Assembly: GCA_965220485.1 (NCBI GenBank)
Contig: OZ244832.1
Location: 1,674,882-1,738,881 of the forward strand
From: Candidatus Aldehydirespirator sp.
GTDB lineage: Bacteria; Actinomycetota; Acidimicrobiia; Acidimicrobiales; Aldehydirespiratoraceae
Length of the DNA stretch: 64,000 nt
Direction: 5' to 3'
In this document: one piece after another, positions 1-64,000 of the stretch
Position numbering within the stretch: position 1 is the first letter of the stretch
How the letters are laid out: every line of letters begins with the position of its first letter
Position numbers and translations under genes: made by a program
The notes under the pieces: model-generated
Database searches by the model: none
Told to the model about the DNA's origin: nothing
The model's input: only the letters and a program-made list of their open reading frames with translations

Positions 1-1242
1 CGCGCCACCAGCCTGCAGACCGCCGAACCCTCCGTCGGCATCGACTCGCTGTCGCCGCCGGTCGTGCAAGGAGGCTTCGAGGTCACCATCACGTTCAGCG
101 CGCCCGTCACGGGTTTCGAGCTTGACGACGTTGGGGTCGTGAACGGCACGGCGACCCACCTCTCCGGCGACGGCGCCGACTACCGCGCCACCATCGAGCC
201 TGCAGCCGACGGGACAGTCGTTGTCCGGGTCCCCGAGTCCAGTGCCCGAGCGGTGGGCGGCGCGCCCAACGCGTCGTCGGGCACCTTCGTCAGGACGCGG
301 GCCCAGGACTCGGGCACCACCATCGTGGGCATCGACACGTGGGACCGCTCAGCGGTCCTGGCGTCCCACCAGGAGGAGTTCGAGCGTGAAGAGCCCGACT
401 GGGGATACCGCGGTGACGTGGGCCGTTGCGTTGCAGGCATCACCAGCCCGGCTTTCCGTGACAGCGTGCTGCAGCGAGTCAACTGGTACCGGCAAATGGC
501 CGGACTCACGACCGTGACCGAGGACCCCGCCCTGAGCGCAACCGCTCAGCAGAAGGCGCTCATCATGCTCGCCCAGCAGTCGCTGTCTCACTCCCCGCCC
601 GCCGACTGGGCCTGCTACACCGAGATCGACCATCCGGGGGAGAACCTAGGCCTCGGCACGGCCGGAGTCGGCGGCGTGGACAGCTACATGCAGGACAGCG
701 GCGACAACAACCTCGCGGTGGGGCACCGACGACAGATCCTGTCACCATTCGTGACCCGGATCGGCACGGGCAACGTCGGCGACAGCGCTCGCCGTTACGA
801 GACCGCCAACGCGATGCACCTGGCCTACGCCTGGGACTTGGTCCCGACCACGAGAGAAGTGCGCGGCTTCGTGGCGTGGCCCCCGCCCGGTTACGCGCCT
901 GCTGAGACGGTGTGGGGCCGATGGTCGTTCTCGAGACAGCACATCGGACGCGAGGCAACCCGCTCGGGCACCACCACCCACATCAAGTTGTTCCTTTCAG
1001 GGCCCGACTTCTCCCAAGCCGTCGTCGCCGTGTCGGATGACGACGGCCCGGTGCCGGCTCAGATCATCCACCGCGACGACGCGCTCGTATGGGCAGTGCA
1101 CGGCGACACCCAGTCCGCCCAGCGGCCCGCGCCAGACGACGGCGACCACTGCTACACCGTCTCGGTCAGCGGAGTGAGAATAGACGGCGCCGTCGAGGTG
1201 CCCTACGAGTACGCGGTCTGCGTGATCGATCCCGGTGCCTAG
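1..1242 (+). CDS. Secreted protein, 5' end outside window: Ig-like repeat followed by CAP/SCP (PR-1/YkwD-like) domain
   Basis: The frame of ORF 64..1242 stays open back to base 1. The central segment RVNWYRQMAGL..DPALSATAQQKALIMLAQQSLSHSPP fits the CAP/SCP signature. The N-terminal TITFSAPVTGFELDDVGVVNGTA resembles Ig-like surface-protein repeats. Confidence 0.55.
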   Translation, partial: RATSLQTAEPSVGIDSLSPPVVQGGFEVTITFSAPVTGFELDDVGVVNGTATHLSGDGADYRATIEPAADGTVVVRVPESSARAVGGAPNASSGTFVRTRAQDSGTTIVGIDTWDRSAVLASHQEEFEREEPDWGYRGDVGRCVAGITSPAFRDSVLQRVNWYRQMAGLTTVTEDPALSATAQQKALIMLAQQSLSHSPPADWACYTEIDHPGENLGLGTAGVGGVDSYMQDSGDNNLAVGHRRQILSPFVTRIGTGNVGDSARRYETANAMHLAYAWDLVPTTREVRGFVAWPPPGYAPAETVWGRWSFSRQHIGREATRSGTTTHIKLFLSGPDFSQAVVAVSDDDGPVPAQIIHRDDALVWAVHGDTQSAQRPAPDDGDHCYTVSVSGVRIDGAVEVPYEYAVCVIDPGA

Positions 1243-1258
1243 CGGACCGGCCGAGATA

Positions 1259-1301
1259 GTTCACCCGCCGTTCACCGGCATTCACTCGCCGTTCATGGTG
1301 G
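1259..1301 (+). promoter_or_regulatory. PHO box: four ~11-nt direct repeat units GTTCACccgcc GTTCACcggc ATTCACtcgcc GTTCATggtgg
   Basis: Read directly, about 95 nt upstream of the pstS GTG. It matches the actinobacterial PhoP direct-repeat-unit consensus G(G/T)TCAYYYR(G/C)G. Confidence 0.6.
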
Positions 1302-1396
1302 CCGAAGCCTCCTGAAACCTCGCCCCATCTAGCTTGCGGTGCGGTCCGCGGGTGGCGCGGGCTTGCCATGCCATTTCCCAAGGGGGGGATGACCTA

Positions 1397-2371
1397 GTGC
1401 GCAACTCAAGGCGGCTGCTGTGGCTTCCGGTGATTCTCGTGAGCCTGTCACTCGTGGCCGCATCATGCGGAGCCGACGAGGAGGAGAGTAACGCCGTGTC
1501 CGGTGAGGTGAACATCTCGGGTTCGTCGACGGTTGAGCCGATCTCGATCCGTGTGGCCGAGCTGTTCGAGGATGTCGCTCCGGATGTGTCGGTGACCGTG
1601 GACGGCCCCGGCACCGGCGACGGCTTCAAGCTGTTCTGCGAGGGCGAGACCGACATCTCCGACGCCTCCCGCCAGATCAAGGACTCCGAAAAGGAGACCT
1701 GCTTCGCCAACGGCATCAACAACATCATCGAACTCAAGGTGGGCGTGGACGGCATAGCAGTCATGACCAGCGCCAACAACGGCGCGGTCGAGTGCCTCAC
1801 CTTCGAGCAACTCTTCGCCCTCATCGGCCCCAACGGAGAGGGCACCGCTACCTGGACCGAGGCCTCAGAGGGCCTGCCCGACGCGCCACTGGACATCTTC
1901 GGACCCGGCGAGGAGTCCGGCACCTTCGACTCCTTCGTCGAGATCGTCTTCGAAGACCTCGCCGAGGAAGCCGGCGCGGACGCCACCACCCGCACCGACT
2001 ACAGCCCCTCGGGCGATGACAACGTGATCCTTCAGGGCATCCAGGCCAGCGACACCAGCCTGGGCTGGGTGGGCTTCGCCTTCGCCGTCAACGCCTCCGG
2101 GGTCGAACTGCTACAGGTCGACGGCGGCGACGGCTGCGTGGACGCCACGCCCGACACCATCGCCTCCAACCAGTACCCGATCAGCCGGGATCTGTGGATC
2201 TACATCAACGCCCACAGGGCCGCAACCAACGACGCCCTCGTGTCGTATTTGGACTTCTACGTCTCGGAAGCTCTGTCCACTGCCGTCAGCGACGTCGGCT
2301 ACGTGCCCCTCACTGACGACGCCCGTGCCGAGACCGCGGAGCGCTGGCAAAGCCGAACCACGATCAGCTGA
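1397..2371 (+). CDS. pstS: Phosphate ABC transporter substrate-binding lipoprotein PstS
   Basis: In-frame GTG at 1397 follows a G-rich SD-like run. Signal peptide with lipobox LVAASCG. GSSTVEP...GPGTGDGF...DISDASR motifs are typical of PstS. First gene of a pstSCAB-phoU row. The ORF track starts at 1334, probably too early. Confidence 0.9.
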   Translation: MRNSRRLLWLPVILVSLSLVAASCGADEEESNAVSGEVNISGSSTVEPISIRVAELFEDVAPDVSVTVDGPGTGDGFKLFCEGETDISDASRQIKDSEKETCFANGINNIIELKVGVDGIAVMTSANNGAVECLTFEQLFALIGPNGEGTATWTEASEGLPDAPLDIFGPGEESGTFDSFVEIVFEDLAEEAGADATTRTDYSPSGDDNVILQGIQASDTSLGWVGFAFAVNASGVELLQVDGGDGCVDATPDTIASNQYPISRDLWIYINAHRAATNDALVSYLDFYVSEALSTAVSDVGYVPLTDDARAETAERWQSRTTIS

Positions 2372-2424
2372 CGGCTACCGTGCAACCTGACCATTCCCTC
2401 CTGCAATCCAAGTAGCTTCTCGCC

Positions 2425-3576
2425 GTGACCGACGCCAGCGTCGCCCACCCAGTGTTGCTGACCGTTGACCGACTCCAGATCGCGCCCGCTCGAAGGCGCC
2501 GCGAGGTGGTCATCCGGTACAGCCTTCTGGTGGCGGCGCTGGTGTCGGTGGTGGTGAGCGCTCTGATCGTGTGGAGCCTGGTAGAGGAGGCTTGGACGTT
2601 CATGACCCAGGTGGACTGGGCCGCGACCTGGGGGCAGCTGGGCTGGTTCCCCCGGCGCGGACTGTACGACATCCCCACCATCGTGATCGCCTCGATGATC
2701 GTCACGGCCATCGCCATGGTAGTGGCAGGACCGCTGGGCCTCGGCGCCGCCGTCTACCTCTCGGAGTACGCCAGCCGGAGAGTCAGGGCCTGGCTCAAGC
2801 CGTCGCTCGAGATCCTGGCCGGCATCCCCTCGGTGGTGTTGGGATTCTTCGCCCTCACGTGGATCGCCCCCAACGTTGTGGGCCGTATCGGCAAGAATAC
2901 ATTCCTGGTGCTGGGCGCAGTGATCCTGGCCGGCTATGCGGTAGTGGTGGTGGGAGTGGCCCGCAACCGTCTGAAGCACTACCGGGAGGGGGCCGCCGAC
3001 CCGTCGGCCCTCATCGTCGCGGTGGCCGCCATTGCCGTGCTGGTCGCCATCTTCGGCCTGACGCTGGCATGGCTGCTCAACGTCTGGCTCGACTTCGCCC
3101 CGGCCCGGGCCGGCTCGCTGGCCGCGGCCGGGATCGGCGTGGGCATCCTGACCGTCCCGCTCGTCGCCTCCATCTCCGAGGACGCCATGGCCGCGGTGCC
3201 CGACTCGCTGCGGGAGGCATCGGCCGGGCTCGGCGCACGCAAGATGACCACGGCCACCACCGTGGTGCTGCCCGCGGCCATCTCCGGCATCGTCGCCGCC
3301 TTTATCGTGGCCATTTCCCGGGCTATCGGGGAGACGATGGTGGTGTTCCTCGCCGGAGGGGCCGCCGACGCGGCCCGCTTCGCGGACTCTCCCTTCGAGG
3401 GCAGCCTCACGATGACGGCAGCTATAGCGTCGCTGGCGTCAGGCACCGACAGCGTGGTGGGCGAGGGCCTCACGTTCCAGAGTCTGTACTTCGTGGGCCT
3501 GCTGCTGTTCGTGATCACGCTCGGCCTCAACATCGTCGCGGCCCGCTTCGTGTCGAAGGTCCGCGAGGCCTATTAG
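2425..3576 (+). CDS. pstC: Phosphate ABC transporter permease PstC
   Basis: Multi-pass membrane protein with the EAA-like permease loop (REASAGLGARKMTT). Position between pstS and pstA. Confidence 0.9.
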   Translation: MTDASVAHPVLLTVDRLQIAPARRRREVVIRYSLLVAALVSVVVSALIVWSLVEEAWTFMTQVDWAATWGQLGWFPRRGLYDIPTIVIASMIVTAIAMVVAGPLGLGAAVYLSEYASRRVRAWLKPSLEILAGIPSVVLGFFALTWIAPNVVGRIGKNTFLVLGAVILAGYAVVVVGVARNRLKHYREGAADPSALIVAVAAIAVLVAIFGLTLAWLLNVWLDFAPARAGSLAAAGIGVGILTVPLVASISEDAMAAVPDSLREASAGLGARKMTTATTVVLPAAISGIVAAFIVAISRAIGETMVVFLAGGAADAARFADSPFEGSLTMTAAIASLASGTDSVVGEGLTFQSLYFVGLLLFVITLGLNIVAARFVSKVREAY

Positions 3577-3630
3577 GGAGGTGACCGACGAGATGAACTG
3601 CGCGAGGCCGGCCAGGCAGCCGGGGCACAC

Positions 3631-4593
3631 ATGATCAGCCGCCTCTCTGACGACAAGTCACGGGCCGCCATCGCCGCCTCCATCCAGAAGGGGCGCGTCG
3701 ACACCAGGGGCCTGCTGTTCCGCACCTTGCTGCAGGCCTGCCTGTTGCTGACCCTGGCGCTGCTGGCTGTGCTGATCATCAGCGTCGTGACCAACAGCAC
3801 CGATCAGATCGGCAGCCGCCTTGGCGATTTCATGAGTGGCACTCTCCGCTCGCAGTCCGACGACCCCACGCTCGGCGTCCACCAGGGCATGTACGGGTCG
3901 CTGTGGATCGCGGTGATCGTGGCCGTGCTCGCCTTCCCGACCGGCATCGGCGCGGCGGTCTACCTCGAGGAGTACGCGCCGAGGAACCGCTTCACCTCCT
4001 TCATAGAGGTCAACATCCGCAACCTGGCCGGGGTGCCTTCGGTGGTGTATGGGCTGCTGGGCTTGGCGCTGCTGGTGAACGGCCAGGTGTTCGGCCTCGA
4101 GCGCCTCACCGGAGGCAAGACCACCCTGTCGGCCGGAATCACGCTGGCGGTGCTGGTGCTGCCCATCGTGGTCATCACGTCGGGTGAGGCGATCCGGGCC
4201 GTGCCCATCGAGCTGCGCGAGGGCGCGTACGGCGTGGGTGCCACCAAGTGGGAAATGATCCGCACCCAGGTGCTGCCCTACGCGGCCCCCGGCATCCTCA
4301 CCGGCACGCTGCTGTCGATGGCTCGAGCGGTGGGCGAGGCCGCGCCGCTGATCCTGGTGGGGGCGGTGACGGGACGCCTCGGCGACGATCCGGGCCTGCT
4401 CGACGTGAGCGCCCTCACCGACCGGTTCACCGCCCTGCCCATCGTGATCACAAGCTGGACGGTCCAGTCGGGCCGAGACGTCGGCTTTACTGCGGCCGCC
4501 GCAGGTGCCATTGTCGTGCTGCTCGTTTTCGTGCTCCTGATGAACTCCGCGGCCATCGGGATGCGGAACCGATTCGAGAAGAAGCGAGGCTGA
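3631..4593 (+). CDS. pstA: Phosphate ABC transporter permease PstA
   Basis: Membrane permease with the loop [16 protein letters not shown]. Synteny with pstC and pstB. Confidence 0.9.
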
Positions 4594-4600
4594 CCCGCCG

Positions 4601-5473
4601 ATGTCCGACCACGCCGAGACGCTGATCGATCGCCCCGTCACCACCGGGAACGATTCTCAGCCAGCCGCAGCGACGCCCTCGCTGGCGACCGAGCGAGATG
4701 TCGTGTTCCGTTCCCAGGACGTCAACGTGTACTACGGCGGTTTCCGGGCCGTCCGCGACGCGACTTTCGACGTCCACAAGAACGAGATCACGGCCCTCAT
4801 CGGCCCTTCAGGCTGCGGCAAGTCCACAATCCTGCGGTGCTACAACCGCATGAACGACCTCATCAGGGGCGCCCGAGTCACCGGCACCATCACCTACCGC
4901 GGGGTGGACCTCTACGACGAGAAGGTAGACGCGGTGGAGGTGCGGCGTCGCATAGGCATGGTGTTCCAGAAACCCAACCCGTTCCCGAAGTCGATCTACG
5001 ACAACGTCGCCTACGGGCCGAGGGTGGCCGGCCAGAAGAAGGGGCTTGATGACGTCGTAGAAAACTCGCTGCGCAAGGCAGCTCTGTGGGAGGAAGTCAG
5101 CGACCGCCTCAAAGACTCCGCCTTCGAGCTCTCGGGCGGCCAGCAGCAAAGGTTGTGCATTGCTCGGGCCATCGCCGTAGACCCCGACGTGCTGCTGATG
5201 GACGAGCCGTGCTCGGCTCTCGACCCGATCGCCACCGCCCGCATCGAGGACCTGATGCAGGAGATCAAGCAGGACTACACGATCATGATCGTGACCCACA
5301 ACATGCAGCAGGCGGCCAGGGTGAGCGACACCACCGCGTTCTTCACCGCCGACGTCCACTCCGAGAACGACACCCGCACCGGCATCCTGGTAGAGGTGGA
5401 CACCACCCAGAAGATCTTCTCCAACCCCTCCGACGAGCGCACCGAGAACTACGTAACCGGACGGTTCGGCTAG
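4601..5473 (+). CDS. pstB: Phosphate ABC transporter ATP-binding protein PstB
   Basis: Walker [13 protein letters not shown] signature [14 protein letters not shown], Walker B LLMDEP, PstB-type C-terminus. Confidence 0.95.
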
Positions 5474-5702
5474 AGGCCGAGCGGATAGGAGCAGCTTGTG
5501 AGGAACTTCTCGAGGCGCCTAGCGAGGCCGTGGCCCAAGCGGCCCGTGAGCGCAGCGAACAAGAGCGGGAAGCACGGCCCAAGCGGCCCATGAGCGCAGC
5601 GAACAAGAGCGGGAAGCACGGCCCAAGCGGCCCATGAGCGCAGCGAACAAGAGCGGGAAGCACGGCCCAAGCGGCCCATGAGCGCAGCGAACAAGAGCGG
5701 GA
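5473..5702 (+). repeat. Intergenic repeat family copy A (5' box GAGGCCGAGCGGATAGG; 3' box expanded as about 4 tandem 44-bp units from 5532)
   Basis: Starts on the pstB stop codon. The unit ggcccaagcggccc(g/a)tgagcgcagcgaacaagagcgggaagcac repeats at 5532, 5576, 5620 and 5664. Confidence 0.9.
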
Positions 5703-5720
5703 ATCTAGGGGGACAAGATC

Positions 5721-6482
5721 ATGACCGAGCAGACCCGTAGAGGCTTCCACGCCGAGATCGACGAGATCAGCGACCTGATCGTCCAGCTAGCGGCTCGGGC
5801 CGGCGACGCCGTGGCGAGGGCCACCGACGCCTTGTTGAAGTACGACCTGGTCGAGGCCCAACAGATAATCGACGACGACGACCACATCGACGTAGCCGCC
5901 ATAGAGGTCGAGGAGAAGTGCCAGAGCCTGCTGGCGCTGCAGCAGCCCATGGCCGGCGACCTCCGCCAGATTCTGACTGCCATGTGGATCACCGGCGAGC
6001 TCGAGCGGACCGGAGGTCTGGCCTGCAACATCTGCAAGGGCGCCCGCCGGATGTTCCCCACCGAGTTGCCCCCCAGGCTGCGCGGCCTCATCGCGGAAAT
6101 GAACGAGGAGGCGATCCGGCTGATCCGGTTGTCGGTGGACTCCTACTCCGAACACGACGCGGCCTTGGCCGGTGCCCTTGACGACATCGACGACCGGCTC
6201 GACAGCCTGCACCGCACCTTCGTCAAGACCCTCCTCGAGTCGAGCCGCACACACGATCTCGACATCCAGCCGTCCGTGCAACTGGCCCTGATAGCCCGCT
6301 ACTACGAGCGCATCGGTGACCATGCCGTGAACATCAGCGATCGGGTCCGCTACATGGTTTCGGGCGTGATGCCGTGGCGGGCCGGAATTGCCCGACACCG
6401 GCTCCGCGAAGAGCCGACAATACATGAACTGGCAGCCGACCCGGCGGAGATGTCCCCCAACGGCGACGACAAGGCCGACTAG
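5721..6482 (+). CDS. phoU: Phosphate signalling/transport accessory protein PhoU
   Basis: Two PhoU-type helical repeats (E..D..ID...E, RYYERIGDHAVNI). Located downstream of pstB. Confidence 0.9.
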   Translation: MTEQTRRGFHAEIDEISDLIVQLAARAGDAVARATDALLKYDLVEAQQIIDDDDHIDVAAIEVEEKCQSLLALQQPMAGDLRQILTAMWITGELERTGGLACNICKGARRMFPTELPPRLRGLIAEMNEEAIRLIRLSVDSYSEHDAALAGALDDIDDRLDSLHRTFVKTLLESSRTHDLDIQPSVQLALIARYYERIGDHAVNISDRVRYMVSGVMPWRAGIARHRLREEPTIHELAADPAEMSPNGDDKAD

Positions 6483-6507
6483 AGCCGCAATCCTATGGTC
6501 ACGCTGA

Positions 6508-6603
6508 GAGGCCAAGCGGATGGGCAGCGGCTCGCGAGGGCTTTGCAGCGTACTGAGTGAGGCCGTGGCCCAAGCGGCCCGTGAGCGCAGCGAACAGGAG
6601 CGG
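6508..6603 (+). repeat. Intergenic repeat family copy B
   Basis: GAGGCCAAGCGGATGGG ... GAGGCCGTGGCCCAAGCGGCCCGTGAGCGCAGCGAACAGGAGCGG, 26 nt after the phoU stop. Confidence 0.85.
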
Positions 6604-6642
6604 CTTACTGCCGGAGTCGAGTCCGAGTAGAGTCGCCCTGCG

Positions 6643-7872
6643 ATGACCACGCTCATCATCGGAGTGCTGCTGGTGATGGGCGGTGCAGTAGCGGGCATCG
6701 CCGTGGACCGGGCCCGGCTTCGCCGGTGGATGAGCCAGCATGGCGCGCCGCTCCACGGCCAGGATTCGATCGGCCGAGCGACCCGCGGCCGCCGATTGTC
6801 GGTCCGCCGCGCCGTCGAGGACGCCAAGAGACGCCTGGATCTTGCCGAGGCCGACAAGCTGTCCGCCGAGACGGCCGCGCAACGGCTCGAAGCAAGCCTG
6901 GACTCGCTGCGGTCGGGGCTCGTCGTGTGCGACCGCAGCGGACGGGTTGTGGCCTGCAACGCGGCCGCGAGCGTGCTCCTGCAGGCCCGTCACGGCGAGG
7001 CGCTCGTGGCCGGGGTGATCAAGGATCTGCTCGAGAGGGCACGCGCCGGCGAGCGGGTGACAACCAATGTCGACCTGCACGCCGAGCCCCGCCGAAGCTA
7101 CGAGGTGGAAGCCGGTCCGATCGAGCGCCAAGGCGAAACGCTGGGAGCGGTCGCGCTGGTGCACGACATCACCGAGCACCATCGCATCGAGTCGGTGCGG
7201 CGCGACTTCGTCGCCAACGTGAGCCACGAACTGAAGACGCCGATCGGCGCGCTCAGCTTGCTGGCGGACTCGCTGCAAGCCGACTCCCAGCCGGAAGTGG
7301 CCGCCCGCCTCGCTGGCCGTATGCAGATAGAGATCCAGCGGGTGGCCAACACCATCGACGACCTTCTGACCCTGGCCATGCTGGAGGACGAGAGCGGCCG
7401 CCCGGACGAGCACGTCGACTTCGGTGCCGTCGTTGCCGCGGCCACCGACCGGATCTCCGAGACGGCAGAACAGCGGGACATCAAGGTGGTCGTCTCGACC
7501 GACACCGACATCGCGCCGATACGAGGGTCTCGGCTGCATCTCGAGTCGGCCGTGTTCAATCTGCTCGACAACGCCGTGAAGTTCAGCGAGCCCGGCGGCC
7601 AGGTCGACGTCGGCATCGAGACCGACCACAGCACCCTGACCGTGTCGGTGACCGACGAGGGGATCGGCATTCCGGCCACGGAGCGGTCCCGCATCTTTGA
7701 GCGCTTCTACCGCGTCGACCGGGCTCGCAGCCGCAACACGGGGGGCACCGGGCTGGGACTGTCCATCGTGCGCCATGTGGCGCTCAACCACGGCGGCGAG
7801 GTCAGCGTGACCTCCCGGGAGGGCTACGGAGCCCAGTTCACCATCACGCTGCCCCTCGACAACGGCGACTGA
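6643..7872 (+). CDS. Membrane sensor histidine kinase (PhoR/SenX3-like)
   Basis: N-terminal TM helix, H-box VSHELKTPIG, N box LLDNAVKFS, G boxes DEGIGI and GGTGLGLSIV. Linked to pst-phoU. No response regulator gene is adjacent. Confidence 0.85.
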   Translation: MTTLIIGVLLVMGGAVAGIAVDRARLRRWMSQHGAPLHGQDSIGRATRGRRLSVRRAVEDAKRRLDLAEADKLSAETAAQRLEASLDSLRSGLVVCDRSGRVVACNAAASVLLQARHGEALVAGVIKDLLERARAGERVTTNVDLHAEPRRSYEVEAGPIERQGETLGAVALVHDITEHHRIESVRRDFVANVSHELKTPIGALSLLADSLQADSQPEVAARLAGRMQIEIQRVANTIDDLLTLAMLEDESGRPDEHVDFGAVVAAATDRISETAEQRDIKVVVSTDTDIAPIRGSRLHLESAVFNLLDNAVKFSEPGGQVDVGIETDHSTLTVSVTDEGIGIPATERSRIFERFYRVDRARSRNTGGTGLGLSIVRHVALNHGGEVSVTSREGYGAQFTITLPLDNGD

Positions 7873-7906
7873 GCGGGGGTTGCCGGCCCGCTGGACGGCG
7901 ATGTAG

Positions 7907-8140
7907 ATGTCGTCGCGTCGCGTTGCCTCCGGGACAGCGCCGGGACCATCCTGGAAGACCCCATCCCTCTGTGAGCAGCTCGCTTCCATCGCTCTCGTCG
8001 GGTCCGTTGCCCGCGGCGAGGACGACGACGACAGCGACTACGACTTCAAGGTCGATGACAACGCCGTTTGGAGGACGATCTCGGAGGATGTCCCCAAGTT
8101 GGCGGCGCTGCTGGCCGAGACGGTCGGACTGGCCCCGTAA
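7907..8140 (+). CDS. Short Pol-beta-type nucleotidyltransferase-domain ORF (minimal MNT-like protein or fragment)
   Basis: The GSVARGEDDDDSDYDF motif (GS...D.D) is present. At 77 aa the ORF is shorter than a full NTase fold. Confidence 0.35.
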   Translation: MSSRRVASGTAPGPSWKTPSLCEQLASIALVGSVARGEDDDDSDYDFKVDDNAVWRTISEDVPKLAALLAETVGLAP

Positions 8141-8204
8141 CGGGTCCGCGACCCGTGCCGAGCGGTCACCGGCCGTGGCCGCTCGCTAGGGTCCCCGGTC
8201 TAGC

Positions 8205-9194
8205 TCAGACGACCGGCTTGCCGGTGGCGATGTCGTACTCTTCCAGGCCCTGCCGGATCACCGCGGCCCAGCGTCTCACGTCGGCTGCGGCATCATTCTC
8301 GCTGCCTTGCCGCTCCACCGCGCCGGCCACGTACTCGGCCACGTCGCAGGCGATCAGACCCATCGACCTCGTGAACGCCGGGGAGGCGACCTGCTGCACC
8401 GTCATGCCCTCGGTCGGGCTGCTGTAGGCGCCACGCGTGCGCCACATCGTGATGTAGTCCGGCGACTTCACCAGCTCGGGCGCCGCCGCCATGAGCGACC
8501 GCAGCGCGTGGGTGTCCTCATCGTCCAGCTTGGCGACGATCGTCCCCACATCATGGGACCACAGCGTTTCGGCGTCCACGCCCTCGAGCACGGCCAGCGC
8601 CTTGGCCGCGTTCTCCACCGCCATGTCGGCCGCCTCGCACAGGTCAACCAGTCGCCCGCCACGCAACTCCAGGTAGTCGCCCGGATCATCGTTGCCGGCT
8701 CTCTCCCGCTCGGCACGGCCCGGTTCCATGCTCGAGTCGATCTTGGTGAGGTTCAGCACCACGCCCCGCAGGCGCTCCATCGACAGTTCCTCATCCGATG
8801 CCGCCATGACCTGCTCCTTGCCCCAATCCACCTCGCTCGGTAGCATGGAACTACAGTATAACAGCATGAGATCATCTGATATAGCAGATGCGAAGGAGCC
8901 CCGCACCCGCTGCCGCTGGATCCGCCACTCGGGCCGATCGGTCACCAGCACCTCCACCCGACGCCCGCACGCCTCACAGGCCGCCCGCTGCAACTCTCTC
9001 TTCACCCGCAGCCGCTGCCTGTAGTCGACGTCGTCGAGCACCGCCACCAGATCGATGTCGCTGCCCCGACGCTGCTCACCGCGCGCCACCGACCCGTACA
9101 GCCACACCTCGGCCGCACCCTCAGCAACCAGTGCGTCAGCCGCACAGCGCGCATCGTCCATCGTGGGCACATCTCCATGAACCACCGCGACCAT
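8205..9194 (-). CDS. Nucleotidyltransferase-domain protein with long helical, HEPN-like C-terminal region (fused MNT/HEPN-like architecture)
   Basis: N-terminal LYGSVARGEQRRGSDIDLVAVL (GS-x9-D-x-D). The C-terminal ~180 aa are helical (AADMAVENAAKALAVLEG...). No clear R-x4-6-H HEPN motif was found. Confidence 0.6.
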   Translation of the reverse strand: MVAVVHGDVPTMDDARCAADALVAEGAAEVWLYGSVARGEQRRGSDIDLVAVLDDVDYRQRLRVKRELQRAACEACGRRVEVLVTDRPEWRIQRQRVRGSFASAISDDLMLLYCSSMLPSEVDWGKEQVMAASDEELSMERLRGVVLNLTKIDSSMEPGRAERERAGNDDPGDYLELRGGRLVDLCEAADMAVENAAKALAVLEGVDAETLWSHDVGTIVAKLDDEDTHALRSLMAAAPELVKSPDYITMWRTRGAYSSPTEGMTVQQVASPAFTRSMGLIACDVAEYVAGAVERQGSENDAAADVRRWAAVIRQGLEEYDIATGKPVV

Positions 9195-9315
9195 GGCACC
9201 AAGCTACTTCCACGCACGCGCCAGCCCAAGCGCAGGTGTGACGCGGCCCCGCTGGCCCATACGCGACATCATGACTCTGCTGAATGACATGTACGTCATT
9301 CGAGCGGCACTTGCC

Positions 9316-10113
9316 CTAGCTGTGCCCTCGCTCGCGCCCGTTGCCGGCGGTGGCCGAAGTCAGGAGCGACTGGCGCTGGCGCTCCAGCCAGCCGAGTAGC
9401 ACGGCCACCGCCCTGGGATCGTGGCGCAGATGGTGCGCGGCCCCGCTGATGACTCGCAGGTCAGCACGGGGATGCGCGTCGGCGAGGACGCGGGCGTCGA
9501 ACACCGGAACCGTCTCATCGTCACTGCCGTGGAGCACCAGCAGGGACCGGTCCCCGAGCGACTCGGCCGCCTCGACGGCACGCACGGCCCGGATCTCCGC
9601 AGCCCATCGATCGAACCGCTGGGGAAACTCCGGATCCCGCACCACGCCAACCTCCCGGGCCCACACCAGCAGCTTGCGAGGGTTGCGGGCCCAGTCCTCA
9701 AAGTCAGCCGGTGCGGCCACGGCCGCGACGCCCCGGACCCGCTCATCGCGGCTGGCCACTACGACGGCCAGCGCGCCGCCGGTTCCGAAGCCGATCAGCC
9801 AGACGCCGGCACACGGCACCTCCGACGCCAGAAAGTCGACTGCGCCGGCCAGGTCGCGCCTCCAGCCGTCGAGCGAGAAGTCACCGGTTGATCCGGCCAC
9901 TCCCCTCGACGCGTAGGTCAGGACGGCGAAGCCGGTCTCCGCGGCGATCAGGTCGGCGAGGGCCGGCATGGTCAGAGTGGAGTTGATGCCCCCGCCGGGC
10001 TCGGTGGGAAAGCCGTGGACGATCACCGCCGCCGGCTGCACGGCTGGCGGCCGGGCCGGTCGGGCGAGGTGAGCCGTAAGGACGTTCGAGTCGACGACGA
10101 ACCTGCTGTCCAT
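9316..10113 (-). CDS. Alpha/beta-fold hydrolase family protein
   Basis: Has the HG motif (VIVHGFP), VLHGSDDETVP, and a C-terminal His region. The nucleophile elbow reads GFGTG, so no obvious Ser is present. Confidence 0.6.
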   Translation of the reverse strand: MDSRFVVDSNVLTAHLARPARPPAVQPAAVIVHGFPTEPGGGINSTLTMPALADLIAAETGFAVLTYASRGVAGSTGDFSLDGWRRDLAGAVDFLASEVPCAGVWLIGFGTGGALAVVVASRDERVRGVAAVAAPADFEDWARNPRKLLVWAREVGVVRDPEFPQRFDRWAAEIRAVRAVEAAESLGDRSLLVLHGSDDETVPVFDARVLADAHPRADLRVISGAAHHLRHDPRAVAVLLGWLERQRQSLLTSATAGNGRERGHS

Positions 10114-10158
10114 CCGGGCTACCGTACTCCTCTCCGAAGGCTTGCTTCATCACCACTG

Positions 10159-10220
10159 GATTTTTTCAAACAGTTGAAGGATTATCTAGTATATTACAAG
10201 ATAATATAGTCTATCTGATG
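10159..10220 (-). promoter_or_regulatory. AT-rich island with operator-like inverted repeat TATATTA-N5-TAATATA, upstream of the hydrolase gene
   Basis: Sharp AT-rich patch in otherwise GC-rich DNA, 45-100 nt upstream of start 10113. Inverted repeat at 10190-10208. -10-like TATAAT-type hexamers occur on the minus strand. Confidence 0.4.
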
Positions 10221-10643
10221 TTGTGCTGTTCGCCAACACCGGCACCGAGCATCCGGCGACATATTACACCTCGCCTGCTGTCGTTTCAGAACTCTGCGTC
10301 TAGTGTCCAACCGCTGTGGGCGCTCGGTCGCCTCGTGAGTATGGGCGCGCAGTGGGGCGGACCAACAGGCCCGCCCCACTGGTCGTTTCTGCCGGAAATC
10401 CCGGGCGAGCCTCGCACACTCGCGGCCGAAACAGCCGTGGTGCCTGGCCGGATGTGACTAGGTCCGGCGACTCGGGTCCGGGGGTGGAGCTGGCGGGGAT
10501 TCGCCAGTCGGTCCAGCTTGCCGTAGCTAGCGGCCAGCCACCTCCAAGGTCACAAAGCGTTTAGCACTCAGTTGGACCACCTCCTTTCCCTTGGTGGTAC
10601 CAGTCAACCACACGCACCGGCGCCGCGCCACGCTTTTGCTGGC

Positions 10644-10758
10644 CTATCCGCTCGGCCCCACTGTTGCCCACTCTTGTTCGCTGCGCTCACGGGCCGCTCG
10701 GGCCACAGCCTCGCCGGCACCCTGCGAATCTCCATGAACTCGACCCATCCGCTCGGCC
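10644..10758 (-). repeat. Intergenic repeat family copy C (inverted orientation)
   Basis: The reverse complement reads GGCCGAGCGGATGGG...GAGGCTGTGGCCCGAGCGGCCCGTGAGCGCAGCGAACAAGAGTGGG...GGCCGAGCGGATAG. Confidence 0.85.
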
Positions 10759-10759
10759 C

Positions 10760-10866
10760 CTAGGTGGCTGGTGCCAAACTCCCGAAATGGGGGGATTGCG
10801 GTCACAAAACCCCAGGTCAGCGACTTGCGAATTGTGGCAAATTGCCATTTAACACCAGCCACCTAG
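10760..10866 (+). repeat. 107-bp unit 'A' copy 1 (ends are inverted repeats CTAGGTGGCTGGTG...CACCAGCCACCTAG)
   Basis: Near-identical to 10966-11072 and to the reverse complement of 13024-13130. Confidence 0.9.
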
Positions 10867-10966
10867 GAGACTGCTGAGTAAGTCACAAATTGCTAGTTTC
10901 GTGATCATAAAACCCCAGGTCAGAGGCTTGTGGGTTGGCCGAAATCGGTATTACTCAGCAGTCTCC
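10866..10966. mobile_element. 101-bp MITE-like derivative of the neighbouring IS (both IS termini, no transposase)
   Basis: Begins GGAGACTGCTGAGTAAG and ends TTACTCAGCAGTCTCC, the same terminal inverted repeats as the IS at 11072-13024. Sits between two unit-A copies at a CCTA|TAGG junction. Confidence 0.75.
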
Positions 10967-11072
10967 TAGGTGGCTGGTGCCAAACTCCCGAAATGGGGGT
11001 TTTGCGGTCACAAAACCCCAGGTCAGCGACTTGCGAATTGTGGCAAATTGCCATTTGACACCAGCCACCTAG
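10966..11072 (+). repeat. 107-bp unit 'A' copy 2
   Basis: Direct repeat of 10760-10866. Abuts the left end of the IS. Confidence 0.9.
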
Positions 11073-13024
11073 GAGACTGCTGAGTAATTCGGGTCGGGGT
11101 GCTCGCGATCGTGTGGGGGGTGTGGGAGAATCGGGGGCATGCAGGGAACTGAGAAGCCGGATCGGGAACTGTTGGACGCGCTGGGGCTGTGCGGGGCTCT
11201 GGTGGGTGAGGGGTCGGTGCATCGGTTCTTGGCCGAGCACCGCCTGAGGCTGTTTGCTGACGGGTTGTTCGCGGATCTGTTCGGGCCGCGTGGGCGGCCG
11301 TCGGTGCCGGGGTCGGTGATCGCGGTGGTGATGGTGCTGCAGGCGCTGGAGGGGTGCTCTGACCGCGAGGCGCTGGAGCGGCTGCGCTGTGATGTGCGCT
11401 GGAAGGCCGCGGCGGGTCTCAGCATCGACGACGGGGGCTTCGACGCGAGCGTGTTGACGCTGTGGCGCCAGAGGCTGCGGGCCAGTGAGCGCCCCGAGCG
11501 GATCTTCGACGCGGTGCGCGAGGTGGCCGCTGAGTGCGGGGCGCTGTCAAAGAGGACGCGGCGGGCGCTGGACTCCACGGTGCTGTATGACGCGGTGGCG
11601 ACCCAGGACACGGTCACGATGATCTCAGCTCAGATACGGCGTGTGCGCCGCCTGGCGCCGCGTGCGGCCGCGGTGGCGCTGGGCCATGGCTACGACAGCC
11701 GGGCCAAGCCGGTGTGCGACTGGGGCGACCCCGATGAGCGGTCCTGGCTCATAGACGAGATGGTCACAGACGCCCGTGCGGTGCTCGACGCGCTCGAGGG
11801 CTCAGAGCTCACAGAGGAGCAGGCCGAGGCGGCGGCGCTGCTGGCGGTGGTGGCCGGCCAGGACGTCGAGGCCGACCCGAAGGTGCCGGGTCGCTGGCGC
11901 ATAGCGCGCCGCGTGGCGCCGGGGCGGGTGATATCGACGGTGGACCCCGAGGCCCGCCACGCCCGCAAGTCCCGCTCGCAGCGCCGCGACGGCTACAAGG
12001 CCCACATCTGCGCCGAGCCCGACACCGGGCTCATCACCGCAGCAGAGCTCACCACAGCAGACACATCAGACGCCCGAGTCGGCCCCCGCCTCCTCAACAA
12101 CGATCCCACAGCCCCCCACAACACCACCGACACCGCCACCACCGACACCACCGCCGACACCGACACCGCCGACACCGCCACCGCCGACACCGACACCGCC
12201 GACACCGACACCGACACCGCCGACACCGCCGACACCACCGCCGACACCGCCGACACCGACACCGAGACCGCCGACGCCGACACCGCCGACGCCGATACCG
12301 ACGCCGAGACCGGCGACAGCGATGCCGTCTTGGGGGCTGGGGGGTTCGTGGGGCTGGTGCTGGCCGACTCCGCCTACGCGTCGGGCGAGGCGCTCGACGC
12401 GTTCGAGGGCGCCGGCTACGCCACCGCCATCAAGCCCATCGACCCCAGGCCGCGCATCAAAGGGGGCTTCACCCGAGACGACTTCACCATCGACACCGAC
12501 GCCCAGACCGTGACCTGCCCCGCCGGGCACACCAAAGCCGTCACCTCCGGCGCGGCCCGCTTCGGCGCGCTGTGCGGCGGCTGCCCCCTGCGCGCCCGCT
12601 GCACCACCTCGCGCTCCGGGCGCAGCGTCACCGTCGACGCACACCACGCGCGCCGCCAAGCCAACAAGACCCGCTGGGCCCAGCCCGCAACCCAGGCCGC
12701 CTACCGCCGGCACCGCCCCATGGCCGAGAGATCCATCGCGTGGCTCACCCGCAACAAAGCCAGACGCGTCCCCTACCGAGGCGTCGCCGCCAACCACCTC
12801 TGGCTCACCACCAGAGCCGCCGCCGTCAACCTCGTGCGCCTCACCAACCTCGGCGTCACCCACACAGGCGGCGCATTCACCCTCTGAGCCCCGGCGGCAG
12901 CGCCGCGCGCCCGGGCCCGCACCAACCACAGCACCCCACCACCCCGAACCCCGCCGACCGACCCCGCCGACCCCGCCGACCCCGCCCGACACCCGGTCGC
13001 CGCACCAGTTGCTCAGCAGTCTCC
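11072..13024 (+). mobile_element. Insertion sequence, IS1182/IS5-superfamily-like (~1.95 kb)
   Basis: Terminal inverted repeats GGAGACTGCTGAGTAA (11072-11087) and TTGCTCAGCAGTCTCC (13009-13024). Single transposase ORF. Flanks read CCTA|IS|TAGG, consistent with a TA duplication in a CCTAGG palindrome. Alternatively the flanking unit-A copies are ~125-bp extended TIRs. Confidence 0.8.
11139..12887 (+). CDS. DDE transposase (InsH/DUF772-type N-terminus, Cys-rich zinc-ribbon, IS1182-like C-terminus) with internal Thr/Asp/Ala low-complexity insert
   Basis: N-terminal PSVPGSVIAVVMVLQALEGCSDREALERLRCDVRWKAAAGL. Cys cluster CPAGH...CGGCPLRARC. C-terminal MAERSIAWLTR...YRG. Confidence 0.85.
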   Translation: MQGTEKPDRELLDALGLCGALVGEGSVHRFLAEHRLRLFADGLFADLFGPRGRPSVPGSVIAVVMVLQALEGCSDREALERLRCDVRWKAAAGLSIDDGGFDASVLTLWRQRLRASERPERIFDAVREVAAECGALSKRTRRALDSTVLYDAVATQDTVTMISAQIRRVRRLAPRAAAVALGHGYDSRAKPVCDWGDPDERSWLIDEMVTDARAVLDALEGSELTEEQAEAAALLAVVAGQDVEADPKVPGRWRIARRVAPGRVISTVDPEARHARKSRSQRRDGYKAHICAEPDTGLITAAELTTADTSDARVGPRLLNNDPTAPHNTTDTATTDTTADTDTADTATADTDTADTDTDTADTADTTADTADTDTETADADTADADTDAETGDSDAVLGAGGFVGLVLADSAYASGEALDAFEGAGYATAIKPIDPRPRIKGGFTRDDFTIDTDAQTVTCPAGHTKAVTSGAARFGALCGGCPLRARCTTSRSGRSVTVDAHHARRQANKTRWAQPATQAAYRRHRPMAERSIAWLTRNKARRVPYRGVAANHLWLTTRAAAVNLVRLTNLGVTHTGGAFTL

Positions 13025-13130
13025 TAGGTGGCTGGTGTTAAATGGCAATTTGCCACAATTCGCAAGTCGCTGACCTGGGGTTTTGTGACCGCAAAACCCC
13101 CATTTCGGGAGTTTGGCACCAGCCACCTAG
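13024..13130 (-). repeat. 107-bp unit 'A' copy 3 (inverted)
   Basis: Reverse complement of unit A, directly abutting the right end of the IS. Confidence 0.9.
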
Positions 13131-13621
13131 GCGGGCGGCTCGCCCGTGCTGAAGGCGCCGATCTCGGCCAGATAGGATAGCTGAGCCTCGAGGATGCACA
13201 CCACGTCCACCGGGTCGGGGCCTCCCTCCTCCAAGGATCGGGCCACCACGGCATCGAACGCCGCGTCGGTGTCGGCCACGGCCATGTCGTCGACAGCTAC
13301 CGCTGGATCGCCCAGCTCCAGGCCGTGGGAGGTAGCGAGGCCGACCGCCGCGAACCAGTCCAGATGCCAGCCGAGCACCGCTGTGACCTCCTCGTAGCTC
13401 ACCCTGGCGGTTACTTCGTCGGGCAGGCGATCAGCCACATAGTCGACCGCGTCCGACAGCCGGTACACCGACGGTGCGGTCTCCTGCTCCAGGCGCCCGA
13501 CCGCGATCCCCACCGAGACGAAGGCGATCGCCACCACGGCGACCGCGCCGACGGCTGCGATCAGCCAGATCACCGTGCTGACCGCCAGTTGTCGAGCGAA
13601 CTTCCCCCGACTTTGCCACAC
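13127..13621 (-). CDS. Hypothetical single-pass membrane protein
   Basis: N-terminal TM helix VIWLIAAVGAVAVVAIAFVSVGIAV. GC3-rich coding look. No recognisable family. Confidence 0.5.
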   Translation of the reverse strand: MWQSRGKFARQLAVSTVIWLIAAVGAVAVVAIAFVSVGIAVGRLEQETAPSVYRLSDAVDYVADRLPDEVTARVSYEEVTAVLGWHLDWFAAVGLATSHGLELGDPAVAVDDMAVADTDAAFDAVVARSLEEGGPDPVDVVCILEAQLSYLAEIGAFSTGEPPA

Positions 13622-13669
13622 ATAGTGTGGGGAACCACAGGATGTTCGCCGATGGGCGCCGCGCCCCGG

Positions 13670-14785
13670 CTAGAGGCCGATGCGCTGGGCCAGCAGCTCC
13701 CGGTGGTAGGTGGGATCGCCGAAGAGGAGCTCCGAGCTCTTGGCCCGCTTGAAGTACAGGTGCGCCGGGTGCTCCCAGGTGAAGCCGATCCCGCCGTGAA
13801 TCTGTATGTTCTCGGCCGCGGCGTGGAAATAGGCCTCCGAGCAATAGCTCTTCGCCAGCGAGGCAACCTGAGGCAACTCGTCGTTCATCTCGGCTGCGCA
13901 CCAGCCCGCGTAGTAGGCGGCGGACTTGGCCGACTCCACCTCTAGGAGCATGTCGGCGCACTTGTGCTTGATCGCCTGGAACGAGCCGATGGGCCGACCG
14001 AACTGCACGCGGATCTTGGCGTACTCCACCGACATGTCCAGGCAGCGCTGCGCGCCGCCCACCTGCTCGGCCGCCAGGGCCACCGCAGCCAGATCGAGCA
14101 CGGTCTGCAGCACCGGCCAGCCCTGCCCTTCTTCGCCGATCAGCGTCGCCTCCACTGCCTCGAAGGTGAGCTTGGCCTGCTTGCGGGTCTGGTCCATGGT
14201 CGACAGCGCCGTGCGGGTAAGCCCTACGGAATCGGGATCGACAGTGAACAGCGAGACGCCGCCGCCGGTGCGGGCCGCCACGATCAGCAGGTCGGCGGTG
14301 TGCCCGTCGAGGACGTACATCTTGACGCCGTCCAGGCGCCACGACCCGTTGTCAGCCGTCGCAGCCATGGTGACACCGGGCTCGTCCCAGCGGCCGTTCT
14401 GCTCGGTGAAGGCCAGCGCCCCCCTCGTCTCGCCCGAGGCGATTTCGGGCAGGTGGGCCTGCTTGGCCGTCTCGTCACCGCAGAGCATCAACGTGTTGGC
14501 GGCCAGCACCGCTGAGGAGAAGTAGGGGGCGCACAGCAGCGACCGCCCCATCTCCTCGAGCACGACCACCTGCTCAATACAAGTGAAGCCCTGGCCACCG
14601 TAGGCCTCGGGGATGGTCAGGGCGGGTAGGCCCATCTGCTCGGACAATTGCGTCCAAACGTCGGGGTCGAAACCCCGCTCGGTGTCCATCTGCTCGCGCA
14701 CCGCGGACTCGGGCGACTTCTCCTCCAGGAAGCTGCGGACGAAGTCTCGAAGCTGCTCCTGCTCGTCGGTGAATGCGAAGTTCAC
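13670..14785 (-). CDS. Acyl-CoA dehydrogenase family protein
   Basis: ACAD-type N-terminal, middle and C-terminal layout. C-terminal ...IQIHGGIGFTWEHPAHLYFKRAK is typical of ACADs. Confidence 0.85.
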   Translation of the reverse strand: MNFAFTDEQEQLRDFVRSFLEEKSPESAVREQMDTERGFDPDVWTQLSEQMGLPALTIPEAYGGQGFTCIEQVVVLEEMGRSLLCAPYFSSAVLAANTLMLCGDETAKQAHLPEIASGETRGALAFTEQNGRWDEPGVTMAATADNGSWRLDGVKMYVLDGHTADLLIVAARTGGGVSLFTVDPDSVGLTRTALSTMDQTRKQAKLTFEAVEATLIGEEGQGWPVLQTVLDLAAVALAAEQVGGAQRCLDMSVEYAKIRVQFGRPIGSFQAIKHKCADMLLEVESAKSAAYYAGWCAAEMNDELPQVASLAKSYCSEAYFHAAAENIQIHGGIGFTWEHPAHLYFKRAKSSELLFGDPTYHRELLAQRIGL

Positions 14786-14888
14786 GTGGGACTCTCCTGC
14801 CAGCTATGTGGGGCAAACCGTGTGGGGCCAAGCTATCGGGGCGGATCCTGCCTTGAACGGTCGTAGTGCCCGCCGCGGCGGCGTGTCT

Positions 14889-15160
14889 CCCGCTCCTGAT
14901 CGCTGCGCTCACCGGCCGCTCGGGCAGTGTCCCCGCTCCTGATCGCTGCGCTCACCGGCCGCTCGGGCAGTGTCCCCGCTCCTGATCGCTGCGCTCACCG
15001 GCCGCTCGGGCAGTGTCCCCGCTCCTGATCGCTGCGCTCACCGGCCGCTCGGGCAGTGTCCCCGCTCCTGATCGCTGCGCTCACCGGCCGCTCGGGCCGC
15101 GGGGCCTCGCTGAACGCCCCGCGCCGCCCTAAGCACAGTGGTGCCTGCACGCTCGGCCTC
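14889..15160 (-). repeat. Intergenic repeat family copy D (inverted; 3' box expanded as 5 tandem 43-bp units, 14889-15100)
   Basis: The unit cccgctcctgatcgctgcgctcaccggccgctcgggcagtgtc has period 43 (G at 14892, 14935, 14978, 15021, 15064). The 5' box GAGGCCGAGCG (reverse complement) ends at 15160, 13 nt from the sufC start. Confidence 0.9.
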
Positions 15161-15172
15161 TAGGATCGGTGC

Positions 15173-15927
<755 letters not shown>

Positions 15928-15931
<4 letters not shown>

Positions 15932-16027
15932 CCGGCAGCGGCGACCGGCTCGGAGGACACCCGTCGTGACCGGCAGCGGCGACCGGCTCGGAGGACACCC
16001 GTCGTGACCGGCAGCGGCGACCGGCCC
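15928..16027 (+). repeat. 38-bp tandem duplication (2.6 copies) at the sufC/sufS junction
   Basis: GTGACCGGCAGCGGCGACCGGCTCGGAGGACACCCGTC occurs at 15928 and 15966, with a partial copy at 16004. Each copy carries the GTGA stop/start motif. Only the third GTG opens the sufS frame. Confidence 0.9.
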
Positions 16028-17248
16028 GAGGTGGGAGCGCGGGCGGACTTCCCCCTCCTGGGGCGGGAGGTGCACGGCAGGCCGATCATCTACCTCGACT
16101 CGGCCGCCTCGTCGCAGAAGCCCCGCTGCGTCCTCGACGCCATGAACATCTACTACGAGACGATCAACGCCAACGTCCACCGGGGCGCCTACGAGATCGC
16201 AGCCCAGGCCACCGAGGCCATGGAGGCGGCCCGGGCTGCCGTTGCCCGTTTCGTGAACGCGCCGTCCCCCGACGAGATCGTGTTCACCAAGAACGTCACC
16301 GAGGCCATCAACCTCGTGGCCCGCTCGTGGGGCGGGGCCAACCTCGGGCCGGGCGACGCAGTGGTGATCACCGAGATGGAGCACCACGCCAACATCGTTC
16401 CCTGGCACATAATGGCGGCCGAGAGGGGCTTCGAGCTTCGCTGGATCGGCGTCGGAGCCGACGGCCAGCTCGATCTCAGCAACTTCGACCGGCTCCTCGA
16501 CGGGGCCAAGCTGCTGGGCGTGACCGCCATGAGCAACGTGCTGGGCACGCTCAACCCGATACGCCGGCTGGCCGACGCCGCCCACGACGCCGGGGCGCTG
16601 ATCCTGGTGGACGCGGCCCAGTACGTCCCGCATCTGCCGACCGACGTCCAGGCCCTCGGAGCCGATTTCCTGGGCTTCACCGGCCACAAGATGTGCGGTC
16701 CCACCGGGATCGGGGTGCTGTGGGCCAGAGCTGAGCTGCTGGAGGCGATGCCTCCGTTCCTCGGGGGCGGCGAGATGATCCTGGATGTGCGCAAGGACGG
16801 CTTCCTGCCCAACCACATCCCCCACAAGTTCGAGGCCGGAACCCCGCCCATCGCCGAGATCATCGGACTCGGCGCCGCCGTCGAGTACCTCGACGGCCTG
16901 GGCATGGACCGGGTGCGGGCGCACGAGGTGAGCCTCACCGCTTACGCCATGCGCACGCTGGAGGAGCGCTACGGCTCAGACCTCGCGGTGCACGGGCCAG
17001 CCGAGCCTGCCTGCAGGGGCGGGGTGCTGTCGATGAGCTTCCGCGACATCCATCCCCACGACCTGTCGCAGGTGCTCGACGACCGCGGCGTGTGCGTGCG
17101 GGCCGGCCATCACTGCGCCAAGCCGCTGATGCGACATCTCGGGGTGCCGGCCACCGCCCGGGCGTCGCTCTACGTTTACAACGACACTTCCGACGTGGAC
17201 GCCCTCGCCGACGCGATCGGTGTCGCCGGCGACTTCTTCTCCAGGTAA
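16004..17248 (+). CDS. sufS: Cysteine desulfurase SufS (group II, PLP-dependent)
   Basis: HHANIVPW, the PLP-lysine motif FTGHKMCGPTGIG, and the catalytic-Cys motif RAGHHCA. Confidence 0.92.
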   Translation: MTGSGDRPEVGARADFPLLGREVHGRPIIYLDSAASSQKPRCVLDAMNIYYETINANVHRGAYEIAAQATEAMEAARAAVARFVNAPSPDEIVFTKNVTEAINLVARSWGGANLGPGDAVVITEMEHHANIVPWHIMAAERGFELRWIGVGADGQLDLSNFDRLLDGAKLLGVTAMSNVLGTLNPIRRLADAAHDAGALILVDAAQYVPHLPTDVQALGADFLGFTGHKMCGPTGIGVLWARAELLEAMPPFLGGGEMILDVRKDGFLPNHIPHKFEAGTPPIAEIIGLGAAVEYLDGLGMDRVRAHEVSLTAYAMRTLEERYGSDLAVHGPAEPACRGGVLSMSFRDIHPHDLSQVLDDRGVCVRAGHHCAKPLMRHLGVPATARASLYVYNDTSDVDALADAIGVAGDFFSR

Positions 17249-17347
17249 GAGGCCGAGCGGATGGGCGGCAAGTGGTGAGAGTCCTGGTGAGGCGCTCAGC
17301 GAGACCGTGGCCCGAGCGGCCCGTGAGCGCAGCGAACAAGAGCGGGA
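17249..17347 (+). repeat. Intergenic repeat family copy E
   Basis: Starts immediately after the sufS TAA: GAGGCCGAGCGGATGGG...GAGACCGTGGCCCGAGCGGCCCGTGAGCGCAGCGAACAAGAGCGGGA. Confidence 0.9.
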
Positions 17348-17409
17348 GACACGACGCTTCACCGCGAGGCGGCGTCACCTACCCGCGCGTGTTCTAAGAG
17401 GAGGAAGCC

Positions 17410-17898
17410 ATGGCCGGTCTGGAGGACCTGTATCGCGAGATCATCCTCGACCACTACCGCAGCCCCCGCAACCGCGGCGAGCTCGAGGTGCCGCCCGCGG
17501 TTCAGGCCGTGGGCTTCAACCCGCTGTGCGGCGACGAGGTAGTCGTCTACTTGGAGTTGCGCGACGGCGTGATCGCCGAGGTGTCGACGGGCGGCCAGGG
17601 GTGCTCCATCAGCCAGTCGTCGGCGTCGATGATGTCGACCGCGGTCAAGGGCCGCACGGTGGCCGAGGTGCGGCGGCTGGTGCGAGCCTTCAAGACGATG
17701 ATGTCCATCCACGGCAGCGGGATCGGCGGCACCGGCGACGATCTGGAGGACGAGCCCGACGGCGGCAACGGGGCCGGAGACGTGAAGCTCGGTGATCTGG
17801 AGGCCCTGCGCGGCGTGGTCAAGTTCCCGGTGCGCATCAAGTGCGCCACGCTGTCGTGGAACACCCTGGTGCAGGCCCTCGACGAGACCTTCGCCTGA
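17410..17898 (+). CDS. sufU: SUF-type Fe-S scaffold/sulfur acceptor SufU (NifU/IscU-like)
   Basis: Conserved Cys motifs NPLCGDE, GQGCSIS and IKCATL. AGGAGGAAGCC SD before the ATG. Carries a Gly/Asp-rich insertion before the last Cys. Confidence 0.88.
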   Translation: MAGLEDLYREIILDHYRSPRNRGELEVPPAVQAVGFNPLCGDEVVVYLELRDGVIAEVSTGGQGCSISQSSASMMSTAVKGRTVAEVRRLVRAFKTMMSIHGSGIGGTGDDLEDEPDGGNGAGDVKLGDLEALRGVVKFPVRIKCATLSWNTLVQALDETFA

Positions 17899-17933
17899 CA
17901 TCGCGGCCTCTGGGGGCTGTTACCGTCTAGTTC

Positions 17934-18977
17934 GTGACGGACCTGCCGCCGCCCGACTGGTACACCGACCCCGAGGACGCCGCCCAGTACCGGTACTGGG
18001 ACGGCTCGCAGTGGACCGACCATCGGGCGCCCCGTCACAGCAGTCCCTCTGAAGGCAGCAGCCGCTCCAGACATCGCAGCATCCGTGATCTGCTTACGGG
18101 CACTTGGAGGATGGCAACCCAGAACTGGCGGCCGCTGCTGATCATCTACGCGGTGGTCGCCGTCGTGTACTTGGTCGGTGAGCAAGCGGTCAGGGTGGGA
18201 TATGGCGACGTGTTCGGCGACACGCTGGGAGCTGTGATCAGCGATTTGGAGTCACTCGACCCCAACGCCGAGGCCGAGGAGACCGGAGCGGTGTTGGAGG
18301 GCAGCTGGAACGACCTGACGGACCGCCTGAGAGGCCTGGGCTCGTCGACGCTGGTCGCTGGGGTGCTGCTGATGGTGGTGGGTAGCGTCGCCGTGGTCGC
18401 AATCAACATCGTCGAGTTCGCTGCGTTCGGGCAGTTCACGATGGCCCGGTTGAGTGGCCGACGGATGGGGGCGACCCAAGCGTTGCGGGCCGGCCTGGGG
18501 CGCCTGGTGCGCATCATCGGCGTGGGCTTGATGCTGCTGGCGATGTGGTGCGCCGCGATGATGGTGGCCTCGCTCGTGGCGGGATTGCTGAGCCTGGCTT
18601 CGGGTGTGCTGGCGGTGGTGCTATTCCTGGCTGTGCTGGTGGTGATGGCGGGCGCGGTGCCGCTGGCGCTCCTTACCGCCATGACTGCCGCCGCGGGTCC
18701 GGCCACGCCGTCAATGCGCTATGCCCGCGACCTCCTGAGGGGCACCTATTGGGCGACCCTCGGCCGCATCGCCTTGCTCTTCGTCCTGTCGATGGCCGCG
18801 ACCGTCCCGGTGGTGGTCGTCGGCGAAGTGGCCGGACTCTTCAGCGACCCGCTCGCACGCGTGGCCCTGCTTGTGCTGAGCGTGTTCCCCGAAGTGCTGT
18901 CCAGCATCGCCTTCTTCACCGTCTATCACGACCTCGGCGGCGAGTCCGCCGACCCGGCCGTCTCGCCAGCCGCCTGA
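17934..18977 (+). CDS. DUF2510-type N-terminal domain fused to a polytopic membrane protein
   Basis: N-terminal PPDWYTDPEDAAQYRYWDGSQWTDH (DUF2510 signature), followed by several hydrophobic helices. Confidence 0.65.
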   Translation: MTDLPPPDWYTDPEDAAQYRYWDGSQWTDHRAPRHSSPSEGSSRSRHRSIRDLLTGTWRMATQNWRPLLIIYAVVAVVYLVGEQAVRVGYGDVFGDTLGAVISDLESLDPNAEAEETGAVLEGSWNDLTDRLRGLGSSTLVAGVLLMVVGSVAVVAINIVEFAAFGQFTMARLSGRRMGATQALRAGLGRLVRIIGVGLMLLAMWCAAMMVASLVAGLLSLASGVLAVVLFLAVLVVMAGAVPLALLTAMTAAAGPATPSMRYARDLLRGTYWATLGRIALLFVLSMAATVPVVVVGEVAGLFSDPLARVALLVLSVFPEVLSSIAFFTVYHDLGGESADPAVSPAA

Positions 18978-18978
18978 G

Positions 18979-21783
18979 CTAGCCGCCGGCTAGCAGGTCC
19001 TTGAGGGCTTCGCCGTAGGCGGCCAGCTTGGCCGGACCGATTCCGGGCACGGCCAACAGGGTCGCGTCGGTGGTGGGGCGGCTGCGGGCCAACTCGCGCA
19101 GGACGGCGTCGGAGAAGACCCGGAACGGCCGCACCTCCTCGGCCTGACTCTGCTCCCAGCGCCATCGGCGCAGGCGCTGGAACATCGCCGCCACCTCGGG
19201 CTCGGCGGTCTCATCGATGGGCGGGCTCTGGGCTCTGGGCGGGGATGAGGCAGGTTTGGCGGGTGCTGGGCGCTGAGGCCGGACAGACCCGTCGGCGGGG
19301 ATACCCGTCGGTTGGAGCTTGGAGCGCCAAGACATCTCGTCGACGAAGGGCGACCTCGGGCCGTCGGCGACGATCAGCACCGACTCCGAGCAGCGGGTGA
19401 GGGCCACGTGGAACACGCGGCGCTCCTCCTCGATGTCGCCGGCCAGGCGGTGCGGCATCAAGCCCTCGATGGCCGACAGGACGATCACATGGGGCCACTC
19501 CAGACCCTTGACACGGTGCACGGTGGCCAAGCGCACGCCCCGGCCCCAGGAGGGGCGACCCCCGCGGGGATCGCCCTCGCCGCCGTCGCGACGGCCCGCA
19601 GTGAGGCGGCCCCGCAGCCAGTCCTCGAACGCTGACGGGTCAGCGCAGTGCGGCGCCACCGACAGCAGGGCCCGCAGGTCGTCGCCGTGGGCGGAGCGGT
19701 CCACCGAGCGGCGGGAGGCGTCGAGGCGCTCATCGAGGCTGGCCCCCAGCCGGGTGCCGTGCTGGATCCCCTCCAGCAGTCGCAAGGTGTCAGCGCCGTC
19801 GCGGGCCATGTCGCCGAGACGCTCGACCTCGTCGGCGAAGTCGGACACCCGCTCGGAGGTCCGCTCGTCGGAGATGCGCCCGGCCAGGCGCCTGAGCGCG
19901 CCCACGTTGTGCTGCTCCGCGATCCATTCGACCACCCGGGGGGAGATGCCCCGAGGTGGGCGCCGGGCCGCGGCGGCCAGGGCCTCGGCGGGCAGCCGGG
20001 CCGAGCCGGCCGTGGCCAGCCTCAGCCACGCCAGCGCGGCGGCAACCCCGGTGCGCTCCAGGAACCACGGCCCGACCGGGGCCATGCAGTCGATGCCCGC
20101 CTCCGACAGCAATACCTGGGGCGCCAGCAGCGTGCTGTTCACCCTGGTCAGAACGGCGATGTCATGGGCATCAGCACCCCCGCCCATCAGGGTCCTGACC
20201 CGTTCCACGACTGCCGAGCCACCGTCGGCGACCACCTCCACCTCAACTGTCCGCTCCCCCGAGTCGGAAGCGGGGGCGCTACCCGGCTCGATGTCCTTGG
20301 CGATGCGGTGGACGTTGTGAGTGAGCAGGTTGGAAGCGGCCTCCACCACCTCGGGCGGGCAGCGGTAGTTCACCCGCAACAGATGCCGGGCCGCGCCCGG
20401 GAACCAGCGCTCGTACTCGATCAGCCAGCGGGGCGAGGCCCCCGAATAGCCGTAGATGGTCTGGTCGTCGTCGCCCACGCCGAAGACATCGGCCCTCGGA
20501 CCGGCCAGCAGACGGATCATCAGCAGATGGGCCGGCGTCAGGTCCTGGAACTCGTCAACCAGCAGCGCTCCACATGTTCTGCGGGCTGCGGCCCGGGCGG
20601 CTGGGTCGGTCAGCAGCACGTCGATGGCCCGCACGATCTGATGGTCGAAATCGACGGCGCCTCGCTGGTCGAGGGCGTCGGCATAGGCCGGAGCCAACTC
20701 GGCGAAGCTCGGGACGTCGGGGGCGTAGTCCCGCTCGACTGCGGCAGGATCCTGCAAGCCCAGCCGCGACGCGCTGAGCGCCTCGAGCCACGCCGCCAGC
20801 GGGTCGGTCATGGCCCGGCGCCGGCGGCGCGGCGCCCGCTCCCCTACCAGTGCGTGCACCAAGTCCCGCACTTCCCGCTCGTCGATCACGTCCACGCGAC
20901 CATGGCGTGCGGGGCGTGCGAAGGGACCGGTGCCGTTGCACACCGCCAGCGCCAGGCTGTTGAGGGTGCGCACTTCCAAGCCCTCGAGATCGGCGGTGCG
21001 CTCCTGCATCTCGGCGCGGGCCCGCACGTTGTAGGCCACCAGGCACACCGCTGACGGCGACACGCCCAGGTCGCGGACCAGCCACCGGGCCCGCTCGGTG
21101 AGCACCCGGGTCTTGCCCGATCCGGCCGGGGCCACGATGCAGGCCCCTCCGCCGAGATGGCCCACCGCCCGCCGCTGGTCGGGCGCCAGATCGGCGACGG
21201 GCTCGCAGGGCCGCAGGACGGCGAGGCTGCCCACCGCCAGGTTGGCGGCCGGGATCAGCGCCGCGTTGTGAAGATCGACAGCATCGAGACAGTCCAGGGG
21301 ACCGCCGTCGCACCACGCGGGACCGCCGGAGGGCGACACGACGTCTCCGGGTTCCCCATCGCTCGCGGCCCGGGCACCCAGCGCCAAGGCCCGCTCACGG
21401 GGGGCGAAGCCAGGCCGGTCGGGATCTCGCGCGTCCACCGAGTTGGCGGTCAGCAGGTGATTCCAGACCTCGTCGCCGAGGGTGACACCGGGGTGGACCT
21501 TCCACCACGGCACCTCGAGGATCGGCTCACCATGGGGCACCGGTCCGTGCACCTCGATGACGATCCGCTCCCGATTGCTCCAAGCGGCCCGCAGGCGGCG
21601 ACCGGCTCCGGCTTCGAACTCATTCGTGCGCACCGTCAGCCGCGGCGCCTGCGCCCACGGCGCGGGCGGCGGCTCTCCCGGCAGCACGAGCACGCTGCGG
21701 CCCAGGCAGTCGGGCCCCGCCAGCCGCCCCACATCGGGCTGCTCTGGAGCCAGCGATGCGGCTTCCAGCCCGCGGGACATCAT
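18979..21783 (-). CDS. UvrD/PcrA-family SF1 DNA helicase with C-terminal HRDC domain (UvrD2-like)
   Basis: Walker A APAGSGKTRV, motif II LLVDEFQD. The C-terminal LRRWRWEQSQAEEVRPFRVFSDAVLRELA...VPGIGPAKLAAYGEAL matches the HRDC pattern. Confidence 0.85.
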   Translation of the reverse strand: MMSRGLEAASLAPEQPDVGRLAGPDCLGRSVLVLPGEPPPAPWAQAPRLTVRTNEFEAGAGRRLRAAWSNRERIVIEVHGPVPHGEPILEVPWWKVHPGVTLGDEVWNHLLTANSVDARDPDRPGFAPRERALALGARAASDGEPGDVVSPSGGPAWCDGGPLDCLDAVDLHNAALIPAANLAVGSLAVLRPCEPVADLAPDQRRAVGHLGGGACIVAPAGSGKTRVLTERARWLVRDLGVSPSAVCLVAYNVRARAEMQERTADLEGLEVRTLNSLALAVCNGTGPFARPARHGRVDVIDEREVRDLVHALVGERAPRRRRRAMTDPLAAWLEALSASRLGLQDPAAVERDYAPDVPSFAELAPAYADALDQRGAVDFDHQIVRAIDVLLTDPAARAAARRTCGALLVDEFQDLTPAHLLMIRLLAGPRADVFGVGDDDQTIYGYSGASPRWLIEYERWFPGAARHLLRVNYRCPPEVVEAASNLLTHNVHRIAKDIEPGSAPASDSGERTVEVEVVADGGSAVVERVRTLMGGGADAHDIAVLTRVNSTLLAPQVLLSEAGIDCMAPVGPWFLERTGVAAALAWLRLATAGSARLPAEALAAAARRPPRGISPRVVEWIAEQHNVGALRRLAGRISDERTSERVSDFADEVERLGDMARDGADTLRLLEGIQHGTRLGASLDERLDASRRSVDRSAHGDDLRALLSVAPHCADPSAFEDWLRGRLTAGRRDGGEGDPRGGRPSWGRGVRLATVHRVKGLEWPHVIVLSAIEGLMPHRLAGDIEEERRVFHVALTRCSESVLIVADGPRSPFVDEMSWRSKLQPTGIPADGSVRPQRPAPAKPASSPPRAQSPPIDETAEPEVAAMFQRLRRWRWEQSQAEEVRPFRVFSDAVLRELARSRPTTDATLLAVPGIGPAKLAAYGEALKDLLAGG

Positions 21784-22556
21784 CAGGCCGGCTGCGACGA
21801 GCCGAGGCTCTTCATCGCCTCGATCACCCGGTCGGGTCGGTGGCAGCGGCCGTAGTCGAAGCCGGCCCGGATGCAGATCTCCAGAAGTTCGTCATGCTGA
21901 TCGGTCTGCTTCCAGGGCAGGGGCAAGTAGACCGGCAACCCGAAGGCTCGCAGGGCGTCGAGGTTCTCATAGACGCGCTTCTGGTACCGGTAGCGGTCGG
22001 CCCACTCCCAGTCGGGCGGGCCGAATCCGGTTCCGGGGTCGAGGATCAGCCGGCTGCGCTCGACGCCCGCCTCCTCCCAGCGGCGCAGCGATCGCCGGAA
22101 CCAGCCGCAGATCACCTCGACCGGATCACCTACAACCGGAACCGAGGCCTTAGGGTCGGCGCCCCACACGAACGGCGCCACCACCGGCACGTCCCGCTCG
22201 GCCGCGAGCCGCACCATGGCCGGGTTCTGGAGCCCGTCGGCGGCGTTGATCATGGTGGCGCCGCAGTCGAGAGCCCGGCGCATGATCTCGGGCTGCCAGG
22301 AGTCCACCGAGAGCTGGGCCCCGCGTGACTCGCACAGCGCAGCGAGCGCTTGGACCTTGCCATCGAGGCGCTGCCACTCGACGTCGACACCGACCCGGCG
22401 GGCGACCTGAGTGGAGCCCGCCCCCCCGAGGTCTATGCCGACGCAGCCCCCGTCGAGCAGTTCGGTGGCCCGGGTTTCGGCTCCTTTGACCGTCGTCGCC
22501 ACCGAGAAGTCGGCCAGCGAGTCCGGCGAGGCGTTCACGACGCCGTGCAGCCTCAT
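21783..22556 (-). CDS. Dihydropteroate-synthase-like pterin-binding domain protein
   Basis: MRLHGVVNASPDSLADFS parallels the DHPS N-terminal motif GI(L/V)N.TPDSF.D. TIM-barrel-like length. The stop overlaps the helicase start (ATGA). The ORF-track start at 22706 is probably too early. Confidence 0.6.
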   Translation of the reverse strand: MRLHGVVNASPDSLADFSVATTVKGAETRATELLDGGCVGIDLGGAGSTQVARRVGVDVEWQRLDGKVQALAALCESRGAQLSVDSWQPEIMRRALDCGATMINAADGLQNPAMVRLAAERDVPVVAPFVWGADPKASVPVVGDPVEVICGWFRRSLRRWEEAGVERSRLILDPGTGFGPPDWEWADRYRYQKRVYENLDALRAFGLPVYLPLPWKQTDQHDELLEICIRAGFDYGRCHRPDRVIEAMKSLGSSQPA

Positions 22557-22674
22557 CGCTTGTGCGTGGGCACGACGCCTGCCTGGCTGAAGTCCGCCAC
22601 GCCCGGCAGTGTCGCAGGACATCGGCGCCATACCACCCCCGAGAACCTCCCGAGGCGGCGCTAGAGTCGCCACA

Positions 22675-22731
22675 GTGAGCGATCTGCCCCCGGCCGACTG
22701 GTACACCGACCCTGAGGACGTGCGCGGATAG
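22675..22731 (+). pseudogene. Remnant of a DUF2510-type gene 5' end (18 codons then stop)
   Basis: GTG AGC GAT CTG CCC CCG GCC GAC TGG TAC ACC GAC CCT GAG GAC... encodes VSDLPPADWYTDPEDVRG*. It closely parallels the first codons of the gene at 17934 at both DNA and protein level. Confidence 0.5.
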
Positions 22732-22837
22732 GCGCTCTACGGCGTCTCGAATCGCTGGAAACGCAAGCGTCGTTGGTGCTGGCTGTCACCTGTCCGCGTG
22801 GCCCCCCGACCTCGGCGGCGAGTCGGACTGACTGCGC

Positions 22838-23128
22838 CTAGCCGCTGGCGGCGTCGACGCGCTCGATGAAGTCGCGGTCGCGAGCCGAGAGGCCGCCCAC
22901 ATCGTGGCTGGTGATGGCCAGTTCAACCTTGTTGTAGACGTTGGACCACTCGGGGTGATGGAAGAGCCGCTCGGCGATGAGCGCCACATGGGCCATGAAT
23001 GCGAACGCGGCCCGGAAGTCGGCGAACACATACGAGCGGCGCAGCACGCCACTGTCGCGGCGCCACTCGGGATGCGCGGCCAGCAAGTCGGCGATCTCGG
23101 CCTCGGTCAGCAGGTCGTCTTTGCTCAT
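22838..23128 (-). CDS. Pterin-4a-carbinolamine dehydratase
   Basis: [42 protein letters not shown] is the PCD/DCoH signature. Start taken at MSKDDLL (23128). The longer track ORF runs into a repeat. Confidence 0.85.
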
Positions 23129-23153
23129 GGGCCTCGATGCTACGTGACCGTTG

Positions 23154-23252
23154 GAGGCCGAGCGAGTAGGCCGCGGTTGACGAGGATTCTTGAATGGCAC
23201 TGAGCGAGGCCGTGGCCCGAGCGGCCCGTGAGCGCAGCGAACAAGAGCGGGA
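23154..23252 (+). repeat. Intergenic repeat family copy F
   Basis: GAGGCCGAGCGAGTAGG...GAGGCCGTGGCCCGAGCGGCCCGTGAGCGCAGCGAACAAGAGCGGGA, lying between two minus-strand genes. Confidence 0.9.
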
Positions 23253-23299
23253 GATGCCACGCTGCGCCGCGAGGCGGTCACACCTACCCGCGCTGTCTC

Positions 23300-26200
23300 T
23301 TAGGACAAGGCGAGGGCGCGGACGAGGAAGCTGGCCATCTGGGCCCGGGTCGTCGATCGGAGGGTGCAGTACAGGAGCGGATCGGTCGAGCAGCCCACGG
23401 TGACGCGGGCGGCGTAGAGGGTGTCGATGTTGGGGGCATGGACGCTGTTGGCGGTGTCGTCGAAGCCCGCCGCAGGCGCCGGAGCCAGGTCGAACGCCCT
23501 CACCAGGAAGCTCGCCATCTGACCCCGGGTGACCGGTTCGTTGGGGCAGTACCGCAGCGGCTCGGTCGCGCACCCCACGGTGATGCCCAGTTGCGCCAGT
23601 CGCTCCACATGGCCGGCCCACCACAGGCCGACCCGCACATCCTCGAAGCGCGACCGAGGGGGCCGGCCGGGGTCATCGCCGTCAATCACCCGCACCAGCC
23701 ACACCGCCATCTCCCAGCGCCTGATCGGCTCGTGCGGGCACAGCCGACCCCTCCGGCAGCCGGTGCGAGCCACTACCCCGTCGGTGGCCAACTCCAGCAC
23801 AGCTGAGGAATGAACCCCTGCTTCGCCGAGGTCAGCGAACTCTTCGGCCGGGTTCCGCTCCACGGGCGCTCCCCCGCCACCACCGCCGCCTCCGCCGCCG
23901 CCACCGCCTCCTCCTCCGCCACCACCGCCGCCTCCTCCTCCGCCACCGCCGCCGCCGCCGGTTGTGGTGGTCGTGGTGGTCGTGGTGGTGGGTGATTCGG
24001 ACACTGTGCCGACCGTCGCCGCCGCCGCGCTGTCCTGGTCCTGCGGCCCATGGTCGTGGTAGCTGGCGCGGGCCCGCAGATGGTGATTCAAGTCGGCGTC
24101 TGCGGGCTGGTATGTCCTCGAATCGGCGCCATCGATGCGGATCCATCCGCTGAACCCGCTGGTCGAGCGGTACCATTCCCATGCGACGTTTGCCACGCCG
24201 CCGTCGGGATCGGCCAGCGTCGCGGTCAGCGGCTGGCTCACTTGGGGGAAATCCGAGGAGAACGTCACCGCGCCGATCTCCTCGACATTGGTGACGCTGA
24301 TGGTGACGCCGATCGGGACACTCAGGTTCGACGGATCGCGGGCTGTGACCGTCACTGAGTAGCTCGATCGCGATTCGTGGTCAAGCTCGTCCTTGGTCTT
24401 TAGCTGGCCCAACCTGGGATCGATCTCGAAGGAGGCTGCATGCGAGCCGCTGAGCGAGTACGCAAGCCTGTCGTCTTGCGCGTCGTCGGCTCGCACCGGC
24501 GCCCCGACGAGACGCCCCGTGGTGGTGTGCCCGGCCGTGTTCTCGTCCACGCTGCGCATGCCGTTCTCGGTGGCCGGGAACTCCGGGGCGGTGTTGGTCA
24601 CCGGCTTGGCCTGAACTGTGCTCTCGGAGACGCCCCTGACGGTCTTCCCCGTCCCGTGCTTGTCCCCGTAGGAGGCGGTGGCCCTCAAGTAGCGGCCCAC
24701 GTCGGTGCCCGCCGGCGTGTAGGACCGCGAGGTCGCGTTGGCAATCGGGTCCCAGGGGCCGGACTGGCTGATGGAGCTTTCCCAACTCCAAGTGAGGCCG
24801 GTCTGGCCGCGGTCGGGATCTACCAGTGTCGCCTTCAGGGCAGTGTCCACCTGAGGCTGCAACGAGTCCAGGGTCACCATACCGGGCTCCTCGAGGTCGA
24901 CGACGGTGACGATGACGCTGAGCGACTTCCGGTTGACCCCATCGAACGCGGAGACGGCCACATGGTAGAGGTTGTCCCGGTTGGAGTCGTCCGGGTTCTC
25001 ATGGTCGGGCACCGCGGCGAAGGAGAGCACTCCGTTGTCGAGGGTGAAGTCGTCCCGGTCGGTGCCCGACAGGTCCCAGTCGATGGGCCCGTTCTCCGGG
25101 TCGTCGACCACCGTGAACGACTCCACCGACCGGCTGCGGTGCTCGCCGTAGTCGAACGCGGTGTCCCCCTCCAGCTTGAACGGCTCGTTCTCGTCGGTCA
25201 CGGTGACCGCGACAGCCACGCTCTGCGACTGCGCGCGGTCCGAGACGGTCACCACGACGTCGTATTGGTTGTCTCCGCCCTGGTCGGTCGGCATCTCATG
25301 GTCGGGAGGGGAGACAAATGCGAGCTTGCCGTCGTTGAAGTAGAAGTCGTCCGCGTCGGTCCCTGAGAAGTTCCAGATGAAGGTGCCGCCCTCGGGATCT
25401 TCGGCAGTGAACTCGATCACCTCGTTGACGCCGTTCTCCAAGTAGCTGATGTCGGTGTCGCCGATCAGCTCCGGCGGCTCGTTCACATCGGTCACCGCCA
25501 CATACACAGAGACGGTGGCATCGACACTGGGGTCTACGTCACCGGCGGGATCCTTGTTGTCGCTCACCGTCACCTGCACGCCGTGGATGTCCTCGGCCTC
25601 GTGGTCCAGGGGCTCCTTGATTCGAAGCTGGCCGGTGGACGAATCGAGGTCGAACAGCGCGGCGTCGCGCCCGCCCAGCCTGTAGGTGAGTGTGTCGCTC
25701 TCAGCATCGCGTGCGTTCACCGGAGAGCCGATGGCTTGGCCCGAGGCCGCGGTCTCGTCGACGGTCCGGGAAGCCGTGGCACCCTCTACGAAGAAGGGCT
25801 CGCTGTTGATGGCGCTCGGCGTGCCCCGGGCGGTGACCGACCAGTCCCCGCCGCCGCTGTCGTTGACCGCCCGAACCTGCACATCGCGCCGGAGCCCGTC
25901 GCTGAGCCCGGCGATGGTGTACCGCCGGGTCGCAGCCGGACCGGCCCCCTCGATCAAGGTCCAGGCGGAATCGTTGGCCTTGTTGGAAGCGCCGCTGGGG
26001 ATGTGCCGCACGTCGTATCCGGTGATGTCCGACGTGCCGGTGTAGCCGGGAGCCGTCCAAGACACGGTCAGGAAGTCGGTCCCGGGCTGGATAGATCGCA
26101 AGGCCGGTGCCCCGGGCGTGACCTTGTGCCCGTAGACGGTGATGCTCCACGACTCCAGCCGGTTGGGCGGCCCGCCCGACAGGCGGTCGGCCATCCGCAG

Positions 26201-29200
26201 TGTCCACGTTCCCGACGGATCCTCGCCCAGATGCCGGGCCGACCCGAACCGGAAACTGCCGACTAGGCGGCAGTCCACCACGATTCCGGATTTGAGCTTG
26301 TACGGGCAGTTGGCGGACTCGGGGACCGACAGCACCGACACCGCTCCCGACGGCGACACCAACTCAACCCGCAGATCCCTGAAGTCGGGGGCGGTGAAGT
26401 CGGCGTTGACCGCCACGAACTCGGTGAAGTCGATGTCGGAGTCGACTGAGATCGTGCTGGAGACCCCGCTGCCGCTGGTGGGAACCGTCACCCGCCGGGT
26501 GGACTCGACCGGCCCCGTCATCCGCATGGGGAGCAGCTCGGACCAGCTGCCAGCAAGGTCGACGGCCGCCTTGGCGTCCACCACACCGAAGCCGTACTCG
26601 TGGTTGAACTCGTAGCGATCGGTAGTGGAGCCGTACTTGAGCGCGCCCGTCTGCCAGCCGGTGTTGTCGAGGTCGTTCTTGCGGGCCGACGCGGCCAAGA
26701 TCAGCTTCACGTCGCGCCAGCTCAAGCTGTTATCGACGCTGCGCACCAGCGCGGCCACGCCCGAGACCTGGGGGGTCGCCGCACTGGTGCCTCCGAAGCT
26801 GCCCCTGTACCGGTCGAAGTTGGCGGTGGTCGTGATAGCGGCCCGGCCCCGGTCGTTCGACGGGGCGCACACCCACAGGTTGGCCCCCATCTCGGAGTAC
26901 TGCGTGCGCTTGCCGTGGTCGTTCACCGCGCACACCGCGGTCACGCCGTAGTAGTTGGCGTACTCGTCCAGAGTCCCGTAGTCGCCGTCCTCGGCGCCGT
27001 TGCCGGCCGCCCACACATAGACGATGCCCTTGCCCCCGTACCCGTCGGTGACACCGGAGTCCACAGCCAGCTCCCAGACCCCGGGGGCCGGGGCGGGGCT
27101 GGGGTAGTCGTCGGGGCCCCAGCTGTTGTTGGATACCGCGGTGACGGCCATGTTGCGGGTCATGGCGTCGGCCTCGTTGACGACGGTGTTGTTCAGCAAG
27201 ACGTTGTAGCCGTAGATGGTGGCGCGGGGGGCCACTCCCCGCACCCCGATGCTGTTGTCGCGGGCCGCGATGACCCCCGCCACCGCGGTGCCGTGTGACT
27301 CGTCCCGATCGTAGATGTCGTTCCCGCCGGTATAATCGTGATTTCGACACCGCTCCCCCCCCGGACACTGGACGGCGTTGCCGGCGAGGTCCGGGTGGTC
27401 GTACTGCATCCCGTCGTCGACCACGGCCACGTTGATGCCCGATCCCCGCGTGGTCGTCCAAGCGCCCTCGACGTTGATGTCCTCGTCGGGGGTGCCCTTG
27501 CGCTGGCCCGAGTTGATGAGATGCCACTGGCAGCCGGAGAGGGGATCGCTGAGGGTGGTCGAGAGCCCCTCGCAGTGGTCGACGAAGCTGGCATAGATGG
27601 CGTCCTCGAACATGAGCAACGCGTAAGGCCCGGTGTCGGGCCCGGTTCCCAGGTTCGAGGAGCCGGTCACCTTCACGTAGTGGGTTCCTGCGTCCAGCTC
27701 CTCGATCATGGTGAAGCCGACCGGTCCGGCGAAGGACGAGAACAACTGGGCGCCGCTGACCGCATTACCCGAGTCGTCCTGCAGCTCTCCGTGGACTCGC
27801 ACCTCGTCTCCCCTGGCGTACAACTTCACATGGGTGTCCTCTTCGAGGTCGATGCGGAAGTAGTCGGTGTCGCTGCTCGGGTAGATATTGCCCACGGCCA
27901 TCCGCCCAAAGTCCAGTTCCAGGGCAGTGCCGCGGGTGCTCCCAGGCTCAATCGCCTCCAGGACGTACAGGGAGTACAGACCCAGCGCGAATCCATTCCG
28001 AGTGACCTTGAGGTAGTACTTTCCTGCCTCGAGGGTGACCAAGCCATCGAATCGACGCGCACCACCGGGGAGGTCGAATGAGGTCGTCTTGATGGCTTGG
28101 GCGCTGGAGTCCTGGAGCTCGAAGGCGATGCGGCTGGAGCCGCTCAGGATTACATCGGTCTGCTCAGCCAGGGTGAACGTGAACCAGTCGACGTCATTGA
28201 GCGGATCGAGGATGCCGTTGCGGACGGTGCCCACCGTTATGGTCTGGGCGTTGCTGCGGGCCGTGGTGTCGGCGATGCCCCTGGCGAGCAGCAGGTACGG
28301 GCCGGTGGCCTCATTGTAGCTGGTGACCTTGATGTAGTAGGTGCCGGCCGGCAGGGAGTCCCAGATCAGGAAGTTGCGGATGCCGTGGGCCAGGTAGCCG
28401 TCGTCGTTCTCGTTGATGGCGGTGCCATCGCTCTTGAAAAGCTCTCCGACGGTGTCCAGGTCGCCCCGGGTGAAGATGATGATGCCGGTGGCGGAGTCCA
28501 GTTCGAGCTTGAAGTAGTCCGCGTCGGTCCCGGGCTCTATCGAGCCGCCCATGTAGGTGTTGAGCGGCAAGACGGTGGCATCGGCCCGTGTCCCGCCGTG
28601 CTCGGCCGGGGTGCCGGTGGCGGCGGCTGACCAGGCGGCGGCGCTCGTCGTAACCGCCCGGACCTGGACGTCATAGCCGGTGTCGTTGGTGAGGCCGTCG
28701 AGGACCTCGACCCGCGTCCCGGAGGTCCAGATCCCGGTCTCGACGGTCCAGTTGGCGTCAACCGTCTCGTCCTTGCTGGTCTCGATGTAGCGCAGGTCGT
28801 AGGAGGCGACGGTCACCTTGTCCGCGTGGGGCGGGGGGCTCCAGTAGACGGTGAGCGCGCCGTCCCCGACGAGGACCGAATCGATGGTCGGCACGCCGAT
28901 CAGGGGGGTTCCCGTGGAGGTGGACGACCAGCTTCCTTGGGTCCCGGCGTTCACGGCCCGCATCTGGACGTCGTAGGAGACCTCGCCGTCGAGGCCATTG
29001 AGGGTGTACTCCAAGGTGCCCGACGTCCAGACCGCGGTCTTGTCGGTCCAGTTGGCGTCGATGGTCTCGTCCTCGCTGGTCTCGATGTAGCGCATGTCGT
29101 AGGAGGTGACGGTCGACCCGCTCGGTGCGGTCCAGACGATGGTTAGCGACCCGTCTCCGGCGGTGATCGAGGTGATCGCGGGGGCGCCCGGAGTCTGTGC

Positions 29201-29335
29201 GGCGGCATCGCCTACGACGGCCAACAGGCTGGCTGCCAGGGCCAGCGCCAGCAGGAGCACGCCCTTCAGCGGTCGCAGGTAGGAAGGCATCACCCGAGGA
29301 GTCGAGTCCGTCACCTGGTGGTTCGGTCTCTCCAC
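23300..29335 (-). CDS. Giant secreted, SLH-anchored multidomain protein: 2x FN3, 4x PPC (pre-peptidase C-terminal), subtilisin S8 peptidase + P-domain, FN3, about 5 cadherin-like repeats, poly-Thr/poly-Gly linker, 3x SLH
   Basis: Signal peptide. S8 triad motifs VAVVDDG, HGTAVAG and GGTSAATPQVSG. Cadherin-like VTDVNEPP/VTDENEPF boundaries. T9-G30 run. The C-terminus has three F.D...H...I..L...GIT.GC...YCP...VTR.QMA.FLVRA repeats. An alternative start at 29290 (MPSYLRP) removes the overlap with the upstream gene. Confidence 0.85.
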   Translation of the reverse strand: MERPNHQVTDSTPRVMPSYLRPLKGVLLLALALAASLLAVVGDAAAQTPGAPAITSITAGDGSLTIVWTAPSGSTVTSYDMRYIETSEDETIDANWTDKTAVWTSGTLEYTLNGLDGEVSYDVQMRAVNAGTQGSWSSTSTGTPLIGVPTIDSVLVGDGALTVYWSPPPHADKVTVASYDLRYIETSKDETVDANWTVETGIWTSGTRVEVLDGLTNDTGYDVQVRAVTTSAAAWSAAATGTPAEHGGTRADATVLPLNTYMGGSIEPGTDADYFKLELDSATGIIIFTRGDLDTVGELFKSDGTAINENDDGYLAHGIRNFLIWDSLPAGTYYIKVTSYNEATGPYLLLARGIADTTARSNAQTITVGTVRNGILDPLNDVDWFTFTLAEQTDVILSGSSRIAFELQDSSAQAIKTTSFDLPGGARRFDGLVTLEAGKYYLKVTRNGFALGLYSLYVLEAIEPGSTRGTALELDFGRMAVGNIYPSSDTDYFRIDLEEDTHVKLYARGDEVRVHGELQDDSGNAVSGAQLFSSFAGPVGFTMIEELDAGTHYVKVTGSSNLGTGPDTGPYALLMFEDAIYASFVDHCEGLSTTLSDPLSGCQWHLINSGQRKGTPDEDINVEGAWTTTRGSGINVAVVDDGMQYDHPDLAGNAVQCPGGERCRNHDYTGGNDIYDRDESHGTAVAGVIAARDNSIGVRGVAPRATIYGYNVLLNNTVVNEADAMTRNMAVTAVSNNSWGPDDYPSPAPAPGVWELAVDSGVTDGYGGKGIVYVWAAGNGAEDGDYGTLDEYANYYGVTAVCAVNDHGKRTQYSEMGANLWVCAPSNDRGRAAITTTANFDRYRGSFGGTSAATPQVSGVAALVRSVDNSLSWRDVKLILAASARKNDLDNTGWQTGALKYGSTTDRYEFNHEYGFGVVDAKAAVDLAGSWSELLPMRMTGPVESTRRVTVPTSGSGVSSTISVDSDIDFTEFVAVNADFTAPDFRDLRVELVSPSGAVSVLSVPESANCPYKLKSGIVVDCRLVGSFRFGSARHLGEDPSGTWTLRMADRLSGGPPNRLESWSITVYGHKVTPGAPALRSIQPGTDFLTVSWTAPGYTGTSDITGYDVRHIPSGASNKANDSAWTLIEGAGPAATRRYTIAGLSDGLRRDVQVRAVNDSGGGDWSVTARGTPSAINSEPFFVEGATASRTVDETAASGQAIGSPVNARDAESDTLTYRLGGRDAALFDLDSSTGQLRIKEPLDHEAEDIHGVQVTVSDNKDPAGDVDPSVDATVSVYVAVTDVNEPPELIGDTDISYLENGVNEVIEFTAEDPEGGTFIWNFSGTDADDFYFNDGKLAFVSPPDHEMPTDQGGDNQYDVVVTVSDRAQSQSVAVAVTVTDENEPFKLEGDTAFDYGEHRSRSVESFTVVDDPENGPIDWDLSGTDRDDFTLDNGVLSFAAVPDHENPDDSNRDNLYHVAVSAFDGVNRKSLSVIVTVVDLEEPGMVTLDSLQPQVDTALKATLVDPDRGQTGLTWSWESSISQSGPWDPIANATSRSYTPAGTDVGRYLRATASYGDKHGTGKTVRGVSESTVQAKPVTNTAPEFPATENGMRSVDENTAGHTTTGRLVGAPVRADDAQDDRLAYSLSGSHAASFEIDPRLGQLKTKDELDHESRSSYSVTVTARDPSNLSVPIGVTISVTNVEEIGAVTFSSDFPQVSQPLTATLADPDGGVANVAWEWYRSTSGFSGWIRIDGADSRTYQPADADLNHHLRARASYHDHGPQDQDSAAAATVGTVSESPTTTTTTTTTTGGGGGGGGGGGGGGGGGGGGGGGGGGGGGGAPVERNPAEEFADLGEAGVHSSAVLELATDGVVARTGCRRGRLCPHEPIRRWEMAVWLVRVIDGDDPGRPPRSRFEDVRVGLWWAGHVERLAQLGITVGCATEPLRYCPNEPVTRGQMASFLVRAFDLAPAPAAGFDDTANSVHAPNIDTLYAARVTVGCSTDPLLYCTLRSTTRAQMASFLVRALALS

Positions 29336-30297
29336 CAGTTGGGGCTGGACAGCTCCACCCCGTCCTGCGCGGCGAGGGCATTGGCCAGCTCCAGGGACGG
29401 GAAGCCCGGCTCGGTCTCGACGAAGAAGCCGTTGGTCAGGTAGTCGAGCTCCGACACGCGGTCCCGCGAGATGCCGTTGCGGGCGAGGAAGCCGTCGGCG
29501 GAGTCGGAGTCCCAGTCCTCGTCGAGCACGAGGACCACGCCCCCGGGCAGGGTCATCAACTCGCCCGACTCGGAAAGGAAGACCGGCTGGCTGCTAGTGC
29601 CGGCCTCTCCCGAGGAGCCCGCCGCTCTGGAGGCGCCGCCGGCTTCTTCGGCACTGCGAGTGACGATCTGCCCGTCTCCCATGTCGGCCACGACGTCTTC
29701 GTTGGGTGCGATGACATCCTCGGTGATCACCACCAAGTCGAGCTGTAGACGGGCTTCCCCCATCCGGTCGCCGTCGTGCCAGGTGTAGACGTCTCCCTGG
29801 GCCGAGGGCGTGCGACCTGAACCGCCCGTCCCATCGGATTCCTCCGGTCCGACCGGCTCGACCGGCTCGACCGGCTCTTCCTGGCGAGCCCCGCCAACCG
29901 GTTCGGTGGGCGCGAGCTCCTCGACGATCTCCACCGCGAGATCGGGCTCCTTGTCCACAGAGGCCTCAGCGGACGGCTCCACCGCGGCCTCGGAGTCGAC
30001 GTCCGCGCTCGAGCCCGTCGGGATCCCATCATCGGTTACGATCGAAGTCTGCGACGAAGACGGGGCGGCGTCGACCTCGGCGACCACCGAATTGCCAGGA
30101 GTCAGGGCGTCGTCGACCTCGACGACCACCGAATTGCCAGGAGTCGGGGCGTCGGACGGCGCAGGTGCCGCCTCAGGCTCTGGGGTGCCGGAACCGCAGC
30201 CTAGCAGAAACGCGGCGGCAATAGCCGTGGCAGCAACGACTGCTCCGGCTGTGACCAGAACCGCGGATGTCTTGACTCGTGGGTATCCCGCCATCAA
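29311..30297 (-). CDS. Hypothetical secreted lipoprotein, low-complexity N-half
   Basis: Signal and lipobox FLLGCGSG. Acidic, Pro/Glu/Val-rich region with an internal duplication TPGNSVV(V/A)EVD(D/A)A. Conserved-looking C-terminal ~90 aa. Confidence 0.55.
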   Translation of the reverse strand: MMAGYPRVKTSAVLVTAGAVVAATAIAAAFLLGCGSGTPEPEAAPAPSDAPTPGNSVVVEVDDALTPGNSVVAEVDAAPSSSQTSIVTDDGIPTGSSADVDSEAAVEPSAEASVDKEPDLAVEIVEELAPTEPVGGARQEEPVEPVEPVGPEESDGTGGSGRTPSAQGDVYTWHDGDRMGEARLQLDLVVITEDVIAPNEDVVADMGDGQIVTRSAEEAGGASRAAGSSGEAGTSSQPVFLSESGELMTLPGGVVLVLDEDWDSDSADGFLARNGISRDRVSELDYLTNGFFVETEPGFPSLELANALAAQDGVELSSPNWWRDRTTR

Positions 30298-30466
30298 ACG
30301 GCGAGCTTAGAACATGCGCGGATAGTCGGCTCCACCGCGTTTCGAATCGCTGGCAATACAGGCATCACTGCTGCTGCTTCTCATCTATCCGCGCTGCCTC
30401 TTGGTGACGCACCCGGCCCTCTAGCTAGGGGCATCATCACGGGTCCGCGCAAGACGCGTCTGTAGT

Positions 30467-31267
30467 TCAGGCCAGCAGGTCGGCGAACGGGTCTCCGAAG
30501 GGGTCCATGAAGGGTGTCGCCCCGCCGTCCGGTACTGGCTGCGGGAGGGCAGCCGTCCAGCGCTCGTAGCCTTCGTCCTCCAACTCGTCGGCCAATTCCG
30601 ACCCGCCGGACTCCTGGATGCGGCCGCCCGCGAACACATGCACCGCGTCGGGCCTGAGATGGGCGAAGACCCGGCTGTAGTGGGTGATGGCCAACACGCC
30701 CAGCCCGTGCTCGGTAGCCTCCTCGATACGGCCCGCCACGAGGCGCAGCGCGTCGACGTCCAGGCCGGAGTCAAGTTCGTCAATCACCGCGAACGCGGGT
30801 TTCAGCACGCCCAGCTGCAGAGCCTCGTTGCGCTTGCGCTCGCCGCCCGACAGGTCCACGTTCACCGGACGGTGCAGGAACTGCTCCTCAAGACCGATCC
30901 TGTCGGCCTCGGAACGCATCTGCTCGGCGACGGCAGCGCCCTCCGGTGTGCACACCGACTCGGTAAGCATGTCGAGCAGCGAGACGCCCGGAACCTCGGT
31001 GGGGTACTGCATGGCCAGGAACAGGCCCGCCTCGGCCCGCCGCCAGGCGGGCATCCCCAACAACTCGGTGCCGTCGAGCCGGACGGAGCCGTCCAGCACC
31101 TCGTAGCCGCGGCGTCCGGCGATCACATGGGCCAGAGTCGACTTGCCCGACCCATTGGGTCCCATCACCGCGTGCACCTCGCCCGCGCCGACTTGCAGAT
31201 CCACCCCGGTCAGGATCTCGCGGCCCGCCACCGAGGCCCGAAGGCCGTCGATCACCAGGGTGCTCAC
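30467..31267 (-). CDS. sufC: Fe-S cluster assembly ATPase SufC (copy 2)
   Basis: Walker A GPNGSGKST, LSGGERKRNEALQ, Walker B AVIDELDSGLD. The GTG start at 31267 overlaps the Rieske gene stop (GTGA). The track ORF start at 31414 is too early. Confidence 0.9.
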   Translation of the reverse strand: MSTLVIDGLRASVAGREILTGVDLQVGAGEVHAVMGPNGSGKSTLAHVIAGRRGYEVLDGSVRLDGTELLGMPAWRRAEAGLFLAMQYPTEVPGVSLLDMLTESVCTPEGAAVAEQMRSEADRIGLEEQFLHRPVNVDLSGGERKRNEALQLGVLKPAFAVIDELDSGLDVDALRLVAGRIEEATEHGLGVLAITHYSRVFAHLRPDAVHVFAGGRIQESGGSELADELEDEGYERWTAALPQPVPDGGATPFMDPFGDPFADLLA

Positions 31268-31608
31268 GGAGCGTCCCCGTCCGAGTCCGGGTCCAGCCTC
31301 AGCACGACCAGGCCGTCCACCACCGACGCCTCGTAGACGGGCACGGCCCGGGTGGCCGGCAGCGAGAGCGGCGCTCCCGTCTCCAGATCGAACATGGCCC
31401 CGTGGGCCACGCACTCGATGGCGCAGTCATCGGGCTCCACCCAGCCCTCCGACAGCGACACCTCGGCGTGGGTGCACGTGTCACCGATGGCATAGACATC
31501 GTCGCCGATGCGGACCACCGCGATGTCACGGCCGGCTACCTCGACACGACGAGCCGAGTCGGGCTCCAGTTCATCCAGGGGGAACAGCTCGTGGATCGTC
31601 ATCGCCAC
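31264..31608 (-). CDS. Rieske [2Fe-2S] ferredoxin-like protein of the suf operon
   Basis: Rieske motifs CTHAEVSL (C-x-H) and CVAHGAMF (C-x2-H). Sits between sufD and sufC, as in actinobacterial suf operons. Confidence 0.85.
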   Translation of the reverse strand: MAMTIHELFPLDELEPDSARRVEVAGRDIAVVRIGDDVYAIGDTCTHAEVSLSEGWVEPDDCAIECVAHGAMFDLETGAPLSLPATRAVPVYEASVVDGLVVLRLDPDSDGDAP

Positions 31609-31647
31609 CTCTCCGATCTCGAAGGCCTGGCTCGAACGCTCACCGCG

Positions 31648-32928
31648 TCACGCCGCCGGACTCAACATCTGATTGAGCTTCAGGGTCAAGGCCTCGCGCA
31701 CCGTCCCCTCGACCGACCGAACGGGCAGCTTGTCGATCACCTCATCGAAGAACCCGGCCACGATCAGCCGTTCGGCCACAGCAGTGGGAACTCCCCGGCT
31801 CTCAAGGTAGAAGACCTGGTCGGGATCCACGGGACCCACTGCAGAGGCGTGGCTGCACCGCACGTCGTTGTTCTCGATCTCCAGGTTCGGCACCGACTCG
31901 GCCCAGGCGTCGTCGCTGAGCTTGAGGTTGCGGTTGGTCTGGAAGGCGTTGGTGCCGCGGGCATTGGCCCGCACCCGGATCATCCCGGTGTACACGCTGC
32001 GGGCCGAGTCGCCCACCGCGCCCTTGTAGAGCAGGTTGGACGTGGTGTCGGGCGCGGCGTGGTCCTGGTAGGTGCGGAAGTCGAGGATCTGGTCGCCCGA
32101 GCCGAAGTAGGCCGACAGCAGGTCGCCACTGGCTCCTCGTCCTACCAGGCGGATGTCGGTGCGGGTGCGGGCGTAGCCGCCGCCCAGCGCGACCGAGGCC
32201 GCGACCAGTGCGGCGTCGCGGTCCACCCTTGCGGTGTGGGCCGCGATCTGCCAGGTCCGCTGGTCATGCTGCTGCAGGTTGACGTAGCCGAGGTGGGCCG
32301 CCTGACCGACGTCGAGCTCGACGACCGGCACGACCAGCGCCGGTCCGGCCGAGCGCTGGATGTCGAGCACTTTGGCCGACCCGTCCCGCCCGACCCTCAC
32401 CACCAGGCGGGGGAAGGTGGCCGCACCGGACGCGCCGGCGTAGTGGCGCACGGCGATCACCCCGTCCACTACGACTCCCGCGGGGATGTCCACCACAATG
32501 GGACAGCCCGCGAAGGCGTCGTTGAACACGGTGAAGTAATCGCTGGCTCCGTCGACCACCGAGCCAAGCATCTCGGCGCCATCAGCCGAATCGGCCAGCG
32601 GTCCCACGCGGACGCCCTGCCTTGACAGGTCGTCCAGCCCCGTTGAGGCGACGATGTGACCGTCGGCAACGTCCAAGACCGCGGCTACGGCGCCGTTGGC
32701 GGCGGAGTCGACGCCGGCCCACGTCCCATCCGGCGGGAGGGGCGCCTCGACGCCTGCCAACTGGTAGGCAGCCAGGTCGAAGTCGGAGATCGCGCTGTAC
32801 CGCCACTCCTCCGCGGCCGTGGTGGGAGGATCCGAGTCCGCGAAGCTCTCAGCCGCCGCGGCCCGGCGCTCCGCCAGCCAGCGGGGGCCCGGCAGGCTGC
32901 GGGCCGCGTCGACGGTGAAGGAATGCAC
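31648..32928 (-). CDS. sufD: Fe-S cluster assembly protein SufD
   Basis: SufBD-family beta-helix C-terminal region (...SVPNLEIENNDVRCSHASAVGPVDPDQVFYLESRGV...). Position in the suf operon. Confidence 0.88.
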   Translation of the reverse strand: MHSFTVDAARSLPGPRWLAERRAAAAESFADSDPPTTAAEEWRYSAISDFDLAAYQLAGVEAPLPPDGTWAGVDSAANGAVAAVLDVADGHIVASTGLDDLSRQGVRVGPLADSADGAEMLGSVVDGASDYFTVFNDAFAGCPIVVDIPAGVVVDGVIAVRHYAGASGAATFPRLVVRVGRDGSAKVLDIQRSAGPALVVPVVELDVGQAAHLGYVNLQQHDQRTWQIAAHTARVDRDAALVAASVALGGGYARTRTDIRLVGRGASGDLLSAYFGSGDQILDFRTYQDHAAPDTTSNLLYKGAVGDSARSVYTGMIRVRANARGTNAFQTNRNLKLSDDAWAESVPNLEIENNDVRCSHASAVGPVDPDQVFYLESRGVPTAVAERLIVAGFFDEVIDKLPVRSVEGTVREALTLKLNQMLSPAA

Positions 32929-32933
32929 TCGTG

Positions 32934-33380
32934 TCAGCCGCCGTCGCGGTACCGCCTGCGGAAGCGCTCCCCCAGCCCGCCTCCGCCGGAGGAGGGCCCG
33001 CGGCCGCCCTTGCCCTTCTTGGGCTTGGCCTTGGAGGACCGGCCCTTCCTGCCGCCCCGGCGCTTGCCGCGCTCGGCCTCCACATCCGCGATCACGTCCG
33101 GCGCGGCCGCGTTGACGATGTCCTCGGCCGCGTCGAGGAGCGCCCCGATGCTGTCATCGGTCCCGAGGCTCTTGGGCTCGGGCGGGGTTTCGGGGGTGAC
33201 GAGCGACCCGTAGCTCCAGTTCACGTCGGCCAGGCGCCGGGTGTACTTCGGGCAGTCGTCGGGGCAGCGCCAGGGAGCCTCAGGAGCCAGGTCGAGATCG
33301 CACTTCCTCACGGTTTCCCCGTTGGGATAGGTGCGCGACTCGAAGTACTTGCAGTCCTGGCGCATCGGCATTAATGACAT
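32934..33380 (-). CDS. Hypothetical Cys4 protein with basic Gly/Lys/Arg tail, encoded 5 nt upstream of sufD
   Basis: MSLMPMRQDCKYFESRTYPNGETVRKC...WRCPDDCPKY (C-x17-C...C-x3-C). The C-terminus reads KRRGGRKGRSSKAKPKKGKGGRG. Start chosen at 33380, because the longer track ORF overlaps the neighbouring gene. Confidence 0.5.
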   Translation of the reverse strand: MSLMPMRQDCKYFESRTYPNGETVRKCDLDLAPEAPWRCPDDCPKYTRRLADVNWSYGSLVTPETPPEPKSLGTDDSIGALLDAAEDIVNAAAPDVIADVEAERGKRRGGRKGRSSKAKPKKGKGGRGPSSGGGGLGERFRRRYRDGG

Positions 33381-33460
33381 TGTGTCAGGCCGCCGAGCCT
33401 TCGCGTCGCCCACTGCCGCGCCTTCCGGGACTGCATAGGAGATTCTGAACCGCGATGCGG

Positions 33461-33808
33461 CTAGAGCCAATGCGGGCCGTCGTGAGGCTGGGGATTCGCC
33501 GCCGACCATCCGTCCAGTGCCTGAGCCAAGTTCTCGCCCAGAGCGCGACCTCGCCCGAACTTGTCCTTGCGGACGAGGACAATCGGAACCGAGCGCCTCC
33601 CTGACTCGAGGTCGCCCCTCGCGAGAGGAACGAAACCGGCTGCATCCTCGGTCACGATCACGCGGTCCGCCGACAGCGCGGCCGCGTAGACCAGCGCATC
33701 ATCGGTACTGCGCAATCCAACGCTGACCACGCTCACAGCGTCGTGGCCGAGATCGCGCAACGCTCGAACTGCCGCGTGCGGCAGCATCTCATCGAACAGC
33801 CACCTCAT
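33461..33808 (-). CDS. DUF5615-type PIN-like (putative toxin) protein
   Basis: MRWLFDEMLPHAAVRALRDLGHDAVSV...VIVTEDAAGF fits the DUF5615/Mut7-C-like small PIN family as I remember it. Paired with an upstream DUF433-like gene. Confidence 0.55.
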   Translation of the reverse strand: MRWLFDEMLPHAAVRALRDLGHDAVSVVSVGLRSTDDALVYAAALSADRVIVTEDAAGFVPLARGDLESGRRSVPIVLVRKDKFGRGRALGENLAQALDGWSAANPQPHDGPHWL

Positions 33809-33815
33809 CGCGAGA

Positions 33816-34553
33816 TCAGAGATCCAAGCTAGGCGAGTCGTCTCGTTCTACTGTTCGACGGGCTCGATCGGCTTGCTGTTCGGCAATGGTGCGCTCACGA
33901 TCTGCGATCATCTCGTCGGCAAGTACAAGAGCGCGTCGGTTGGCCTCCAATAGTGCCTGTATCTCGTCGGGATACGCTTTGTGGAACTCCATAGCCAGCC
34001 TGATCTGCCGTGGGTGAAGGTCTGCCTCCACGCTGACTGTCTCAACCGGATCGAACCCGTCCGCAGGCACTTCCTTCAACGCTCGAATGACCTGCCAGAC
34101 ATCGGGACCGCCCGCCAGGCTGGCGCGACGCCCTGCCGGTCCATCCCTGTAGACGATTCCGGGGTATTCGCGAGTCTTCAGGCCCTCATCGATCAGCGAA
34201 GCAGCCAATGTAGGCGATGGGAGGCCGCTAGCTGCACTCTCGGCGTCGAGGCGGGCGGCCACCTCGTCGGATACCGGGACCGGCAACGCATCCGGCAGGA
34301 TTCCCGATCCCGCCATCGTGTCCCTGTCCGGTTCCAGCAACTCTGGGGGCGCCGATGCCCGCAGGCTGATCGGCTGGCTGGGCGTGTCTGCTGCCCTGCT
34401 TGGGCGTCGCTTGCCCGCCAGTACCCGGTCGACATAGCTCTTGGAGGCACGCGCACTGCGGGCGATCTGCTCATTCGTCCAGTCCGGGTGATCGTAGAAG
34501 GCGCTAAGGATCGCCTGTCGTTTGCTACGAAGTCTGCCCATTTGCCTTGCCAC
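33816..34553 (-). CDS. HTH + DUF433-like protein (putative antitoxin partner)
   Basis: N-terminal HTH (WTNEQIARSARASKSYVDRVL). The C-terminal GIVYRDGPAGRRASLAGGPDVWQVIRAL...LHPRQIRLAMEFHKAYPDEI resembles DUF433. Ends 8 nt before the DUF5615 gene. Confidence 0.5.
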   Translation of the reverse strand: MARQMGRLRSKRQAILSAFYDHPDWTNEQIARSARASKSYVDRVLAGKRRPSRAADTPSQPISLRASAPPELLEPDRDTMAGSGILPDALPVPVSDEVAARLDAESAASGLPSPTLAASLIDEGLKTREYPGIVYRDGPAGRRASLAGGPDVWQVIRALKEVPADGFDPVETVSVEADLHPRQIRLAMEFHKAYPDEIQALLEANRRALVLADEMIADRERTIAEQQADRARRTVERDDSPSLDL

Positions 34554-34668
34554 TCAACCTCTAGATCCGTGGCACCCTTCCGCAAGAATCATACCGTTCA
34601 CGCCGAAGGACGGGGGCCGACGACTTCGACTTGTTCCGCCAGTCTCCCTGTGTTGGGACGCTGCCTAC

Positions 34669-37293
34669 TCAGCCGACGCTGCCCTCCATCTGGAGTTCGA
34701 TCAGGCGGCTCCACTCCACCGCGTACTCCATGGGCAGGGTGCGGGTGACCGGCTCGATGAAGCCGTTCACTATCAAACCCATGGCCTGCTCCTCGGTTAG
34801 GCCCCGGCTCTGGAGGTAGAAGAGCTGGTCGTCGGCCACCTTGGACACGGTGGCCTCGTGGCCGATCACGGCGTCGCCCGAGCCGACCTCCATGTAGGGA
34901 TAGGTGTCGGACACCGAGTCCTCATCGAGGATCAGGGCGTCGCACTGCACGTGGCTCTTGCAGCCGTGGGCATCGTCCTCGACCCGCACCAGCCCCCGGT
35001 AGGAGGTTCGCCCGCCCCCGGAGGAGATCGACTTGGACACGATCTTGGAGGTGGTCTCCGGTGCGGCGTGGGTCATCTTGGCCCCGGTGTCCTGGTGCTG
35101 TCCCGGGCCGCCGTAGGCCACCGACAGCACCTCGCCCGACGCCTTGGGCCCCACCATCACCACCGCCGGGTACTTCATCGTCAGCTTCGAGTTGTGGACG
35201 ATGAAGCCCTCCGAGACGAAGTTGCCCGTGCCCTCCACCTCGATGTCCCAAGTAGGCACGACCTCGCTGTCGGAGCTGACCTCGGCATCGCGGATCTCGA
35301 CGCTGGACGGCAGTTCGATCTGCGACCGGCCCACACGCCGGAAGTGCCGCAGAGTCGGCTCAGGCTGACGGGCCGCCGCCTCGCGCAGCTGGGCCGACAC
35401 CAGCCGCAGTAGCCTCGGATCGGTCGGGAAGTCCAGCCTGTGCGAGCCGCGGGCGGTGGAGGTGTAGTCGAGAATCTGCACTCGCCGCTCGCCCTCGAAC
35501 TCTGTATGGACGTGCGAAGAGATACCGAGGCTCGTCAGGATGTCGCCTACGCGCTCCAGCAGCGTCCGGTTGACGGACTTGATCGAGAAGCCTCGCCTGC
35601 CTGCGGGCGCACAGCCGTCGGAGTCCAGATATCCGGCAAGGAACGCGAGCCGCTGCGACTCGGGCAGATCCAGCACCCATTCTGGCATCCGCTTGCGAAG
35701 CGCGCCGGTCACGAAGCCGTTGGCTTCCAGCAGATCGGCCAGGTCGACACTGTTCCACGACAGGGTCACGCCGTCGACCCGCTCTGTCGGCACGGCACCC
35801 GGCATCACACGGCCCATCACCTCGACAAGGCGATCGCGTGCCCTGTCTTGACGGGGCACCGAGAACACAACCTTGGCCCAGCGACGTCCGCCCGAATCCG
35901 AGGCGACAGATTCGATGGAGCCGTCGCCGGTGAACAGGCCGAACAGCCACATGAGCTCGTCAGTTGTGGTCTCGCCGACCGAGAGGCGCGAAGGCCGCTG
36001 GCGCTCAGCGACGAAGCTCTCGCTGTACTGGTTGCTGCTCGCGAACACCGTCGTGGTCCCAGGCAGGTCGAGCTTGTGAGGCTCGCCGTAGTCGAGGCTG
36101 GAGATGGGCACGATCGCCTTGTCGAGCTTGTCAGCCCGCACGTAAGCAAGGCTGTAGCGGCCCAGCTTCTTGGGGCGCGACGCATCGTAGGCAAAGGAGT
36201 AGAACGGGTGGTTGTCGGTCACCCGCAGGCGCCGGGACCCGACGCTCACGTCGCGAACCGACTGCTCGCCGGAGTAGCGCTTGGCAGTGACCCGGCGCCA
36301 GCACAGCGAGCCGGTGGCCTCGTCGTAGGACAGCACCTCGTCGCCGGGCATCACCAGCTCGATCGGCTTGGTGCCGCCCGGAGTCGTGACTCGCGAGCCC
36401 TCGGCCAGGCAGCCGATGTTGCCGTCGATCCACTCCATGTGGCCCTCGGCCTCCACCCGGGCCCGCTTGGTGACCAGGTTGTAGACGTTGTCGGACCAGT
36501 TCTGGATAGTGGTGTAGGTCACCCGGGCCGACCGCCCCACGATGATCTCCACCACTGCGGAGTGCAGCGAGTCGGTGGAGTAGGTGGGCGCGGAGCAGCC
36601 CTCGATGTAGTGGACCTTGGAGCCCTCGTCGGCGATGATGAGGGTGCGCTCGAACTGGCCCATGTTCTCGGCGTTGATGCGGAAGTAGGCCTGCAGCGGC
36701 GCCGCCACCTCAACGCCGGGCGGCACGTAGATGAACGACCCGCCCGACCACACCGACGAGTTCAACGAGGCGAACTTGTTGTCGTTGGGCGGGATCACCG
36801 TGCCGAAGTACCGCTTGAGCAGTTGCGGGTACTCGCGCAAGGCGGTGTCCATGTCGCAGAACAGCACTCCCTGGGCCTCGAGGTCCTCGCGGTTGCGGTG
36901 GTACACGACCTCGCTCTCGTACTGGGCCGTCACGCCAGCGAGGTACTTGCGCTCGGCCTCGGGGATGCCCAGGCGCTCATAGGTGTTCTTGATCGACTCG
37001 GGGACCATGTCCCAGTCGTTGACCAGCGTGTCGGTGGGCTTGATGTAGTAGTAGATGTTGTCGAAGTTGATGCCGGTGGTGTCGCCCCCCCAGGTCGGGC
37101 GGGGCCGCCGCTCGAAGCGCTGGTGCGACTTGAGCCGGAAGTCGAGCATCCACTGGGGCTCGCCCTTGAGCCACGACATCTCGGAGATGATGTCGGTGTT
37201 GAGCCCCTTCTTGGGCTTGAAGACGTAGTCCTCCTCGTCGCTCCAGCCGAGCTGGTAGCGGCTGAGGTCGACGCCGATGTCTGCTGTAGTCAT
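34669..37293 (-). CDS. sufB: Fe-S cluster assembly protein SufB, interrupted in-frame by an intein (874 aa precursor, 467 aa of exteins)
   Basis: SufB motifs lie on both sides (N: FRINAENMGQFERTLIIADEGSKVHYIEGC; C: HAAPETTSKIVSKSIS.GGGRTSYRGLV), with a 407-aa Hint/LAGLIDADG insert between them. Confidence 0.92.
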   Translation of the reverse strand: MTTADIGVDLSRYQLGWSDEEDYVFKPKKGLNTDIISEMSWLKGEPQWMLDFRLKSHQRFERRPRPTWGGDTTGINFDNIYYYIKPTDTLVNDWDMVPESIKNTYERLGIPEAERKYLAGVTAQYESEVVYHRNREDLEAQGVLFCDMDTALREYPQLLKRYFGTVIPPNDNKFASLNSSVWSGGSFIYVPPGVEVAAPLQAYFRINAENMGQFERTLIIADEGSKVHYIEGCSAPTYSTDSLHSAVVEIIVGRSARVTYTTIQNWSDNVYNLVTKRARVEAEGHMEWIDGNIGCLAEGSRVTTPGGTKPIELVMPGDEVLSYDEATGSLCWRRVTAKRYSGEQSVRDVSVGSRRLRVTDNHPFYSFAYDASRPKKLGRYSLAYVRADKLDKAIVPISSLDYGEPHKLDLPGTTTVFASSNQYSESFVAERQRPSRLSVGETTTDELMWLFGLFTGDGSIESVASDSGGRRWAKVVFSVPRQDRARDRLVEVMGRVMPGAVPTERVDGVTLSWNSVDLADLLEANGFVTGALRKRMPEWVLDLPESQRLAFLAGYLDSDGCAPAGRRGFSIKSVNRTLLERVGDILTSLGISSHVHTEFEGERRVQILDYTSTARGSHRLDFPTDPRLLRLVSAQLREAAARQPEPTLRHFRRVGRSQIELPSSVEIRDAEVSSDSEVVPTWDIEVEGTGNFVSEGFIVHNSKLTMKYPAVVMVGPKASGEVLSVAYGGPGQHQDTGAKMTHAAPETTSKIVSKSISSGGGRTSYRGLVRVEDDAHGCKSHVQCDALILDEDSVSDTYPYMEVGSGDAVIGHEATVSKVADDQLFYLQSRGLTEEQAMGLIVNGFIEPVTRTLPMEYAVEWSRLIELQMEGSVG
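35191..36411 (-). mobile_element. SufB intein (Hint splicing domain + LAGLIDADG homing endonuclease)
   Basis: Begins with Cys (TGC at 36411-36409) after ...EWIDGNIG and ends ...GFIVHN (AAC 35193-35191), followed by +1 Ser. LAGLIDADG blocks LFGLFTGDGS and LAGYLDSDGC. Its removal restores a contiguous SufB. Confidence 0.88.
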
Positions 37294-37433
37294 GGGCTGA
37301 CCTCCCGGTGGAACCTGTGCGCCCCACCCTAACCTCTCGGCGGGACAATCCGATAGCCCGAACCGCCCCCGAGCGCCTCTGTGTGTAGGAACGCCGCTCT
37401 GGGCGGCAATATTGCACAGAGAACGCAGGGGCG

Positions 37434-37952
37434 TCAGTCGATCCGGCGGAGCTCTGAGCGGTAGTGGTGGCCGCGCGCGGTGTAGGCCTCGGCGTTGCGC
37501 AGGTTCTGGCCGGGCTCGAGTGCGTTCTCACGGATGCGAGCCGGAGTCCCGAGGGCCATGGCCTGGGGCGGCACCACCGTTCCGCCGGTGACGGTGGCGT
37601 TGGCTCCGACCAGGGCGTGGGGGCCGATCCGGGCGGCGTGCATCACCACCGAACCCACGCCGATCAGCGAGCCGTCCAGCACGGTACATCCCTCCAGATG
37701 GGCCTGGTGGCCGACGGTGCAGTCGTCTCCGACGATGGTGGGATGTTCGGGAGTGCAGTGGATCACGGCCGCGTCCTGCACGTTGCTGCGAGCGCCGATT
37801 CGGATGACGCCGTCGTCGCCGCGCAGCACGGCGTAAGGCCACACGGAGGCCTCCGGGCCCAGCTCGACATCGCCGATCACCACCGCCAGCGGATGCACGT
37901 AGGCGGTGGGATCGATCCGCGGCTCTTGGTCGCCCAGCGCGTAGACGGCCAT
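37434..37952 (-). CDS. Gamma-carbonic-anhydrase-like / hexapeptide-repeat (LbH) family protein
   Basis: MAVYALGDQEPRIDPTAYVHPLAVVIGDVELG...IRIGARSNVQD..VIH is typical of the YrdA/PaaY gamma-CA family. Confidence 0.8.
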   Translation of the reverse strand: MAVYALGDQEPRIDPTAYVHPLAVVIGDVELGPEASVWPYAVLRGDDGVIRIGARSNVQDAAVIHCTPEHPTIVGDDCTVGHQAHLEGCTVLDGSLIGVGSVVMHAARIGPHALVGANATVTGGTVVPPQAMALGTPARIRENALEPGQNLRNAEAYTARGHHYRSELRRID

Positions 37953-37991
37953 CTACAACCTCACCGCGGTCGTGAGCCTCGCCGCCCGCAT

Positions 37992-38513
37992 CTACAGCTC
38001 CTCCACCCGGGCGTAGCCGCCCTGAAAGAACACGAGAGGCCCATCGGCCGAGCCCTCTGAGCCGCCCGCTGCGGTGCCGAGGGCCACGACCCGGCCCACC
38101 ACGATGTCGTGGTCACCGGCGGTGTGGATGGCGTGGAGCTGGCAGTCAATCCACGCCAGGCACCCCTCGATCACCGGGGCGCCGGTGGCCTCGACTTTGG
38201 TGCTCAGGCCCTCGAACCGATCCTCGGCCTGGCTGGCGAAGGTGGCAGACACGTCGGCCTGGTGATCGGCGAGCACGTTCACGCAGAAGCTGCCGACGTC
38301 GCGCATCCGGGTCCACGAGTCGGAGTCGTGGCCGGGGCAGAACGACACGAGAGGAGGATCCAGCGAGACACTGGTGAAGGATCCGATGGTCATTCCCTCG
38401 GGACCGTGGGGGCAGGCCGCGGTCACCACCGTCACGCCGGTCGGGTAGTGGCCCAGCACCCGGCGGAACTCGCGGCCGTCGATGCCGCCGCCGTTGTCGC
38501 TGCCGGTGGCCAT
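37992..38513 (-). CDS. Flavin reductase (FMN-binding split-barrel) family protein
   Basis: FRRVLGHYPTGVTVVTA...GMTIGSFTSVSLDPPLVSF is the flavin-reductase-like domain signature. Confidence 0.8.
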   Translation of the reverse strand: MATGSDNGGGIDGREFRRVLGHYPTGVTVVTAACPHGPEGMTIGSFTSVSLDPPLVSFCPGHDSDSWTRMRDVGSFCVNVLADHQADVSATFASQAEDRFEGLSTKVEATGAPVIEGCLAWIDCQLHAIHTAGDHDIVVGRVVALGTAAGGSEGSADGPLVFFQGGYARVEEL

Positions 38514-38634
38514 CGCATCGGGAGGCTAACAACGTGCTCGGACGGGCGCGCCGCGCCAGGCGCGACCGCGCCAGAGCCGAGAGCCGTCTTGGCCTCCGCC
38601 TGCCCGCTATCGCCTCAAACAGTGGCACAATCGC

Positions 38635-40092
38635 TTGATGAGCCTCGATCTGTCGTCGGCGCCGGTCCTTCCCGACGGGCTGGTGGCGGTGGTCAAGCGC
38701 GACTGCCCCACCTGCGAGCTGGTGGCGCCCGTGCTGAGCGACCTGCACTACCGGGCCGGGTTGACCGTGATCACCCAGGACGATCCGAACTTCCCCGCCG
38801 ACGCCGACTGGGTGCGCCACGACGCGGACCTGGCCCTGTCGTGGCACCACGGCATCGATACCGTCCCCACGCTGATGCGCGTGTCCGGGGGCGCGGGCGA
38901 GCAGCGGACTGAGGGATGGTCCCGAGGCGAGTGGGAGCGGATTGCCGGCGTGGACGGGCTGGGCGCGGGACTTCCGGACTGGCGGCCCGGCTGCGGATCC
39001 CTCAGCGTCGATCCCGCCCACGCGGATGATCTGGCGGTGCGCTTCTCAGGCTCGCGCCTGCGCAGCCGCCGGGTAGAGCTGGCCGCGCTGGAGGACGAAT
39101 GGGAGGCGATGTGGGACCGGGGCTGGTCCGACGGCCTGCCGGTGGTGCCGCCGACCGGGGCGAGGGTGCTGCGGATGCTGGAGGGCACGACCCGCGACCC
39201 GGCCGATGTGGTGGCGGTCGTGCCGCCCAGCCTGGTCGAGTGCACCGTCGAGAAGGTGGCCGTCAATGCTCTCATGGCCGGCTGCGCACCCGAGCACCTC
39301 CCGGTGGTGGTGGCCGCGCTGGAGGCGGTCTGCACCGACGAGTTCAACATGCACGGTGTGCTGGCCACCACCATGAGCGTCGGGCCGGTCCTGGTGGTGA
39401 ACGGACCAGTAGTCGAGCGCATCGGCATGAACAGCGGGCTCAACTCGCTGGGCCAAGGCAACCGGGCCAACTCGACCATCGGGCGGGCCCTGCAGCTGGT
39501 GGTGCGCAACGTCGGGGGCGGGCATCCCGGCGGAGTGGACCGGGCCACGTTCGGCTCTCCCGCCAAAGTGGGCTTCTGCTTCGCCGAGGATGAGGCAGGC
39601 TCGGCGTGGACCTCGCTCGCCGAGAGCAGGGGCTTGCGAGCGGACGAGTCAACCGTCACCGTGTTCGCCGGAGAGTCGCCCAGGATCTTCGCCGACGAGA
39701 AGTCGCGCAGCCCCGAGTCGCTGACCAGGCACTTGGCCCAGGCCTTGCAGGCGACGGTGTCGCCGCGGATGATGCTCGGGATGGACGCCATGCTGGTGCT
39801 GTCGCCCGAGCACATGGCCCGCTATGCCGACGCGGGCTGGAGCCGGGACCGCTTCATGGAGGAATTGTCGGCCGAGTTGCTGCTCGATGGGGACGACCTG
39901 CTGGCCGGCGCGGGCGGGATCGCCGCGGGGCTGCCCCCGGCCGCGGCCGGGCAGAAGGTCCCCAAGTTCCGTCCCGGCGGGCTGCTGGTCGTCCATGCCG
40001 GAGGCAAGGCCGGGCTGTTCTCGGCCATCATCGGCGGCTGGGCCAACGGGCCGAGGGGCAGCGACCCGGTGACCCGCGAGATCACGCCATGA
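38635..40092 (+). CDS. Thioredoxin-fold N-terminal domain (CPTC) fused to a large uncharacterised domain
   Basis: VAVVKRDCPTCELVAPVL...DTVPTL (a Trx-like CxxC plus cis-Pro-type motif). I do not recognise the remaining ~370 aa. Confidence 0.6.
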   Translation: MMSLDLSSAPVLPDGLVAVVKRDCPTCELVAPVLSDLHYRAGLTVITQDDPNFPADADWVRHDADLALSWHHGIDTVPTLMRVSGGAGEQRTEGWSRGEWERIAGVDGLGAGLPDWRPGCGSLSVDPAHADDLAVRFSGSRLRSRRVELAALEDEWEAMWDRGWSDGLPVVPPTGARVLRMLEGTTRDPADVVAVVPPSLVECTVEKVAVNALMAGCAPEHLPVVVAALEAVCTDEFNMHGVLATTMSVGPVLVVNGPVVERIGMNSGLNSLGQGNRANSTIGRALQLVVRNVGGGHPGGVDRATFGSPAKVGFCFAEDEAGSAWTSLAESRGLRADESTVTVFAGESPRIFADEKSRSPESLTRHLAQALQATVSPRMMLGMDAMLVLSPEHMARYADAGWSRDRFMEELSAELLLDGDDLLAGAGGIAAGLPPAAAGQKVPKFRPGGLLVVHAGGKAGLFSAIIGGWANGPRGSDPVTREITP

Positions 40093-40171
40093 CTCCCGCC
40101 GACAACCCCGCGCTGGCGTGCCCTATGGCCCTCACCGACGACTACTCTCACGGCCCGAAGGAGGCTGCGCC

Positions 40172-40690
40172 ATGACTACGATCCTCGACCCGACCGGCGA
40201 GCGGACCCCGGCGATACGGGAGCGGGCAGTGCGGCCCGAGTCGCTCGCCGGGCTCACGGTCGGCCTGCTCGACATCTCCAAGCCCCGGGGCAACGTGTTC
40301 CTCGACCGCGTCTCGGAGCGGCTCACCGGGCTCGGCGCGACCGTCAACCGCTACATCAAGCCCACGTTCACCAAGCCAGCGCCGGTGGACCTCCGCCACG
40401 AGATCGCTACCGAGTGCGACGCGGTGATCGAGGCGCTCGCCGATTGAGGCTCCTGCGTGTCGTGCAGTGTGCACGACGTCAGCGACCTGGAGCGGCGGGG
40501 CCTGCCCGGCGTGTTCGTCTCGACGGTCCACTTCGCATCGGCGGTGGAAGCCCAATCCGAATCGCTCGGTTTCGACGCGGCCGCAGTGCTCACCCGCCAT
40601 CCCATCCAGGACCGCACCGACGACGAGATGACCGCCATCGCCGACGCCGCCTTCGAAGATCTGGTCAAAGCCCTGGTCGGCCCCTCCTAG
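40172..40690 (+). CDS. Candidate UGSC-family selenoprotein (in-frame UGA at 40445-40447 read as Sec), 172 aa
   Basis: Track ORFs 40118..40447 and 40457..40690 share one frame. Read-through gives ...AVIEALAD-U-GSCVSCSVHD.... AAGGAGG SD lies 7 nt before ATG 40172. A SECIS-like hairpin starts 12 nt after the UGA. Confidence 0.6.
40457..40479 (+). promoter_or_regulatory. Candidate bacterial SECIS stem-loop
   Basis: GTCGTGCA-GTG-TGCACGAC is a perfect 8-bp stem (40459-40477), extendable by two G-U pairs. The apical loop contains GU. It lies immediately 3' of the in-frame UGA. Confidence 0.5.
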
Positions 40691-40918
40691 GCGGACCTCA
40701 ATCCTTATTGATGTAGTTCGCCCTAAATATTGTGGCCAACTGCATCAGTTTCGCTTGTCTCTGATCGCCTGTCATACCGCCTGCCTAGGTTCAACGCTGG
40801 GTCGCTGTTCCCCGTAGCGAGCCGGGCGGAGTCTGTCGGTGCGAGAGGAGTACGAGTATGGCCCAGCGCCGTGATCGCTTTGCGTAGGCTGCCCTTGGGA
40901 CGCCACGAGGGAGGACAG

Positions 40919-41965
40919 GTGACGAGCGAAGGAGCGGATCGTCGCAGCACTTGGTCCGTGTTCCGGGGCGATGCTCTCGACGCCTACGCCGAGTGGCCCA
41001 GACCGTCGGCGATCATCTCCGACGGTGCTTACGGCGTGGGCGGCTTTCCCGACGACCCCCGTACTGCGGACGGGCTCGCCGACTGGTACGAGCCCCATGT
41101 CGAGGCTTGGTCCAAGAACGCCCGGGCGTCATCCACCCTGTGGTTCTGGAACACCGAACTCGGCTGGGCGACTGTGCATCCGGTGCTGGTTCGCCACGGC
41201 TGGGAGTATGTCCAGACCATCGTCTGGGACAAGGGCATCGCGCACATCGCCGGGAATGTGAATGGCGACACGATCAGGCGGTTCCCGGTGGTGACGGAGG
41301 TCTGCGTCTTCTATCGGCGTCGGCTGGAGTTCCCCACTCCCGACGGGATCATGCCCGCCAAGAGGTGGCTCCGCTACGAGTGGCAGCGCGCTGGCCTGCG
41401 TCTGCAGGCGGCCAACGAAGCCTGCGGAGTGGCCAACGCGGCGACGCGAAAGTACCTCACGCAGGACTGGCTCTGGTATTTTCCGCCACCAGAGATGATG
41501 GAACGGCTGGTTTCCTACGCCAACGAGCACGGCAGGCCCGACGGCGCGCCGTACTACTCGCTCGACGGTGAGGCGGCCGTCACCGCCGAGGAGTGGGCCA
41601 CTCTGCGAGATGTGTGGAGCCATACCCACGGGATCACCAACGTCTGGTCAGCGCCACCTCTCAATGGTGACGAGCGCTACAAGGGCAACAGAGTCCGCTC
41701 TGCCCCGCGTGTCCACCGACCGGGCCGAAACGCCGCTGTCCACCTCAACCAGAAGCCGCTGGACTTCATGCGCCGGATCGTCACGGCCGCTACACGCCCC
41801 GGCGATGTGGTATGGGAGCCCTTTGGAGGCCTCTGCAGCGCAGTCGTCGCCGCCACCGAGCTAGGGCGCGACGGATACGCGGCAGAGTTGGTGGAGCACT
41901 TCGCCGACTTGGCGACCGACCGACTCCGGTCAGCCTCCGAGACCCGCGAGATGAATCTGGCGTGA
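40919..41965 (+). CDS. Type II DNA methyltransferase, N6_N4_Mtase (beta-class amino-MTase)
   Basis: C-terminal HLNQKPLDFMRRIVTAATRPGDVVWEPFGGLCSAVVAATELGRDGYAAEL is the (K/R)P...L...PGD.V.DPF.GSG motif I region. The N-terminal IISDGAYG is a degenerate DPPY-like motif IV. GTG at 40919 follows GGGAGGACAG. Confidence 0.8.
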   Translation: MTSEGADRRSTWSVFRGDALDAYAEWPRPSAIISDGAYGVGGFPDDPRTADGLADWYEPHVEAWSKNARASSTLWFWNTELGWATVHPVLVRHGWEYVQTIVWDKGIAHIAGNVNGDTIRRFPVVTEVCVFYRRRLEFPTPDGIMPAKRWLRYEWQRAGLRLQAANEACGVANAATRKYLTQDWLWYFPPPEMMERLVSYANEHGRPDGAPYYSLDGEAAVTAEEWATLRDVWSHTHGITNVWSAPPLNGDERYKGNRVRSAPRVHRPGRNAAVHLNQKPLDFMRRIVTAATRPGDVVWEPFGGLCSAVVAATELGRDGYAAELVEHFADLATDRLRSASETREMNLA

Positions 41966-42741
41966 CTCCAGCTCCCTCAGAGCCAACCGCTCCAACGCCA
42001 GCTCCAGACGACCCCAAGACTCTCTTGATGCACCGCGTCAAGGAGGCGCTGATGGCCCTGCCGGGCTACTTCAACTCGACGACGAACATCGAGGGGATCG
42101 ACGCTAGCGACCTGTTCGCTCTCAACACCATGCTCGGGACCACGATCGAGGTTCAAGTCGTCCGCACTCTGAACCAGATACGGGATGTGTGGGATCCAGA
42201 CGACGACTGGCCCCTCTACAGGTTCGATCGCCAAGCCCAGACCTTCCCCGATGTCTTACTCCGGAGGCAGCTCGACTCCGGTGACTTCGATGTTGCTCTG
42301 GGCATCGAACTCAAGGGCTGGTAGGTGCTGTCCAAGGAAGCGGAGCCAAGCTTCCGGTACACCGTCACGCCGGCGGCCTGTACCGAGTGGGATCTGCTGG
42401 CGGTAGTCCCGTGGCACCTGTCGAACGTGCTGTCCGGCGTGCCACGCGTCGACTCTCCGGGGCTCTGGTCGGCCAAACACGCCGCCGAGTACCGTAACCA
42501 TTGGTGGCAGCACATTCGTGCCACGAAGCAAAGTCGGATGATCGAGTCGCCGCCGGTGGAAGCTCCGTACCGGCAGCGCAGCAACACGTCGGACAGGCCC
42601 GCCTACGACGGGGGCGGCAACTTCGGCCGGGTCGCCCGGATCGGCATCATGAACGACTGGACCAAGGACATCCTCAGCAGGCCCCTCGCCGGGATTCCGG
42701 CACGCAATTGGATTGAATTCCTCAGGAACCAAGCCTCCTAG
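41962..42741 (+). pseudogene. PD-(D/E)xK restriction endonuclease candidate, interrupted by one in-frame TAG (42322-42324)
   Basis: The GTG start overlaps the MTase stop (GTGA). Catalytic-type motif ...TFPDVLL...DVALGIELKGW, then TAG. The same frame continues as VLSKEAEPSFRYTV... to 42741. Confidence 0.6.
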
Positions 42742-43779
42742 CCGCGCCTTTCCGCCCACCGGTCCCGACCTGACAGTCTGACACCGATGAAGTCTGACGT
42801 GCGGGTGCTAGTAGTCGCGCTAGAGCGCCGCTCCCCCAGCCGTCCCGGTTGGTGCTCAGATCCAGGCGACCAGAGCCACGGCGGTGGTGCTGGCGTAGAG
42901 GACCCTGCGGTCGCGGGCCGCGCTCAGGAACATCCCGTTGGCCACCCGCGACCCGGTGGACACCCGATCAACGAGGGCGCCCGTGGCTACATCCACCACC
43001 ACCAGGTCGTCCGATGGTGGACCGCCGCCCTCGCCCGGCCTGAAGTCGCTGATCACGAGCGGCTCACCCAGCACCTCCAGGGACCCGGGCTCCAAGCGGG
43101 TGAGCGTGGTGCCCCCCTGGCCTTCGAGTCGCAGGTCCTTGGTGACGATCATGCCGTCGCTCAGGGCCAGCATCCCGTTGTGCGAGCGGTTGACGGGCAG
43201 CCTCCGCTCGGCCAGCCCTGGTGTCAGCCGGATCAGTCAGGCCCGCCTACGAACGGAACCCTCCGAGTGCTCCAGGTTCTCAGCAATGCTCGGGTCGGGG
43301 GCCTCGGGCTCTGGCGGCTGTAACTGCTCGGGACTCCCTTTCGGCTGCTGGTTCCCATCCTTAGCCATTGACCATGTCCCCTATTGCGACGATCACGCCC
43401 ACCATCTCGAGGAGCAGGCTCGCCAACTCCAAGGTGAACGTCCTGAGCTTCGCTCGCAGCATACCCAGAGGCGAACCCAGCCGCGACGATGGCCACTGAG
43501 AGGACCGACCCCGCCCGTTCCCGTACTTCGCGCAGAACCGCTGCCTGGGACTCGACGGCCCTGATGCCGGTCTCGTAGGCGAGCAGGTATCCGGCGGGTT
43601 CACCTGTAGCGGTCATTGTGCACAGCGCAACGGTCCATCGGAAGCATCACCCCCGGCAACAGAGCGAGGGCCCAGATGGGCCCTCGCTAGGCTCCGAACG
43701 AAGGAGCCAGAAGAATGATGGATTATAGATGAAACATACTGAGGAATGCAACCCTCTAACCGTTGTCAGTCCACTCGAC

Positions 43780-44505
43780 TCACGGTGCGAAGAGCTCCGG
43801 GACGATCGGGCAGTCGGACGCTCGCGCGGCTTCGGCGGGGGTGCGCAGGCCGGACGGGGTGACCACCCTGGTGACGAAACGGTCGAGGTCCAGGACGGCC
43901 AGGCCGCGCATGGCCGGATCATCGGGGCGGTGACGAGCGCTCAACAAATCCCACATGCGCTCGGGCAGTATCCGTCCCGCGCCGGCGATCAGCCACACGG
44001 GCGTGCCCCAGCCGCGGGCCGCCTCGGCCACCGACACCGTCTCGGCCACAACGAGGGCCTGCGACGGTCCCACGCAGTCGCTGGTCATCAACACCAGGTC
44101 GGCTGTGCCCGCGGCCTCGGGGTCGTCCGGCTCGAGGGATCGCAGGTCCCCTCGATCGTGCAGTGCGGTGGCGAACGCCCCGAACTCCCCCACGGCGAGA
44201 ACGCTCGACCCTGAGGACAGGGAGTCCAAACCGTCCTCCAGCGCCCGGCCGGTGGCATCGGCGTCGAGGTCCTCCATGACCCTGATCGCCTCGGAGCGGG
44301 GATCCATCGCGGTGAGCATCCGAGCGGCCAGCCACACCAGCGGTGCACAGTCGCTGCGGCGGTCCAGCAGGCGCCGGCACGACGTGAGCAGACCCTTCGG
44401 GTCGTCGGCGAACGACGCCAGCGCCGCCGCCGACTCCCGGACCAGCGGCACCACCGGCACTACACCGGCCCGAGCCACAAACCGCAGACGCTCGATCGGA
44501 TGCAC
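43780..44505 (-). CDS. Conserved hypothetical protein (possibly eIF-2B/MtnA-like fold)
   Basis: MHPIERLRFVARAG...LLTSCRRLLDRRSDCAPLVWLAARML resembles a conserved actinobacterial family I cannot name with confidence. Confidence 0.45.
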   Translation of the reverse strand: MHPIERLRFVARAGVVPVVPLVRESAAALASFADDPKGLLTSCRRLLDRRSDCAPLVWLAARMLTAMDPRSEAIRVMEDLDADATGRALEDGLDSLSSGSSVLAVGEFGAFATALHDRGDLRSLEPDDPEAAGTADLVLMTSDCVGPSQALVVAETVSVAEAARGWGTPVWLIAGAGRILPERMWDLLSARHRPDDPAMRGLAVLDLDRFVTRVVTPSGLRTPAEAARASDCPIVPELFAP

Positions 44506-44528
44506 GCCTTGATGCTACGCACAACCCC

Positions 44529-44701
44529 GAGACGCCAGCCGGGGCACCAGGTTCGCAGCGAGACGCCAGCCGGGGCACCAGGTTCGCAGCGAGACGCCAG
44601 CCGGGGCACCAGGTTCGCAGCGAGACGCCAGCCGGGGCACCAGGTTCGCAGCGAGCCGCCAGCCGGGGCACCAGGTTCGCAGCGAGCCGCCAGCCGGGGG
44701 G
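44529..44701. repeat. 31-bp tandem array (5.5 copies) in a divergent intergenic region
   Basis: GAG(A/C)CGCCAGCCGGGGCACCAGGTTCGCAGC occurs at 44529, 44560, 44591, 44622 and 44653, with a partial copy at 44684. The units are contiguous with no spacers. Confidence 0.9.
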
Positions 44702-44786
44702 TGGCGCCGGGGCAAGGAATGGCGCCGCTCGCGGCGCCAGGACAGGACCCGCCGGCCGGGACAGCGCGAGCGCTAGCGTTGGGATC

Positions 44787-45272
44787 GTGACGACCGTCTC
44801 GCTCGATGTTGAACTGGCACCCCTGGGAGCCGAGGCCAGGCCCCTGGAAGACTGGCTCACAACCTTCCCGCTCCTGCCGGTCCTCCTCGATCCCTACACC
44901 AACGAGAGTGCCTGGATTCTGCACACGGCCAGGCGGATACTGGTCACCTACGCCGAAGCCGGGTGCCGTGGCTGCTGGGTGGTTACCTGCGGCCCGGACG
45001 ACGCCCGGCGCTTCCTCGGCCCGTACGGGCGTGAGATCCTGACCTTCACCGATCCCGAGCGGCGCGTGCCAGCGGCCCTCGGGCTGGACAGCCTGCCCGC
45101 GTTCGCCTTCGTGCTGCAGAACGGATCGGTGACCGCAGCCGCCCAGGGCTGGGACCCCACAGAATGGAGAGCCGTCGCGGATACCGTCTCCGAGTACACA
45201 GAGTGGATGCGCCCGGTGATCGGCGACGGGCAGGATCCGGTCGCCTTCCCGGGCACGCCGGCGGGGCCCTGA
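44787..45272 (+). CDS. Hypothetical protein (possible thioredoxin-like fold)
   Basis: ORF with coding-like GC3 bias. The GCRGC motif and ...[11 protein letters not shown]... are reminiscent of a Trx-like fold. No firm family call. Confidence 0.4.
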
Positions 45273-45301
45273 CGCCACCGGAGCCGAGAGCTGTAGGAGA
45301 C

Positions 45302-46960
<1,659 letters not shown>

Positions 46961-47040
46961 ACCGCCGGGGGCGGGCCGCCCGCCCCGCGAACTGGCAGCG
47001 CACAAGGCCCAAAACGGACCTCACCGCTGCCAATTCCCGG

Positions 47041-47631
47041 TTAGGAGCGGGCCGATTCCTCCGCCGACGCCGCCACCGGCGCGGCCTCGTCGGCCGCGGT
47101 CCGCCAGTCGAGAACGGGACAGTCGCCCCACAGCCTTTCGAGCTGGTACAGGGCGCGTCGCTCGGCGTCGAAGACGTGAACCACGAACGGTCCGTAGTCG
47201 AGCAGCACCCACTGGCGGTCGTCGGCACCCTCGATGCGCAGCGGCGACGGACCGCCCGCCTCCTTCAACAGCTCCTCCACGCCCTCGGTGATGGCGCGCA
47301 CCTGGCGGGCATTGTTGCCGTGGGTGATAACGAACAGATCGGTGACGACGAGCACGTCGCCGACATCGATCACGACGGTGTCGACGCCATTGCGCTCATC
47401 GGCGGCTGCGGCCGCGGCCATGGCCCAGCGCCGCTCATCGGCGCCGTCGACGTCGCGAGGCGGACCCGGGGCGCGGGACGGACCCGGGGCGCGGGACGAA
47501 CCCGGGGCGCGGGCCGGACCCGGGGCGCGGGGCGAACCGGTCGCGTGGGGCGGACCCGGGGCGCGGGGCGGATCGGCGGATCGGGCCGCGCCGTCAGGCC
47601 CGGCAAGACCAGCCGCGTGGGCCCCCGTCAC
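47041..47631 (-). CDS. rsfS: Ribosome silencing factor RsfS (Iojap-like) with repeat-encoded Pro/Arg/Ala/Gly N-terminal extension
   Basis: Core VVIDVGDVLVVTDLFVITHGNNARQVRAI...WVLLDYGPFVVHVFDAERRALYQLERLW. The GTG at 47631 overlaps the upstream stop (GTGA). A shorter start near the MAAAAAADE segment is possible. Confidence 0.8.
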   Translation of the reverse strand: MTGAHAAGLAGPDGAARSADPPRAPGPPHATGSPRAPGPARAPGSSRAPGPSRAPGPPRDVDGADERRWAMAAAAAADERNGVDTVVIDVGDVLVVTDLFVITHGNNARQVRAITEGVEELLKEAGGPSPLRIEGADDRQWVLLDYGPFVVHVFDAERRALYQLERLWGDCPVLDWRTAADEAAPVAASAEESARS

Positions 47632-48869
47632 CGACCGGCCTGGTCGAGTCCGACCGTCACCGTGATGTCGACCACGTCAGCCGCGGCCTCTCCCAACTCG
47701 ATGAGGGCCATGTCGACGCCGAGTTGGATGGCGATGCAGTTGGTTCTGAAGTCGTTCACGAGTTCTTCGCGATGGTAGTAGAAAAGGGTGGCCTCAGCGC
47801 CGAACTCGTCGGCATTGCCGATTTCGGTCACAACCCCTCCGGCCGCGATGATGTCGTCGACGAGAGAGTCCCGGACCGCAGGGTCGCCAGCGCCATCGAG
47901 CAGTTTGACCCGGGGTCGCAGGAAGGACTCGGGCTGCCGAGGCCGGGGCACCAACTCCAGGGTCTCGTCCCGGAGCCATGACTCATCGCCGCACGACCGC
48001 CCCTCGTCGCCAGGCAGGTCGGCGAGCTCGTAGCGAGGAGGCGAGGCGGGATCAAACACCAGGGACTGCAGAGGAGGTACCTCCACCACTGCGGTTCCTG
48101 CTCCCAGAACCTGCAGGAATGACGACAACGGCGACGAGGGCGGCGGGACGGCGGCAGCCGGGGCGGCGGCGCGGCTGATGACCCCGAGCCACGACTCCCA
48201 CATGGCCCGCTGGCGCTGCACCCGGTTGACGTCGGCCTCGTTAGCGTTCCGTAGGGCGTACACCGCGGCGGCGTCGGCCGCGGAGAGTTCGTAGCGCCCG
48301 GACTCGTACACCACCCGCGGCGCGCCATCGGGACCTACCTCCAAGAGGTCGTCCGCCAGCAGGTAAGGCAGAGGCGCGGCCGTACTCATGCCGTGGGCCA
48401 GGGACTCCGTGGTCGTTTCGACCACGTCGTCGAACCCGATCCCGAACAGGACCTCGGCGACAGGCTCGACTGCGTCGGGGCCCCCGCGGGCGTACACATC
48501 CGAGATGAGCTCGCCCTCCCTCCCCCCGATACCGGGCGCGACCAACAGATCGGCCGGCAGCAGCACGACGCCGCCGCCCGCGTCGATGCCGGTGCGGGCG
48601 ATGAATGCGACACCGGTCAGCTCGCCGTTGTGGGTATGGAGCGAGAGCAGCGTAGGCGTCACCCCCACGAACTCAAGGTATCCGGGCTCGTCGGGCGACA
48701 GAACGATGCGTTCCTCGACGCTGTCCACCGTGGTGTTGAGAACGGCGCGACCGCCCGCGAGGGCCAGCAGAAGTACCGCGATCCCTGAAGCCACGACGAC
48801 GCCCGGATAGACGAACCGCCAGAAGTAGTGAGCGCGGGGCGCGGGCCGGCGACGCCCGAACAGCGTCAT
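47628..48869 (-). CDS. Membrane-anchored LytR_C-domain-containing protein
   Basis: N-terminal TM helix. The C-terminal VKLLDGAGDPAVRDSLVDDIIAAGGVVTEIGNADEF...TLFYY resembles a LytR C-terminal domain. Position nadD-X-rsfS as in other Actinomycetota. Confidence 0.5.
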   Translation of the reverse strand: MTLFGRRRPAPRAHYFWRFVYPGVVVASGIAVLLLALAGGRAVLNTTVDSVEERIVLSPDEPGYLEFVGVTPTLLSLHTHNGELTGVAFIARTGIDAGGGVVLLPADLLVAPGIGGREGELISDVYARGGPDAVEPVAEVLFGIGFDDVVETTTESLAHGMSTAAPLPYLLADDLLEVGPDGAPRVVYESGRYELSAADAAAVYALRNANEADVNRVQRQRAMWESWLGVISRAAAPAAAVPPPSSPLSSFLQVLGAGTAVVEVPPLQSLVFDPASPPRYELADLPGDEGRSCGDESWLRDETLELVPRPRQPESFLRPRVKLLDGAGDPAVRDSLVDDIIAAGGVVTEIGNADEFGAEATLFYYHREELVNDFRTNCIAIQLGVDMALIELGEAAADVVDITVTVGLDQAGR

Positions 48870-49468
48870 CGACCGGACCCGTACAGGCCCTTGGACCTCA
48901 CAAGGTCGGCCACCGCCCGGGGGGCGAGCGCCTCGACCGGGCGGCCGTCAGCGAAGCGGGCCCGGACGTCGCACGACGAGATGTCCAGCGCGGGGACCTC
49001 CACCACCACCGCAGGCCAGCCCTCGGGGGGGCGCCCGCCGGACCGTCCCGCCCTCTCCACCACGACCGTGGTGGACAGCTCCCGGAGCTCGGCGGGGCGC
49101 TTCCAGGTGTCGAGCCCCTGGGCGGTGTCCGAACCCACGATGAGCATCAGCTCGGCGCCGGGATGCTGCCAGCGCAGCTCCTGCAGGGTGTCGGCCATGT
49201 AGCTCTCGCCGCCGCGGTCGACCTCGAGGGCGCTCGCCTGCAGCCCTTCGAGACCGCTGACGGCGGCCCGCACCATCTCCAATCGCAGGGGGGCCGGCGT
49301 CACCGGATGCAGCACAGATTTCTGCCACGGATCATTGGCCACGACCAACAGCACCACCGCGAGCCTCAGACGGTGGCGCACCTCCAGTGCCGCCGCGAGG
49401 TGCCCGAAATGCGGCGGATCGAAGGTCCCTCCCAGCACGCCGATGCGGGAGGTGTTCCGTCGCTGCAC
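48866..49468 (-). CDS. nadD: Nicotinate-nucleotide adenylyltransferase NadD
   Basis: IGVLGGTFDPPHFGHL (the (H/T)xGH motif) and the C-terminal ISS motif (LDISSCDVR). Confidence 0.9.
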   Translation of the reverse strand: MQRRNTSRIGVLGGTFDPPHFGHLAAALEVRHRLRLAVVLLVVANDPWQKSVLHPVTPAPLRLEMVRAAVSGLEGLQASALEVDRGGESYMADTLQELRWQHPGAELMLIVGSDTAQGLDTWKRPAELRELSTTVVVERAGRSGGRPPEGWPAVVVEVPALDISSCDVRARFADGRPVEALAPRAVADLVRSKGLYGSGR

Positions 49469-49568
49469 CCTGAAAGTCTATGATCAGGTCAGGCGTTGCG
49501 CCGAGGACGCTGCGAAGGTGCGCGGCAAGGACGTGTGACGTATTTCACAGCCTGCGCCACCGCAGGCC

Positions 49569-49597
49569 TTGACTTGCTGGGAACAAATGCGTAGTCT
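49569..49597 (+). promoter_or_regulatory. Candidate sigma-70-type promoter (-35 TTGACT, 17-bp spacer, -10 TAGTCT) for the sigma factor gene
   Basis: Read directly. Lies ~125 nt upstream of ATG 49724 in a locally less GC-rich stretch. Confidence 0.35.
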
Positions 49598-49723
49598 ATA
49601 TTGGTTCGTCTGGGCTGGAGTAGCGCACTTGGAGGGTGTGCGCCCGGCACCAAGTCTTCCCCCACATAGAAAGCGATAAGGTCGCCCTGCCACCGCGAGC
49701 GGGCCCGGTCAGGTGAGTGAGAC

Positions 49724-50569
49724 ATGAGTGACTCAGTAGGACAGTACCTCAACGAGATCGGTGCAGTGGCCCTGCTCAACGCCCAAGAGGAGCGCGAGCT
49801 GTCACAGGCCATCGAGCGCGGTGTCGAGGCCCGCCTCCGCAAGGAGCAGGGCGAGAAGGGCCGTGAAATTGACAAGGCGATCCGCGAGGCCACCGCGGCC
49901 AAGGACCGCTTCATCCGGGCCAACCTGCGCCTGGTCGTGAGCGTGGCTCGGCGCTATCCCCTTCCCCCGGGCATGGAGTTGCTCGACCTGATCCAGGAGG
50001 GGAACCTGGGCCTCGAGCACGCGGTCGACAAGTTCGACTGGCGCAAGGGCTTCAAGTTCTCGACCTACGCGACTTTCTGGATCCGCCAGTCCATCGGGCG
50101 GGCCCTCGACCAGAAGGCGAGCCTGGTGCGACTGCCCGGCGACAGGTCGGCCAGTCTGCGGGCCGCGCTGCGGCAGGTGTCCGGCGACGGCGACGAGTTG
50201 GATGACGACCATGCCCGGCTGCACCGGCTCACCACGCCGACCTCGCTCGACCGCACCATCGGCGACGACGACAGCAACGAGTTGATCGACCTTCTCCCCG
50301 ACTCCAACCCCGGGCCCGAGCTCGAGGTGATGGCCAAGGCCGAGGAGGAGATGGTGACCGGACTGCTCGACATCCTCGAGCCCCGGGCCAAGTACGCCGT
50401 CGAGCAGCGCTTCGGACTCTCCGACGGCATCAAGCGCTCCTACCGCGAGGTGGGCGAGGAGCTGGGCGTCACCGCCGAGGCGGCTCGGCGTCTGGTGAAG
50501 CGCGCCATCAATGCCGTGCGCGAGCACGCCGAGGAGCTGAGTCTGGCCGAGTCGGTCGACGCGGCCTAA
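49724..50569 (+). CDS. RNA polymerase sigma-70 family factor (group 2-like; regions 2-4, no region 1.1)
   Basis: FIRANLRLVVSVARRY (2.1/2.2), DLIQEGNLGLEHAVDKFD, FSTYATFWIRQSI (2.4), and the region 4 HTH SYREVGEELGVTAEAARRLVKRA. Confidence 0.88.
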   Translation: MSDSVGQYLNEIGAVALLNAQEERELSQAIERGVEARLRKEQGEKGREIDKAIREATAAKDRFIRANLRLVVSVARRYPLPPGMELLDLIQEGNLGLEHAVDKFDWRKGFKFSTYATFWIRQSIGRALDQKASLVRLPGDRSASLRAALRQVSGDGDELDDDHARLHRLTTPTSLDRTIGDDDSNELIDLLPDSNPGPELEVMAKAEEEMVTGLLDILEPRAKYAVEQRFGLSDGIKRSYREVGEELGVTAEAARRLVKRAINAVREHAEELSLAESVDAA

Positions 50570-50575
50570 ATTTCC

Positions 50576-51952
50576 ATGTCCGCCGGAGACCTGACCCTGT
50601 TCGCCGGCGGAAGCGGTTGGTCGCCTTCGTCCTGGAGGGCCAAGCCTGCGCGGCATCAGCCGGCTTGGCCCGACCAGGCCGAACTCGAGCAGGCAACCAA
50701 GTCCCTGCGCGATCTGCCTCCGCTGGTGTTCGCGGGCGAGGCCCGCTCGCTCACCGGCCTGCTGGGCCGGGTCGCCAACGGCGAGGCGTTCCTGCTGCAG
50801 GCGGGCGACTGCGCGGAGTCCTTCGACTCCTCCGCGAACTCGATCCGCGACAAGCTGCGGGTGATCCTGCAGATGGCCATCGTGCTGACCTACTCGGGAG
50901 GCGTGCCCCTGGTGAAGGTGGGCCGTATCGCGGGGCAGTTCGCCAAGCCCCGCTCCAAGCCCACCGAGACCATCGGAGACGTGGAGCTCACGTCGTTCCT
51001 GGGCCACATGGTGAACGACATCGGCTTCAGCGAGGCGGAGCGGCTGCCCGACCCCGGGCGGCTGCTGACCGCGTACCACCGGGCCGCATCCACGCTGAAC
51101 CTGCTGCGGGCCTTCACCCGGGGCGGCTATGCCGACCTGTCGCAGGTGTCGAGCTGGAATAGGGAGTTCGTTGCCACCTCTCCGGCGGGCCAGCGCTACT
51201 CGCGGATGGCCGACGAGATCGACCGGGCCCTCCGTTTCATGACCTCGTGCGGCGTGACCACCGCCAACACCCCGCAACTCCACGAAGTGGAGCTCTACAC
51301 CAGCCACGAGGCGCTAGTGCTGGACTACGAGGAGGCGATGACCCGCGAGGACTCGATCACCGGGGACACCTACGACTGCTCCGCCCACATGCTGTGGGTA
51401 GGCGAGCGCACCCGGCAGATGGACGGCGCCCACGTTGAGTTCCTGAGGGGCGTGCACAACCCGCTCGGCTGCAAGATCGGGCCCACCGCCACCGCGGACG
51501 AGGTGGTCGCCTTGTGCGAGTTGCTCAACCCGCAGCGGGTGCCGGGCCGGCTCACCTTCATCACCAGGATGGGCGCCGACGACGTGGAGACACTGCTGCC
51601 CCCGCTGCTGCGGGCGGTGCGGGACTCTCAGCACCCCGTGGCGTGGGCGTGCGACCCGATGCACGGCAACACCTACACCTCGGAGTCGGGGCGCAAGACC
51701 CGGCATTTCGATGACGTGCTGGCCGAGATCAGCGGATTCTTCGCCGCCCACACCTCCTGCGGGACCTGGCCCGGCGGCGTTCATGTGGAGCTCACCGGAG
51801 ACCCCGTCACCGAGTGCGTGGGCGGTGCCGACGACATCAGCCACGAGGATCTGGAACAGGCCTTCGAGACGCTGTGCGATCCCCGCCTCAACGGCCGCCA
51901 GTCGGTGGATCTCGCCTTCCGAGTGGCCGAGATGCTCTCCGACCGCAGCTGA
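50576..51952 (+). CDS. Class II 3-deoxy-7-phosphoheptulonate (DAHP) synthase
   Basis: WRAKPARHQPAWPD...PPLVFAGEARSL...LLQAGDCAESF and the C-terminal ...WACDPMHGNT...GGVHVELTG are class II (AroA-II) hallmarks. Confidence 0.9.
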   Translation: MSAGDLTLFAGGSGWSPSSWRAKPARHQPAWPDQAELEQATKSLRDLPPLVFAGEARSLTGLLGRVANGEAFLLQAGDCAESFDSSANSIRDKLRVILQMAIVLTYSGGVPLVKVGRIAGQFAKPRSKPTETIGDVELTSFLGHMVNDIGFSEAERLPDPGRLLTAYHRAASTLNLLRAFTRGGYADLSQVSSWNREFVATSPAGQRYSRMADEIDRALRFMTSCGVTTANTPQLHEVELYTSHEALVLDYEEAMTREDSITGDTYDCSAHMLWVGERTRQMDGAHVEFLRGVHNPLGCKIGPTATADEVVALCELLNPQRVPGRLTFITRMGADDVETLLPPLLRAVRDSQHPVAWACDPMHGNTYTSESGRKTRHFDDVLAEISGFFAAHTSCGTWPGGVHVELTGDPVTECVGGADDISHEDLEQAFETLCDPRLNGRQSVDLAFRVAEMLSDRS

Positions 51953-52207
51953 GGATCATCAGCGGACAGACCTGTCTCTGGACGGCCTCTCCACGGAGCC
52001 GATGGCAGCCCCCGCGCCCCGCCCCGGAGGGTGCGCCTGACCACCGGCCCTGCCGCGGGCCGCCGCTCCAGCGCCGTCCCCTGTCCGTCATGTCGGCGGG
52101 GACCCGAAAGCCGGAGCCGAGCTGCCCGGCCTAAACGAAGCACGAACAGATCGTCCCCGTGCGGGTCTGTCCTACGTGGCAGGATACGACTTGAGACTGC
52201 CGCCGCA

Positions 52208-54937
52208 ATGGAGGTATCCGTGGACAGCGCTTGGAAGTGGCCCGGCTCCAGATGGTGGCGCGTCGACCTTCACGCGCACTCACCGGCGTCCCACGATTTC
52301 CAGACTGGCGTGACTGCGGCTGCCGATGCAGCTCACCGGTGGATGGAGTCCGCACGCGACGCCGGCCTCCACGCGGTCGCCGTGACAGACCACAATTCGT
52401 CGCGATTCGTGCCCGAGCTACAGCGGGCCGCCTCCGAGGTGGCCAATGCCCCGGTGCTCTTCCCCGGCGTAGAGCTCACCACCGGTGACGGATCCCATCT
52501 CCTGCTCATCGTCGACCCGGGCGCCGGAGAGGAGAACATCGATGATCTGTTGTCCCGAATGGAGATTCCGGTGGAAGAGCGCGGCCAGACGAACGCGCGC
52601 ACGTCTCAGAGCGTCGAGGCGATCCTGGAGCGCTGCGATGATCAGACGCTTGTAATCGCGGCGCACGTCAATCAACCAGCTGGGCTGCTGCAACATACGG
52701 GCCAGCAACGGATTGCAGAACTCCGGCATCCGAGACTTGCAGCAGCGGAGATTCACCCCGATACCGACTTCGACGAGTCGTGGCTCGACGGCAGCAAGGC
52801 CGAGATAGGGCGGGAGATCCCTCAGATATGGGCTTCGGACAGCCACTGCTTCGACGACCTCGGCACGCGCTTCACGTGGGTGAAGATGACAGAACCCACA
52901 CTCGAAGGATTGCGACTGGCCCTCTCTGATGGCGACGATTCTCTCAAGCCTGCCCGGAGGGAGGACTCGGATAATCCCAATGCACATGCCGAGATGGCTA
53001 TAGAGAAGATCACGGTATACGACACCAAGCACATAGGTCGCCGGTCGCCGACCGAAGTCCGCTTCAATCCATGGATGAATGCCATCATCGGGGGACGCGG
53101 CACAGGAAAGTCGACTCTGCTCGACCTGTTCCGAAAGTCGATGAGACGGGACGGGGAGCTTGATAAAGCGGGAATAGGTCAGGAAGGATCGCTGCGGGGT
53201 CTCTTCGACAGCCGCATGCGTGTGCCGACAACTCGGTCCGACAGTGGTTTGCTGACCGGGGAGTCCCGCGTGGAGGTGGTCTATCGGAAGGATGGTGACA
53301 GGTTTCTTCTCTCGTGGAGCCAGGATGGGAGCGCTCAGCCGATCGCTCGACTGAGCAATGGTGACTCAAGCGCGGAGAAGGGCAATATCTCGGAACGATT
53401 CCCCGTGCGGATTTACAGCCAGAAGCAGCTGTTCGCCCTGGCCCAGAATCCGGATGCGCTCCTCGCGGTTCTTGACGACGCCCAAGAAGTTGACGGTGCC
53501 GACACCAGCCGAGAATTGCAGCGGTTGGAGGGCCGCTATCTCGCTTTGCGTGCGGAGGCTCGACAGGCTCTAACGCACGCGCGCGAGCTGCCGGATCGAG
53601 AGGCGTCGCTGGTCGATGTCCAGCGGAAGCTGGATCTCCTCCAGCAGGGCGGCCATGCAGAGATTCTCCGGCTCTATCGAAATCGTCGCCGGACTGATGG
53701 CATGTGGAAGGCGGTGCAGGCAGCATCTGAGCAAGGACTGGACGCCGTCGGTGAAGCGGTCGGCGAGTTGGCAGTGTCTGACTTGAATCTGCCAACGGAC
53801 GGCGACGATGCCACACAAGCGCTTCAACGTGCACACCAATCGCTGCATCAACTGATCGAGGGCTTCAGGAGCGAGTTGCTCGACAGCATCGAAGTGGTCC
53901 GCAGACGACTGGCTGAGGTGTTGCGAGGCGCGGACGCCAGCCATTGGGACGCCGCCGTTGATGCCAGCGAGGAAGCGTACCAGAACACGGTCTCCCAACT
54001 CGAAGAAGAGGGCATCGCAGACCCGGAGGAGTATGGAGAGCTAGTTGAGAGAGCGAGAAGGCTGGAAGCAGAGATAGAGAATCTCGGAACGGGTGCACGG
54101 AGAGCGCGCCGGCTTGAGCGGGAGGCCGACGCTGTGCTGGCCGAGTACCGGGAGGCACGGAGCCGGCTCAGCGTCAAACGGCAGGACTTCGCGGGTCGCG
54201 CTTCGGGCGTCACGCTCCGTGTCGAGGTAAGCAAGTTTGCCAAACACTCGGATCTAGCCGAGAGCCTCGAGCACATCCTCGGAATCGAAGCATTCGGTGA
54301 GGATCGGAAGTTGATCGCCGAGCGAATCAGACCGCAGGAAGACGGCGAGTGGGACTGGGGATCTCTGGATGGCGTCGTTGCCGAGATGCGGGCGTTTCAG
54401 TCGGGGGAGACCGACTCATGGGATACCAGAGATGCTCGGTTCGCGCCCCGGCTGAGGGGTCTCCCCGCGGAGCGGATCGATCGCTTGGCTCTCTACCTTC
54501 CCCAAGACATTCTTCAGGTTGACTTCCAGAGCGGAGATTTCGCTCCATGGCGACCAATAGCGCAGGGATCGCCGGGGCAGCAGACTGCGGCTCTCTTGGC
54601 GTTCGTGCTGGGTTTCGGGTCTGAACCCATCGTGTTGGACCAGCCCGAGGACGACTTGGACAGCACGCTGATATATGAACTGCTGGTTAGACGCTTCCGC
54701 GAAACCAAGCCAGCGAGGCAGCTGATCCTCGTGACTCACAACCCGAATATCGTGGTACACGGCGACGCGGAATACGTCCTCTCGCTGGAAGTCAAGCATT
54801 CGCTAACCGTTGTCAGTCGCGAGGGCGGGCTTCAGGAACAGGATGTGAGAGAAGAGATCTGTCGTGTGATGGAGGGCGGCAGGGAAGCGTTCGAGAGCCG
54901 CTACCACCGGATCATGCCGTTGAAGGGAGTCAAGTGA
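52208..54937 (+). CDS. PHP-domain phosphoesterase fused to an SMC/ABC-type coiled-coil ATPase (Ppl-like defence-type protein)
   Basis: PHP motifs RVDLHAHSPAS, VAVTDHN, GVELTT and AAHVN. Walker A IIGGRGTGKSTL. A long E/R/L/A-rich helical region. Signature-like GSPGQQ, Walker B VLDQPEDDLD, and VTHNPN. ATG 52208 chosen inside track ORF 52031..54937. Confidence 0.8.
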   Translation: MEVSVDSAWKWPGSRWWRVDLHAHSPASHDFQTGVTAAADAAHRWMESARDAGLHAVAVTDHNSSRFVPELQRAASEVANAPVLFPGVELTTGDGSHLLLIVDPGAGEENIDDLLSRMEIPVEERGQTNARTSQSVEAILERCDDQTLVIAAHVNQPAGLLQHTGQQRIAELRHPRLAAAEIHPDTDFDESWLDGSKAEIGREIPQIWASDSHCFDDLGTRFTWVKMTEPTLEGLRLALSDGDDSLKPARREDSDNPNAHAEMAIEKITVYDTKHIGRRSPTEVRFNPWMNAIIGGRGTGKSTLLDLFRKSMRRDGELDKAGIGQEGSLRGLFDSRMRVPTTRSDSGLLTGESRVEVVYRKDGDRFLLSWSQDGSAQPIARLSNGDSSAEKGNISERFPVRIYSQKQLFALAQNPDALLAVLDDAQEVDGADTSRELQRLEGRYLALRAEARQALTHARELPDREASLVDVQRKLDLLQQGGHAEILRLYRNRRRTDGMWKAVQAASEQGLDAVGEAVGELAVSDLNLPTDGDDATQALQRAHQSLHQLIEGFRSELLDSIEVVRRRLAEVLRGADASHWDAAVDASEEAYQNTVSQLEEEGIADPEEYGELVERARRLEAEIENLGTGARRARRLEREADAVLAEYREARSRLSVKRQDFAGRASGVTLRVEVSKFAKHSDLAESLEHILGIEAFGEDRKLIAERIRPQEDGEWDWGSLDGVVAEMRAFQSGETDSWDTRDARFAPRLRGLPAERIDRLALYLPQDILQVDFQSGDFAPWRPIAQGSPGQQTAALLAFVLGFGSEPIVLDQPEDDLDSTLIYELLVRRFRETKPARQLILVTHNPNIVVHGDAEYVLSLEVKHSLTVVSREGGLQEQDVREEICRVMEGGREAFESRYHRIMPLKGVK

Positions 54938-56175
54938 CAACGCCGAGCGATGAGCTATCAAGGCGGATTCGACTCGGCGAAGACTCCACTCTGGAACTGA
55001 AGCGAATACTGCTGGCCGGAAAGCGGGTGACTGGGCCAGACCGGGGTCGTTTCGCAGACGAGATGGCGAGCATGGCCAACGGCTCGGGCGGGACCGTCGT
55101 GTTGGGGGTCGATGACGAGACCCACGACGTGCTAGGCATCCCGCTTGACTCTCTGGATGTCGTCGAAACTTGGGTGCGCGAGATTTGCAACGACTCGATT
55201 ACTCCACCGCTGGACGCGACGATAAGGAAGTTGGAGATCCGGGGATCGTCCGGCGACCTCCTTGCTGTCATCCGTGTCGATGTCCCGCGAAGCCTGTTCG
55301 TCCACAAGAGCCCCGGCGGATACTTCAGAAGAATAGGCAGCTCCAAGCGGGAGATGTCACCGGAGTTCCTCGCGAGGATGTTTCAAGAGCGCAGTCAGAG
55401 CAGGCTGATCCGCTTCGACGAGTCCATCGTTCCGGGCACAGAGCCAACGGACCTCGATGAGCGGCTCATCGCACGGTTCTTGCCGCGGCCGCAGATACCA
55501 GCAGGCACCTATCTGCACAAGCTTCGGATCGCCGCCGAGGACGACGACGGCATCCTCCGTTTGACAGTCGCTGGTGTCCTCATGTGTGCTCGCGAACCCG
55601 CCAGGTGGTTGCCGCACGCGCAGATCCAAGCGGTCAGCTACGCCGGCGAGCGCAGCGATGTGAACTATCAGATCGACGCTCGGAACGTGAGCGGGCCGCT
55701 GGATTCCCAAGTAGTGGAAGCACTGCATTTCGTGAAACGCAATATGAGGATGAGTGCCAGGAAAGCCGTGGCCCGCGCCGAGCGTCCCCAGTTCAGTGAG
55801 AGAGCTGTATTCGAGGCCCTGGTCAATGCCGTCGCACACAGGGACTACTCCATGGCCGGCGCACGGGTCAGGCTCCACATGTTCCACGATCGTCTCGAGT
55901 TGTACGTGCCCGGCGACCTGGCGAACACACTGACGACCGACAGTATTCACCTGCGCCAGTACAGCCGCAATGAACTGATCGTCTCCCTGCTCGCCCGTTG
56001 CGAGCTGCCGGGATCAGCCGAGCTTGACCGGACTCGCATGATGGAACGACGAGGGGACGGGGTTCCGATCATTCTCAACGAGAGCCGTGAGTTGTCGGGA
56101 CGCCTGCCGGAGTACAGCCTCGTCGATGACAGCGAACTTCGGTTGATCATCTGGGGGGCTGCTGCCAACGACTAG
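54934..56175 (+). CDS. Schlafen/AlbA_2 (divergent AAA) domain + HATPase_c_4 C-terminal domain protein
   Basis: N-terminal GEDSTLELKR...FADEMASMANGSGGTVVLGVDD (AlbA_2 pattern). C-terminal EALVNAVAHRDYS...RVRLHMFHDRLELYVPG (HATPase_c_4 pattern). GTG 54934 overlaps the upstream TGA (GTGA) and has an AAGGGAG SD. Confidence 0.75.
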   Translation: MTTPSDELSRRIRLGEDSTLELKRILLAGKRVTGPDRGRFADEMASMANGSGGTVVLGVDDETHDVLGIPLDSLDVVETWVREICNDSITPPLDATIRKLEIRGSSGDLLAVIRVDVPRSLFVHKSPGGYFRRIGSSKREMSPEFLARMFQERSQSRLIRFDESIVPGTEPTDLDERLIARFLPRPQIPAGTYLHKLRIAAEDDDGILRLTVAGVLMCAREPARWLPHAQIQAVSYAGERSDVNYQIDARNVSGPLDSQVVEALHFVKRNMRMSARKAVARAERPQFSERAVFEALVNAVAHRDYSMAGARVRLHMFHDRLELYVPGDLANTLTTDSIHLRQYSRNELIVSLLARCELPGSAELDRTRMMERRGDGVPIILNESRELSGRLPEYSLVDDSELRLIIWGAAAND

Positions 56176-56297
56176 GCGGCGTGCGGCGACAGTGAGCGCG
56201 GTCACGGAAGAATGTCGTGGGTCCCGCAGCGGTGCCACCGGATGTGGACCATTCCGGGCCGCATAGGAGAACCAAGCGAGAATAGAGGTGATGCGCC

Positions 56298-56633
56298 ATG
56301 CCAAATGCGAATGACTACCGGGGGCTGCACAACGAGGTGCTCGCCCGACCCGGTGCCGCCGAGCGTCTTGCGACCCTGCGCAGCGAGACCCTCGCCGAGA
56401 TCGGTCTCCACGCTTTGCGTCGGACCCTTTACCGTTCTCAGGCCGACCTGGCTGCGGAACTCGGTATCAGCCAGTCCGCGGTCTCACAACTCGAGCGGGG
56501 TGATGATGTGAAGGTGTCCACTCTCCGCAGCTACGTGCAGGGGCTGGGGGCGCGTCTGCGGATTGTGGCCGTCTTCGACGACGGCGAGGACGAGACGGCC
56601 ATACCGATACGCATCGGCCCGGAAGTGGCGTAG
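56298..56633 (+). CDS. XRE-family helix-turn-helix protein
   Basis: LRRTLYRSQADLAAELGISQSAVSQLERGDDVKVSTLRSYVQGLG is a canonical Cro/C1-type HTH. Confidence 0.8.
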   Translation: MPNANDYRGLHNEVLARPGAAERLATLRSETLAEIGLHALRRTLYRSQADLAAELGISQSAVSQLERGDDVKVSTLRSYVQGLGARLRIVAVFDDGEDETAIPIRIGPEVA

Positions 56634-56879
56634 GCAAGCAGAGCGTCTCAGACATCCAAGGCAGCAGTTCTGTGTGCAGTTTTCCGCCAATGCGACGGGT
56701 TTCTCTACACAGAATGCCGGGCCGTCAGGCCAGGCGGTTTACGAAGGCCTCCAGCTGGCGCAGGTTGCGCGCCTCGAACACTCCGTCGCAGTGGGGGGCG
56801 TACTCCCCCACTATCGAGTCGCCGGTGTCCCAGTAGCTGCGAGGCTCGGGGTTGAGCCAGTACACGTGACGGGCCTTCG

Positions 56880-57548
56880 CCGGCTTCAGCGAAGCCGAAC
56901 GGCTGCCCGACCCGCGCCGCTTGCTGACCGCGTACCACCGGGCCGCGTCCACCCTCAACCTGCTGAGAGCGTTCACCCGGGGCGGCTACGCCGACCTGTC
57001 ACGGGTGGCCAGCTGGAACCGGGAGTTCGTGGCCACCTCGCCCGCGGGCCGGCGCTACGCCCGCATAGCCGAGGAGATCGACCGGGCTCTGGAGCCTCCA
57101 TGGGTGGAGGAAGACGAAGACGGGCGCTACGCCCGCATAGCCGAGGAGATCGACCGGGCCCTGCGGTTCATGACGGCGTGCGGAGTGACCACCGCCAACA
57201 CCCCGCAACTGCACGAGGTCGAGTTCTACACCAGCCACGAGGCTCTGGTCCTAGACTACGAAGCGGCGCTCACCCGCGAGAACTCGACCACCGGCGACTG
57301 GTACGACTGCTCGGCCCACATGCTGTGGATCGGCGAGCACACCCGCCAGCTCGACGGCGCCCACGTGGAGTTCCTTCGGGGGGTGTGCAACCCGCTGGGC
57401 TGCAAGATCGGTCCCACCGCCACCGCCGACGAGGTGGTCGCACTGTGCGAGCTGCTCAACCCGCAGCGCGTTCCCGGCCGGCTCACGTTCATCACCGGGA
57501 TGGGCGCCGGAAACGTGGAGACGCTGTTGCCGCCGCTGCTGCGGGCCG
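56880..57548 (+). pseudogene. Internal fragment of a second, diverged class II DAHP synthase gene (lacks both ends; carries a 72-bp internal duplication)
   Basis: GFSEAERLPDP..LLTAYHRAASTLNLLRAFTRGGYADLS...TLLPPLLRA is collinear with residues of the intact gene at about 51022-51618. The RYARIAEEIDRAL segment is duplicated (57051-57087 and 57122-57158). Homology stops abruptly on both sides. Confidence 0.8.
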
Positions 57549-57719
57549 AGTCGGCCAGACCCTCGCGGGCCACGGGCCAACTTGTCAAGTTCGTGCCTTG
57601 AGATGTCTGGAAGAAACTCATACAGATATTTTTTATAGAATTTTGTCATTTATGTCCGTTGGTGCTGCTAGCGTGTGGGCGACTGACACGACGCCTGAAA
57701 GAGCACACCAGGAGATGCC

Positions 57720-58988
57720 GTGGGAACGCTCGTCGAGAGATTCTGGGACGAACACGACCGAGTCTCGCGGCCCGCGACCGACAACGACCCGCACCGGCAG
57801 GTGTTCCGCGCCTTCGTGCCGCATCCCATCGCGGGATGGACGCCGACGTTCGGCGAGGCCACCTGGAGGCTCGTCGACGCCGCCGAGAGCGCAGTGCGGG
57901 CACTGGGGGCCGACCACCCTTCGGGTTCCGCGGCGCCGGCAGAGTGGCTGCTCCGGCGGGCCGAGAGCGCGGCGTCGAGCACAATCGAGGGAGTCCGCCC
58001 GTCAGCACGCCGGCTGGCCCGGGCCGAGGCTCGGCTGTCTCTGTGGCAGGAGCAGCCACGCCCCCAGGACCTCGAGGCTCTCCGCAACATCTCAGCCACC
58101 GAAGTCGCCCTCCGTATCGGCTCCACCCCCGGTCCCGTGACGATGCAGGACGTCTGCGCCATACACCGGGCGCTGATGGGTGACGAAGATCCCATCGCCG
58201 GCCAGATCCGTACCGCCCAGAACTGGATCGGCTCGGGGTTCAGGTCGCCCCCCCTGGACGCGCAGTATGTTCCCCCGCCACCGGACGCGGTGCAGGACCT
58301 GATGAACGACCTGGTGGAGTGCATCAACGCGCCGGTGTCGGGACCGCTGGTGCACGCCGCCATCGTGCACGCCCAGTTCGAGGCGATCCATCCCTTCGCC
58401 GACGGCAACGGGCGAACCGGACGGGCTCTGATCCACCTGATGCTGCGCCGCCGCGGGCTGACCGGCTCGGGCACGCTTCCCGTCAGCTCGTCGCTGGCCC
58501 GGCGCAGAGACGACTACATCCGAGCGCTCAACAGCGCCTGCACGGTGTGCGGCGCCGACGATCCGCTGCGGCCGGCCGCGGCCACAGAGTGGATCGGGCT
58601 TCTGTGCAGCGCCGCCGTCGAGGCCTCCTACTTCGCCCGTCGCATCATCGACCACGTGGAGTCGATCCTCCGGCTGTGGCTGCGCACGATGCGGTCCATG
58701 GGGGTGCGGCGCTCCAACGCCGCGGTGCGTCTCATCGAGTTGCTCCCGTCGCGCCCCGTGCTCAACGCCGACGGCGCGGCCGAGATGCTGGACGCCGATC
58801 CCCGGACCGCCCGCCGCAGCCTCGAATTGCTCACCACCGCGGGGATACTCGTCCAGCGCAGCGCCGGGAGACGAAACCGCGTATTCGAGGCGGCCGCCAT
58901 CACGGATGCCTTCTCTGCGCTCGCGTCGATCAACATCGGCGACAGCGACATACACCTGCCGCCCCTGCCCGATCCCGACGATGGCTGA
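57720..58988 (+). CDS. Fic/DOC family protein (class with N-terminal inhibitory helix)
   Basis: Fic motif HPFADGNGRTGRAL. Upstream SSTIEG matches the (S/T)xxxE(G/N) auto-inhibition motif. AGGAGA SD. An AT-rich promoter-like patch lies at 57611-57655. Confidence 0.88.
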   Translation: MGTLVERFWDEHDRVSRPATDNDPHRQVFRAFVPHPIAGWTPTFGEATWRLVDAAESAVRALGADHPSGSAAPAEWLLRRAESAASSTIEGVRPSARRLARAEARLSLWQEQPRPQDLEALRNISATEVALRIGSTPGPVTMQDVCAIHRALMGDEDPIAGQIRTAQNWIGSGFRSPPLDAQYVPPPPDAVQDLMNDLVECINAPVSGPLVHAAIVHAQFEAIHPFADGNGRTGRALIHLMLRRRGLTGSGTLPVSSSLARRRDDYIRALNSACTVCGADDPLRPAAATEWIGLLCSAAVEASYFARRIIDHVESILRLWLRTMRSMGVRRSNAAVRLIELLPSRPVLNADGAAEMLDADPRTARRSLELLTTAGILVQRSAGRRNRVFEAAAITDAFSALASINIGDSDIHLPPLPDPDDG

Positions 58989-59042
58989 ACCGAACCGTCA
59001 GGCGGGCCGCTGGGGGCGTCGCGTGGCGCGTCCTCGTGCGGC

Positions 59043-62000
59043 CTATGAGGCGTGGTTACCGAGGCGGGTGAGGACTCGGCTCAAGAATGCGGCCATTTGG
59101 GCTCTGGTGACGTGTCGTGGGCCGCAGTACAGCGGTGGGTCGGTGTTGCAACCGGTTGTGATGTCGGCGGCGCTGATGGCCTCGACAGCATTGTAGGCGT
59201 AGTGGTCGGTGTCGATGTCTTCGAAGGTGGGGGCGTCGTTGTCGGCATCGGGCAGTTTGAAGGCTCGTTGCAGGAACAGCGCCATCTGTGACCTGGTGAC
59301 GGGATCATCGGGGCAGTAGTCGGTGCCGCGTGGGTTGCATCCGACGCTGATGCCGAGTCTGGCGATGCGTTCGATGTAGGGCGCGTACCAGGCTTCTAGG
59401 TCCACATCGTCGAAGCGTCCGGCGAGCTTGTCAACGGGGTCGAGGTCTAGGGCTCTGACCAGGAACACGGCCATTTGGGCCCTGGTGATGGGCTGGGTGG
59501 GCCGGTAGCTGCCGTCGGGGTAGCCGGTGGTGACTCCGAGTCTGGCGATGTGCTCGACGTAGGGCGCGTGCCAGTCGTCTGGGGCGACGTCGCTGAACGA
59601 CACCGGCTCGGGCTCGGGTTCGGGCGCGCCTCCGCCGCCGCCTCCTCCTCCGCTGCGCCGACGGGGCGGCGCGACGACGGCTTTGGGGGTGGTGCGGTTC
59701 GAGGGTGCGGAGGCGGCTTTGAGCCCGTCGGATCTCTCAGCGGTGACCGTGAAGGTGTAGACGCGGTCGTTGACGAGCCCGGTGACGGTGCAGGTCGTGT
59801 CGGCCGCGGCGGCGGTGCAGGTGCGCTGTCCGGGCGATGAGGTCGCGGCGTAGCCGGTGATGGTGATCGTGCTGGCGCTGGTGTCGGGAGCGGTCCAGGT
59901 GACGGTGACCTCTCCGGCGCCGGGCGGGTCGGCGGGTTCGGCGCGCACTGCGGTGGGGGCGGTGACCCACACCTCGGCGGTGGGCTGCGACGGCTCGGAG
60001 GCGCCGCGGGCGTTGCGGGCGGTGACAGTGAGAGTGTGCGCCCCGTTGGCGAGGCCCTCGATGCGGCACCATCTCTGCGCGGCGGAGGCGGTGCAGGTGC
60101 GGCCCGAGGGCGCGGACGTGGCGGTGTAGCCGACGATGGCGGCGCCGCCGTCGCTGGCGGGCGCGGCCCATTGCACCAGCGCCCAGCCACCGCCGGGGGT
60201 GGCCTGCGTGATCGCGGGCACCCCCGGCGCGGCAGCCGTCACCGACGCGGGACGTGACGGCTGCGACGCGGTCGATGGTCCCGCGTTGTTGTTGGCGATC
60301 ACAATGAAGGTGTAGGCGACTCCCGGGGCGAGGCCTGTGATGGTGCATGAGGTCTCGGTGGCCGCCGCGGTGCATCGGCCCGGGCCGGGCGAGGCGCTCA
60401 CCTCGTAGCTTGTGACCGGGTCCGGTGCCTGCAGCCGGGCCGCGGCCCGGTCCTCGCGCCCGGCGTATACGAGGACGCCGCTGCCGGGGGGCGCGCCGGC
60501 GGATGCTGTGGGCACCGTCCATGCGATGGTGGCGGTGTCGTCCTCAACGGTTGCGGTGACGCCGCTGGGAGCGTCGGGCGCGCCGATCGGGGCCTGCGGG
60601 GACACGGACGCGGCGGGGCTGGAAGCCGGCGAGACAAGCCCGTAGGAGTTCTCCGCAACCACGGTGATCTCATAGGTGATGCCGTTGGTGAGCCCGGTGA
60701 TGGTGCAGGCTGTCCCGCCGGCCGCGGTGCATGTGTGAGGGTCCTCGGTCTGACCGACCGCGGCTGCGGTGGCGGTGTAGCCGACGATGATGGCGTCGTC
60801 AGCGCCGGCGTCTGCTGGCGCGGCCCAAGACACGCGGGCGTCGCCGTTGCCGCCGGTCGCTCTCACGTTGTGGGGCGCGCCCGGCGCGTCGGCCGGCACG
60901 ACGGCGTTCACCGGCGAAGACGCCGGCGACGTCCTGCGCGCGCCGTTCTCGGCTGTGACCGTCACCTCATAGGCGCGGCCCCTGGCCAAACCGGTGATGG
61001 TGCAGTCCGTCGCGCTGAACGCGGCACAGGCCTGCCCGCCCGGCTCTGCGGTGGCCTCATAGCTCACGATGCCGGGTCCTCCGGTGTCGGCGGGCTCGGT
61101 CCACGACACCTCGAGGGACCCGCCGCCGACGGACGTCGCAGTGACGCCGCCAGGCGCGTCGGGCGCGCCCGCGGGCGTCACCTCGAGCGACGGTGCCGAC
61201 GCCGCAGACGCGCCGGCCTCGTTGCCGGCGGTCACCGTGAACATGTAGGAGGCACCGTTGGTCAGCCCGGTCACCGTGCACGCGGTGGCGGCGGCGTCAT
61301 CGGTGGTGCAGCTGTGCCCGCCGGGATCAGAGACGGCCTCATAGCCGCTGATCGCCGCGCCTCCGTCGTAGCCCGGAGCCCGCCACTCAATTCGCGACTG
61401 GCCGTCCTCGTACTCCGTGGCGGTCACCGACACCGGCGCGTCCGGCACCGTGCGCGGCGTCACCGGTCCCGCGGGCGCCGACGGCGGCGACGGCCCGGCG
61501 GCGTTGCTCGCAGTCACGGTCACCGTGTACGCCGTGCCGTTGTCGAGCCCGGTGATCGTGCAGGTCGTAGCGGCCGGGTCCGACGCGGTGCAGGTGAGCC
61601 CGCCGGGATCGGCGACCGCCTCATAGCCGGTGATCTCCGAGCCCCCGTCAGAAACAGGCACCCGCCACGACACCACCACCGACTCGTGTTCCGGCTCGAC
61701 GCTCACACGGCCCGGCGTGGCCGGCACAGCCTTGGGCACCACCGCCGCCGACGCCGCCGACGCCGCCGAGGACCCCGCCACGTTGCTCGCCGTCACCGTG
61801 AACGTGTAGGCGGTGCCGTTGGCCAGCCCGGTGACCGTGCAAGAAGCCACCGCCGCGTCGGCGCTGGTGCAGGACCGGCCCCCCGGAGACGCCGTCGCCC
61901 GATAGCCGGTCACATCAGAGCCCCCGTCGAAGCCAGGCGCCTGCCATGACACCAGCGCCAGCGCGTTGCCCGGAACCGCCGACACCGCCGTCGGAGCGTC

Positions 62001-64000
62001 CGGCACCGTGCGTGGCGTCACCTCCGCCGACGGCAGCGACGCCGCAGAAGACCCCGCAGAGTTCTGCGCCGTCACCGTGAACGTGTAGGCAGTGCCGTTG
62101 TCGAGCCCGATGACCATGCAAGAAGTCGCCCCCGACGTGGTGCACGTCGCCCCGCCCGGCGAGGCAGTCACCGTATAACCCGTGATCGCAGAACTCCCAG
62201 TGGACGAAGGCCACCGCCACGACACCACCACCGAACCGTCCCCAGCCCGAGCACTAACTCCGGTGGGCGCGCCAGGAACCGTCATCCCCGGCGACAGAGA
62301 AGTATCGACATCACCAAAAGACCGGTCCAAACTCCCGCCCGCACTCAAACGCACCACCGCAAAATCCGAATCAGTGTCATCGCCGTCGAAAGACTCCCCA
62401 GCCACAACGATCTTTCCGTCAGACTGCAACGCCACCTGCGCTTCGGGCTCGTCGCCGAAGCCGTAGTCAACGATTATCCCCGGGAAGGCGATACCGTTGG
62501 TGTCTAAGCCGGTGTCGAGACCGCCATCAGAGCTGTAGCGAACAACCGCGAGGCGCCCACCGGCCAAGAACTGGTGGCCATAGCCAGCTACGATGATCCT
62601 CCCGGTTGAGTCCAACACGACCGACGATGCATGGTCCCGACTGTCTTGGCCTTCGCCGCTGAAGTCGCCTGCTGCAATTAGATTCGTGGTGGTCTTGCCG
62701 TCGGTGTCGAAGCTGGTGTCCAAGCTGCCATTGGAGTTGTAGCGCACCACCGCGAAATCGCCGCCGTCACCGCTTCCGGCGACGACGATCTTGCCGTCGG
62801 ACTGCAGCGCGACGGCCGACGCTTCATCGATGCTGCTGGTGCCGATGTCTGTGGTGGTCTTGCCGTCAGTGTCGAAGCTCGTGTCCAAGCTGCCATTGGA
62901 GTTGTAGCGCACCACCACGAAATCGCCGCCGTCACCGCTTCCGGCGACGAAGCTGCGTCCGGCGACGACGATCTTGCCGTCCGATTGCAGCGCGACGGCC
63001 GACGCTTCATCGATGCTGCTGGTGCCGATGTCTGTGGTGGTCTTGCCGTCAGTGTCGAAGCTCGTGTCCAAGTTGCCATTGGAGTTGTAGCGCACCACCG
63101 CGAAATCGCTGCCGCTGGTTCCGGCGCCGAAGCTGCGTCCGGCGACGACGATCTTGCCGTCCGATTGCAGCGCGACGGCCGACGCTTCATCGATGCTGCT
63201 GGTGCCGATGTCTGTGGTGGTCTTGCCGTCAGTGTCGAAGCTCGTGTCCAAGCTGCCATTGGAGTTGTAGCGCACCACCGCGAAATCGCCGTCACCGCTT
63301 CCGGCGACGACGATCTTGCCGTCCGATTGCAGCGCAACAGAGAACGTATGGCTCGAATAACGTGACAGCAAGCTCGTGTCATACCCTGATGGGCTGTCAA
63401 GTTGCGTGGTCGTGATGCCGTCGGTGTCGAAGCTCGTGTCAAGGCTGCCATCGGAATCGTAGCGTGCAACCACGATGCCCAGCCCGAAGCCGGGCCGCAA
63501 ACCCCGGCTCGCACCAGCTACGACGATCTTGCCGTCGGACTGCAATGCGGCTGACCCCATGATGTCGAAGCTGTTGGTGCTGGCAGCCGTGATGACCTTG
63601 CCGTCGCTGTCAAACGCCGTGTCGAGGCTGCCGCTGGAGTTGTAGCGCACCACCGCAAAATCGTTGCCGCTGTATCCGGCGACGACGATCTTGCCGTCGG
63701 ACTGCAGCGCGACGGCTGACGCTTCATCGAAGCTGCTGGTGCCGATGTCTGTGGTGGTCTTGCCGTCGGTGTCGAAGCTCGTGTCAAGGCTGCCGTCAGT
63801 GTTGAAGCGAGCGGTAGCGAAGTCGTTGTTGCCTCCGAATGGTGTGGTTGTTCCTGCTATCACAAGCTTGCCGTCTGACTGCACGGCGACAGGCAGCGCA
63901 CTCTGGTCCATGTAGAAGTTCAGATCGGTGATGAGTTTGCCGTCGGTGTCGAAGCTGGTGTCGAGGCCACCGTTGGTGTTGTAGCGCACCACCGCGAAAT
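59043..64000 (-). CDS. Giant SLH-anchored surface protein, 5' end outside window: delta-60-type beta-propeller repeats, about 11 FN3 domains, Gly-rich linker, 3x SLH
   Basis: Repeats DGSLDTSFDTDGKTTTDIGTSS.DEASAVALQSDGKIVVAG..DFAVVRYNSNG have a ~60-aa period. FN3 blocks (P.AP..V.A....G...VSW..P...GGS.ITGY). G8 linker. C-terminal SLH-like triplet as in the 23300 gene. The frame is open to base 64000. Confidence 0.85.
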   Translation of the reverse strand, partial: FAVVRYNTNGGLDTSFDTDGKLITDLNFYMDQSALPVAVQSDGKLVIAGTTTPFGGNNDFATARFNTDGSLDTSFDTDGKTTTDIGTSSFDEASAVALQSDGKIVVAGYSGNDFAVVRYNSSGSLDTAFDSDGKVITAASTNSFDIMGSAALQSDGKIVVAGASRGLRPGFGLGIVVARYDSDGSLDTSFDTDGITTTQLDSPSGYDTSLLSRYSSHTFSVALQSDGKIVVAGSGDGDFAVVRYNSNGSLDTSFDTDGKTTTDIGTSSIDEASAVALQSDGKIVVAGRSFGAGTSGSDFAVVRYNSNGNLDTSFDTDGKTTTDIGTSSIDEASAVALQSDGKIVVAGRSFVAGSGDGGDFVVVRYNSNGSLDTSFDTDGKTTTDIGTSSIDEASAVALQSDGKIVVAGSGDGGDFAVVRYNSNGSLDTSFDTDGKTTTNLIAAGDFSGEGQDSRDHASSVVLDSTGRIIVAGYGHQFLAGGRLAVVRYSSDGGLDTGLDTNGIAFPGIIVDYGFGDEPEAQVALQSDGKIVVAGESFDGDDTDSDFAVVRLSAGGSLDRSFGDVDTSLSPGMTVPGAPTGVSARAGDGSVVVSWRWPSSTGSSAITGYTVTASPGGATCTTSGATSCMVIGLDNGTAYTFTVTAQNSAGSSAASLPSAEVTPRTVPDAPTAVSAVPGNALALVSWQAPGFDGGSDVTGYRATASPGGRSCTSADAAVASCTVTGLANGTAYTFTVTASNVAGSSAASAASAAVVPKAVPATPGRVSVEPEHESVVVSWRVPVSDGGSEITGYEAVADPGGLTCTASDPAATTCTITGLDNGTAYTVTVTASNAAGPSPPSAPAGPVTPRTVPDAPVSVTATEYEDGQSRIEWRAPGYDGGAAISGYEAVSDPGGHSCTTDDAAATACTVTGLTNGASYMFTVTAGNEAGASAASAPSLEVTPAGAPDAPGGVTATSVGGGSLEVSWTEPADTGGPGIVSYEATAEPGGQACAAFSATDCTITGLARGRAYEVTVTAENGARRTSPASSPVNAVVPADAPGAPHNVRATGGNGDARVSWAAPADAGADDAIIVGYTATAAAVGQTEDPHTCTAAGGTACTITGLTNGITYEITVVAENSYGLVSPASSPAASVSPQAPIGAPDAPSGVTATVEDDTATIAWTVPTASAGAPPGSGVLVYAGREDRAAARLQAPDPVTSYEVSASPGPGRCTAAATETSCTITGLAPGVAYTFIVIANNNAGPSTASQPSRPASVTAAAPGVPAITQATPGGGWALVQWAAPASDGGAAIVGYTATSAPSGRTCTASAAQRWCRIEGLANGAHTLTVTARNARGASEPSQPTAEVWVTAPTAVRAEPADPPGAGEVTVTWTAPDTSASTITITGYAATSSPGQRTCTAAAADTTCTVTGLVNDRVYTFTVTAERSDGLKAASAPSNRTTPKAVVAPPRRRSGGGGGGGGAPEPEPEPVSFSDVAPDDWHAPYVEHIARLGVTTGYPDGSYRPTQPITRAQMAVFLVRALDLDPVDKLAGRFDDVDLEAWYAPYIERIARLGISVGCNPRGTDYCPDDPVTRSQMALFLQRAFKLPDADNDAPTFEDIDTDHYAYNAVEAISAADITTGCNTDPPLYCGPRHVTRAQMAAFLSRVLTRLGNHAS

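Follow-up and report, generated by a model that had tools for sequence, protein, structure and literature searches.

A dispersed intergenic repeat of Acidimicrobiia with IS5-type ends and a conserved 49-nt core

The window, a 64,000-nt stretch of a Candidatus Aldehydirespirator contig analysed here as a whole, carries six copies of a repeat in the spacers between genes such as pstB and phoU or sufS and sufU. When the 3' box of the original prediction (GGCCCRAGCGGCCCRTGAGCGCAGCGA) was searched across the window with up to 3 mismatches allowed, it was recovered 13 times, at exactly the six predicted loci, against 0 expected from shuffles, and the accompanying 5' box was present at the predicted starts. 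All six loci are intergenic when genes are called by ORF length and GC3, and the proposal of a single dispersed intergenic repeat family is borne out. The copies and one relative that lacks the core are given below, with V1 and V2 denoting the variable arms.

Copy 1, 5470 to 5708, plus strand: CTAG (holding the pstB stop TAG, 5471-5473), left end, V1, core array, then AT and CTAG
Copy 2, 6504 to 6605, plus strand: CTGAG, left end (GAGGCCAAGCGGATGGG), V1 and a single core; truncated beyond the core
Copy 3, 10643 to 10763, minus strand: left end, V1, core, then a second, partial left end (10643-10659)
Copy 4, 14871 to 15163, minus strand: CTAG (15160-15163), left end, V1, core array and the start of V2; truncated
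Copy 5, 17245 to 17398, plus strand: full length, with TAAG, left end, V1, core, V2, right end (CCTACCCGCGCGTGTTC) and TAAG
Copy 6, 23151 to 23303, plus strand: full length; antisense to both flanking minus-strand genes
Core-less 99-nt relative, 30306 to 30404, unstranded: CTTAG-AACATGCGCGGATAG ... CTATCCGCGCTGCCTCT-TGG, read directly from the sequence

The phoU ATG lies 13 nt downstream of copy 1, and copy 2 occupies the spacer between phoU and a PAS histidine-kinase gene. The CTAG of copy 3 (10760-10763) adjoins a nest of other CTAG-inserting elements, and copy 4 occupies the spacer between sufC and an acyl-CoA dehydrogenase gene, a divergent pair. The sufS stop TAA (17246-17248) overlaps the first bases of copy 5, which is followed directly by the ribosome-binding site and ATG of sufU, and the right-end CTTAG of copy 6 contains the TAA stop (minus strand, 23300-23302) of a gene encoding a 2011-aa S8-peptidase/cadherin protein. 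The overlaps with the pstB and sufS stop codons had been predicted correctly. It had also been argued that the repeat is not a terminator, which agrees with the lack of a U-tract and with the position of copies between essential, co-transcribed genes (sufS/sufU).

The full form, represented by copies 5 and 6, is about 155 nt long and consists of YNAG, AGGCCGAGCGGATAGG, the variable V1, a near-invariant 49-nt core, the variable V2, and CCTATCCGCGC..CTCT followed by NAG; its two ends are imperfect inverted repeats. Copies 1 to 4 have no right end, and copy 1 also lacks V2. The predicted unit of about 100 nt had omitted the second variable arm and the right end, and its two boxes have CCGAGCGG in common (CCAAGCGG in copies 1 and 2) rather than GCCGAGCGG as proposed. 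The core is single in copies 2, 3, 5, and 6 and is repeated in tandem in copy 1 (a 44-bp unit present 3.9 times, 5532-5703), copy 4 (a 43-bp unit present 5 times, 14883-15097), and locus L008 (7 units), with arrays comprising 4 to 7 near-perfect units of 43 to 44 bp. The intervals originally assigned to two of the copies, 5473-5702 and 14889-15160, are long because of this tandem repetition. Forms without a core also occur, including the relative at 30306-30404, in which an unrelated interior of 55 nt separates inverted ends of the same type. The claim that the right-hand 40 kb of the window contains no copy was upheld by a profile search for core-bearing copies, but it does not extend to this relative.

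Genome loci were retrieved using a 19-base core pattern, and a profile search identified 154 elements in 945 kb. MAGs of Acidimicrobiia commonly contain the family, and many of them come from sponge symbionts, with Aplysina among the host sponges; complete MAGs that contain it include OZ244866.1, OY759762.1, OZ220724.1, and NZ_OZ242363.1. A literature search turned up neither the core sequence in a relevant context nor an account of repeats in these taxa. Elements are about 100 to 240 nt in size, with V1 size classes 11 nt apart and no consistent reading frame. A coding peptide was rejected, as the size classes share no frame, the array periods are 43 and 44, and there is no synonymous-site pattern; a phage origin was also rejected, with just one viral contig matched. 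The elements lie beside housekeeping genes that are unrelated to one another (144 neighbours with 207 Pfam families), and they were placed in sense (66) or antisense (29) orientation or in divergent (27) or convergent (18) spacers. Filled and empty sites were found in closely related genomes for nine or more ortholog pairs. The window and L101, which are 90 to 96% identical, differ at both the pstB-phoU and the phoU-kinase site: the copy 1 site is empty in L101, reading GGC TGA GGGCACAAGT ATG, and copy 2 is absent from a spacer that is 27 nt long there. The pair L091/L055 displays a clean insertion with a TAG duplication and the pair L111/L037 a TGAG duplication, with L086/L003 among the further pairs.

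The ends of the element point to a specific partner. An unrelated metagenome contig (L161) carries, at positions 93 to 1069, a unit of about 980 bp bounded by GAGGCCGAGCGGATAGGCGCC and, inverted, by GAGGCCGCGCGGATAGGCGCC, and flanked by cTTAG/cTAAG. The 294-aa protein encoded by this insertion sequence (IS) reaches 154 bits against NF033580, the NCBIfam model for the IS5 family (cutoff, 110), and also carries DDE_Tnp_1 and DUF4096. Its left terminal inverted repeat (TIR) matches the left end of the element at 17 of 17 positions, and its right TIR matches the right ends at 16 of 17. The repeat had been described as no recognised REP or MITE, with membership in an IS end named as a result that would speak against the prediction; its ends are in fact the inverted repeats of an IS5-family IS. 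A transposase 60% identical to that of L161 is encoded in L080, on the Acidimicrobiales chromosome OZ220724.1, next to an end reading CTTAG|AGCGTCAGCGGATAGG, and the same chromosome carries the repeat. Within the lineage of the window, a related IS end (13/17) was found in one relative, at a locus cut before the second end. Complementarity between the two ends of the element is pronounced, with 74% of cells pairing across 21 end pairs versus 32 to 52% in slid controls and with 10 to 13 perfect pairs in L015 and L047. The left-end 18-mer additionally bounds other small metagenome families of three types (at least 44, 10, and 6 copies), and core-less minis with the same ends are present in L002 (at 6179) and L040 (6190-6258) as well as in the window. 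Other candidates were discarded: the IS1182-family IS of the window as a partner, since its ends (GAGACTGCTGAGTAA) agree with the element at just 7 of 15 bases; an IS1380-like IS in L010 and L020, which has its own ends (CCTGGATCCACCGG) and merely landed in the CTNAG of the element; and solo left ends considered as autonomous copies, which neighbour genes for a haem-oxygenase-like and a pterin-binding protein.

The element always has YNAG as its left flank and TNAG as its right flank, and the two are often not identical. The variable base of YNAG is the same at both ends in 13 of 29 copies, compared with 7.8 expected (p about 0.03), and the main signal in an otherwise noisy all-pairs mutual-information scan was likewise identity between the left and right variable flank bases. 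Suffix matches of at least 4 nt between flanks numbered 9 versus 6.1 expected (p = 0.15, not significant), with many copies having no match. Clean TAG, CTAG, TGAG, TAAG, or TTAG repeats are seen in several copies and filled/empty pairs, but target duplications are imperfect, and the NAG next to each end may belong to the inverted repeat instead of being duplicated. The IS1182-family IS and two other MITEs of the window are all bounded by CTAG and nested against copy 3, and the IS1380-like IS is inserted exactly into the CTNAG ends of the element in both L010 and L020; T-N-A-G sites are landing pads common to several mobile elements in these GC-rich genomes. About half of the copies are one-ended, some with clean insertion boundaries (L091 and copy 1 of the window), which simple cut-and-paste transposition of a two-ended element does not predict. 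Long direct duplications of 14 to 29 nt flank some core-only copies (L001, L088, L085, and L060).

The best explanation, to which we assign a probability of roughly 0.8, is that the repeat is a nonautonomous MITE that either derives from an IS5-family insertion sequence or parasitises one. The kind is well known and the family itself undescribed; the conservation of its 49-nt middle block is unusual. The left AGAGGCCGAGCGGATAGG and right CCTATCCGCGC..CTCT would serve as TIRs recognised by an IS5-family DDE transposase encoded elsewhere, and the element probably moves by means of a transposase supplied in trans. Mobilisation in trans had been proposed for a REP-like element; that part of the proposal agrees with this reading, but because the ends are shared with an IS5-family IS, the enzyme would be a DDE transposase rather than RAYT/TnpA-REP. 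Insertion is predicted to occur at Y-T-N-A-G sites with 2 to 4 duplicated flanking bases (TA/TNA/TNAG). The genome has a GC content of about 88% at third codon positions, and such sites would be largely limited to stop codons and to the short spacers behind them, which would account for the location of copies inside operons and for the stop codons at their starts or ends. Copies in operons would be cotranscribed without blocking downstream genes. The interior is modular in a BOX-like manner (V1, the 49-nt core, and V2), and slippage or unequal exchange among the many short GAGCGG/GGCCCG repeats may amplify the core in tandem or lead to its loss or truncation. For annotation, the repeat yields spurious ORFs and displaces or provides the stop codons of pstB, sufS, and the gene for the 2011-aa adhesin-like protein. 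Short-read assemblies of these uncultured symbionts will break at the repeat, and differences in tandem core number and in presence or absence could serve as strain markers, as they do for BOX elements.

Only the strongly conserved block in the interior has no explanation in ordinary MITE biology. In orthologous copies the core is nearly unchanged (114/117 positions, compared with 68/94 for V1 and 92/135 for the following 45 nt), an apparent invariance that is inflated because the loci were retrieved with the 19-base core pattern; in the L086 copy at 3149, which was found without that pattern, the core figure is 38/39 versus 21/35 and 28/45. Conservation is equal in sense and antisense copies. 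The core is constrained at the DNA level, and its role would most likely be as a site for the transposase or a host protein rather than as a sense-strand RNA motif. At its beginning the core repeats the left end directly, in degenerate form (GAGGCCG-TGGCCCG-AGCGG). One alternative takes the MITE to be only the vehicle of a host cis-element, with the core acting as a chromosomal-protein site or regulatory DNA motif selected at each locus. The difference in conservation between the core and V1, V2, and the flanks, its independence of orientation, the recurrence of GAGCG within the core at 11- to 15-bp spacing, and the persistence of core-only and tandem-core copies all fit such a role. However, no candidate protein was identified, the core is not palindromic, the neighbouring genes share no function, and sister families with the same ends hold quite different interiors; an appearance of purifying selection could also arise from ascertainment bias and from gene conversion, as there are about 100 or more identical copies. 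This alternative is considered improbable. It is equally doubtful that selection maintains the core at every locus as a functional DNA (or RNA) module that MITEs have spread across the genomes of sponge-associated Acidimicrobiia, but if true, such a module would wire many unrelated operons to a single binding factor.

An RNA-level function was also considered, in which the repeat would be an sRNA or a cis-acting mRNA element, for example a processing or stability signal between the genes of an operon, with the inverted ends forming a closing helix. Such a function would be in keeping with the preference for sense orientation between codirectional genes (66:29), with copies inside operons that must be cotranscribed, with the retention of the core in orthologous copies, and with the effects of BIME, ERIC, Correia, and BOX repeats on transcripts (PMC3049150). 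Some double changes occur in the closing helix, with a covariation score of 0.180 versus 0.157 in shuffles, a value reached by 3 of 500 shuffles; nevertheless, G-U and A-C intermediates occur at about the same frequency in this sole covarying helix, and therefore neither strand is preferred. Searches against Rfam returned nothing in the window at the gathering score and nothing on the element at E<=1 for three loci with full-length copies. Single sequences fold no more stably than shuffles on either strand (z = -0.4 to -0.5), and RNAalifold applied to 29, 35, and 19 copies gave weak structures, comprising only the end helix and invariant GC stems, that were inconsistent between subsets, between the two size classes, and between strands. 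Moreover, 30% of the copies between codirectional genes are antisense, with cores conserved at least as well, and the hairpin predicted for the core has no 5' strand in the tandem units. The sRNA or RNA-structure interpretation offered originally thus finds no support in Rfam, fold z-scores, RNAalifold, or the strand-neutral conservation, and a structured RNA is quite unlikely. Less probable still is a REP/REPIN-like or IS200/IS605-type (PATE) element that would move as single-stranded DNA via a Y1 transposase (RAYT/TnpA) and insert 3' of TNAG with no duplication. Constant YNAG and TNAG flanks that are often nonidentical, unequal ends, and an orientation bias that could mirror replication direction are compatible with this idea, which the original prediction had raised, but the 17- to 21-nt inverted-repeat ends are absent from that class and the IS with the exact same ends encodes a DDE IS5-family transposase rather than a Y1 enzyme. 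There is no GTAG-type REP palindrome, and the unit of about 155 nt with its nonpalindromic interior does not resemble the short imperfect palindrome of 20 to 40 nt with a conserved 5' tetranucleotide that, in inverted pairs and with a flanked RAYT gene, characterises REP/REPIN sequences; no Y1 gene was seen among the 144 neighbouring genes, for which the 25 most frequent families were listed. The 43/44-bp arrays could in principle represent a separate system, either a type III antitoxin RNA array or a degenerate CRISPR array, as their 4 to 7 near-perfect units are similar in size to toxI-type repeats. This is very improbable and was ruled out on gene context, since phoU, the acyl-CoA dehydrogenase gene, and sufC are the neighbours and no toxN-like or cas gene is adjacent; in addition, there are no spacers, the period is not a multiple of 3, the arrays always lie within the element after the left end and V1, and variation in module number is the known behaviour of boxB in BOX elements (PMC3049150).

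Among known systems, MITEs derived from the IS5 family (IS427/IS1031-like, with NF033580 transposases) are the closest, sharing TIRs that are identical or nearly identical to those of the L161 IS, a T-N-A or CTAG-type target with 2- to 4-bp flanking repeats, and a small, noncoding, intergenic, multicopy nature with presence or absence varying among close relatives. The element differs in that its interior is not a deletion derivative, having no similarity by eye to the subterminal regions of the L161 IS, and in its many copies that have one end or the core only. Conservation in ordinary MITEs is highest at the ends, whereas here the 49-nt core is better conserved than the right end. Correia elements of Neisseria and ERIC and BIME sequences of Enterobacteria are likewise intergenic repeats bounded by inverted repeats at short T/A-containing targets, and they end up within transcripts, where they can change expression or provide a stop codon. 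An influence on RNA processing, promoters, or attenuation has been demonstrated for those families. REP and BIME sequences further differ in being mobilised via a Y1 (RAYT) enzyme. The BOX elements of Streptococcus pneumoniae, organised as boxA-(boxB)n-boxC with a variable number of boxB modules, provide a parallel in architecture only and not in homology, as they too are composites whose central module, about 45 bp long, occurs in zero to many tandem copies (PMC3049150). In both cases the two end modules have inverted-repeat similarity to an IS, and the repeats are intergenic, cotranscribed, and often clustered with other repeats. BOX elements, however, reside in an AT-rich firmicute rather than in GC-rich Acidimicrobiia, and the element has two extra variable arms and a much stronger link to an IS (17/17) than the weak similarity of BOX to ISSpn2.

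The 3' box of the original prediction, part of the core of the element, has 13 matches in the 64-kb window against 0 expected from shuffled sequence, and the six loci named in that prediction are the sole sites of all 13. The 5' box, part of the left end, is found at the starts of the six loci, and every copy lies between genes:

5470-5708 (+), copy 1, ending after the core
6504-6605 (+), copy 2, ending after the core
10643-10763 (-), copy 3, ending after the core
14871-15163 (-), copy 4, ending after the core
17245-17398 (+), copy 5, full length
23151-23303 (+), copy 6, full length

The six-copy family therefore stands, but the unit of ~100 nt does not, since copies aligned across genomes give a full element of ~155 nt. 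Two of the six loci are long because the core has been amplified in tandem (Tandem Repeats Finder: 44 bp x 3.9 at 5532-5703; 43 bp x 5 at 14883-15097). A search of the 64 kb with a profile from full-length copies added no core-bearing copy to these six loci. The neighbors by Pfam are pstB/phoU, phoU/PAS-histidine kinase, alpha/beta hydrolase, acyl-CoA dehydrogenase/sufC, sufS/sufU, and a 2011-aa S8-peptidase-fn3-cadherin protein. The last, a secreted-type protein (23300-29335), combines an S8 peptidase, a P-domain, fn3, and cadherin repeats; open reading frames with large repeat arrays also lie at 61476-63310, and this combination is typical of host-associated symbionts. Elsewhere, a perfect 38-bp x 2.7 tandem repeat (15924-16025) spans the junction of the sufC end and the sufS start, and a 31-bp x 5.5 repeat (99% matches) lies at 44528-44699.

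A genome scan with a 19-base core pattern, using one genome per species, returned >114 stretches, every one from Acidimicrobiia metagenome-assembled genomes, namely "Ca. Aldehydirespirator," "Ca. Poriferisodalis," Microthrixaceae, and sponge-derived bins. The element consists of the following parts:

Left end: [YNAG] AGGCCGAGCGGATAGG(C)
V1: variable; depending on size class, the 5' box and the core pattern are 28, 32, 55/56, or 63-68 nt apart
Core: GCGAGGCCGTGGCCCGAGCGGCCCGTGAGCGCAGCGAACAAGAGCGGGA
V2: variable arm between core and right end
Right end: (A)CCTATCCGCGC..(G)CTCT[NAG]

A census over 945 kb yielded 173 profile hits, representing 154 elements; 66 hits were full length, 33 had left end plus core, 42 had the core only (tandem units included), and 15 had core plus right end. 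The two ends are inverted repeats, with 74% of cells pairing versus 32 to 52% when the partner is slid. The ends of the element often coincide with a stop codon, on one strand or the other, and the genes adjoining the 154 elements have no function in common (144 proteins, with 207 Pfam families among them). At one of the loci compared (L015, 2091-2190 and 5127-5201), Rfam PYLIS_3, the mttB pyrrolysine insertion sequence, matches above the gathering score, and a tRNA gene directly follows a tandem element pair.

Filled and empty sites point to mobility. Locus L101, an ortholog of window 1254-10095 (90 to 96% identical), lacks the element in the pstB-phoU spacer, reading GGC TGA GGGCACAAGT ATG where the window has GGC[TAG]AGGCC...GGGAAT[CTAG]GGGGACAAGATCATG; it also lacks the element after phoU and has a copy of its own at a site empty in the window. 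Flank searches provided further filled/empty pairs: L091/L055 is a clean insertion with TAG at both sides, L111/L037 has TGAG at both sides, and L086/L003 is another such pair. In L085/L011 and L060/L048, the flank repeats are longer (14 to 17 nt), include the element's first bases, and look like partial tandem duplications. The variable base of the flanking YNAG is identical at both ends in 13/29 copies versus 7.8 expected (p ~0.03); suffix matches of >=4 nt between flanks were not significant. Two core-only copies (L001 2940-3060 and L088 3640-3720) are flanked by long direct host duplications of 29 and 15 nt ending in GTGGCCC(G), the core's first bases; target duplication of a fixed length does not account for these, which point to slippage or to a partial tandem duplication mediated by microhomology. 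L101 also lacks the ~1.5 kb at window 7885-9358, which holds a nucleotidyltransferase (Polbeta/NTP_transf_2) gene at 8205-9194; at the matching site (L101 738-881), solo left ends of the element stand in tandem at about 751-840. In L101 the region of the phoU start (2945-3030, minus strand) carries three tandem copies of ATGACCGAGCAGACCCGCGA..., a repetition of the beginning of the gene.

The decisive evidence is that the ends link the element to an insertion sequence. Scanning metagenomes for the left-end 18-mer showed these ends on several further small families whose interiors are unrelated (alpha, >=44; beta, >=10; gamma, a core variant, 6), beside 4 of the present type, and also on a complete ~980-bp insertion sequence in metagenome locus L161, with GAGGCCGAGCGGATAGGCGCC at 93-113 and the inverted partner GAGGCCGCGCGGATAGGCGCC at 1049-1069. 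It encloses a 294-aa open reading frame matching NF033580 (IS5 family; 154 bits, cutoff 110), DDE_Tnp_1, and DUF4096. A 60%-identical transposase homologue, with the end CTTAG|AGCGTCAGCGGATAGG, occurs in Acidimicrobiales chromosome OZ220724.1, which also carries the repeat. Core-less miniature elements with the same ends are present in L002, in L040, and at window 30306-30404. The ends place the element with IS5-derived miniature transposons (MITEs). The original prediction recognized no known REP/MITE; IS5-type ends now indicate a MITE, and no description of the family was found in the literature or Rfam. A sister family in metagenomic loci L133, L144, L162, L197, and L203 shares the ends and the core's start and end, with a perfect hairpin (GCTCGCC-GAA-GGCGAGC) in place of TGAGCGCAGCGAAC; a second core variant, CCCTCAGGTCGCAGCGAAC, occurs in L006, L026, L045, L098, and L113.

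Other mobile elements use similar sites. Copy 3 abuts a nest in which two further MITE families lie head to tail with an IS1182-family insertion sequence and with copy 3 itself, all separated by CTAG:

10763-10863, 10969-11069, and 13027-13127, first MITE family, three palindromic copies of about 101-103 bp with ends GGTGGCTGGTGCCAAA
10867-10965, second MITE family, 99 bp, carrying the IS1182 ends
11073-13023, complete IS1182-family insertion sequence, 1951 bp, ends GAGACTGCTGAGTAA / TTGCTCAGCAGTCTC, NF033551 297 bits
11139-12887, its 582-aa transposase

A low-complexity tandem-repeat insert (12121-12327) in this transposase gene splits its tblastn self-match. In L010 (310-1632) and L020 (5850-7196), an IS1380-like insertion sequence (DDE_Tnp_1_4 transposase, ends CCTGGATCCACCGG) is inserted exactly into the element's CTNAG termini, with 5-bp duplications CTAAA and CTGAG. 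With several elements at CTAG/CTNAG, T-N-A-G sites are therefore shared targets.

The RNA-structure family offered by the original prediction fared poorly: no Rfam match was found in loci with full-length copies, even at E<=1, and folding energies are ordinary for the composition (z = -0.4 to -0.5, both strands). RNAalifold proposed an end helix and invariant GC stems, with results that differed by subset and strand. Double changes in the end helix (GC 13/AU 6; AU 15/GC 4) passed through G-U and A-C intermediates about equally (5/5 and 3/7), so neither strand is favored, as would be expected of DNA inverted repeats drifting together. Between co-directional genes, 66 elements lie sense and 29 antisense, and the cores of antisense copies are at least as intact as those of sense copies.

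Across three orthologous pairs, 114/117 core bases are identical, a figure inflated because 5/6 compared copies were retrieved by the core pattern, versus 68/94 in V1, 92/135 in the 45 nt after the core, and 54 to 86% in the flanks. The sole copy obtained without that pattern (L086 at 3149) has 38/39 in the core, and 33 secondary copies outside core-pattern retrieval are mostly a few bases off the consensus. Selection at the DNA level and concerted evolution both fit this conservation. The start of the core directly repeats the left end in degenerate form; the core contains GAGCG three times and can be amplified in units of 43/44 or 27 bp, and it may be an internal transposase-binding or host-protein site. 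The architecture parallels that of the pneumococcal BOX element, in which end modules with similarity to an insertion sequence enclose a central module of ~45 bp whose number of tandem copies varies (PMC3049150).

Follow-up and report, generated by a model that had tools for sequence, protein, structure and literature searches.

A compound allele at a cargo hotspot beside the DAHP synthase gene of Candidatus Aldehydirespirator, likely formed by recombination between two lineages

Orphan-gene arrays at T6SS effector–immunity and Rhs/CDI loci, for which homology-facilitated illegitimate recombination (HFIR) has been proposed, form where a conserved upstream gene anchors incoming DNA and the non-homologous end of that DNA is joined illegitimately, so that a new module is set ahead of the old one, and the old one persists downstream together with a truncated piece of the gene that was displaced (PMC5361080). 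HFIR and an alternative route, in which a fragment circularizes and is then taken in by a single crossover, have both been demonstrated experimentally in bacteria (PMC3240628). Accessory and defence genes are also found in hotspots and defence islands flanked by one pair of core genes, and where an integrase places an island in the 3′ end of a tRNA or protein gene (between attL and attR), part of the target gene is found again beyond the insert. Among defence genes themselves, E. coli Ppl, a PHP exonuclease/NTPase, is an anti-phage system of one gene (PMC12904381). Prokaryotic Schlafens (pSlfn) are tRNases whose commonest reported architecture fuses an Ex4ExK motif to a GHKL/HisKinase-type domain (PMC13056530).

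We analysed a 64-kb stretch of Candidatus Aldehydirespirator DNA (the window) and found, downstream of a DAHP synthase gene, a mosaic accessory region with the scar of an insertion or replacement, as the initial annotation had proposed. The region is likely a compound allele of a chromosomal cargo hotspot, combining a native allele (B) with an incoming one (A), and not an integrase-borne island. It resembles the orphan-gene arrays in that a conserved upstream gene would have anchored the incoming DNA and the other, non-homologous end would have been joined illegitimately, with the old module and a truncated gene remnant left downstream of the new; in the arrays and in the window alike, a new module is set before a surviving old one, and modules therefore accumulate without an integrase. 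By contrast, the anchor in the window is a housekeeping biosynthetic gene where the arrays have a toxin or structural gene, candidate anti-phage genes make up the stacked modules, and a further deletion would have left the remnant as the middle of the anchor gene, with the mechanism read from sequence only.

In Candidatus Aldehydirespirator and its relatives in the Acidimicrobiales (designated here by L numbers), the ancestral gene order is sigma factor, DAHP synthase (plus strand), a convergent VWA/CoxE gene (minus strand) and a MoxR-type AAA gene. The empty site that the initial annotation had hoped to find in related genomes exists in at least 14 genus-level relatives, where the DAHP and VWA stop codons lie 3–9 nt apart (tga + 3–9 nt + TCAGGCCAGG, the last being the VWA stop), and this spacer between convergent stops is the true insertion point. 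Clean insertions are located in the spacer, not within a gene. Other cargo at the same position includes Type ISP restriction-modification genes, an IS element with a DUF4238 gene, and giant surface proteins. The DAHP–VWA spacer is a cargo hotspot with different cargo in different lineages. As in other core-gene-flanked hotspots, one core-gene pair holds varied accessory and defence cargo across genomes, near-conspecific genomes (L019 versus L092) differ in cargo presence, and the cargo deviates in composition; it differs in that the site is a 3–9-nt spacer with convergent stops and that the window holds two tandem alleles, not one.

Both alleles stand alone in other genomes. Allele A (DAHP, Ppl-like PHP-ATPase, Schlafen, VWA) is found by itself in L002 and L093; L002 is collinear with window positions 47584–56190 and again with 56722–56881, and L093 is alike. 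Allele B (DAHP, Fic, VWA, AAA, Aldedh) is found by itself in L091 and L092. The window contains allele A followed by allele B, head to tail. By sequence comparison, two other genomes carry analogous scars: in L022, allele A is joined to a third allele from DAHP nt ~1150 on (91% identical to L003 over 2075 bp), and in L001 a piece from inside VWA precedes what remains of a DAHP 3′ end. Two near-identical DAHP copies with identical cargo in both halves were seen at none of ~90 loci.

The left core flank of the hotspot is an intact class II DAHP synthase gene (50576–51952, plus strand; 458 aa), which reaches 668.6 bits with Pfam DAHP_synth_2 and, with TIGR01358, 686 bits (cutoff 614.7, exceeded), and aligns over its full length with the solved class II enzymes 5UXM and 2B7O. 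A second, partial and diverged copy of only the middle of the gene had been noted, and nucleotide alignment bears this out at nearly the same position: 666 bp at 56881–57546 (plus strand) correspond to nt 447–1040 (codons ~150–347) of the gene. The alignment falls into two blocks, 56881–57090 against 51022–51231 (85% identity, E = 3e-66) and 57124–57546 against 51193–51615 (86%, E = 1e-145). No further DAHP synthase copy is present in the 64-kb window. The relic scores 278.6 bits against TIGR01358, under the cutoff, and lacks the motifs GDCAES, DPMHGN, HVELTG and CDPRLN, all four of which lie outside residues 150–347 in the alignment with solved enzymes. A 72-bp in-frame insertion at 57053–57124 had been read as an internal duplication; the insertion is there, but the duplicated part is only ~36–38 bp and the rest is 36 bp of filler that is unique within the window.

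With this insertion taken out, relic and intact gene share 86.0% of their nucleotides and 89.3% of their amino acids. The 83 mismatches are distributed 20/8/55 over codon positions 1/2/3, with 51 synonymous and 21 nonsynonymous codon differences (dS 0.52, dN 0.06, dN/dS 0.115), a pattern indicating that the divergence accrued under purifying selection. The relic is 91–92% identical to orthologues in other Aldehydirespirator genomes, against 86% to the resident gene, and the two are placed in different clades. By these measures the relic, which heads allele B, is orthologous to the resident gene and comes from this locus in another lineage. Sequence past the relic continues exactly like the DAHP–Fic spacer of L092. 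Because window positions 57548–58981 match L092 positions 9829–11262, with the DAHP stop of L092 falling at 9799, the relic has lost ~365 bp at its 3′ end, from ~DAHP nt 1041 to 30 bp beyond the stop; the deletion junction shows 1–3 nt of microhomology. Both the 72-bp insertion and this deletion are private to the window and occur in no allele B relative.

Immediately before the relic lies the end of allele A. The possible minus-strand C-terminal remnant that had been placed at 56725–56875 proved to be a truncated VWA/CoxE (MadC-like) gene, the core gene that bounds the hotspot on its right, of which the final 50 codons are left at 56725–56878. More than 40 relatives have full-length VWA genes whose 3′ ends this piece matches at 90–94% identity; it covers NCBIfam MadC positions 445–490 of 498 and loses homology to relatives at 56877–56881 every time. 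No other VWA sequence occurs in the window; a full-length VWA gene is expected to the right of the giant gene described below, outside the window. Allele A thus ends 153 bp into VWA, where it is joined to nt 447 of the allele B DAHP gene: homology to VWA runs up to 56878, homology to DAHP begins at 56881, and the two nucleotides between them (GC, 56879–56880) are assignable to neither partner, with no sequence in common at the join. The order VWA then DAHP is the reverse of the native one and is therefore as predicted by a tandem join of two alleles. A single assembly backs this junction.

Profile searches confirmed the PHP-ATPase, Schlafen, XRE and Fic genes that had been assigned from the letters. 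Downstream of a non-coding leader (51953–52207, plus strand) that is homologous to the same region in L002 and L022, the first gene of allele A (52208–54937, plus strand; longest ORF start 52031; 909–968 aa) encodes a putative PHP nuclease with an ABC/SMC-type ATPase. It resembles E. coli Ppl (PMC12904381) in matching the PADLOC Ppl profile over its whole length (E = 1.4e-113); by contrast with Ppl, its scores place it in the TrlF family and not in the Ppl equivalog (NCBIfam TrlF_fam_ATP 506 bits, above the cutoff of 350; Ppl_antiphage 468 bits, below the cutoff of 1000), and it is coupled to a Schlafen gene. That gene (54934–56175, plus strand) overlaps the Ppl-like stop by 4 nt and matches Pfam SLFN_AlbA_2 (54.9 bits) and HATPase_c_4 (58.7 bits), with the motif E16-x4-E21-x-K23 readable in the sequence, so that its predicted architecture, Ex4ExK fused to a GHKL/HisKinase-type domain, is that of described prokaryotic Schlafens (PMC13056530). 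The pair is also present in L002, L022, L023 and L093–L100, and wherever the Ppl-like gene is found it is translationally coupled to the Schlafen gene; the searched text of PMC12904381 and PMC13056530 contains no description of such a pairing. The left edge of the cassette is at ~51958/51959, immediately past the DAHP stop, and its right edge is at ~56190 in every comparison. A solitary XRE-family HTH gene follows (56298–56633, plus strand; Pfam HTH_3 E = 5e-9) in a module at ~56200–56660 that has no counterpart in L001–L080 (tblastn, blastn) or in any allele A relative. Logan contig L099, 100% identical to 53262–56405, confirms that the Schlafen and XRE genes are adjacent.

The cargo of allele B begins after its native DAHP–Fic intergenic region (57547–57719, plus strand), which matches L092. 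A previously noted AT-rich patch lies in this native upstream region and is conserved with L092 (95.5% over 57548–58981). The Fic-domain protein (57720–58988, plus strand; 422 aa) is supported by Pfam Fic (79.8 bits) and PADLOC SoFic (E = 1e-68), with the motifs HPFADGNGRTGR and SSTIEG readable in the sequence, and homologues at least 90% identical lie between DAHP and VWA in L091 and L092. The initial annotation had closed the island at 59042, an end that we found unsupported: the next gene, encoding a giant FN3/SLH surface protein (59043–63992, minus strand), is probably additional hotspot cargo, and the window closes before the island ends on the right. The giant gene has no syntenic counterpart within 10 kb of DAHP in any relative; a shorter SLH gene occupies the same place after Fic in L092 (40% identity over the SLH region), and L001 and L014 have other giant surface-protein genes at this site.

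The cassettes of both alleles have been transferred horizontally. Core genes have a dS of 0.30–0.43 relative to L002 and 0.30–0.44 relative to L092, whereas the values are 0.15 for the Ppl-like gene (dN/dS 0.32) and 0.10 for the Schlafen gene relative to L002, and 0.12 for Fic relative to L092; being well below those of flanking core genes, they show that the cassettes were exchanged between species. Composition deviates in part of the region: GC3 is 0.70–0.76 in the Ppl-like, Schlafen and XRE genes, against 0.83–0.91 in core genes, but is host-like in the relic (0.92) and Fic (0.87).

From this anatomy we infer a recombination route and the native allele. Most likely, a lineage originally carrying allele B (DAHP, Fic, the SLH protein and so on) took up allele A DNA from another lineage, comprising DAHP, the Ppl-like PHP-ATPase, Schlafen and XRE genes and the 3′ end of VWA. 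One incoming end would have undergone homologous recombination within the 5′ third of DAHP or upstream of it, and the other, 153 bp into VWA, would have been joined illegitimately to the resident DAHP at nt 447. One homologous and one illegitimate crossover is the most likely mechanism on the sequence evidence; HFIR of linear DNA, or circularization of the donor fragment followed by a single crossover, would give the same product. The outcome would be an intact, probably chimeric DAHP gene with a new defence cassette, and the resident DAHP from nt 447 on would have been displaced downstream as a dead relic heading the old Fic cassette, which later decayed by the ~365-bp deletion and the 72-bp insertion. 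Consistent with such a history, the 5′ 446 nt of the intact gene follow the relatedness pattern of the left flank (rho 0.57), and its middle and 3′ parts do not track it (rho −0.03 and 0.20). A breakpoint at ~nt 320–512 was detected by max-chi2 (p ~0.013 against L011, the one significant reference among several). The intact gene is thus possibly a chimera with a native-looking 5′ third and a foreign-looking remainder. The relic itself is probably the native gene, as its correlation with the left-flank pattern (rho 0.43) suggests.

The statistics for this direction are weak: a bootstrap of flank relatedness gave a one-sided p of ~0.05 with a 95% interval that includes 0, and all of the relatives examined are too distant to reveal either the donor or the recipient as it was before the event. 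The same structure would arise, in what we consider an unlikely alternative, if allele A (intact DAHP, Ppl-like, Schlafen, XRE and a full VWA) were native and allele B (DAHP from nt 447, Fic, the giant gene and so on) had come in, anchored by homology on the right and joined illegitimately on the left inside the resident VWA. The anatomy is symmetrical and fits the separate A and B alleles equally well, Fic was likewise recently transferred by its dS (0.12 relative to L092), and the evidence for a native allele B is borderline. However, left-flank relatedness is mirrored in the relic and in the 5′ third of DAHP but in neither the middle nor the 3′ part of the intact gene; L091, the nearest relative on the left flank, carries allele B; and the Ppl-like, Schlafen and XRE genes are of foreign composition, whereas Fic and the relic are host-like. 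A tandem duplication within one genome, from DAHP nt 447 to the VWA 3′ end, would yield exactly such a junction of a VWA piece and a DAHP piece, to be followed by cargo swaps and gene conversion of one copy. We regard this as very improbable: dS 0.52 with dN/dS 0.115 means that both copies spent almost the whole of their divergence as functional genes in separate lineages, the relic is nearer to genes of other species than to the intact gene beside it, and wholly different cargo in the two halves calls for several extra events.

Almost no probability attaches to either origin put forward in the initial annotation, whether an integrative element with the DAHP synthase gene as its specific target site, or recombination in a single genome between two paralogous copies of that gene. 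The window shares with integrase-mediated islands a partial second target-gene copy on the far side of the insert, and the duplicated DAHP 3′ ends past the cargo in L001 and L022 give a superficial likeness to attL/attR. All ORFs of the island are accounted for, though, and, as had been stated, no integrase or recombinase is among them; tRNA, tmRNA and Rfam features and att core repeats are absent, and flanking direct repeats do not exceed chance. In addition, the duplicated piece is internal to the gene and not its 3′ end, has diverged by 14% and lies directly against a piece of the gene from the other flank, cargo ends vary among genomes without a common sequence, and it is the spacer, not the gene, that receives clean insertions. 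Against paralogues, relatives have one DAHP gene at the locus, and the relic is orthologous to that gene. A contig assembled chimerically from two co-occurring strains, one carrying allele A and the other allele B, is also exceedingly improbable. The chromosome was assembled from a metagenome, related genomes with the two alleles occur side by side in the same sponge samples, and we found the VWA–DAHP junction in no independent assembly; but assembler switches between strains occur at shared sequence and would keep the order DAHP then VWA, making a homology-free VWA–DAHP join impossible, the private insertion and deletion of the relic are found in no allele B relative, and analogous structures exist in the independent MAGs L022 and L001.

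Read as a native allele B compounded with an incoming allele A, the locus would represent a known kind of event, of modest interest, in a sponge-associated actinobacterium: an ordinary result of gene exchange between related species that is unusually legible.

We retrieved 80 Acidimicrobiales loci with the DAHP synthase protein (loci of relatives are designated by L numbers); the nearest are labelled Candidatus Aldehydirespirator, and many are sponge-derived metagenome-assembled genomes. Gene order in these relatives is conserved: LytR and NadD genes on the minus strand, sigma and DAHP synthase genes on the plus strand, a convergent VWA/CoxE (MadC-like; hereafter VWA) gene on the minus strand and a MoxR-type AAA gene. 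The initial annotation had proposed a ~7-kb island at 51953–59042 and a search of related genomes for an empty site. Such a site was found in at least 14 genus-level genomes, in which the DAHP and VWA stop codons lie 3–9 nt apart; our tally of spacer states further comprised short inserts (6) and large inserts that differ from one another (at least 9). Spacer cargo included Type ISP restriction-modification genes (L007, L022 and L003), an IS element with DUF4238 and a Fic remnant (L029), giant FN3/cadherin proteins (L001 and L014) and small genes (L004, L006 and L042). The flanks of L019, which is empty, and L092, which carries a Fic and an SLH gene, are 94–98% identical on both sides, and a clean insertion of 2.6 kb, placed precisely between the stop codons of DAHP and VWA, tells the loci apart (L092 9798–12378 versus L019 11375–11378); it contains Fic and a 321-aa SLH protein. 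This is a presence/absence polymorphism between near-conspecific genomes, with clean edges at both stop codons. Because cargo at the site is varied or absent and segregates in this way, the DAHP/VWA spacer is a cargo hotspot flanked by core genes.

Short direct duplications of a VWA stop-region motif (…CTCAGGCCAG…) flank or adjoin small spacer inserts in L032, L012 and L018, a hint of small-scale duplication or insertion activity at the spacer. A conserved REP/MITE-like repeat of ~45 nt, with the core CCCGCTCTTGTTCGCTGCGCTCACGGGCCGCTCGGGCCACGGCCTCGC, is dispersed across the window (5519–5705, 6559–6603, 10648–10714, 14876–15110, 17299–17357 and 23204–23268) and relatives (L002 17185–17256; L005 12898–12961). 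Its reverse complement was seen by eye in the ~100-bp spacer insert of L017; the insert of L020 is likewise short, at 149 bp. A second short repeat is shared by window positions 10863–10969 and L029 11434–11540, in hotspot cargo (92.5% over 107 bp).

The window contains one intact class II DAHP synthase gene, which ends at 51952 as initially annotated. This gene (50576–51952, plus strand) matched Pfam DAHP_synth_2 at 668.6 bits and the class II equivalog TIGR01358 at 686.1 bits (cutoff 614.7; profile positions 1–441 of 443), and the solved structure 5UXM with E = 3e-165. Nucleotide alignment confirmed the diverged partial second copy noted downstream, in two collinear blocks: 56881–57090 against 51022–51231 (85%, E = 3e-66) and 57124–57546 against 51193–51615 (86%, E = 1e-145). 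This second copy, hereafter the relic, spans DAHP codons ~150–347 and scored 278.6 bits against TIGR01358, below the cutoff of 614.7, with only profile positions ~150–336 covered. In an alignment to solved enzymes, the motifs GDCAES, DPMHGN, HVELTG and CDPRLN all fell outside residues 150–347 and are absent from the relic; their catalytic roles, with Cys, His, Glu and Asp, respectively, as metal and substrate residues, are established for M. tuberculosis AroG. The relic is a pseudogene fragment, and a 226-aa 'DAHP synthase' ORF is explained as this relic rather than as a second enzyme. No third DAHP synthase copy was found within the 64-kb window. Leaving out a 72-bp insertion in the relic, the two copies share 86.0% of their nucleotides and 89.3% of their amino acids; their 83 differences are distributed 20/8/55 by codon position, with dS 0.52 and dN 0.06. 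These rates and the third-position bias mean that nearly all of the divergence arose while both copies were functional genes. The in-frame 72-bp insertion (57053–57124) had been described as an internal duplication; it is present, but only ~36–38 bp of it is a direct duplication, and the other 36 bp is filler that occurs nowhere else in the window. In an attempt to date pseudogenisation, we counted private amino-acid changes; the relic has 5 and the intact gene has 6, numbers at which relaxed selection is not resolvable.

Downstream of the intact gene lies a gene for a PHP protein with an ABC/SMC-type ATPase (52031 or 52208 to 54937; PADLOC Ppl, E = 1.4e-113). Its product covers the PADLOC Ppl profile at full length and exceeds the cutoff of NCBIfam TrlF_fam_ATP (506 versus 350 bits); it falls below that of the Ppl equivalog NF042955 (468 versus 1000 bits). 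AAA_21 was matched, and the Pfam PHP match was weak (20 bits, cutoff 26.4). By these profiles, the 52208–54937 protein is Ppl-like, outside the Ppl equivalog and within the TrlF family, a sister of Ppl. The next gene, whose start overlaps the stop of the Ppl-like gene by 4 nt, encodes a Schlafen AlbA_2 protein with HATPase_c_4 (54934–56175). Prokaryotic Schlafens are defined by an SLFN/AlbA_2 domain with an Ex4(E/D)xK motif (PMC13056530); this protein scored 54.9 bits against PF04326 (cutoff 25.3), and its 'GEDSTLELK' supplies E16, E21 and K23, making it a predicted nuclease. An XRE-family HTH gene follows (56298–56633). The suspected minus-strand C-terminal remnant near 56725–56875 proved to be the last 50 codons of VWA (56725–56878, minus strand). 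Beyond the relic lies a Fic gene (57720–58988; PADLOC SoFic, E = 1e-68). We required of a Fic/DOC AMPylase the Fic domain and HxFx(D/E)GNGRxxR; the protein scored 79.8 bits against PF02661 (cutoff 24) and contains HPFADGNGRTGR, making it a predicted AMPylase. It also carries a candidate auto-inhibitory 'SSTIEG' and scored 71 bits against the SoFic equivalog, for which the cutoff is 550. GC3 is 0.70–0.76 in the Ppl-like, Schlafen and XRE genes, as against 0.83–0.91 in core genes; values for the relic (0.92) and Fic (0.87) resemble those of the host. The right end of the island had been placed at 59042, which did not hold, as a giant FN3/SLH surface protein gene (59043–63992, minus strand; at least 1649 aa) continues after Fic to the window end. 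This gene has no syntenic counterpart near DAHP in the relatives and so is of no use for fixing the right end; a full VWA gene would be expected beyond it. Its product has many FN3-like repeats and C-terminal SLH domains, and the gene shows strong GC-skew shifts. Other giant surface-protein genes sit at the same position in L001 and L014.

We found two spacer alleles in relatives, both of which the window carries in tandem. Allele A consists of DAHP, Ppl-like, Schlafen and full-length VWA genes, in this order in both L002 and L093; L002 is collinear with window positions 47584–56190 in a single ~8.6-kb HSP and aligns again with 56722–56881. Allele B is carried by contigs L091 and L092, the source of the two further members of the Fic protein's 90% cluster, in the order sigma, DAHP (458 aa), Fic, a small ORF or SLH gene, VWA, AAA and Aldedh. 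In the window, allele A extends from the intact DAHP gene to 153 bp into VWA. VWA homology ends at 56877–56881 in comparison with every relative, and DAHP homology resumes at 56881, nt 447 of the gene. The junction (56878/56881) contains 2 unassignable nt and no shared sequence, and thus has the form of an illegitimate junction, in which unrelated sequences are joined with little or no microhomology. The VWA piece here precedes the DAHP piece, reversing the native order, as a head-to-tail join of two alleles predicts. On the far side of the relic, window positions 57548–58981 match L092 9829–11262 at 95.5%. Because the DAHP stop of L092 lies at 9799, before this match, the 3' truncation of the relic is a simple ~365-bp deletion that begins at ~nt 1041, ends 30 bp past the stop and shows 1–3 nt of microhomology. 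The 'AT-rich patch' is the native upstream region of Fic. We regard an 11-mer common to the sigma gene end and the deletion junction as coincidental. Confirmation by a Logan contig, L099, extends over 53262–56405 only, a span outside which the VWA–DAHP junction lies, and a metagenome scan with a 21-mer across this junction returned 10 loci, all unrelated chance matches.

The relic is 91–92% identical to the orthologues in L014, L015, L016, L017, L003 and L021, versus 86% to its intact neighbour, and a neighbour-joining tree placed the relic and the intact gene in different clades. It is an orthologue that derives from this locus in a different lineage, not a paralogue. Compared with L002, the Ppl-like gene has a dS of 0.15 and Schlafen one of 0.10, against 0.30–0.43 for LytR, NadD, sigma and DAHP; compared with L092, dS was 0.12 for Fic and 0.30–0.44 for core genes. 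Going by these values, both cassettes are younger than their flanks, and dN/dS of 0.1–0.3 indicates that the cargo genes are kept by selection. The closest relative of the left flank is L091, an allele B carrier. Across 24 relatives, the flank identity vector correlated with those of the DAHP 5' third (rho 0.57, p = 0.003) and the relic (rho 0.43, p = 0.03), and showed no correlation with the middle (rho −0.03) or 3' part (rho 0.20) of the intact gene; the bootstrap one-sided p for this difference in congruence was ~0.05. A max-chi2 breakpoint in the intact gene at ~nt 320–512 gave p ~0.013 against L011 and 0.07 against L002, and was non-significant against others. This pattern points, short of proof, to the relic as the native gene, nt ~447–1377 of the intact gene having come in with the Ppl-like/Schlafen cassette. 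In the comparison with L002, dN/dS was ~0.3 for the whole Ppl-like gene and 0.11 for Schlafen; the N-terminal (PHP) third of the Ppl-like gene (52208–53110) had dS 0.06 and dN 0.04, a ratio of ~0.67 that could reflect relaxed or diversifying selection or very recent local exchange.

The initial annotation had offered two explanations, an integrative element that targeted the gene and recombination between two paralogues. Its remark that no integrase or recombinase remains was correct for the ORFs of 51953–59042, all of which were assigned (Ppl-like, Schlafen, XRE, VWA remnant, DAHP relic and Fic) and none of which has a recombinase domain. An integrative element would be expected to have a tyrosine or serine recombinase gene in or beside it and flanking att direct repeats, typically at a tRNA, a tmRNA or the 3' end of a gene. 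We found no tRNA, tmRNA or Rfam family, a search around the island for att-like repeats, direct or inverted, gave only short, chance-level matches, and cargo ends differ among genomes; a site-specific integrative element is therefore not supported. We dropped the idea of a 'TCAG' target-site duplication bounding the Ppl cassette, as it is absent from other cargoes. Recombination between paralogues is not supported either, given that the relic is orthologous to other genomes' DAHP genes and belongs to a different clade from its neighbour.

An internal tandem duplication of the locus would produce the VWA–DAHP junction and fits that feature only, since the synonymous divergence of 0.52 between the copies, their differing clades and the differing cargo contradict it. 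The same junction is seen in a single assembly, but we consider an assembly chimera unlikely: strain switching during assembly takes place at shared sequence and could not result in a homology-free join in reversed order, and the relic also has private lesions.

Most simply, the stacking of allele A on allele B would have arisen when a lineage with allele B as resident acquired DNA of allele A, one exchange taking place through homology, either within the DAHP 5' third or farther upstream, and one illegitimate join linking VWA to DAHP nt 447. The DNA may have entered in linear form by homology-facilitated illegitimate recombination (HFIR), or the fragment may have circularised and then integrated by a single crossover, which would give the same product. 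Bacterial precedents exist for both routes (PMC3240628), and HFIR is the proposed origin of analogous displaced-gene arrays at T6SS and Rhs loci (PMC5361080). We observed similar scars in two other metagenome-assembled genomes, each with a partial DAHP copy beyond its cargo. In L022, allele A gives way 55 bp after Schlafen to a third allele that starts at DAHP nt ~1150; the third-allele segment and L003 share 91% identity over 2075 bp, and the DAHP remnant (15648–15883) is 93.6% identical to L022's own gene. In L001, an internal VWA fragment (15412–15765) is followed by a DAHP 3' remnant (16153–16250) that matches L001's own gene at 98.9% over 89 bp. Both scars record allele stacking of this kind and are independent.

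The Ppl-like/Schlafen pair is the more novel lead at this locus, outside the original finding, with a function predicted from sequence. The TrlF/Ppl-like PHP-ATPase and Schlafen(AlbA_2)-HATPase_c_4 genes were always translationally coupled (window 52208–56175, L002, L022, L023 and L093–L100). Unrelated genomes of the same sponge metagenomes carry the pair too, with IS elements, an integrase or DUF1156/DUF499 defence genes as its neighbours, and an identical Schlafen protein was present on 13 contigs in differing contexts. Whereas E. coli Ppl is a single-gene ssDNA exonuclease system (PMC12904381), the Ppl-like protein here is paired with a Schlafen; prokaryotic Schlafens are tRNase effectors commonly fused to HisKinase-type domains (PMC13056530). 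Our literature search found no description of this pairing and nothing relevant on TrlF. We regard the pair as a candidate two-gene defence module.

Two wider readings can be put forward, which we hold jointly and only tentatively. In one, TrlF/Ppl-like plus Schlafen/GHKL may form a two-gene anti-phage module, as yet uncharacterised, that is spreading through sponge symbionts unrelated to one another. In the other, whole alleles are repeatedly stacked at the DAHP/VWA junction with no integrase, which is compatible with the three examples (window, L022 and L001) among ~37 genus-level genomes. If so, a lineage would gain a new defence cassette and keep the old one, and the anchor gene would be rebuilt as a chimera each time.

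The window is a new example of a known phenomenon, the turnover of defence and accessory cargo at a core-gene hotspot, with a one-sided illegitimate-recombination scar. What makes the locus legible is that relatives supply the empty site and each parental allele, so that these, the illegitimate junction and the later decay can all be read from sequences. It does not overturn current understanding; it is an unusually clear natural record of how defence cassettes cross species and accumulate at a housekeeping-gene hotspot with no dedicated mobility gene.

What the first reader, a model, noticed from the sequence alone, without database searches (positions are those of the whole stretch)
52208..56175. 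Ppl-like PHP-phosphoesterase/SMC-type ATPase translationally coupled to a Schlafen/AlbA_2-HATPase_c_4 protein: candidate two-gene defence module
Seen in sequence: gene 1 (909 aa) has PHP metal-ligand motifs (DLHAHS, TDHN, GVE, AAHV). It also has a Rad50/SMC-like split ABC ATPase: Walker A GGRGTGKST, several hundred residues of Glu/Arg/Leu/Ala-rich helix, SPGQQ, Walker B VLDQPEDDLD, and THN. Gene 2 starts with a GTG inside the GTGA that ends gene 1 (54934-54937) and has its own SD, so the two are almost certainly co-expressed. Gene 2 combines an AlbA_2/Schlafen-type domain with an HATPase_c_4 tail. Established knowledge: a single-gene PHP+ATPase system named ppl was reported among the antiviral systems of Gao et al. 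2020, and Schlafen-type domains recur in defence islands. Inference: I do not know of this PHP-SMC ATPase having been described with an obligate Schlafen-like partner. The context supports an immune role: an island inserted after a housekeeping gene, with XRE and Fic neighbours and visibly weaker GC3 bias than the flanks.
Basis: partly seen in the sequence, partly recalled or inferred. Interest (0 to 1): 0.8.

Follow-up and report, generated by a model that had tools for sequence, protein, structure and literature searches.

The report
Known trlF–trlG operon, likely defence
This horizontally acquired two-gene operon, a Ppl-like DNA nuclease/ATPase followed by a Schlafen-type RNase/ATPase, is a new member of the already published "temperature restriction locus" trlF–trlG pair and is very probably an anti-phage module, though neither gene strictly needs the other.

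Summary
Gene 1 (52208–54937, 909 aa) is a full-length PHP nuclease plus ABC/SMC-like ATPase. Gene 2 (54934–56175, 413 aa) is a Schlafen (AlbA_2) plus GHKL (HATPase_c_4) protein. Gene 2 starts inside the GTGA that ends gene 1.

The novelty claim fails. NCBIfam places gene 1 in the TrlF family, named after the Photorhabdus operon trlR–trlF–trlG (Hapeshi 2020). That TrlG has the same two domains.

In 80 loci from many phyla, 63 of 78 evaluable TrlF genes have a full-length TrlG starting −13 to +22 nt from the TrlF stop. Catalytic motifs of both proteins are almost invariant. The pairing is not obligate:
- Solo TrlF sits on 464 plasmids.
- Only 22 of 63 TrlG-like genes have TrlF upstream.

The context is strongly defence-like. 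The pair is nested inside BREX type 3 and Hma operons elsewhere. Here it is a low-GC3 insertion after DAHP synthase, near a SoFic-like gene.

Most likely mechanism (inferred): TrlF senses or degrades DNA as Ppl does, and TrlG is an ATP-controlled tRNase that arrests growth.

Verdict: new member of a known kind, moderate interest.

The parts
52208..54937 (+). Gene 1, TrlF-family protein (909 aa; possibly 905 aa from the GTG at 52220): N-terminal PHP phosphoesterase plus an ABC/SMC-like ATPase split by a long insertion
   Evidence: ORF. PADLOC Ppl 1e-113 over the full length. NCBIfam TrlF_fam_ATP 506 bits, above the 350 cut-off. More than 1200 homologues. Alternative start.
52244..52942 (+). PHP nuclease domain of gene 1 (about aa 13-245) with metal ligands D20/H22/H24, D61/H62, E89, H153, D211/H213
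   Evidence: Pfam PHP 8e-4, below its gathering score. NF038032 metallohydrolase 1e-8. The ligands are conserved in 76-79 of 82 homologues.
53090..53116 (+). Walker A motif GGRGTGKST (aa 295-303)
   Evidence: Read from the sequence. G295, G300, K301 and S302 are conserved in 81 of 82 homologues.
53480..54412 (+). Long Glu/Arg/Leu/Ala-rich insertion between the two ATPase lobes (about aa 425-735). It is a putative coiled coil and has no Cys-x-x-Cys hook.
   Evidence: Only weak RecN, SMC and LmuB matches over aa 263-664 and inspection of the sequence. No structure was obtained, so the coiled-coil assignment is inferred.
54569..54742 (+). C-terminal ATPase lobe: signature SPGQQ (aa 788-792), Walker B LDQPEDDLD (aa 810-818), H-loop THN (aa 843-845)
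   Evidence: Pfam AAA_21 6e-13 over aa 729-849. The motif residues are conserved in 81-82 of 82 homologues.
54923..54937 (+). Translational-coupling junction: Shine-Dalgarno AAGGGAG (54923-54929), gene 2 GTG (54934-54936) overlapping the gene 1 TGA (54935-54937)
   Evidence: Sequence. In the 63 paired loci, the offset from the TrlF stop to the first g2-aligned residue is -13 to +22 nt.
54934..56175 (+). Gene 2, TrlG-type 'Schlatpase' (413 aa): Schlafen/AlbA_2 nuclease domain plus GHKL-type HATPase_c_4 domain, with no C-terminal HTH
   Evidence: Pfam hits. 27% identity (E = 3e-30) to Yersinia pYR3 TrlG and 55% to the B. thailandensis plasmid partner. PADLOC matches only the pAgo-associated SLFN/GHKL models.
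54979..55359 (+). Schlafen/AlbA_2 domain (aa 16-142). It begins with the catalytic Ex4ExK motif EDSTLELK (aa 16-23, nt 54979-55002).
   Evidence: PF04326 1.6e-14. E16 is conserved in 66/66, E21 in 65/66 and K23 in 66/66 partners. The motif is as defined in PMC13056530.
55810..56148 (+). GHKL (Bergerat-fold) ATPase-like domain: N-box E294-x3-N298-A299-x2-H302-R303-D304-Y305, and G374-x-G376
   Evidence: PF13749 5.8e-16 over aa 309-405. The N-box residues E294/N298/A299/H302-Y305 and the two glycines G374 and G376 are invariant in 66 of 66 partners; D375 varies.
56298..56633 (+). XRE-type HTH gene (111 aa), probably cargo of the same insertion because its GC3 is 0.76. It is not conserved with the pair elsewhere and is not a TrlR homologue.
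   Evidence: Pfam HTH_3 5e-9. No homologue in the 80 loci. No TrlR match. GC3.
56881..57547 (+). Internal fragment (aa 150-347) of a second DAHP synthase gene, about 86% identical in nucleotides to the intact copy at 50576-51952, with a 41-nt duplication (57051-57091 and 57123-57163). It is a recombination scar marking the far side of the insertion.
   Evidence: blastn and tblastn. Repeats. Native-like GC3 of 0.905.
50576..51952 (+). Class II DAHP synthase, the housekeeping gene after which the pair is inserted (flank, not part of the module)
   Evidence: Pfam 4e-201. Synteny with L001 and L002.
57720..58988 (+). SoFic-like Fic-domain gene: a second, independent candidate defence gene next to the insertion
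   Evidence: Pfam Fic 2.8e-22. PADLOC SoFic 1.1e-68 over positions 8-358 of 361. GC3 of 0.87 is close to native, and the gene is absent from L001 and L002.

Best explanation
The locus is a horizontally acquired trlF-trlG operon, a member of the family first described as the Photorhabdus 'temperature restriction locus'. It most likely acts as a two-enzyme anti-phage or anti-mobile-element module.

Shown:
- Gene 1 is a TrlF-family, Ppl-like protein with an intact PHP metal site and an intact ABC ATPase site.
- Gene 2 is a Schlafen plus GHKL protein with an intact Ex4ExK nuclease motif and an intact GHKL N-box.
- The two genes are translationally coupled.
- The pair travels as a unit across phyla and sits in defence contexts.

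Inferred:
- TrlF works like E. coli Ppl. Ppl is a 3'-5' ssDNA exonuclease whose PHP and NTPase sites are inhibited by NTPs and which responds to free 3'-OH DNA ends.
- TrlG is the growth-arresting effector. It is an ATP-dependent oligomerising Schlafen tRNase, like the SLFN-GHKL module of SLFN-pAgo.
- In Photorhabdus, growth arrest at 36 C was relieved only by trlG mutations and never by trlF mutations. TrlG toxicity therefore does not need TrlF. TrlF is more likely a sensor or restraint, or a parallel DNA-degrading arm, than an obligatory activator.
For: Family membership of gene 1: NF045780 at 506 bits against a cut-off of 350, and PADLOC Ppl at 1e-113.

Gene 2 domains are above the Pfam cut-offs.

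Catalytic residues of both proteins are conserved in 65-66 of 66 TrlG and 76-82 of 82 TrlF sequences.

Pairing: in 63 of 78 evaluable loci from Chloroflexota, Latescibacterota, Gemmatimonadota, Acidobacteriota, Desulfobacterota, Proteobacteria, Spirochaetes, Planctomycetota and Acidimicrobiia, a full-length TrlG starts -13 to +22 nt from the TrlF stop. In the window's own clade the figure is 31 of 33.

The TrlF and TrlG distance matrices correlate (Mantel r = 0.86; 0 of 999 permutations reached this value).

Defence context:
- The pair is nested in BrxC-PglXI-[TrlF-TrlG]-(BrxHII)-PglZ operons (L033, L034, L042, L059).
- It is nested in or beside Hma clusters: HmaA-HmaB-[TrlF-TrlG]-HmaC in L015, L023 and L037; HmaB-[TrlF-TrlG]-HmaC in L017 and L031; HmaA-[TrlF-TrlG]-HmaB in L009.
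- Solo relatives lie next to type I and type II restriction-modification genes, serine recombinases and plasmid genes.

In the window:
- GC3 is 0.70-0.76 against 0.89-0.92 in the flanks.
- Synteny with Ca. Aldehydirespirator genomes ends at the gene 2 stop.
- Duplicated DAHP-synthase fragments flank the insertion.
- A SoFic-like gene lies next door.

Literature:
- TRL operon phenotype, with TrlG mutations only (PMC7554251).
- Ppl mechanism (PMC12904381).
- Bacterial Schlafens as phage-activated tRNases, with the HisKinase-type fusion the commonest architecture (PMC13056530).
- ATP-driven tetramerisation of the SLFN-GHKL module enabling tRNA cleavage (bioRxiv 10.64898/2026.05.29.728809).
Against: No phenotype exists for this locus or for any TrlFG pair against phage. 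The only experimental phenotype is temperature-dependent growth arrest.

Both genes also occur alone:
- Solo TrlF in 13 of 78 loci, on 464 plasmids and in 7 viral contigs.
- TrlG-like genes without TrlF in 38 of 63 loci, plus 3 with TrlF elsewhere in the locus or only as a remnant.
Functional interdependence is therefore unproven. Co-divergence can result from linkage alone.

No TrlF-TrlG fusion was found among the top 150 representatives.

The two Enterobacterales pSlfn-HisKinase systems tested in PMC13056530 were not among those that protected.

No structure or complex model could be obtained. The AlphaFold2 model of gene 2 had a pLDDT of 49.

The TrlR regulator of the founding operon is absent here.
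Confidence: 0.6

Rival explanations
1. Two autonomous single-gene defence systems, a Ppl-like nuclease/ATPase and a stand-alone Schlatpase, are merely linked in a compact cassette and act independently.
For: Ppl is reported as a single-gene system (PMC12904381). Solo TrlF is common: 13 of 78 loci, 464 plasmids and 7 viral contigs. TrlG-like genes at 43-69% identity follow SNF2 helicases, DNA methylases, UvrD or unrelated genes instead of TrlF in 38 of 63 loci, with 3 more having TrlF elsewhere in the locus or only as a remnant. No fusion proteins were found. In Photorhabdus, TrlG toxicity did not require TrlF.
Against: Order, strand and spacing are fixed (-13 to +22 nt, often overlapping codons) in all 63 pairs across phyla. 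This is tighter than expected for neighbours that merely share an island. The pair moves as one unit into the same slot of BREX-3 and Hma operons. Divergence of the two proteins is correlated, r = 0.86.
Confidence: 0.25
2. A physiological growth-control or toxin-antitoxin-like stress module with no immune role.
For: The only experimental data show growth arrest above about 35 C. The arrest depends on trlG, and the operon is induced on temperature up-shift (PMC7554251).
Against: Distribution is patchy and horizontally transferred across many phyla. The pair is nested in BREX, Hma and restriction-modification operons and is carried on plasmids. Both protein families have experimentally supported antiviral relatives. 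Temperature-dependent toxicity is also what autoimmunity of an abortive-infection effector would look like.
Confidence: 0.1
3. A housekeeping DNA-repair pair: a Rad50/SbcC-like ATPase-nuclease with a 'RecG-like helicase', as automatic annotations suggest.
For: There are weak matches to RecN, Rad50 and SMC models. The Pfam description of HATPase_c_4 reads 'putative ATP-dependent DNA helicase recG C-terminal'.
Against: Scores are far below the family cut-offs: RecN 38 against 408, Rad50 21 against 700. Gene 2 has no helicase domain. The Photorhabdus paper already notes that recG is a misnomer. There is no zinc hook. The pair is foreign in GC3 and has variable flanks.
Confidence: 0.03

Closest known systems
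TRL operon (trlR-trlF-trlG) of Photorhabdus laumondii, Hapeshi et al. 2020, Front Microbiol 11:548800 (PMC7554251); NCBIfam NF045780 'TrlF family AAA-like ATPase'
   Same: The gene order is the same, trlF then trlG, with overlapping or abutting reading frames. TrlF is a PHP ('histidinol phosphatase') plus ATPase protein, and gene 1 passes the TrlF model cut-off. TrlG has AlbA_2 plus HATPase_c_4 at the same relative positions. Gene 2 aligns with the TrlG of Yersinia pYR3 over 366 residues, E = 3e-30.
   Different: The relationship is distant: gene 2 is 27% identical to pYR3 TrlG, and gene 1 is 23-42% identical in patches. There is no TrlR homologue. An unrelated XRE gene lies downstream instead. 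The host is an Acidimicrobiia-like actinobacterium rather than a gammaproteobacterium. The pYR3 TrlG has Q in place of the second catalytic Glu, whereas gene 2 has the canonical Ex4ExK. The founding paper did not propose phage defence.
Ppl, the single-gene PHP plus ATPase anti-phage system (Gao et al. 2020; NCBIfam NF042955; PADLOC PDLC02208)
   Same: The architecture is collinear over the full length: PADLOC Ppl 1e-113 over residues 13-903, matching model positions 4-893 of 894. The PHP and NTPase motifs are the same. PADLOC would call this gene 'ppl'.
   Different: It falls below the Ppl equivalog cut-off (469 against 1000 bits) and is placed by NCBIfam in the sister TrlF family. Here it is translationally coupled to a Schlafen-GHKL gene, whereas Ppl is described as acting alone.
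Schlatpase / pSlfn-HisKinase proteins, and the SLFN-GHKL module of SLFN-pAgo (PMC13056530; bioRxiv 10.64898/2026.05.29.728809)
   Same: It has PF04326 plus PF13749 and the Ex4(E/D)xK motif, with no extra domains, which is the majority architecture. PADLOC matches the middle and C-terminal part of gene 2 (aa 194-396) to its pAgo and Argonaute-associated (Aga_SIR2) models.
   Different: There is no Argonaute, NACHT, Ig-like or HTH sensor domain in cis. Any sensing would have to come from TrlF or from the protein itself. Neither paper mentions a PHP-ATPase partner.
PARIS (AriA ABC ATPase plus AriB Toprim tRNA nuclease)
   Same: The logic is analogous: an ABC ATPase of the AAA_21/OLD-like kind is encoded just upstream of a tRNA-targeting nuclease effector. 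The C-terminal lobe of gene 1 hits AriA models (1e-11) and AriA structures.
   Different: The effector is Schlafen rather than Toprim. The ATPase carries its own PHP nuclease and a long insertion. The similarity to AriA is limited to generic ABC motifs. This is an analogy only, not membership.
Rad50/SbcC, RecN and Lamassu LmuB SMC-like ATPases
   Same: The ABC ATPase head is split by a long helical insertion. There are weak N-terminal matches to Rad50 and weak RecN and LmuB hits.
   Different: All scores are far below the family cut-offs. No zinc hook is present. The nuclease is fused (PHP) rather than being a separate Mre11/SbcD subunit.

Membership tests
TrlF family (NCBIfam NF045780) | Full-length HMM score at or above the curated cut-off of 350 bits | tested here: met
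   506.3 bits, E = 2.7e-151, residues 13-902 against model positions 2-943 of 944.
TrlF family (NCBIfam NF045780) | N-terminal PHP metal-binding residues and C-terminal ABC-type NTPase motifs intact | tested here: met
   All motifs are present and conserved in 76-82 of 82 homologues.
TRL operon (Hapeshi 2020) | trlG (AlbA_2 plus HATPase_c_4) immediately downstream of trlF on the same strand | tested here: met
   GTGA overlap. Pfam domains of gene 2. The same arrangement occurs in pYR3 and the B. thailandensis plasmid and in 63 of 78 loci.
TRL operon (Hapeshi 2020) | Small regulator trlR (about 79 aa) upstream of trlF | tested here: not met
   No tblastn match to the pYR3 or B. thailandensis upstream small proteins. 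The 255-nt upstream spacer holds no conserved ORF. No recurrent small neighbour was found in the 80 loci.
TRL operon (Hapeshi 2020) | TrlG-dependent growth arrest at elevated temperature | not testable with these tools
   This is an experimental phenotype.
Ppl (NCBIfam NF042955 equivalog; Gao 2020) | HMM score at or above the curated cut-off of 1000 bits | tested here: not met
   468.7 bits. Ten partnerless relatives also score 342-627 bits.
Ppl (PADLOC PDLC02208) | Match to the PADLOC Ppl profile over the full length | tested here: met
   E = 1.1e-113, residues 13-903 against model positions 4-893 of 894. The PADLOC model is therefore broader than the NCBIfam equivalog.
Ppl (Gao 2020) | Single gene sufficient for defence; 3'-5' ssDNA exonuclease inhibited by NTPs | not testable with these tools
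   This is biochemistry and phage assays, known only from the literature.
Prokaryotic Schlafen nuclease (pSlfn) | AlbA_2/Schlafen domain with the catalytic Ex4(E/D)xK motif | tested here: met
   PF04326 at 54.9 bits against a cut-off of 25.3. E16-x4-E21-x-K23 is conserved in 65-66 of 66 partners. The motif definition comes from PMC13056530.
Schlatpase supradomain (SLFN plus GHKL) | PF13749 GHKL-type domain C-terminal to the Schlafen domain, with an ATP-binding N-box | tested here: met
   PF13749 at 58.7 bits against a cut-off of 26. E294, N298, H302, R303, D304, Y305 and G374-x-G376 are invariant.
Schlatpase supradomain (SLFN plus GHKL) | ATP-driven tetramerisation and tRNA cleavage | not testable with these tools
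   The AlphaFold2 model was too poor to use, pLDDT 49. The mechanism is known only for RzAgo.
Rad50/SMC/RecN | Family HMM above cut-off; zinc hook or hinge in the coiled coil | tested here: not met
   Rad50 20.7 bits against 700, RecN 38 against 408, SMC 18.5 against 729. There is no CxxC in the insertion.
PARIS (AriA/AriB) | AriA ATPase plus Toprim AriB effector | tested here: not met
   Only a partial AriA hit, E = 1e-11 over aa 751-849. Gene 2 has no Toprim domain.

The most novel reading that the evidence does not exclude
TrlF-TrlG is a genuine sensor-effector complex of a kind not yet characterised. A Ppl-type PHP exonuclease/ABC ATPase would hold a Schlafen-GHKL tRNase in check. It would release or license the tRNase when it meets phage-generated 3' DNA ends or a collapse of NTP pools. 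Three things would follow:
- Most genes that current catalogues call single-gene 'ppl' would in fact be the first half of a two-gene system.
- The Photorhabdus 'temperature restriction' phenotype would be autoimmunity of this system.
- The cassette would serve as a plug-in abortive-infection back-up inside BREX type 3 and Hma operons.
Probability: 0.3. Interest if true: 0.65.

Novelty: new member of a known kind. Interest (0 to 1): 0.42.

Why it matters
The gene pair itself is published as the TRL operon and is recognised by NCBI's TrlF family model, so the locus is not a discovery.

The useful results are these:
- The literature searched here holds only one paper on TrlG, and neither it nor the Schlafen papers read links the 'temperature restriction locus' to Ppl or to phage defence.
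- In this cross-phylum sample about four in five TrlF genes carry the Schlafen-GHKL partner. Defence annotation tools report only a single-gene 'ppl'.
- The cassette sits repeatedly inside BREX type 3 and Hma operons.

This gives a concrete, testable route to two questions. One is how a DNA-end/NTP-sensing nuclease and a tRNA-cleaving Schlafen cooperate. The other is what the Photorhabdus growth-arrest phenotype really is.

Tried and rejected
1. AlphaFold2 model of gene 2 from a 36-sequence alignment. The model had a mean pLDDT of 49 and pTM of 0.36. It was too poor for a fold search, so none was run.

2. Sequence search of the PDB. Gene 1 gave only generic ABC, AriA and Rad50 head matches at E of 2e-4 or worse. 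Gene 2 gave 3lmm and Schlafen 8 weakly. No Ppl or TrlF structure is available.

3. Search for a TrlR homologue or any conserved small neighbour. Negative.

4. Search for TrlF-TrlG fusion proteins among 1.84 billion representatives. None were found in the best 150, whose lengths are 154-659 aa.

5. DNA search of E. coli genomes with a solo TrlF, intended to reach canonical Ppl. It found only near-identical TrlF genes and gave no information on Ppl neighbours.

6. Promoter, terminator, repeat and tRNA scans around the operon. Nothing exceeded the shuffled expectation. There is no tRNA, no integrase and no clean att repeat.

7. Literature searches for 'TrlF'. Early searches returned mostly spectroscopy papers. 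The relevant paper surfaced only with trlF and trlG together.

8. Rejected annotations: Rad50/SMC membership, the 'RecG helicase' annotation of gene 2, and the 'HTH transcriptional regulator' annotation. Gene 2 ends with the GHKL domain.

9. The Mantel correlation is not treated as evidence of physical interaction, because linkage alone would produce it.

Full report
**1. What is in the sequence**

- Gene 1 occupies 52208-54937 (+) and encodes 909 aa from the ATG. A GTG at 52220 follows a GGAGG at 52210-52214. It would give the 905-aa form called in the closest database homologues.
- Gene 2 occupies 54934-56175 (+) and encodes 413 aa. Its GTG lies inside the GTGA that ends gene 1, and AAGGGAG lies 4 nt upstream.
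- Pfam by itself supports only the C-terminal ABC lobe of gene 1 (AAA_21, 6e-13). PHP (20.2 bits against 26.4) and SMC_N (21.4 against 40) are sub-threshold.
- Full-length profiles settle the identity of gene 1. PADLOC Ppl scores 1.1e-113 over residues 13-903. NCBIfam 'TrlF family AAA-like ATPase' scores 506 bits against a cut-off of 350. The narrow 'anti-phage protein Ppl' equivalog is missed at 469 against 1000 bits.
- Gene 2 has SLFN_AlbA_2 (aa 16-142, 1.6e-14) and HATPase_c_4 (aa 309-405, 5.8e-16), both above their gathering scores.
- Gene 2 matches no NCBIfam family. In PADLOC it matches only the pAgo and Argonaute-associated (Aga_SIR2) models, over aa 194-396.

**2. The pair is already described**

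The name TrlF led to Hapeshi et al. 2020 (PMC7554251).
- In Photorhabdus laumondii a three-gene 'temperature restriction locus' stops growth above about 35 C. The genes are trlR (79 aa), trlF ('histidinol phosphatase', meaning PHP) and trlG.
- TrlG was misannotated as recG. It carries AlbA_2 at residues 14-128 and HATPase_c_4 at residues 298-365.
- All stable temperature-tolerant mutants carried changes in trlG. None carried changes in the much larger trlF. Deleting the whole operon was viable.
- The authors found the operon in Vibrio, Pseudomonas and Yersinia plasmid pYR3. They discussed life-cycle synchronisation and control of IS elements, not phage defence.

In pYR3 the annotated 'TrlF family AAA-like ATPase' overlaps an 'RNA-binding domain-containing protein'. 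That protein aligns with gene 2 at 27% identity over 366 residues, E = 3e-30.

A Burkholderia thailandensis plasmid carries a closer pair. Its partner is 55% identical to gene 2 and its TrlF 33% identical to gene 1.

**3. How constant the pairing is**

A genome-collection scan with an alignment of gene 1 homologues returned 80 loci from very diverse phyla. The top hits are Candidatus Aldehydirespirator (Acidimicrobiia) at 89-91% identity.

Seen from the TrlF side:
- A full-length gene 2 homologue lies directly downstream on the same strand in 63 of the 78 loci with enough downstream DNA. The offset from the TrlF stop to the first g2-aligned residue is -13 to +22 nt.
- Two more loci hold truncated remnants (L032, L069). 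Thirteen have none.
- Within the window's own clade (at least 47% identity) the figure is 31 of 33.
- TrlG is the more conserved partner, with a mean pairwise distance of 0.44 against 0.57.
- The two distance matrices correlate strongly (Mantel r = 0.86; 0 of 999 permutations reached this value). This shows inheritance as a unit but does not prove physical interaction.
- Solo TrlF genes form small groups nested among paired ones. They still score as TrlF rather than Ppl. This suggests repeated loss of trlG.

Solo TrlF is also frequent elsewhere:
- 464 plasmid records carry it. Most are conjugative Enterobacteriaceae plasmids. The one neighbourhood inspected (p23141-KPC) has it beside a type II restriction-modification pair and serine recombinases.
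- 7 IMG/VR contigs carry it.

Seen from the TrlG side:
- In 63 evaluable metagenome loci encoding proteins 43-80% identical to gene 2, only 22 have TrlF directly upstream.
- The others follow SNF2 helicases, N6/N4 DNA methylases, a UvrD helicase or unrelated genes.
- More distant Schlafen-GHKL proteins (24-27% identity) stand alone in a streptococcal plasmid with phage structural and lysis genes and in a Chlorohelix plasmid.
- No fusion of the two proteins was seen among the best 150 representatives of 7,723 hits.

The association is therefore strong but asymmetric, and it is not obligate.

**4. Enzymatic integrity**

- TrlF (82 sequences): the PHP ligands D20, H22, H24, D61, H62, E89, H153, D211 and H213 are conserved in 76-79. 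Walker A K301, Q405, the S788-x-G-Q signature, D811, E814, D815 and H844 are conserved in 81-82.
- TrlG (66 sequences): the Schlafen catalytic motif E16-x4-E21-x-K23 is conserved in 65-66. The single exception is Q at the second position in pYR3. The GHKL N-box (E294, N298, A299, H302-Y305) and G374-x-G376 are invariant.

Both proteins therefore look like active enzymes, and both activities are under selection.

**5. Context**

In the window:
- The pair follows fumarase, a sigma-70 factor and class II DAHP synthase.
- GC3 falls from 0.89-0.92 in those genes to 0.70 (gene 1), 0.74 (gene 2) and 0.76 (the downstream XRE gene).
- Synteny with two Aldehydirespirator genomes runs from 44000 to 56190 and stops at the gene 2 stop codon.
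- In L002 a 233-nt copy of the DAHP synthase 3' end sits immediately after trlG, so the two-gene cassette is bracketed by a direct repeat.
- In the window an internal DAHP synthase fragment (aa 150-347, about 86% nucleotide identity) lies at 56881-57547.
- No tRNA or integrase is present.
- The XRE gene and the Fic gene are not conserved with the pair.
- The Fic protein is a full-length match to the PADLOC SoFic defence model, 1.1e-68.

Elsewhere:
- The flanks of the pair are highly variable.
- The pair is repeatedly nested, on the same strand, inside larger defence operons:
  - BrxC(DUF6079)-PglXI-[TrlF-TrlG]-(BrxHII)-PglZ in L033, L034, L042 and L059.
  - The same operon with TrlF alone in L040, L044 and L048.
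  - Hma clusters: HmaA-HmaB-[TrlF-TrlG]-HmaC in L015, L023 and L037; HmaB-[TrlF-TrlG]-HmaC in L017 and L031; HmaA-[TrlF-TrlG]-HmaB in L009.
- Type I restriction-modification subunits and a DRT reverse transcriptase are also immediate neighbours.

**6. Mechanism**

What the literature establishes:
- E. coli Ppl is a single-gene 3'-5' ssDNA exonuclease. Its PHP and NTPase sites are inhibited by NTPs, and it responds to 3'-OH ends made by phage homing endonucleases (PMC12904381).
- Bacterial Schlafens are phage-activated tRNases. The fusion to a 'histidine-kinase' (GHKL) domain is the commonest architecture, at 34% (PMC13056530).
[quoted passage not shown] This assembles the active Schlafen nuclease, which cleaves tRNA (bioRxiv 10.64898/2026.05.29.728809).

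My inference:
- TrlF contributes Ppl-like DNA-end/NTP sensing and DNA degradation.
- TrlG is the growth-arresting tRNase.

The Photorhabdus genetics add a constraint. About 22 independent suppressors hit the smaller trlG gene and none hit the much larger trlF gene. TrlF is therefore not required for TrlG toxicity. It could restrain TrlG, in the way AriA restrains AriB in PARIS. In that case trlF loss would be counter-selected. Alternatively it could act in parallel.

Three of the Photorhabdus suppressor positions (P318, S331, N335) match the residue types of pYR3 TrlG at P316, S329 and N333 with a +2 offset. The last two fall in the conserved S-R-N motif of the GHKL domain (S344-R345-N346 in gene 2). 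This mapping goes through a proxy sequence and is only suggestive.

No step of the mechanism has been shown for this locus.

**7. Verdict**

The domains, the coupling and the defence-type context hold. Novelty and obligate partnership do not.
- The locus is a new, distant member of the known trlF-trlG (TRL) operon family in an Acidimicrobiia-like genome.
- Its most interesting aspect is the unexploited link between the TRL operon, Ppl and bacterial Schlafens, together with the nesting of the cassette in BREX-3 and Hma operons.

Noticed in passing
window 56881-57547 (and L002 12016-12248): There is an internal fragment of a second DAHP synthase gene (aa 150-347, about 86% nucleotide identity to the intact gene at 50576-51952), with native-like GC3. 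It contains a 41-nt near-perfect duplication (57051-57091 and 57123-57163). In the relative L002, a 233-nt copy of the DAHP 3' end directly follows trlG. These look like scars of the recombination that brought in the cassette.
   Followed up: partly
window 57720-58988 (+): The Fic-domain protein is a full-length match to the PADLOC SoFic anti-phage model (1.1e-68). Its GC3 is close to native (0.87) and it is absent from the syntenic relatives L001 and L002. The site after DAHP synthase may be a small variable defence hotspot.
   Followed up: partly
window 56298-56633 (+): This XRE/HTH_3 gene has island-like GC3 (0.76). It has no homologue next to any of the 80 TrlF loci and no similarity to TrlR. 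Its role, as regulator of the pair or of the Fic gene, is unknown.
   Followed up: partly
window 52208-52222: Gene 1 has two candidate starts: the ATG at 52208 (909 aa), and the GTG at 52220 preceded by GGAGG (905 aa, as in the closest database homologues).
   Followed up: yes
L033, L034, L042, L059 (paired); L040, L044, L048 (TrlF only): TrlF, with or without TrlG, sits between the PglXI methylase and BrxHII/PglZ inside BREX type 3-like operons. In L034 and L059, TrlG occupies the slot that the BrxHII helicase fills in L044 and L048.
   Followed up: partly
L009, L015, L017, L023, L031, L037: TrlF-TrlG lies inside or beside Hma-type clusters. In L015, L017, L023, L031 and L037 it sits between the DUF1156 methylase (HmaB) and a DUF499 protein (HmaC) that carries an N-terminal HEPN_Swt1 domain in the one checked (L023); an SNF2/NOV_C helicase (HmaA) is also present in L015, L023 and L037. 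In L009 the pair sits between HmaA and HmaB.
   Followed up: partly
L145, L148, L149, L150; L138, L147, L151; L164: Close TrlG relatives (45-50% identical to gene 2) are tightly coupled downstream of SNF2 helicases, N6/N4 DNA methylases or a UvrD helicase instead of TrlF. The Schlafen-GHKL gene behaves as a portable tail-end module of several restriction-modification-like systems.
   Followed up: partly
L082 5995-7143 (Yersinia ruckeri pYR3 TrlG): The second acidic residue of the Schlafen catalytic motif is Gln (E-x4-Q-x-K) in this Photorhabdus-type TrlG. All 65 other partners examined have Glu.
   Followed up: no
L049 7989-10625: This solo TrlF homologue has a degenerate or absent PHP N-terminal region. 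Only residues 178-873 match the TrlF model. It lies next to an isocitrate/isopropylmalate dehydrogenase gene and may be a decaying copy.
   Followed up: no
L001-L031 record titles: By their record titles, several of the closest loci come from lineages I recall (untested here) as marine sponge symbionts: Ca. Synechococcus spongiarum, Ca. Spongiisociaceae, Ca. Palauibacter, Latescibacterota and Caldilineaceae. The Schlatpase preprint also notes Poribacteria examples.
   Followed up: no
window 59043-63992 (-): This very large ORF has at least 1649 aa. It contains many near-identical repeats of about 60 aa (SDGKIVVAG...DTSFDTDGK) followed by fibronectin-type-III-like repeats. The ORF fills the rest of the window on the minus strand.
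   Followed up: no
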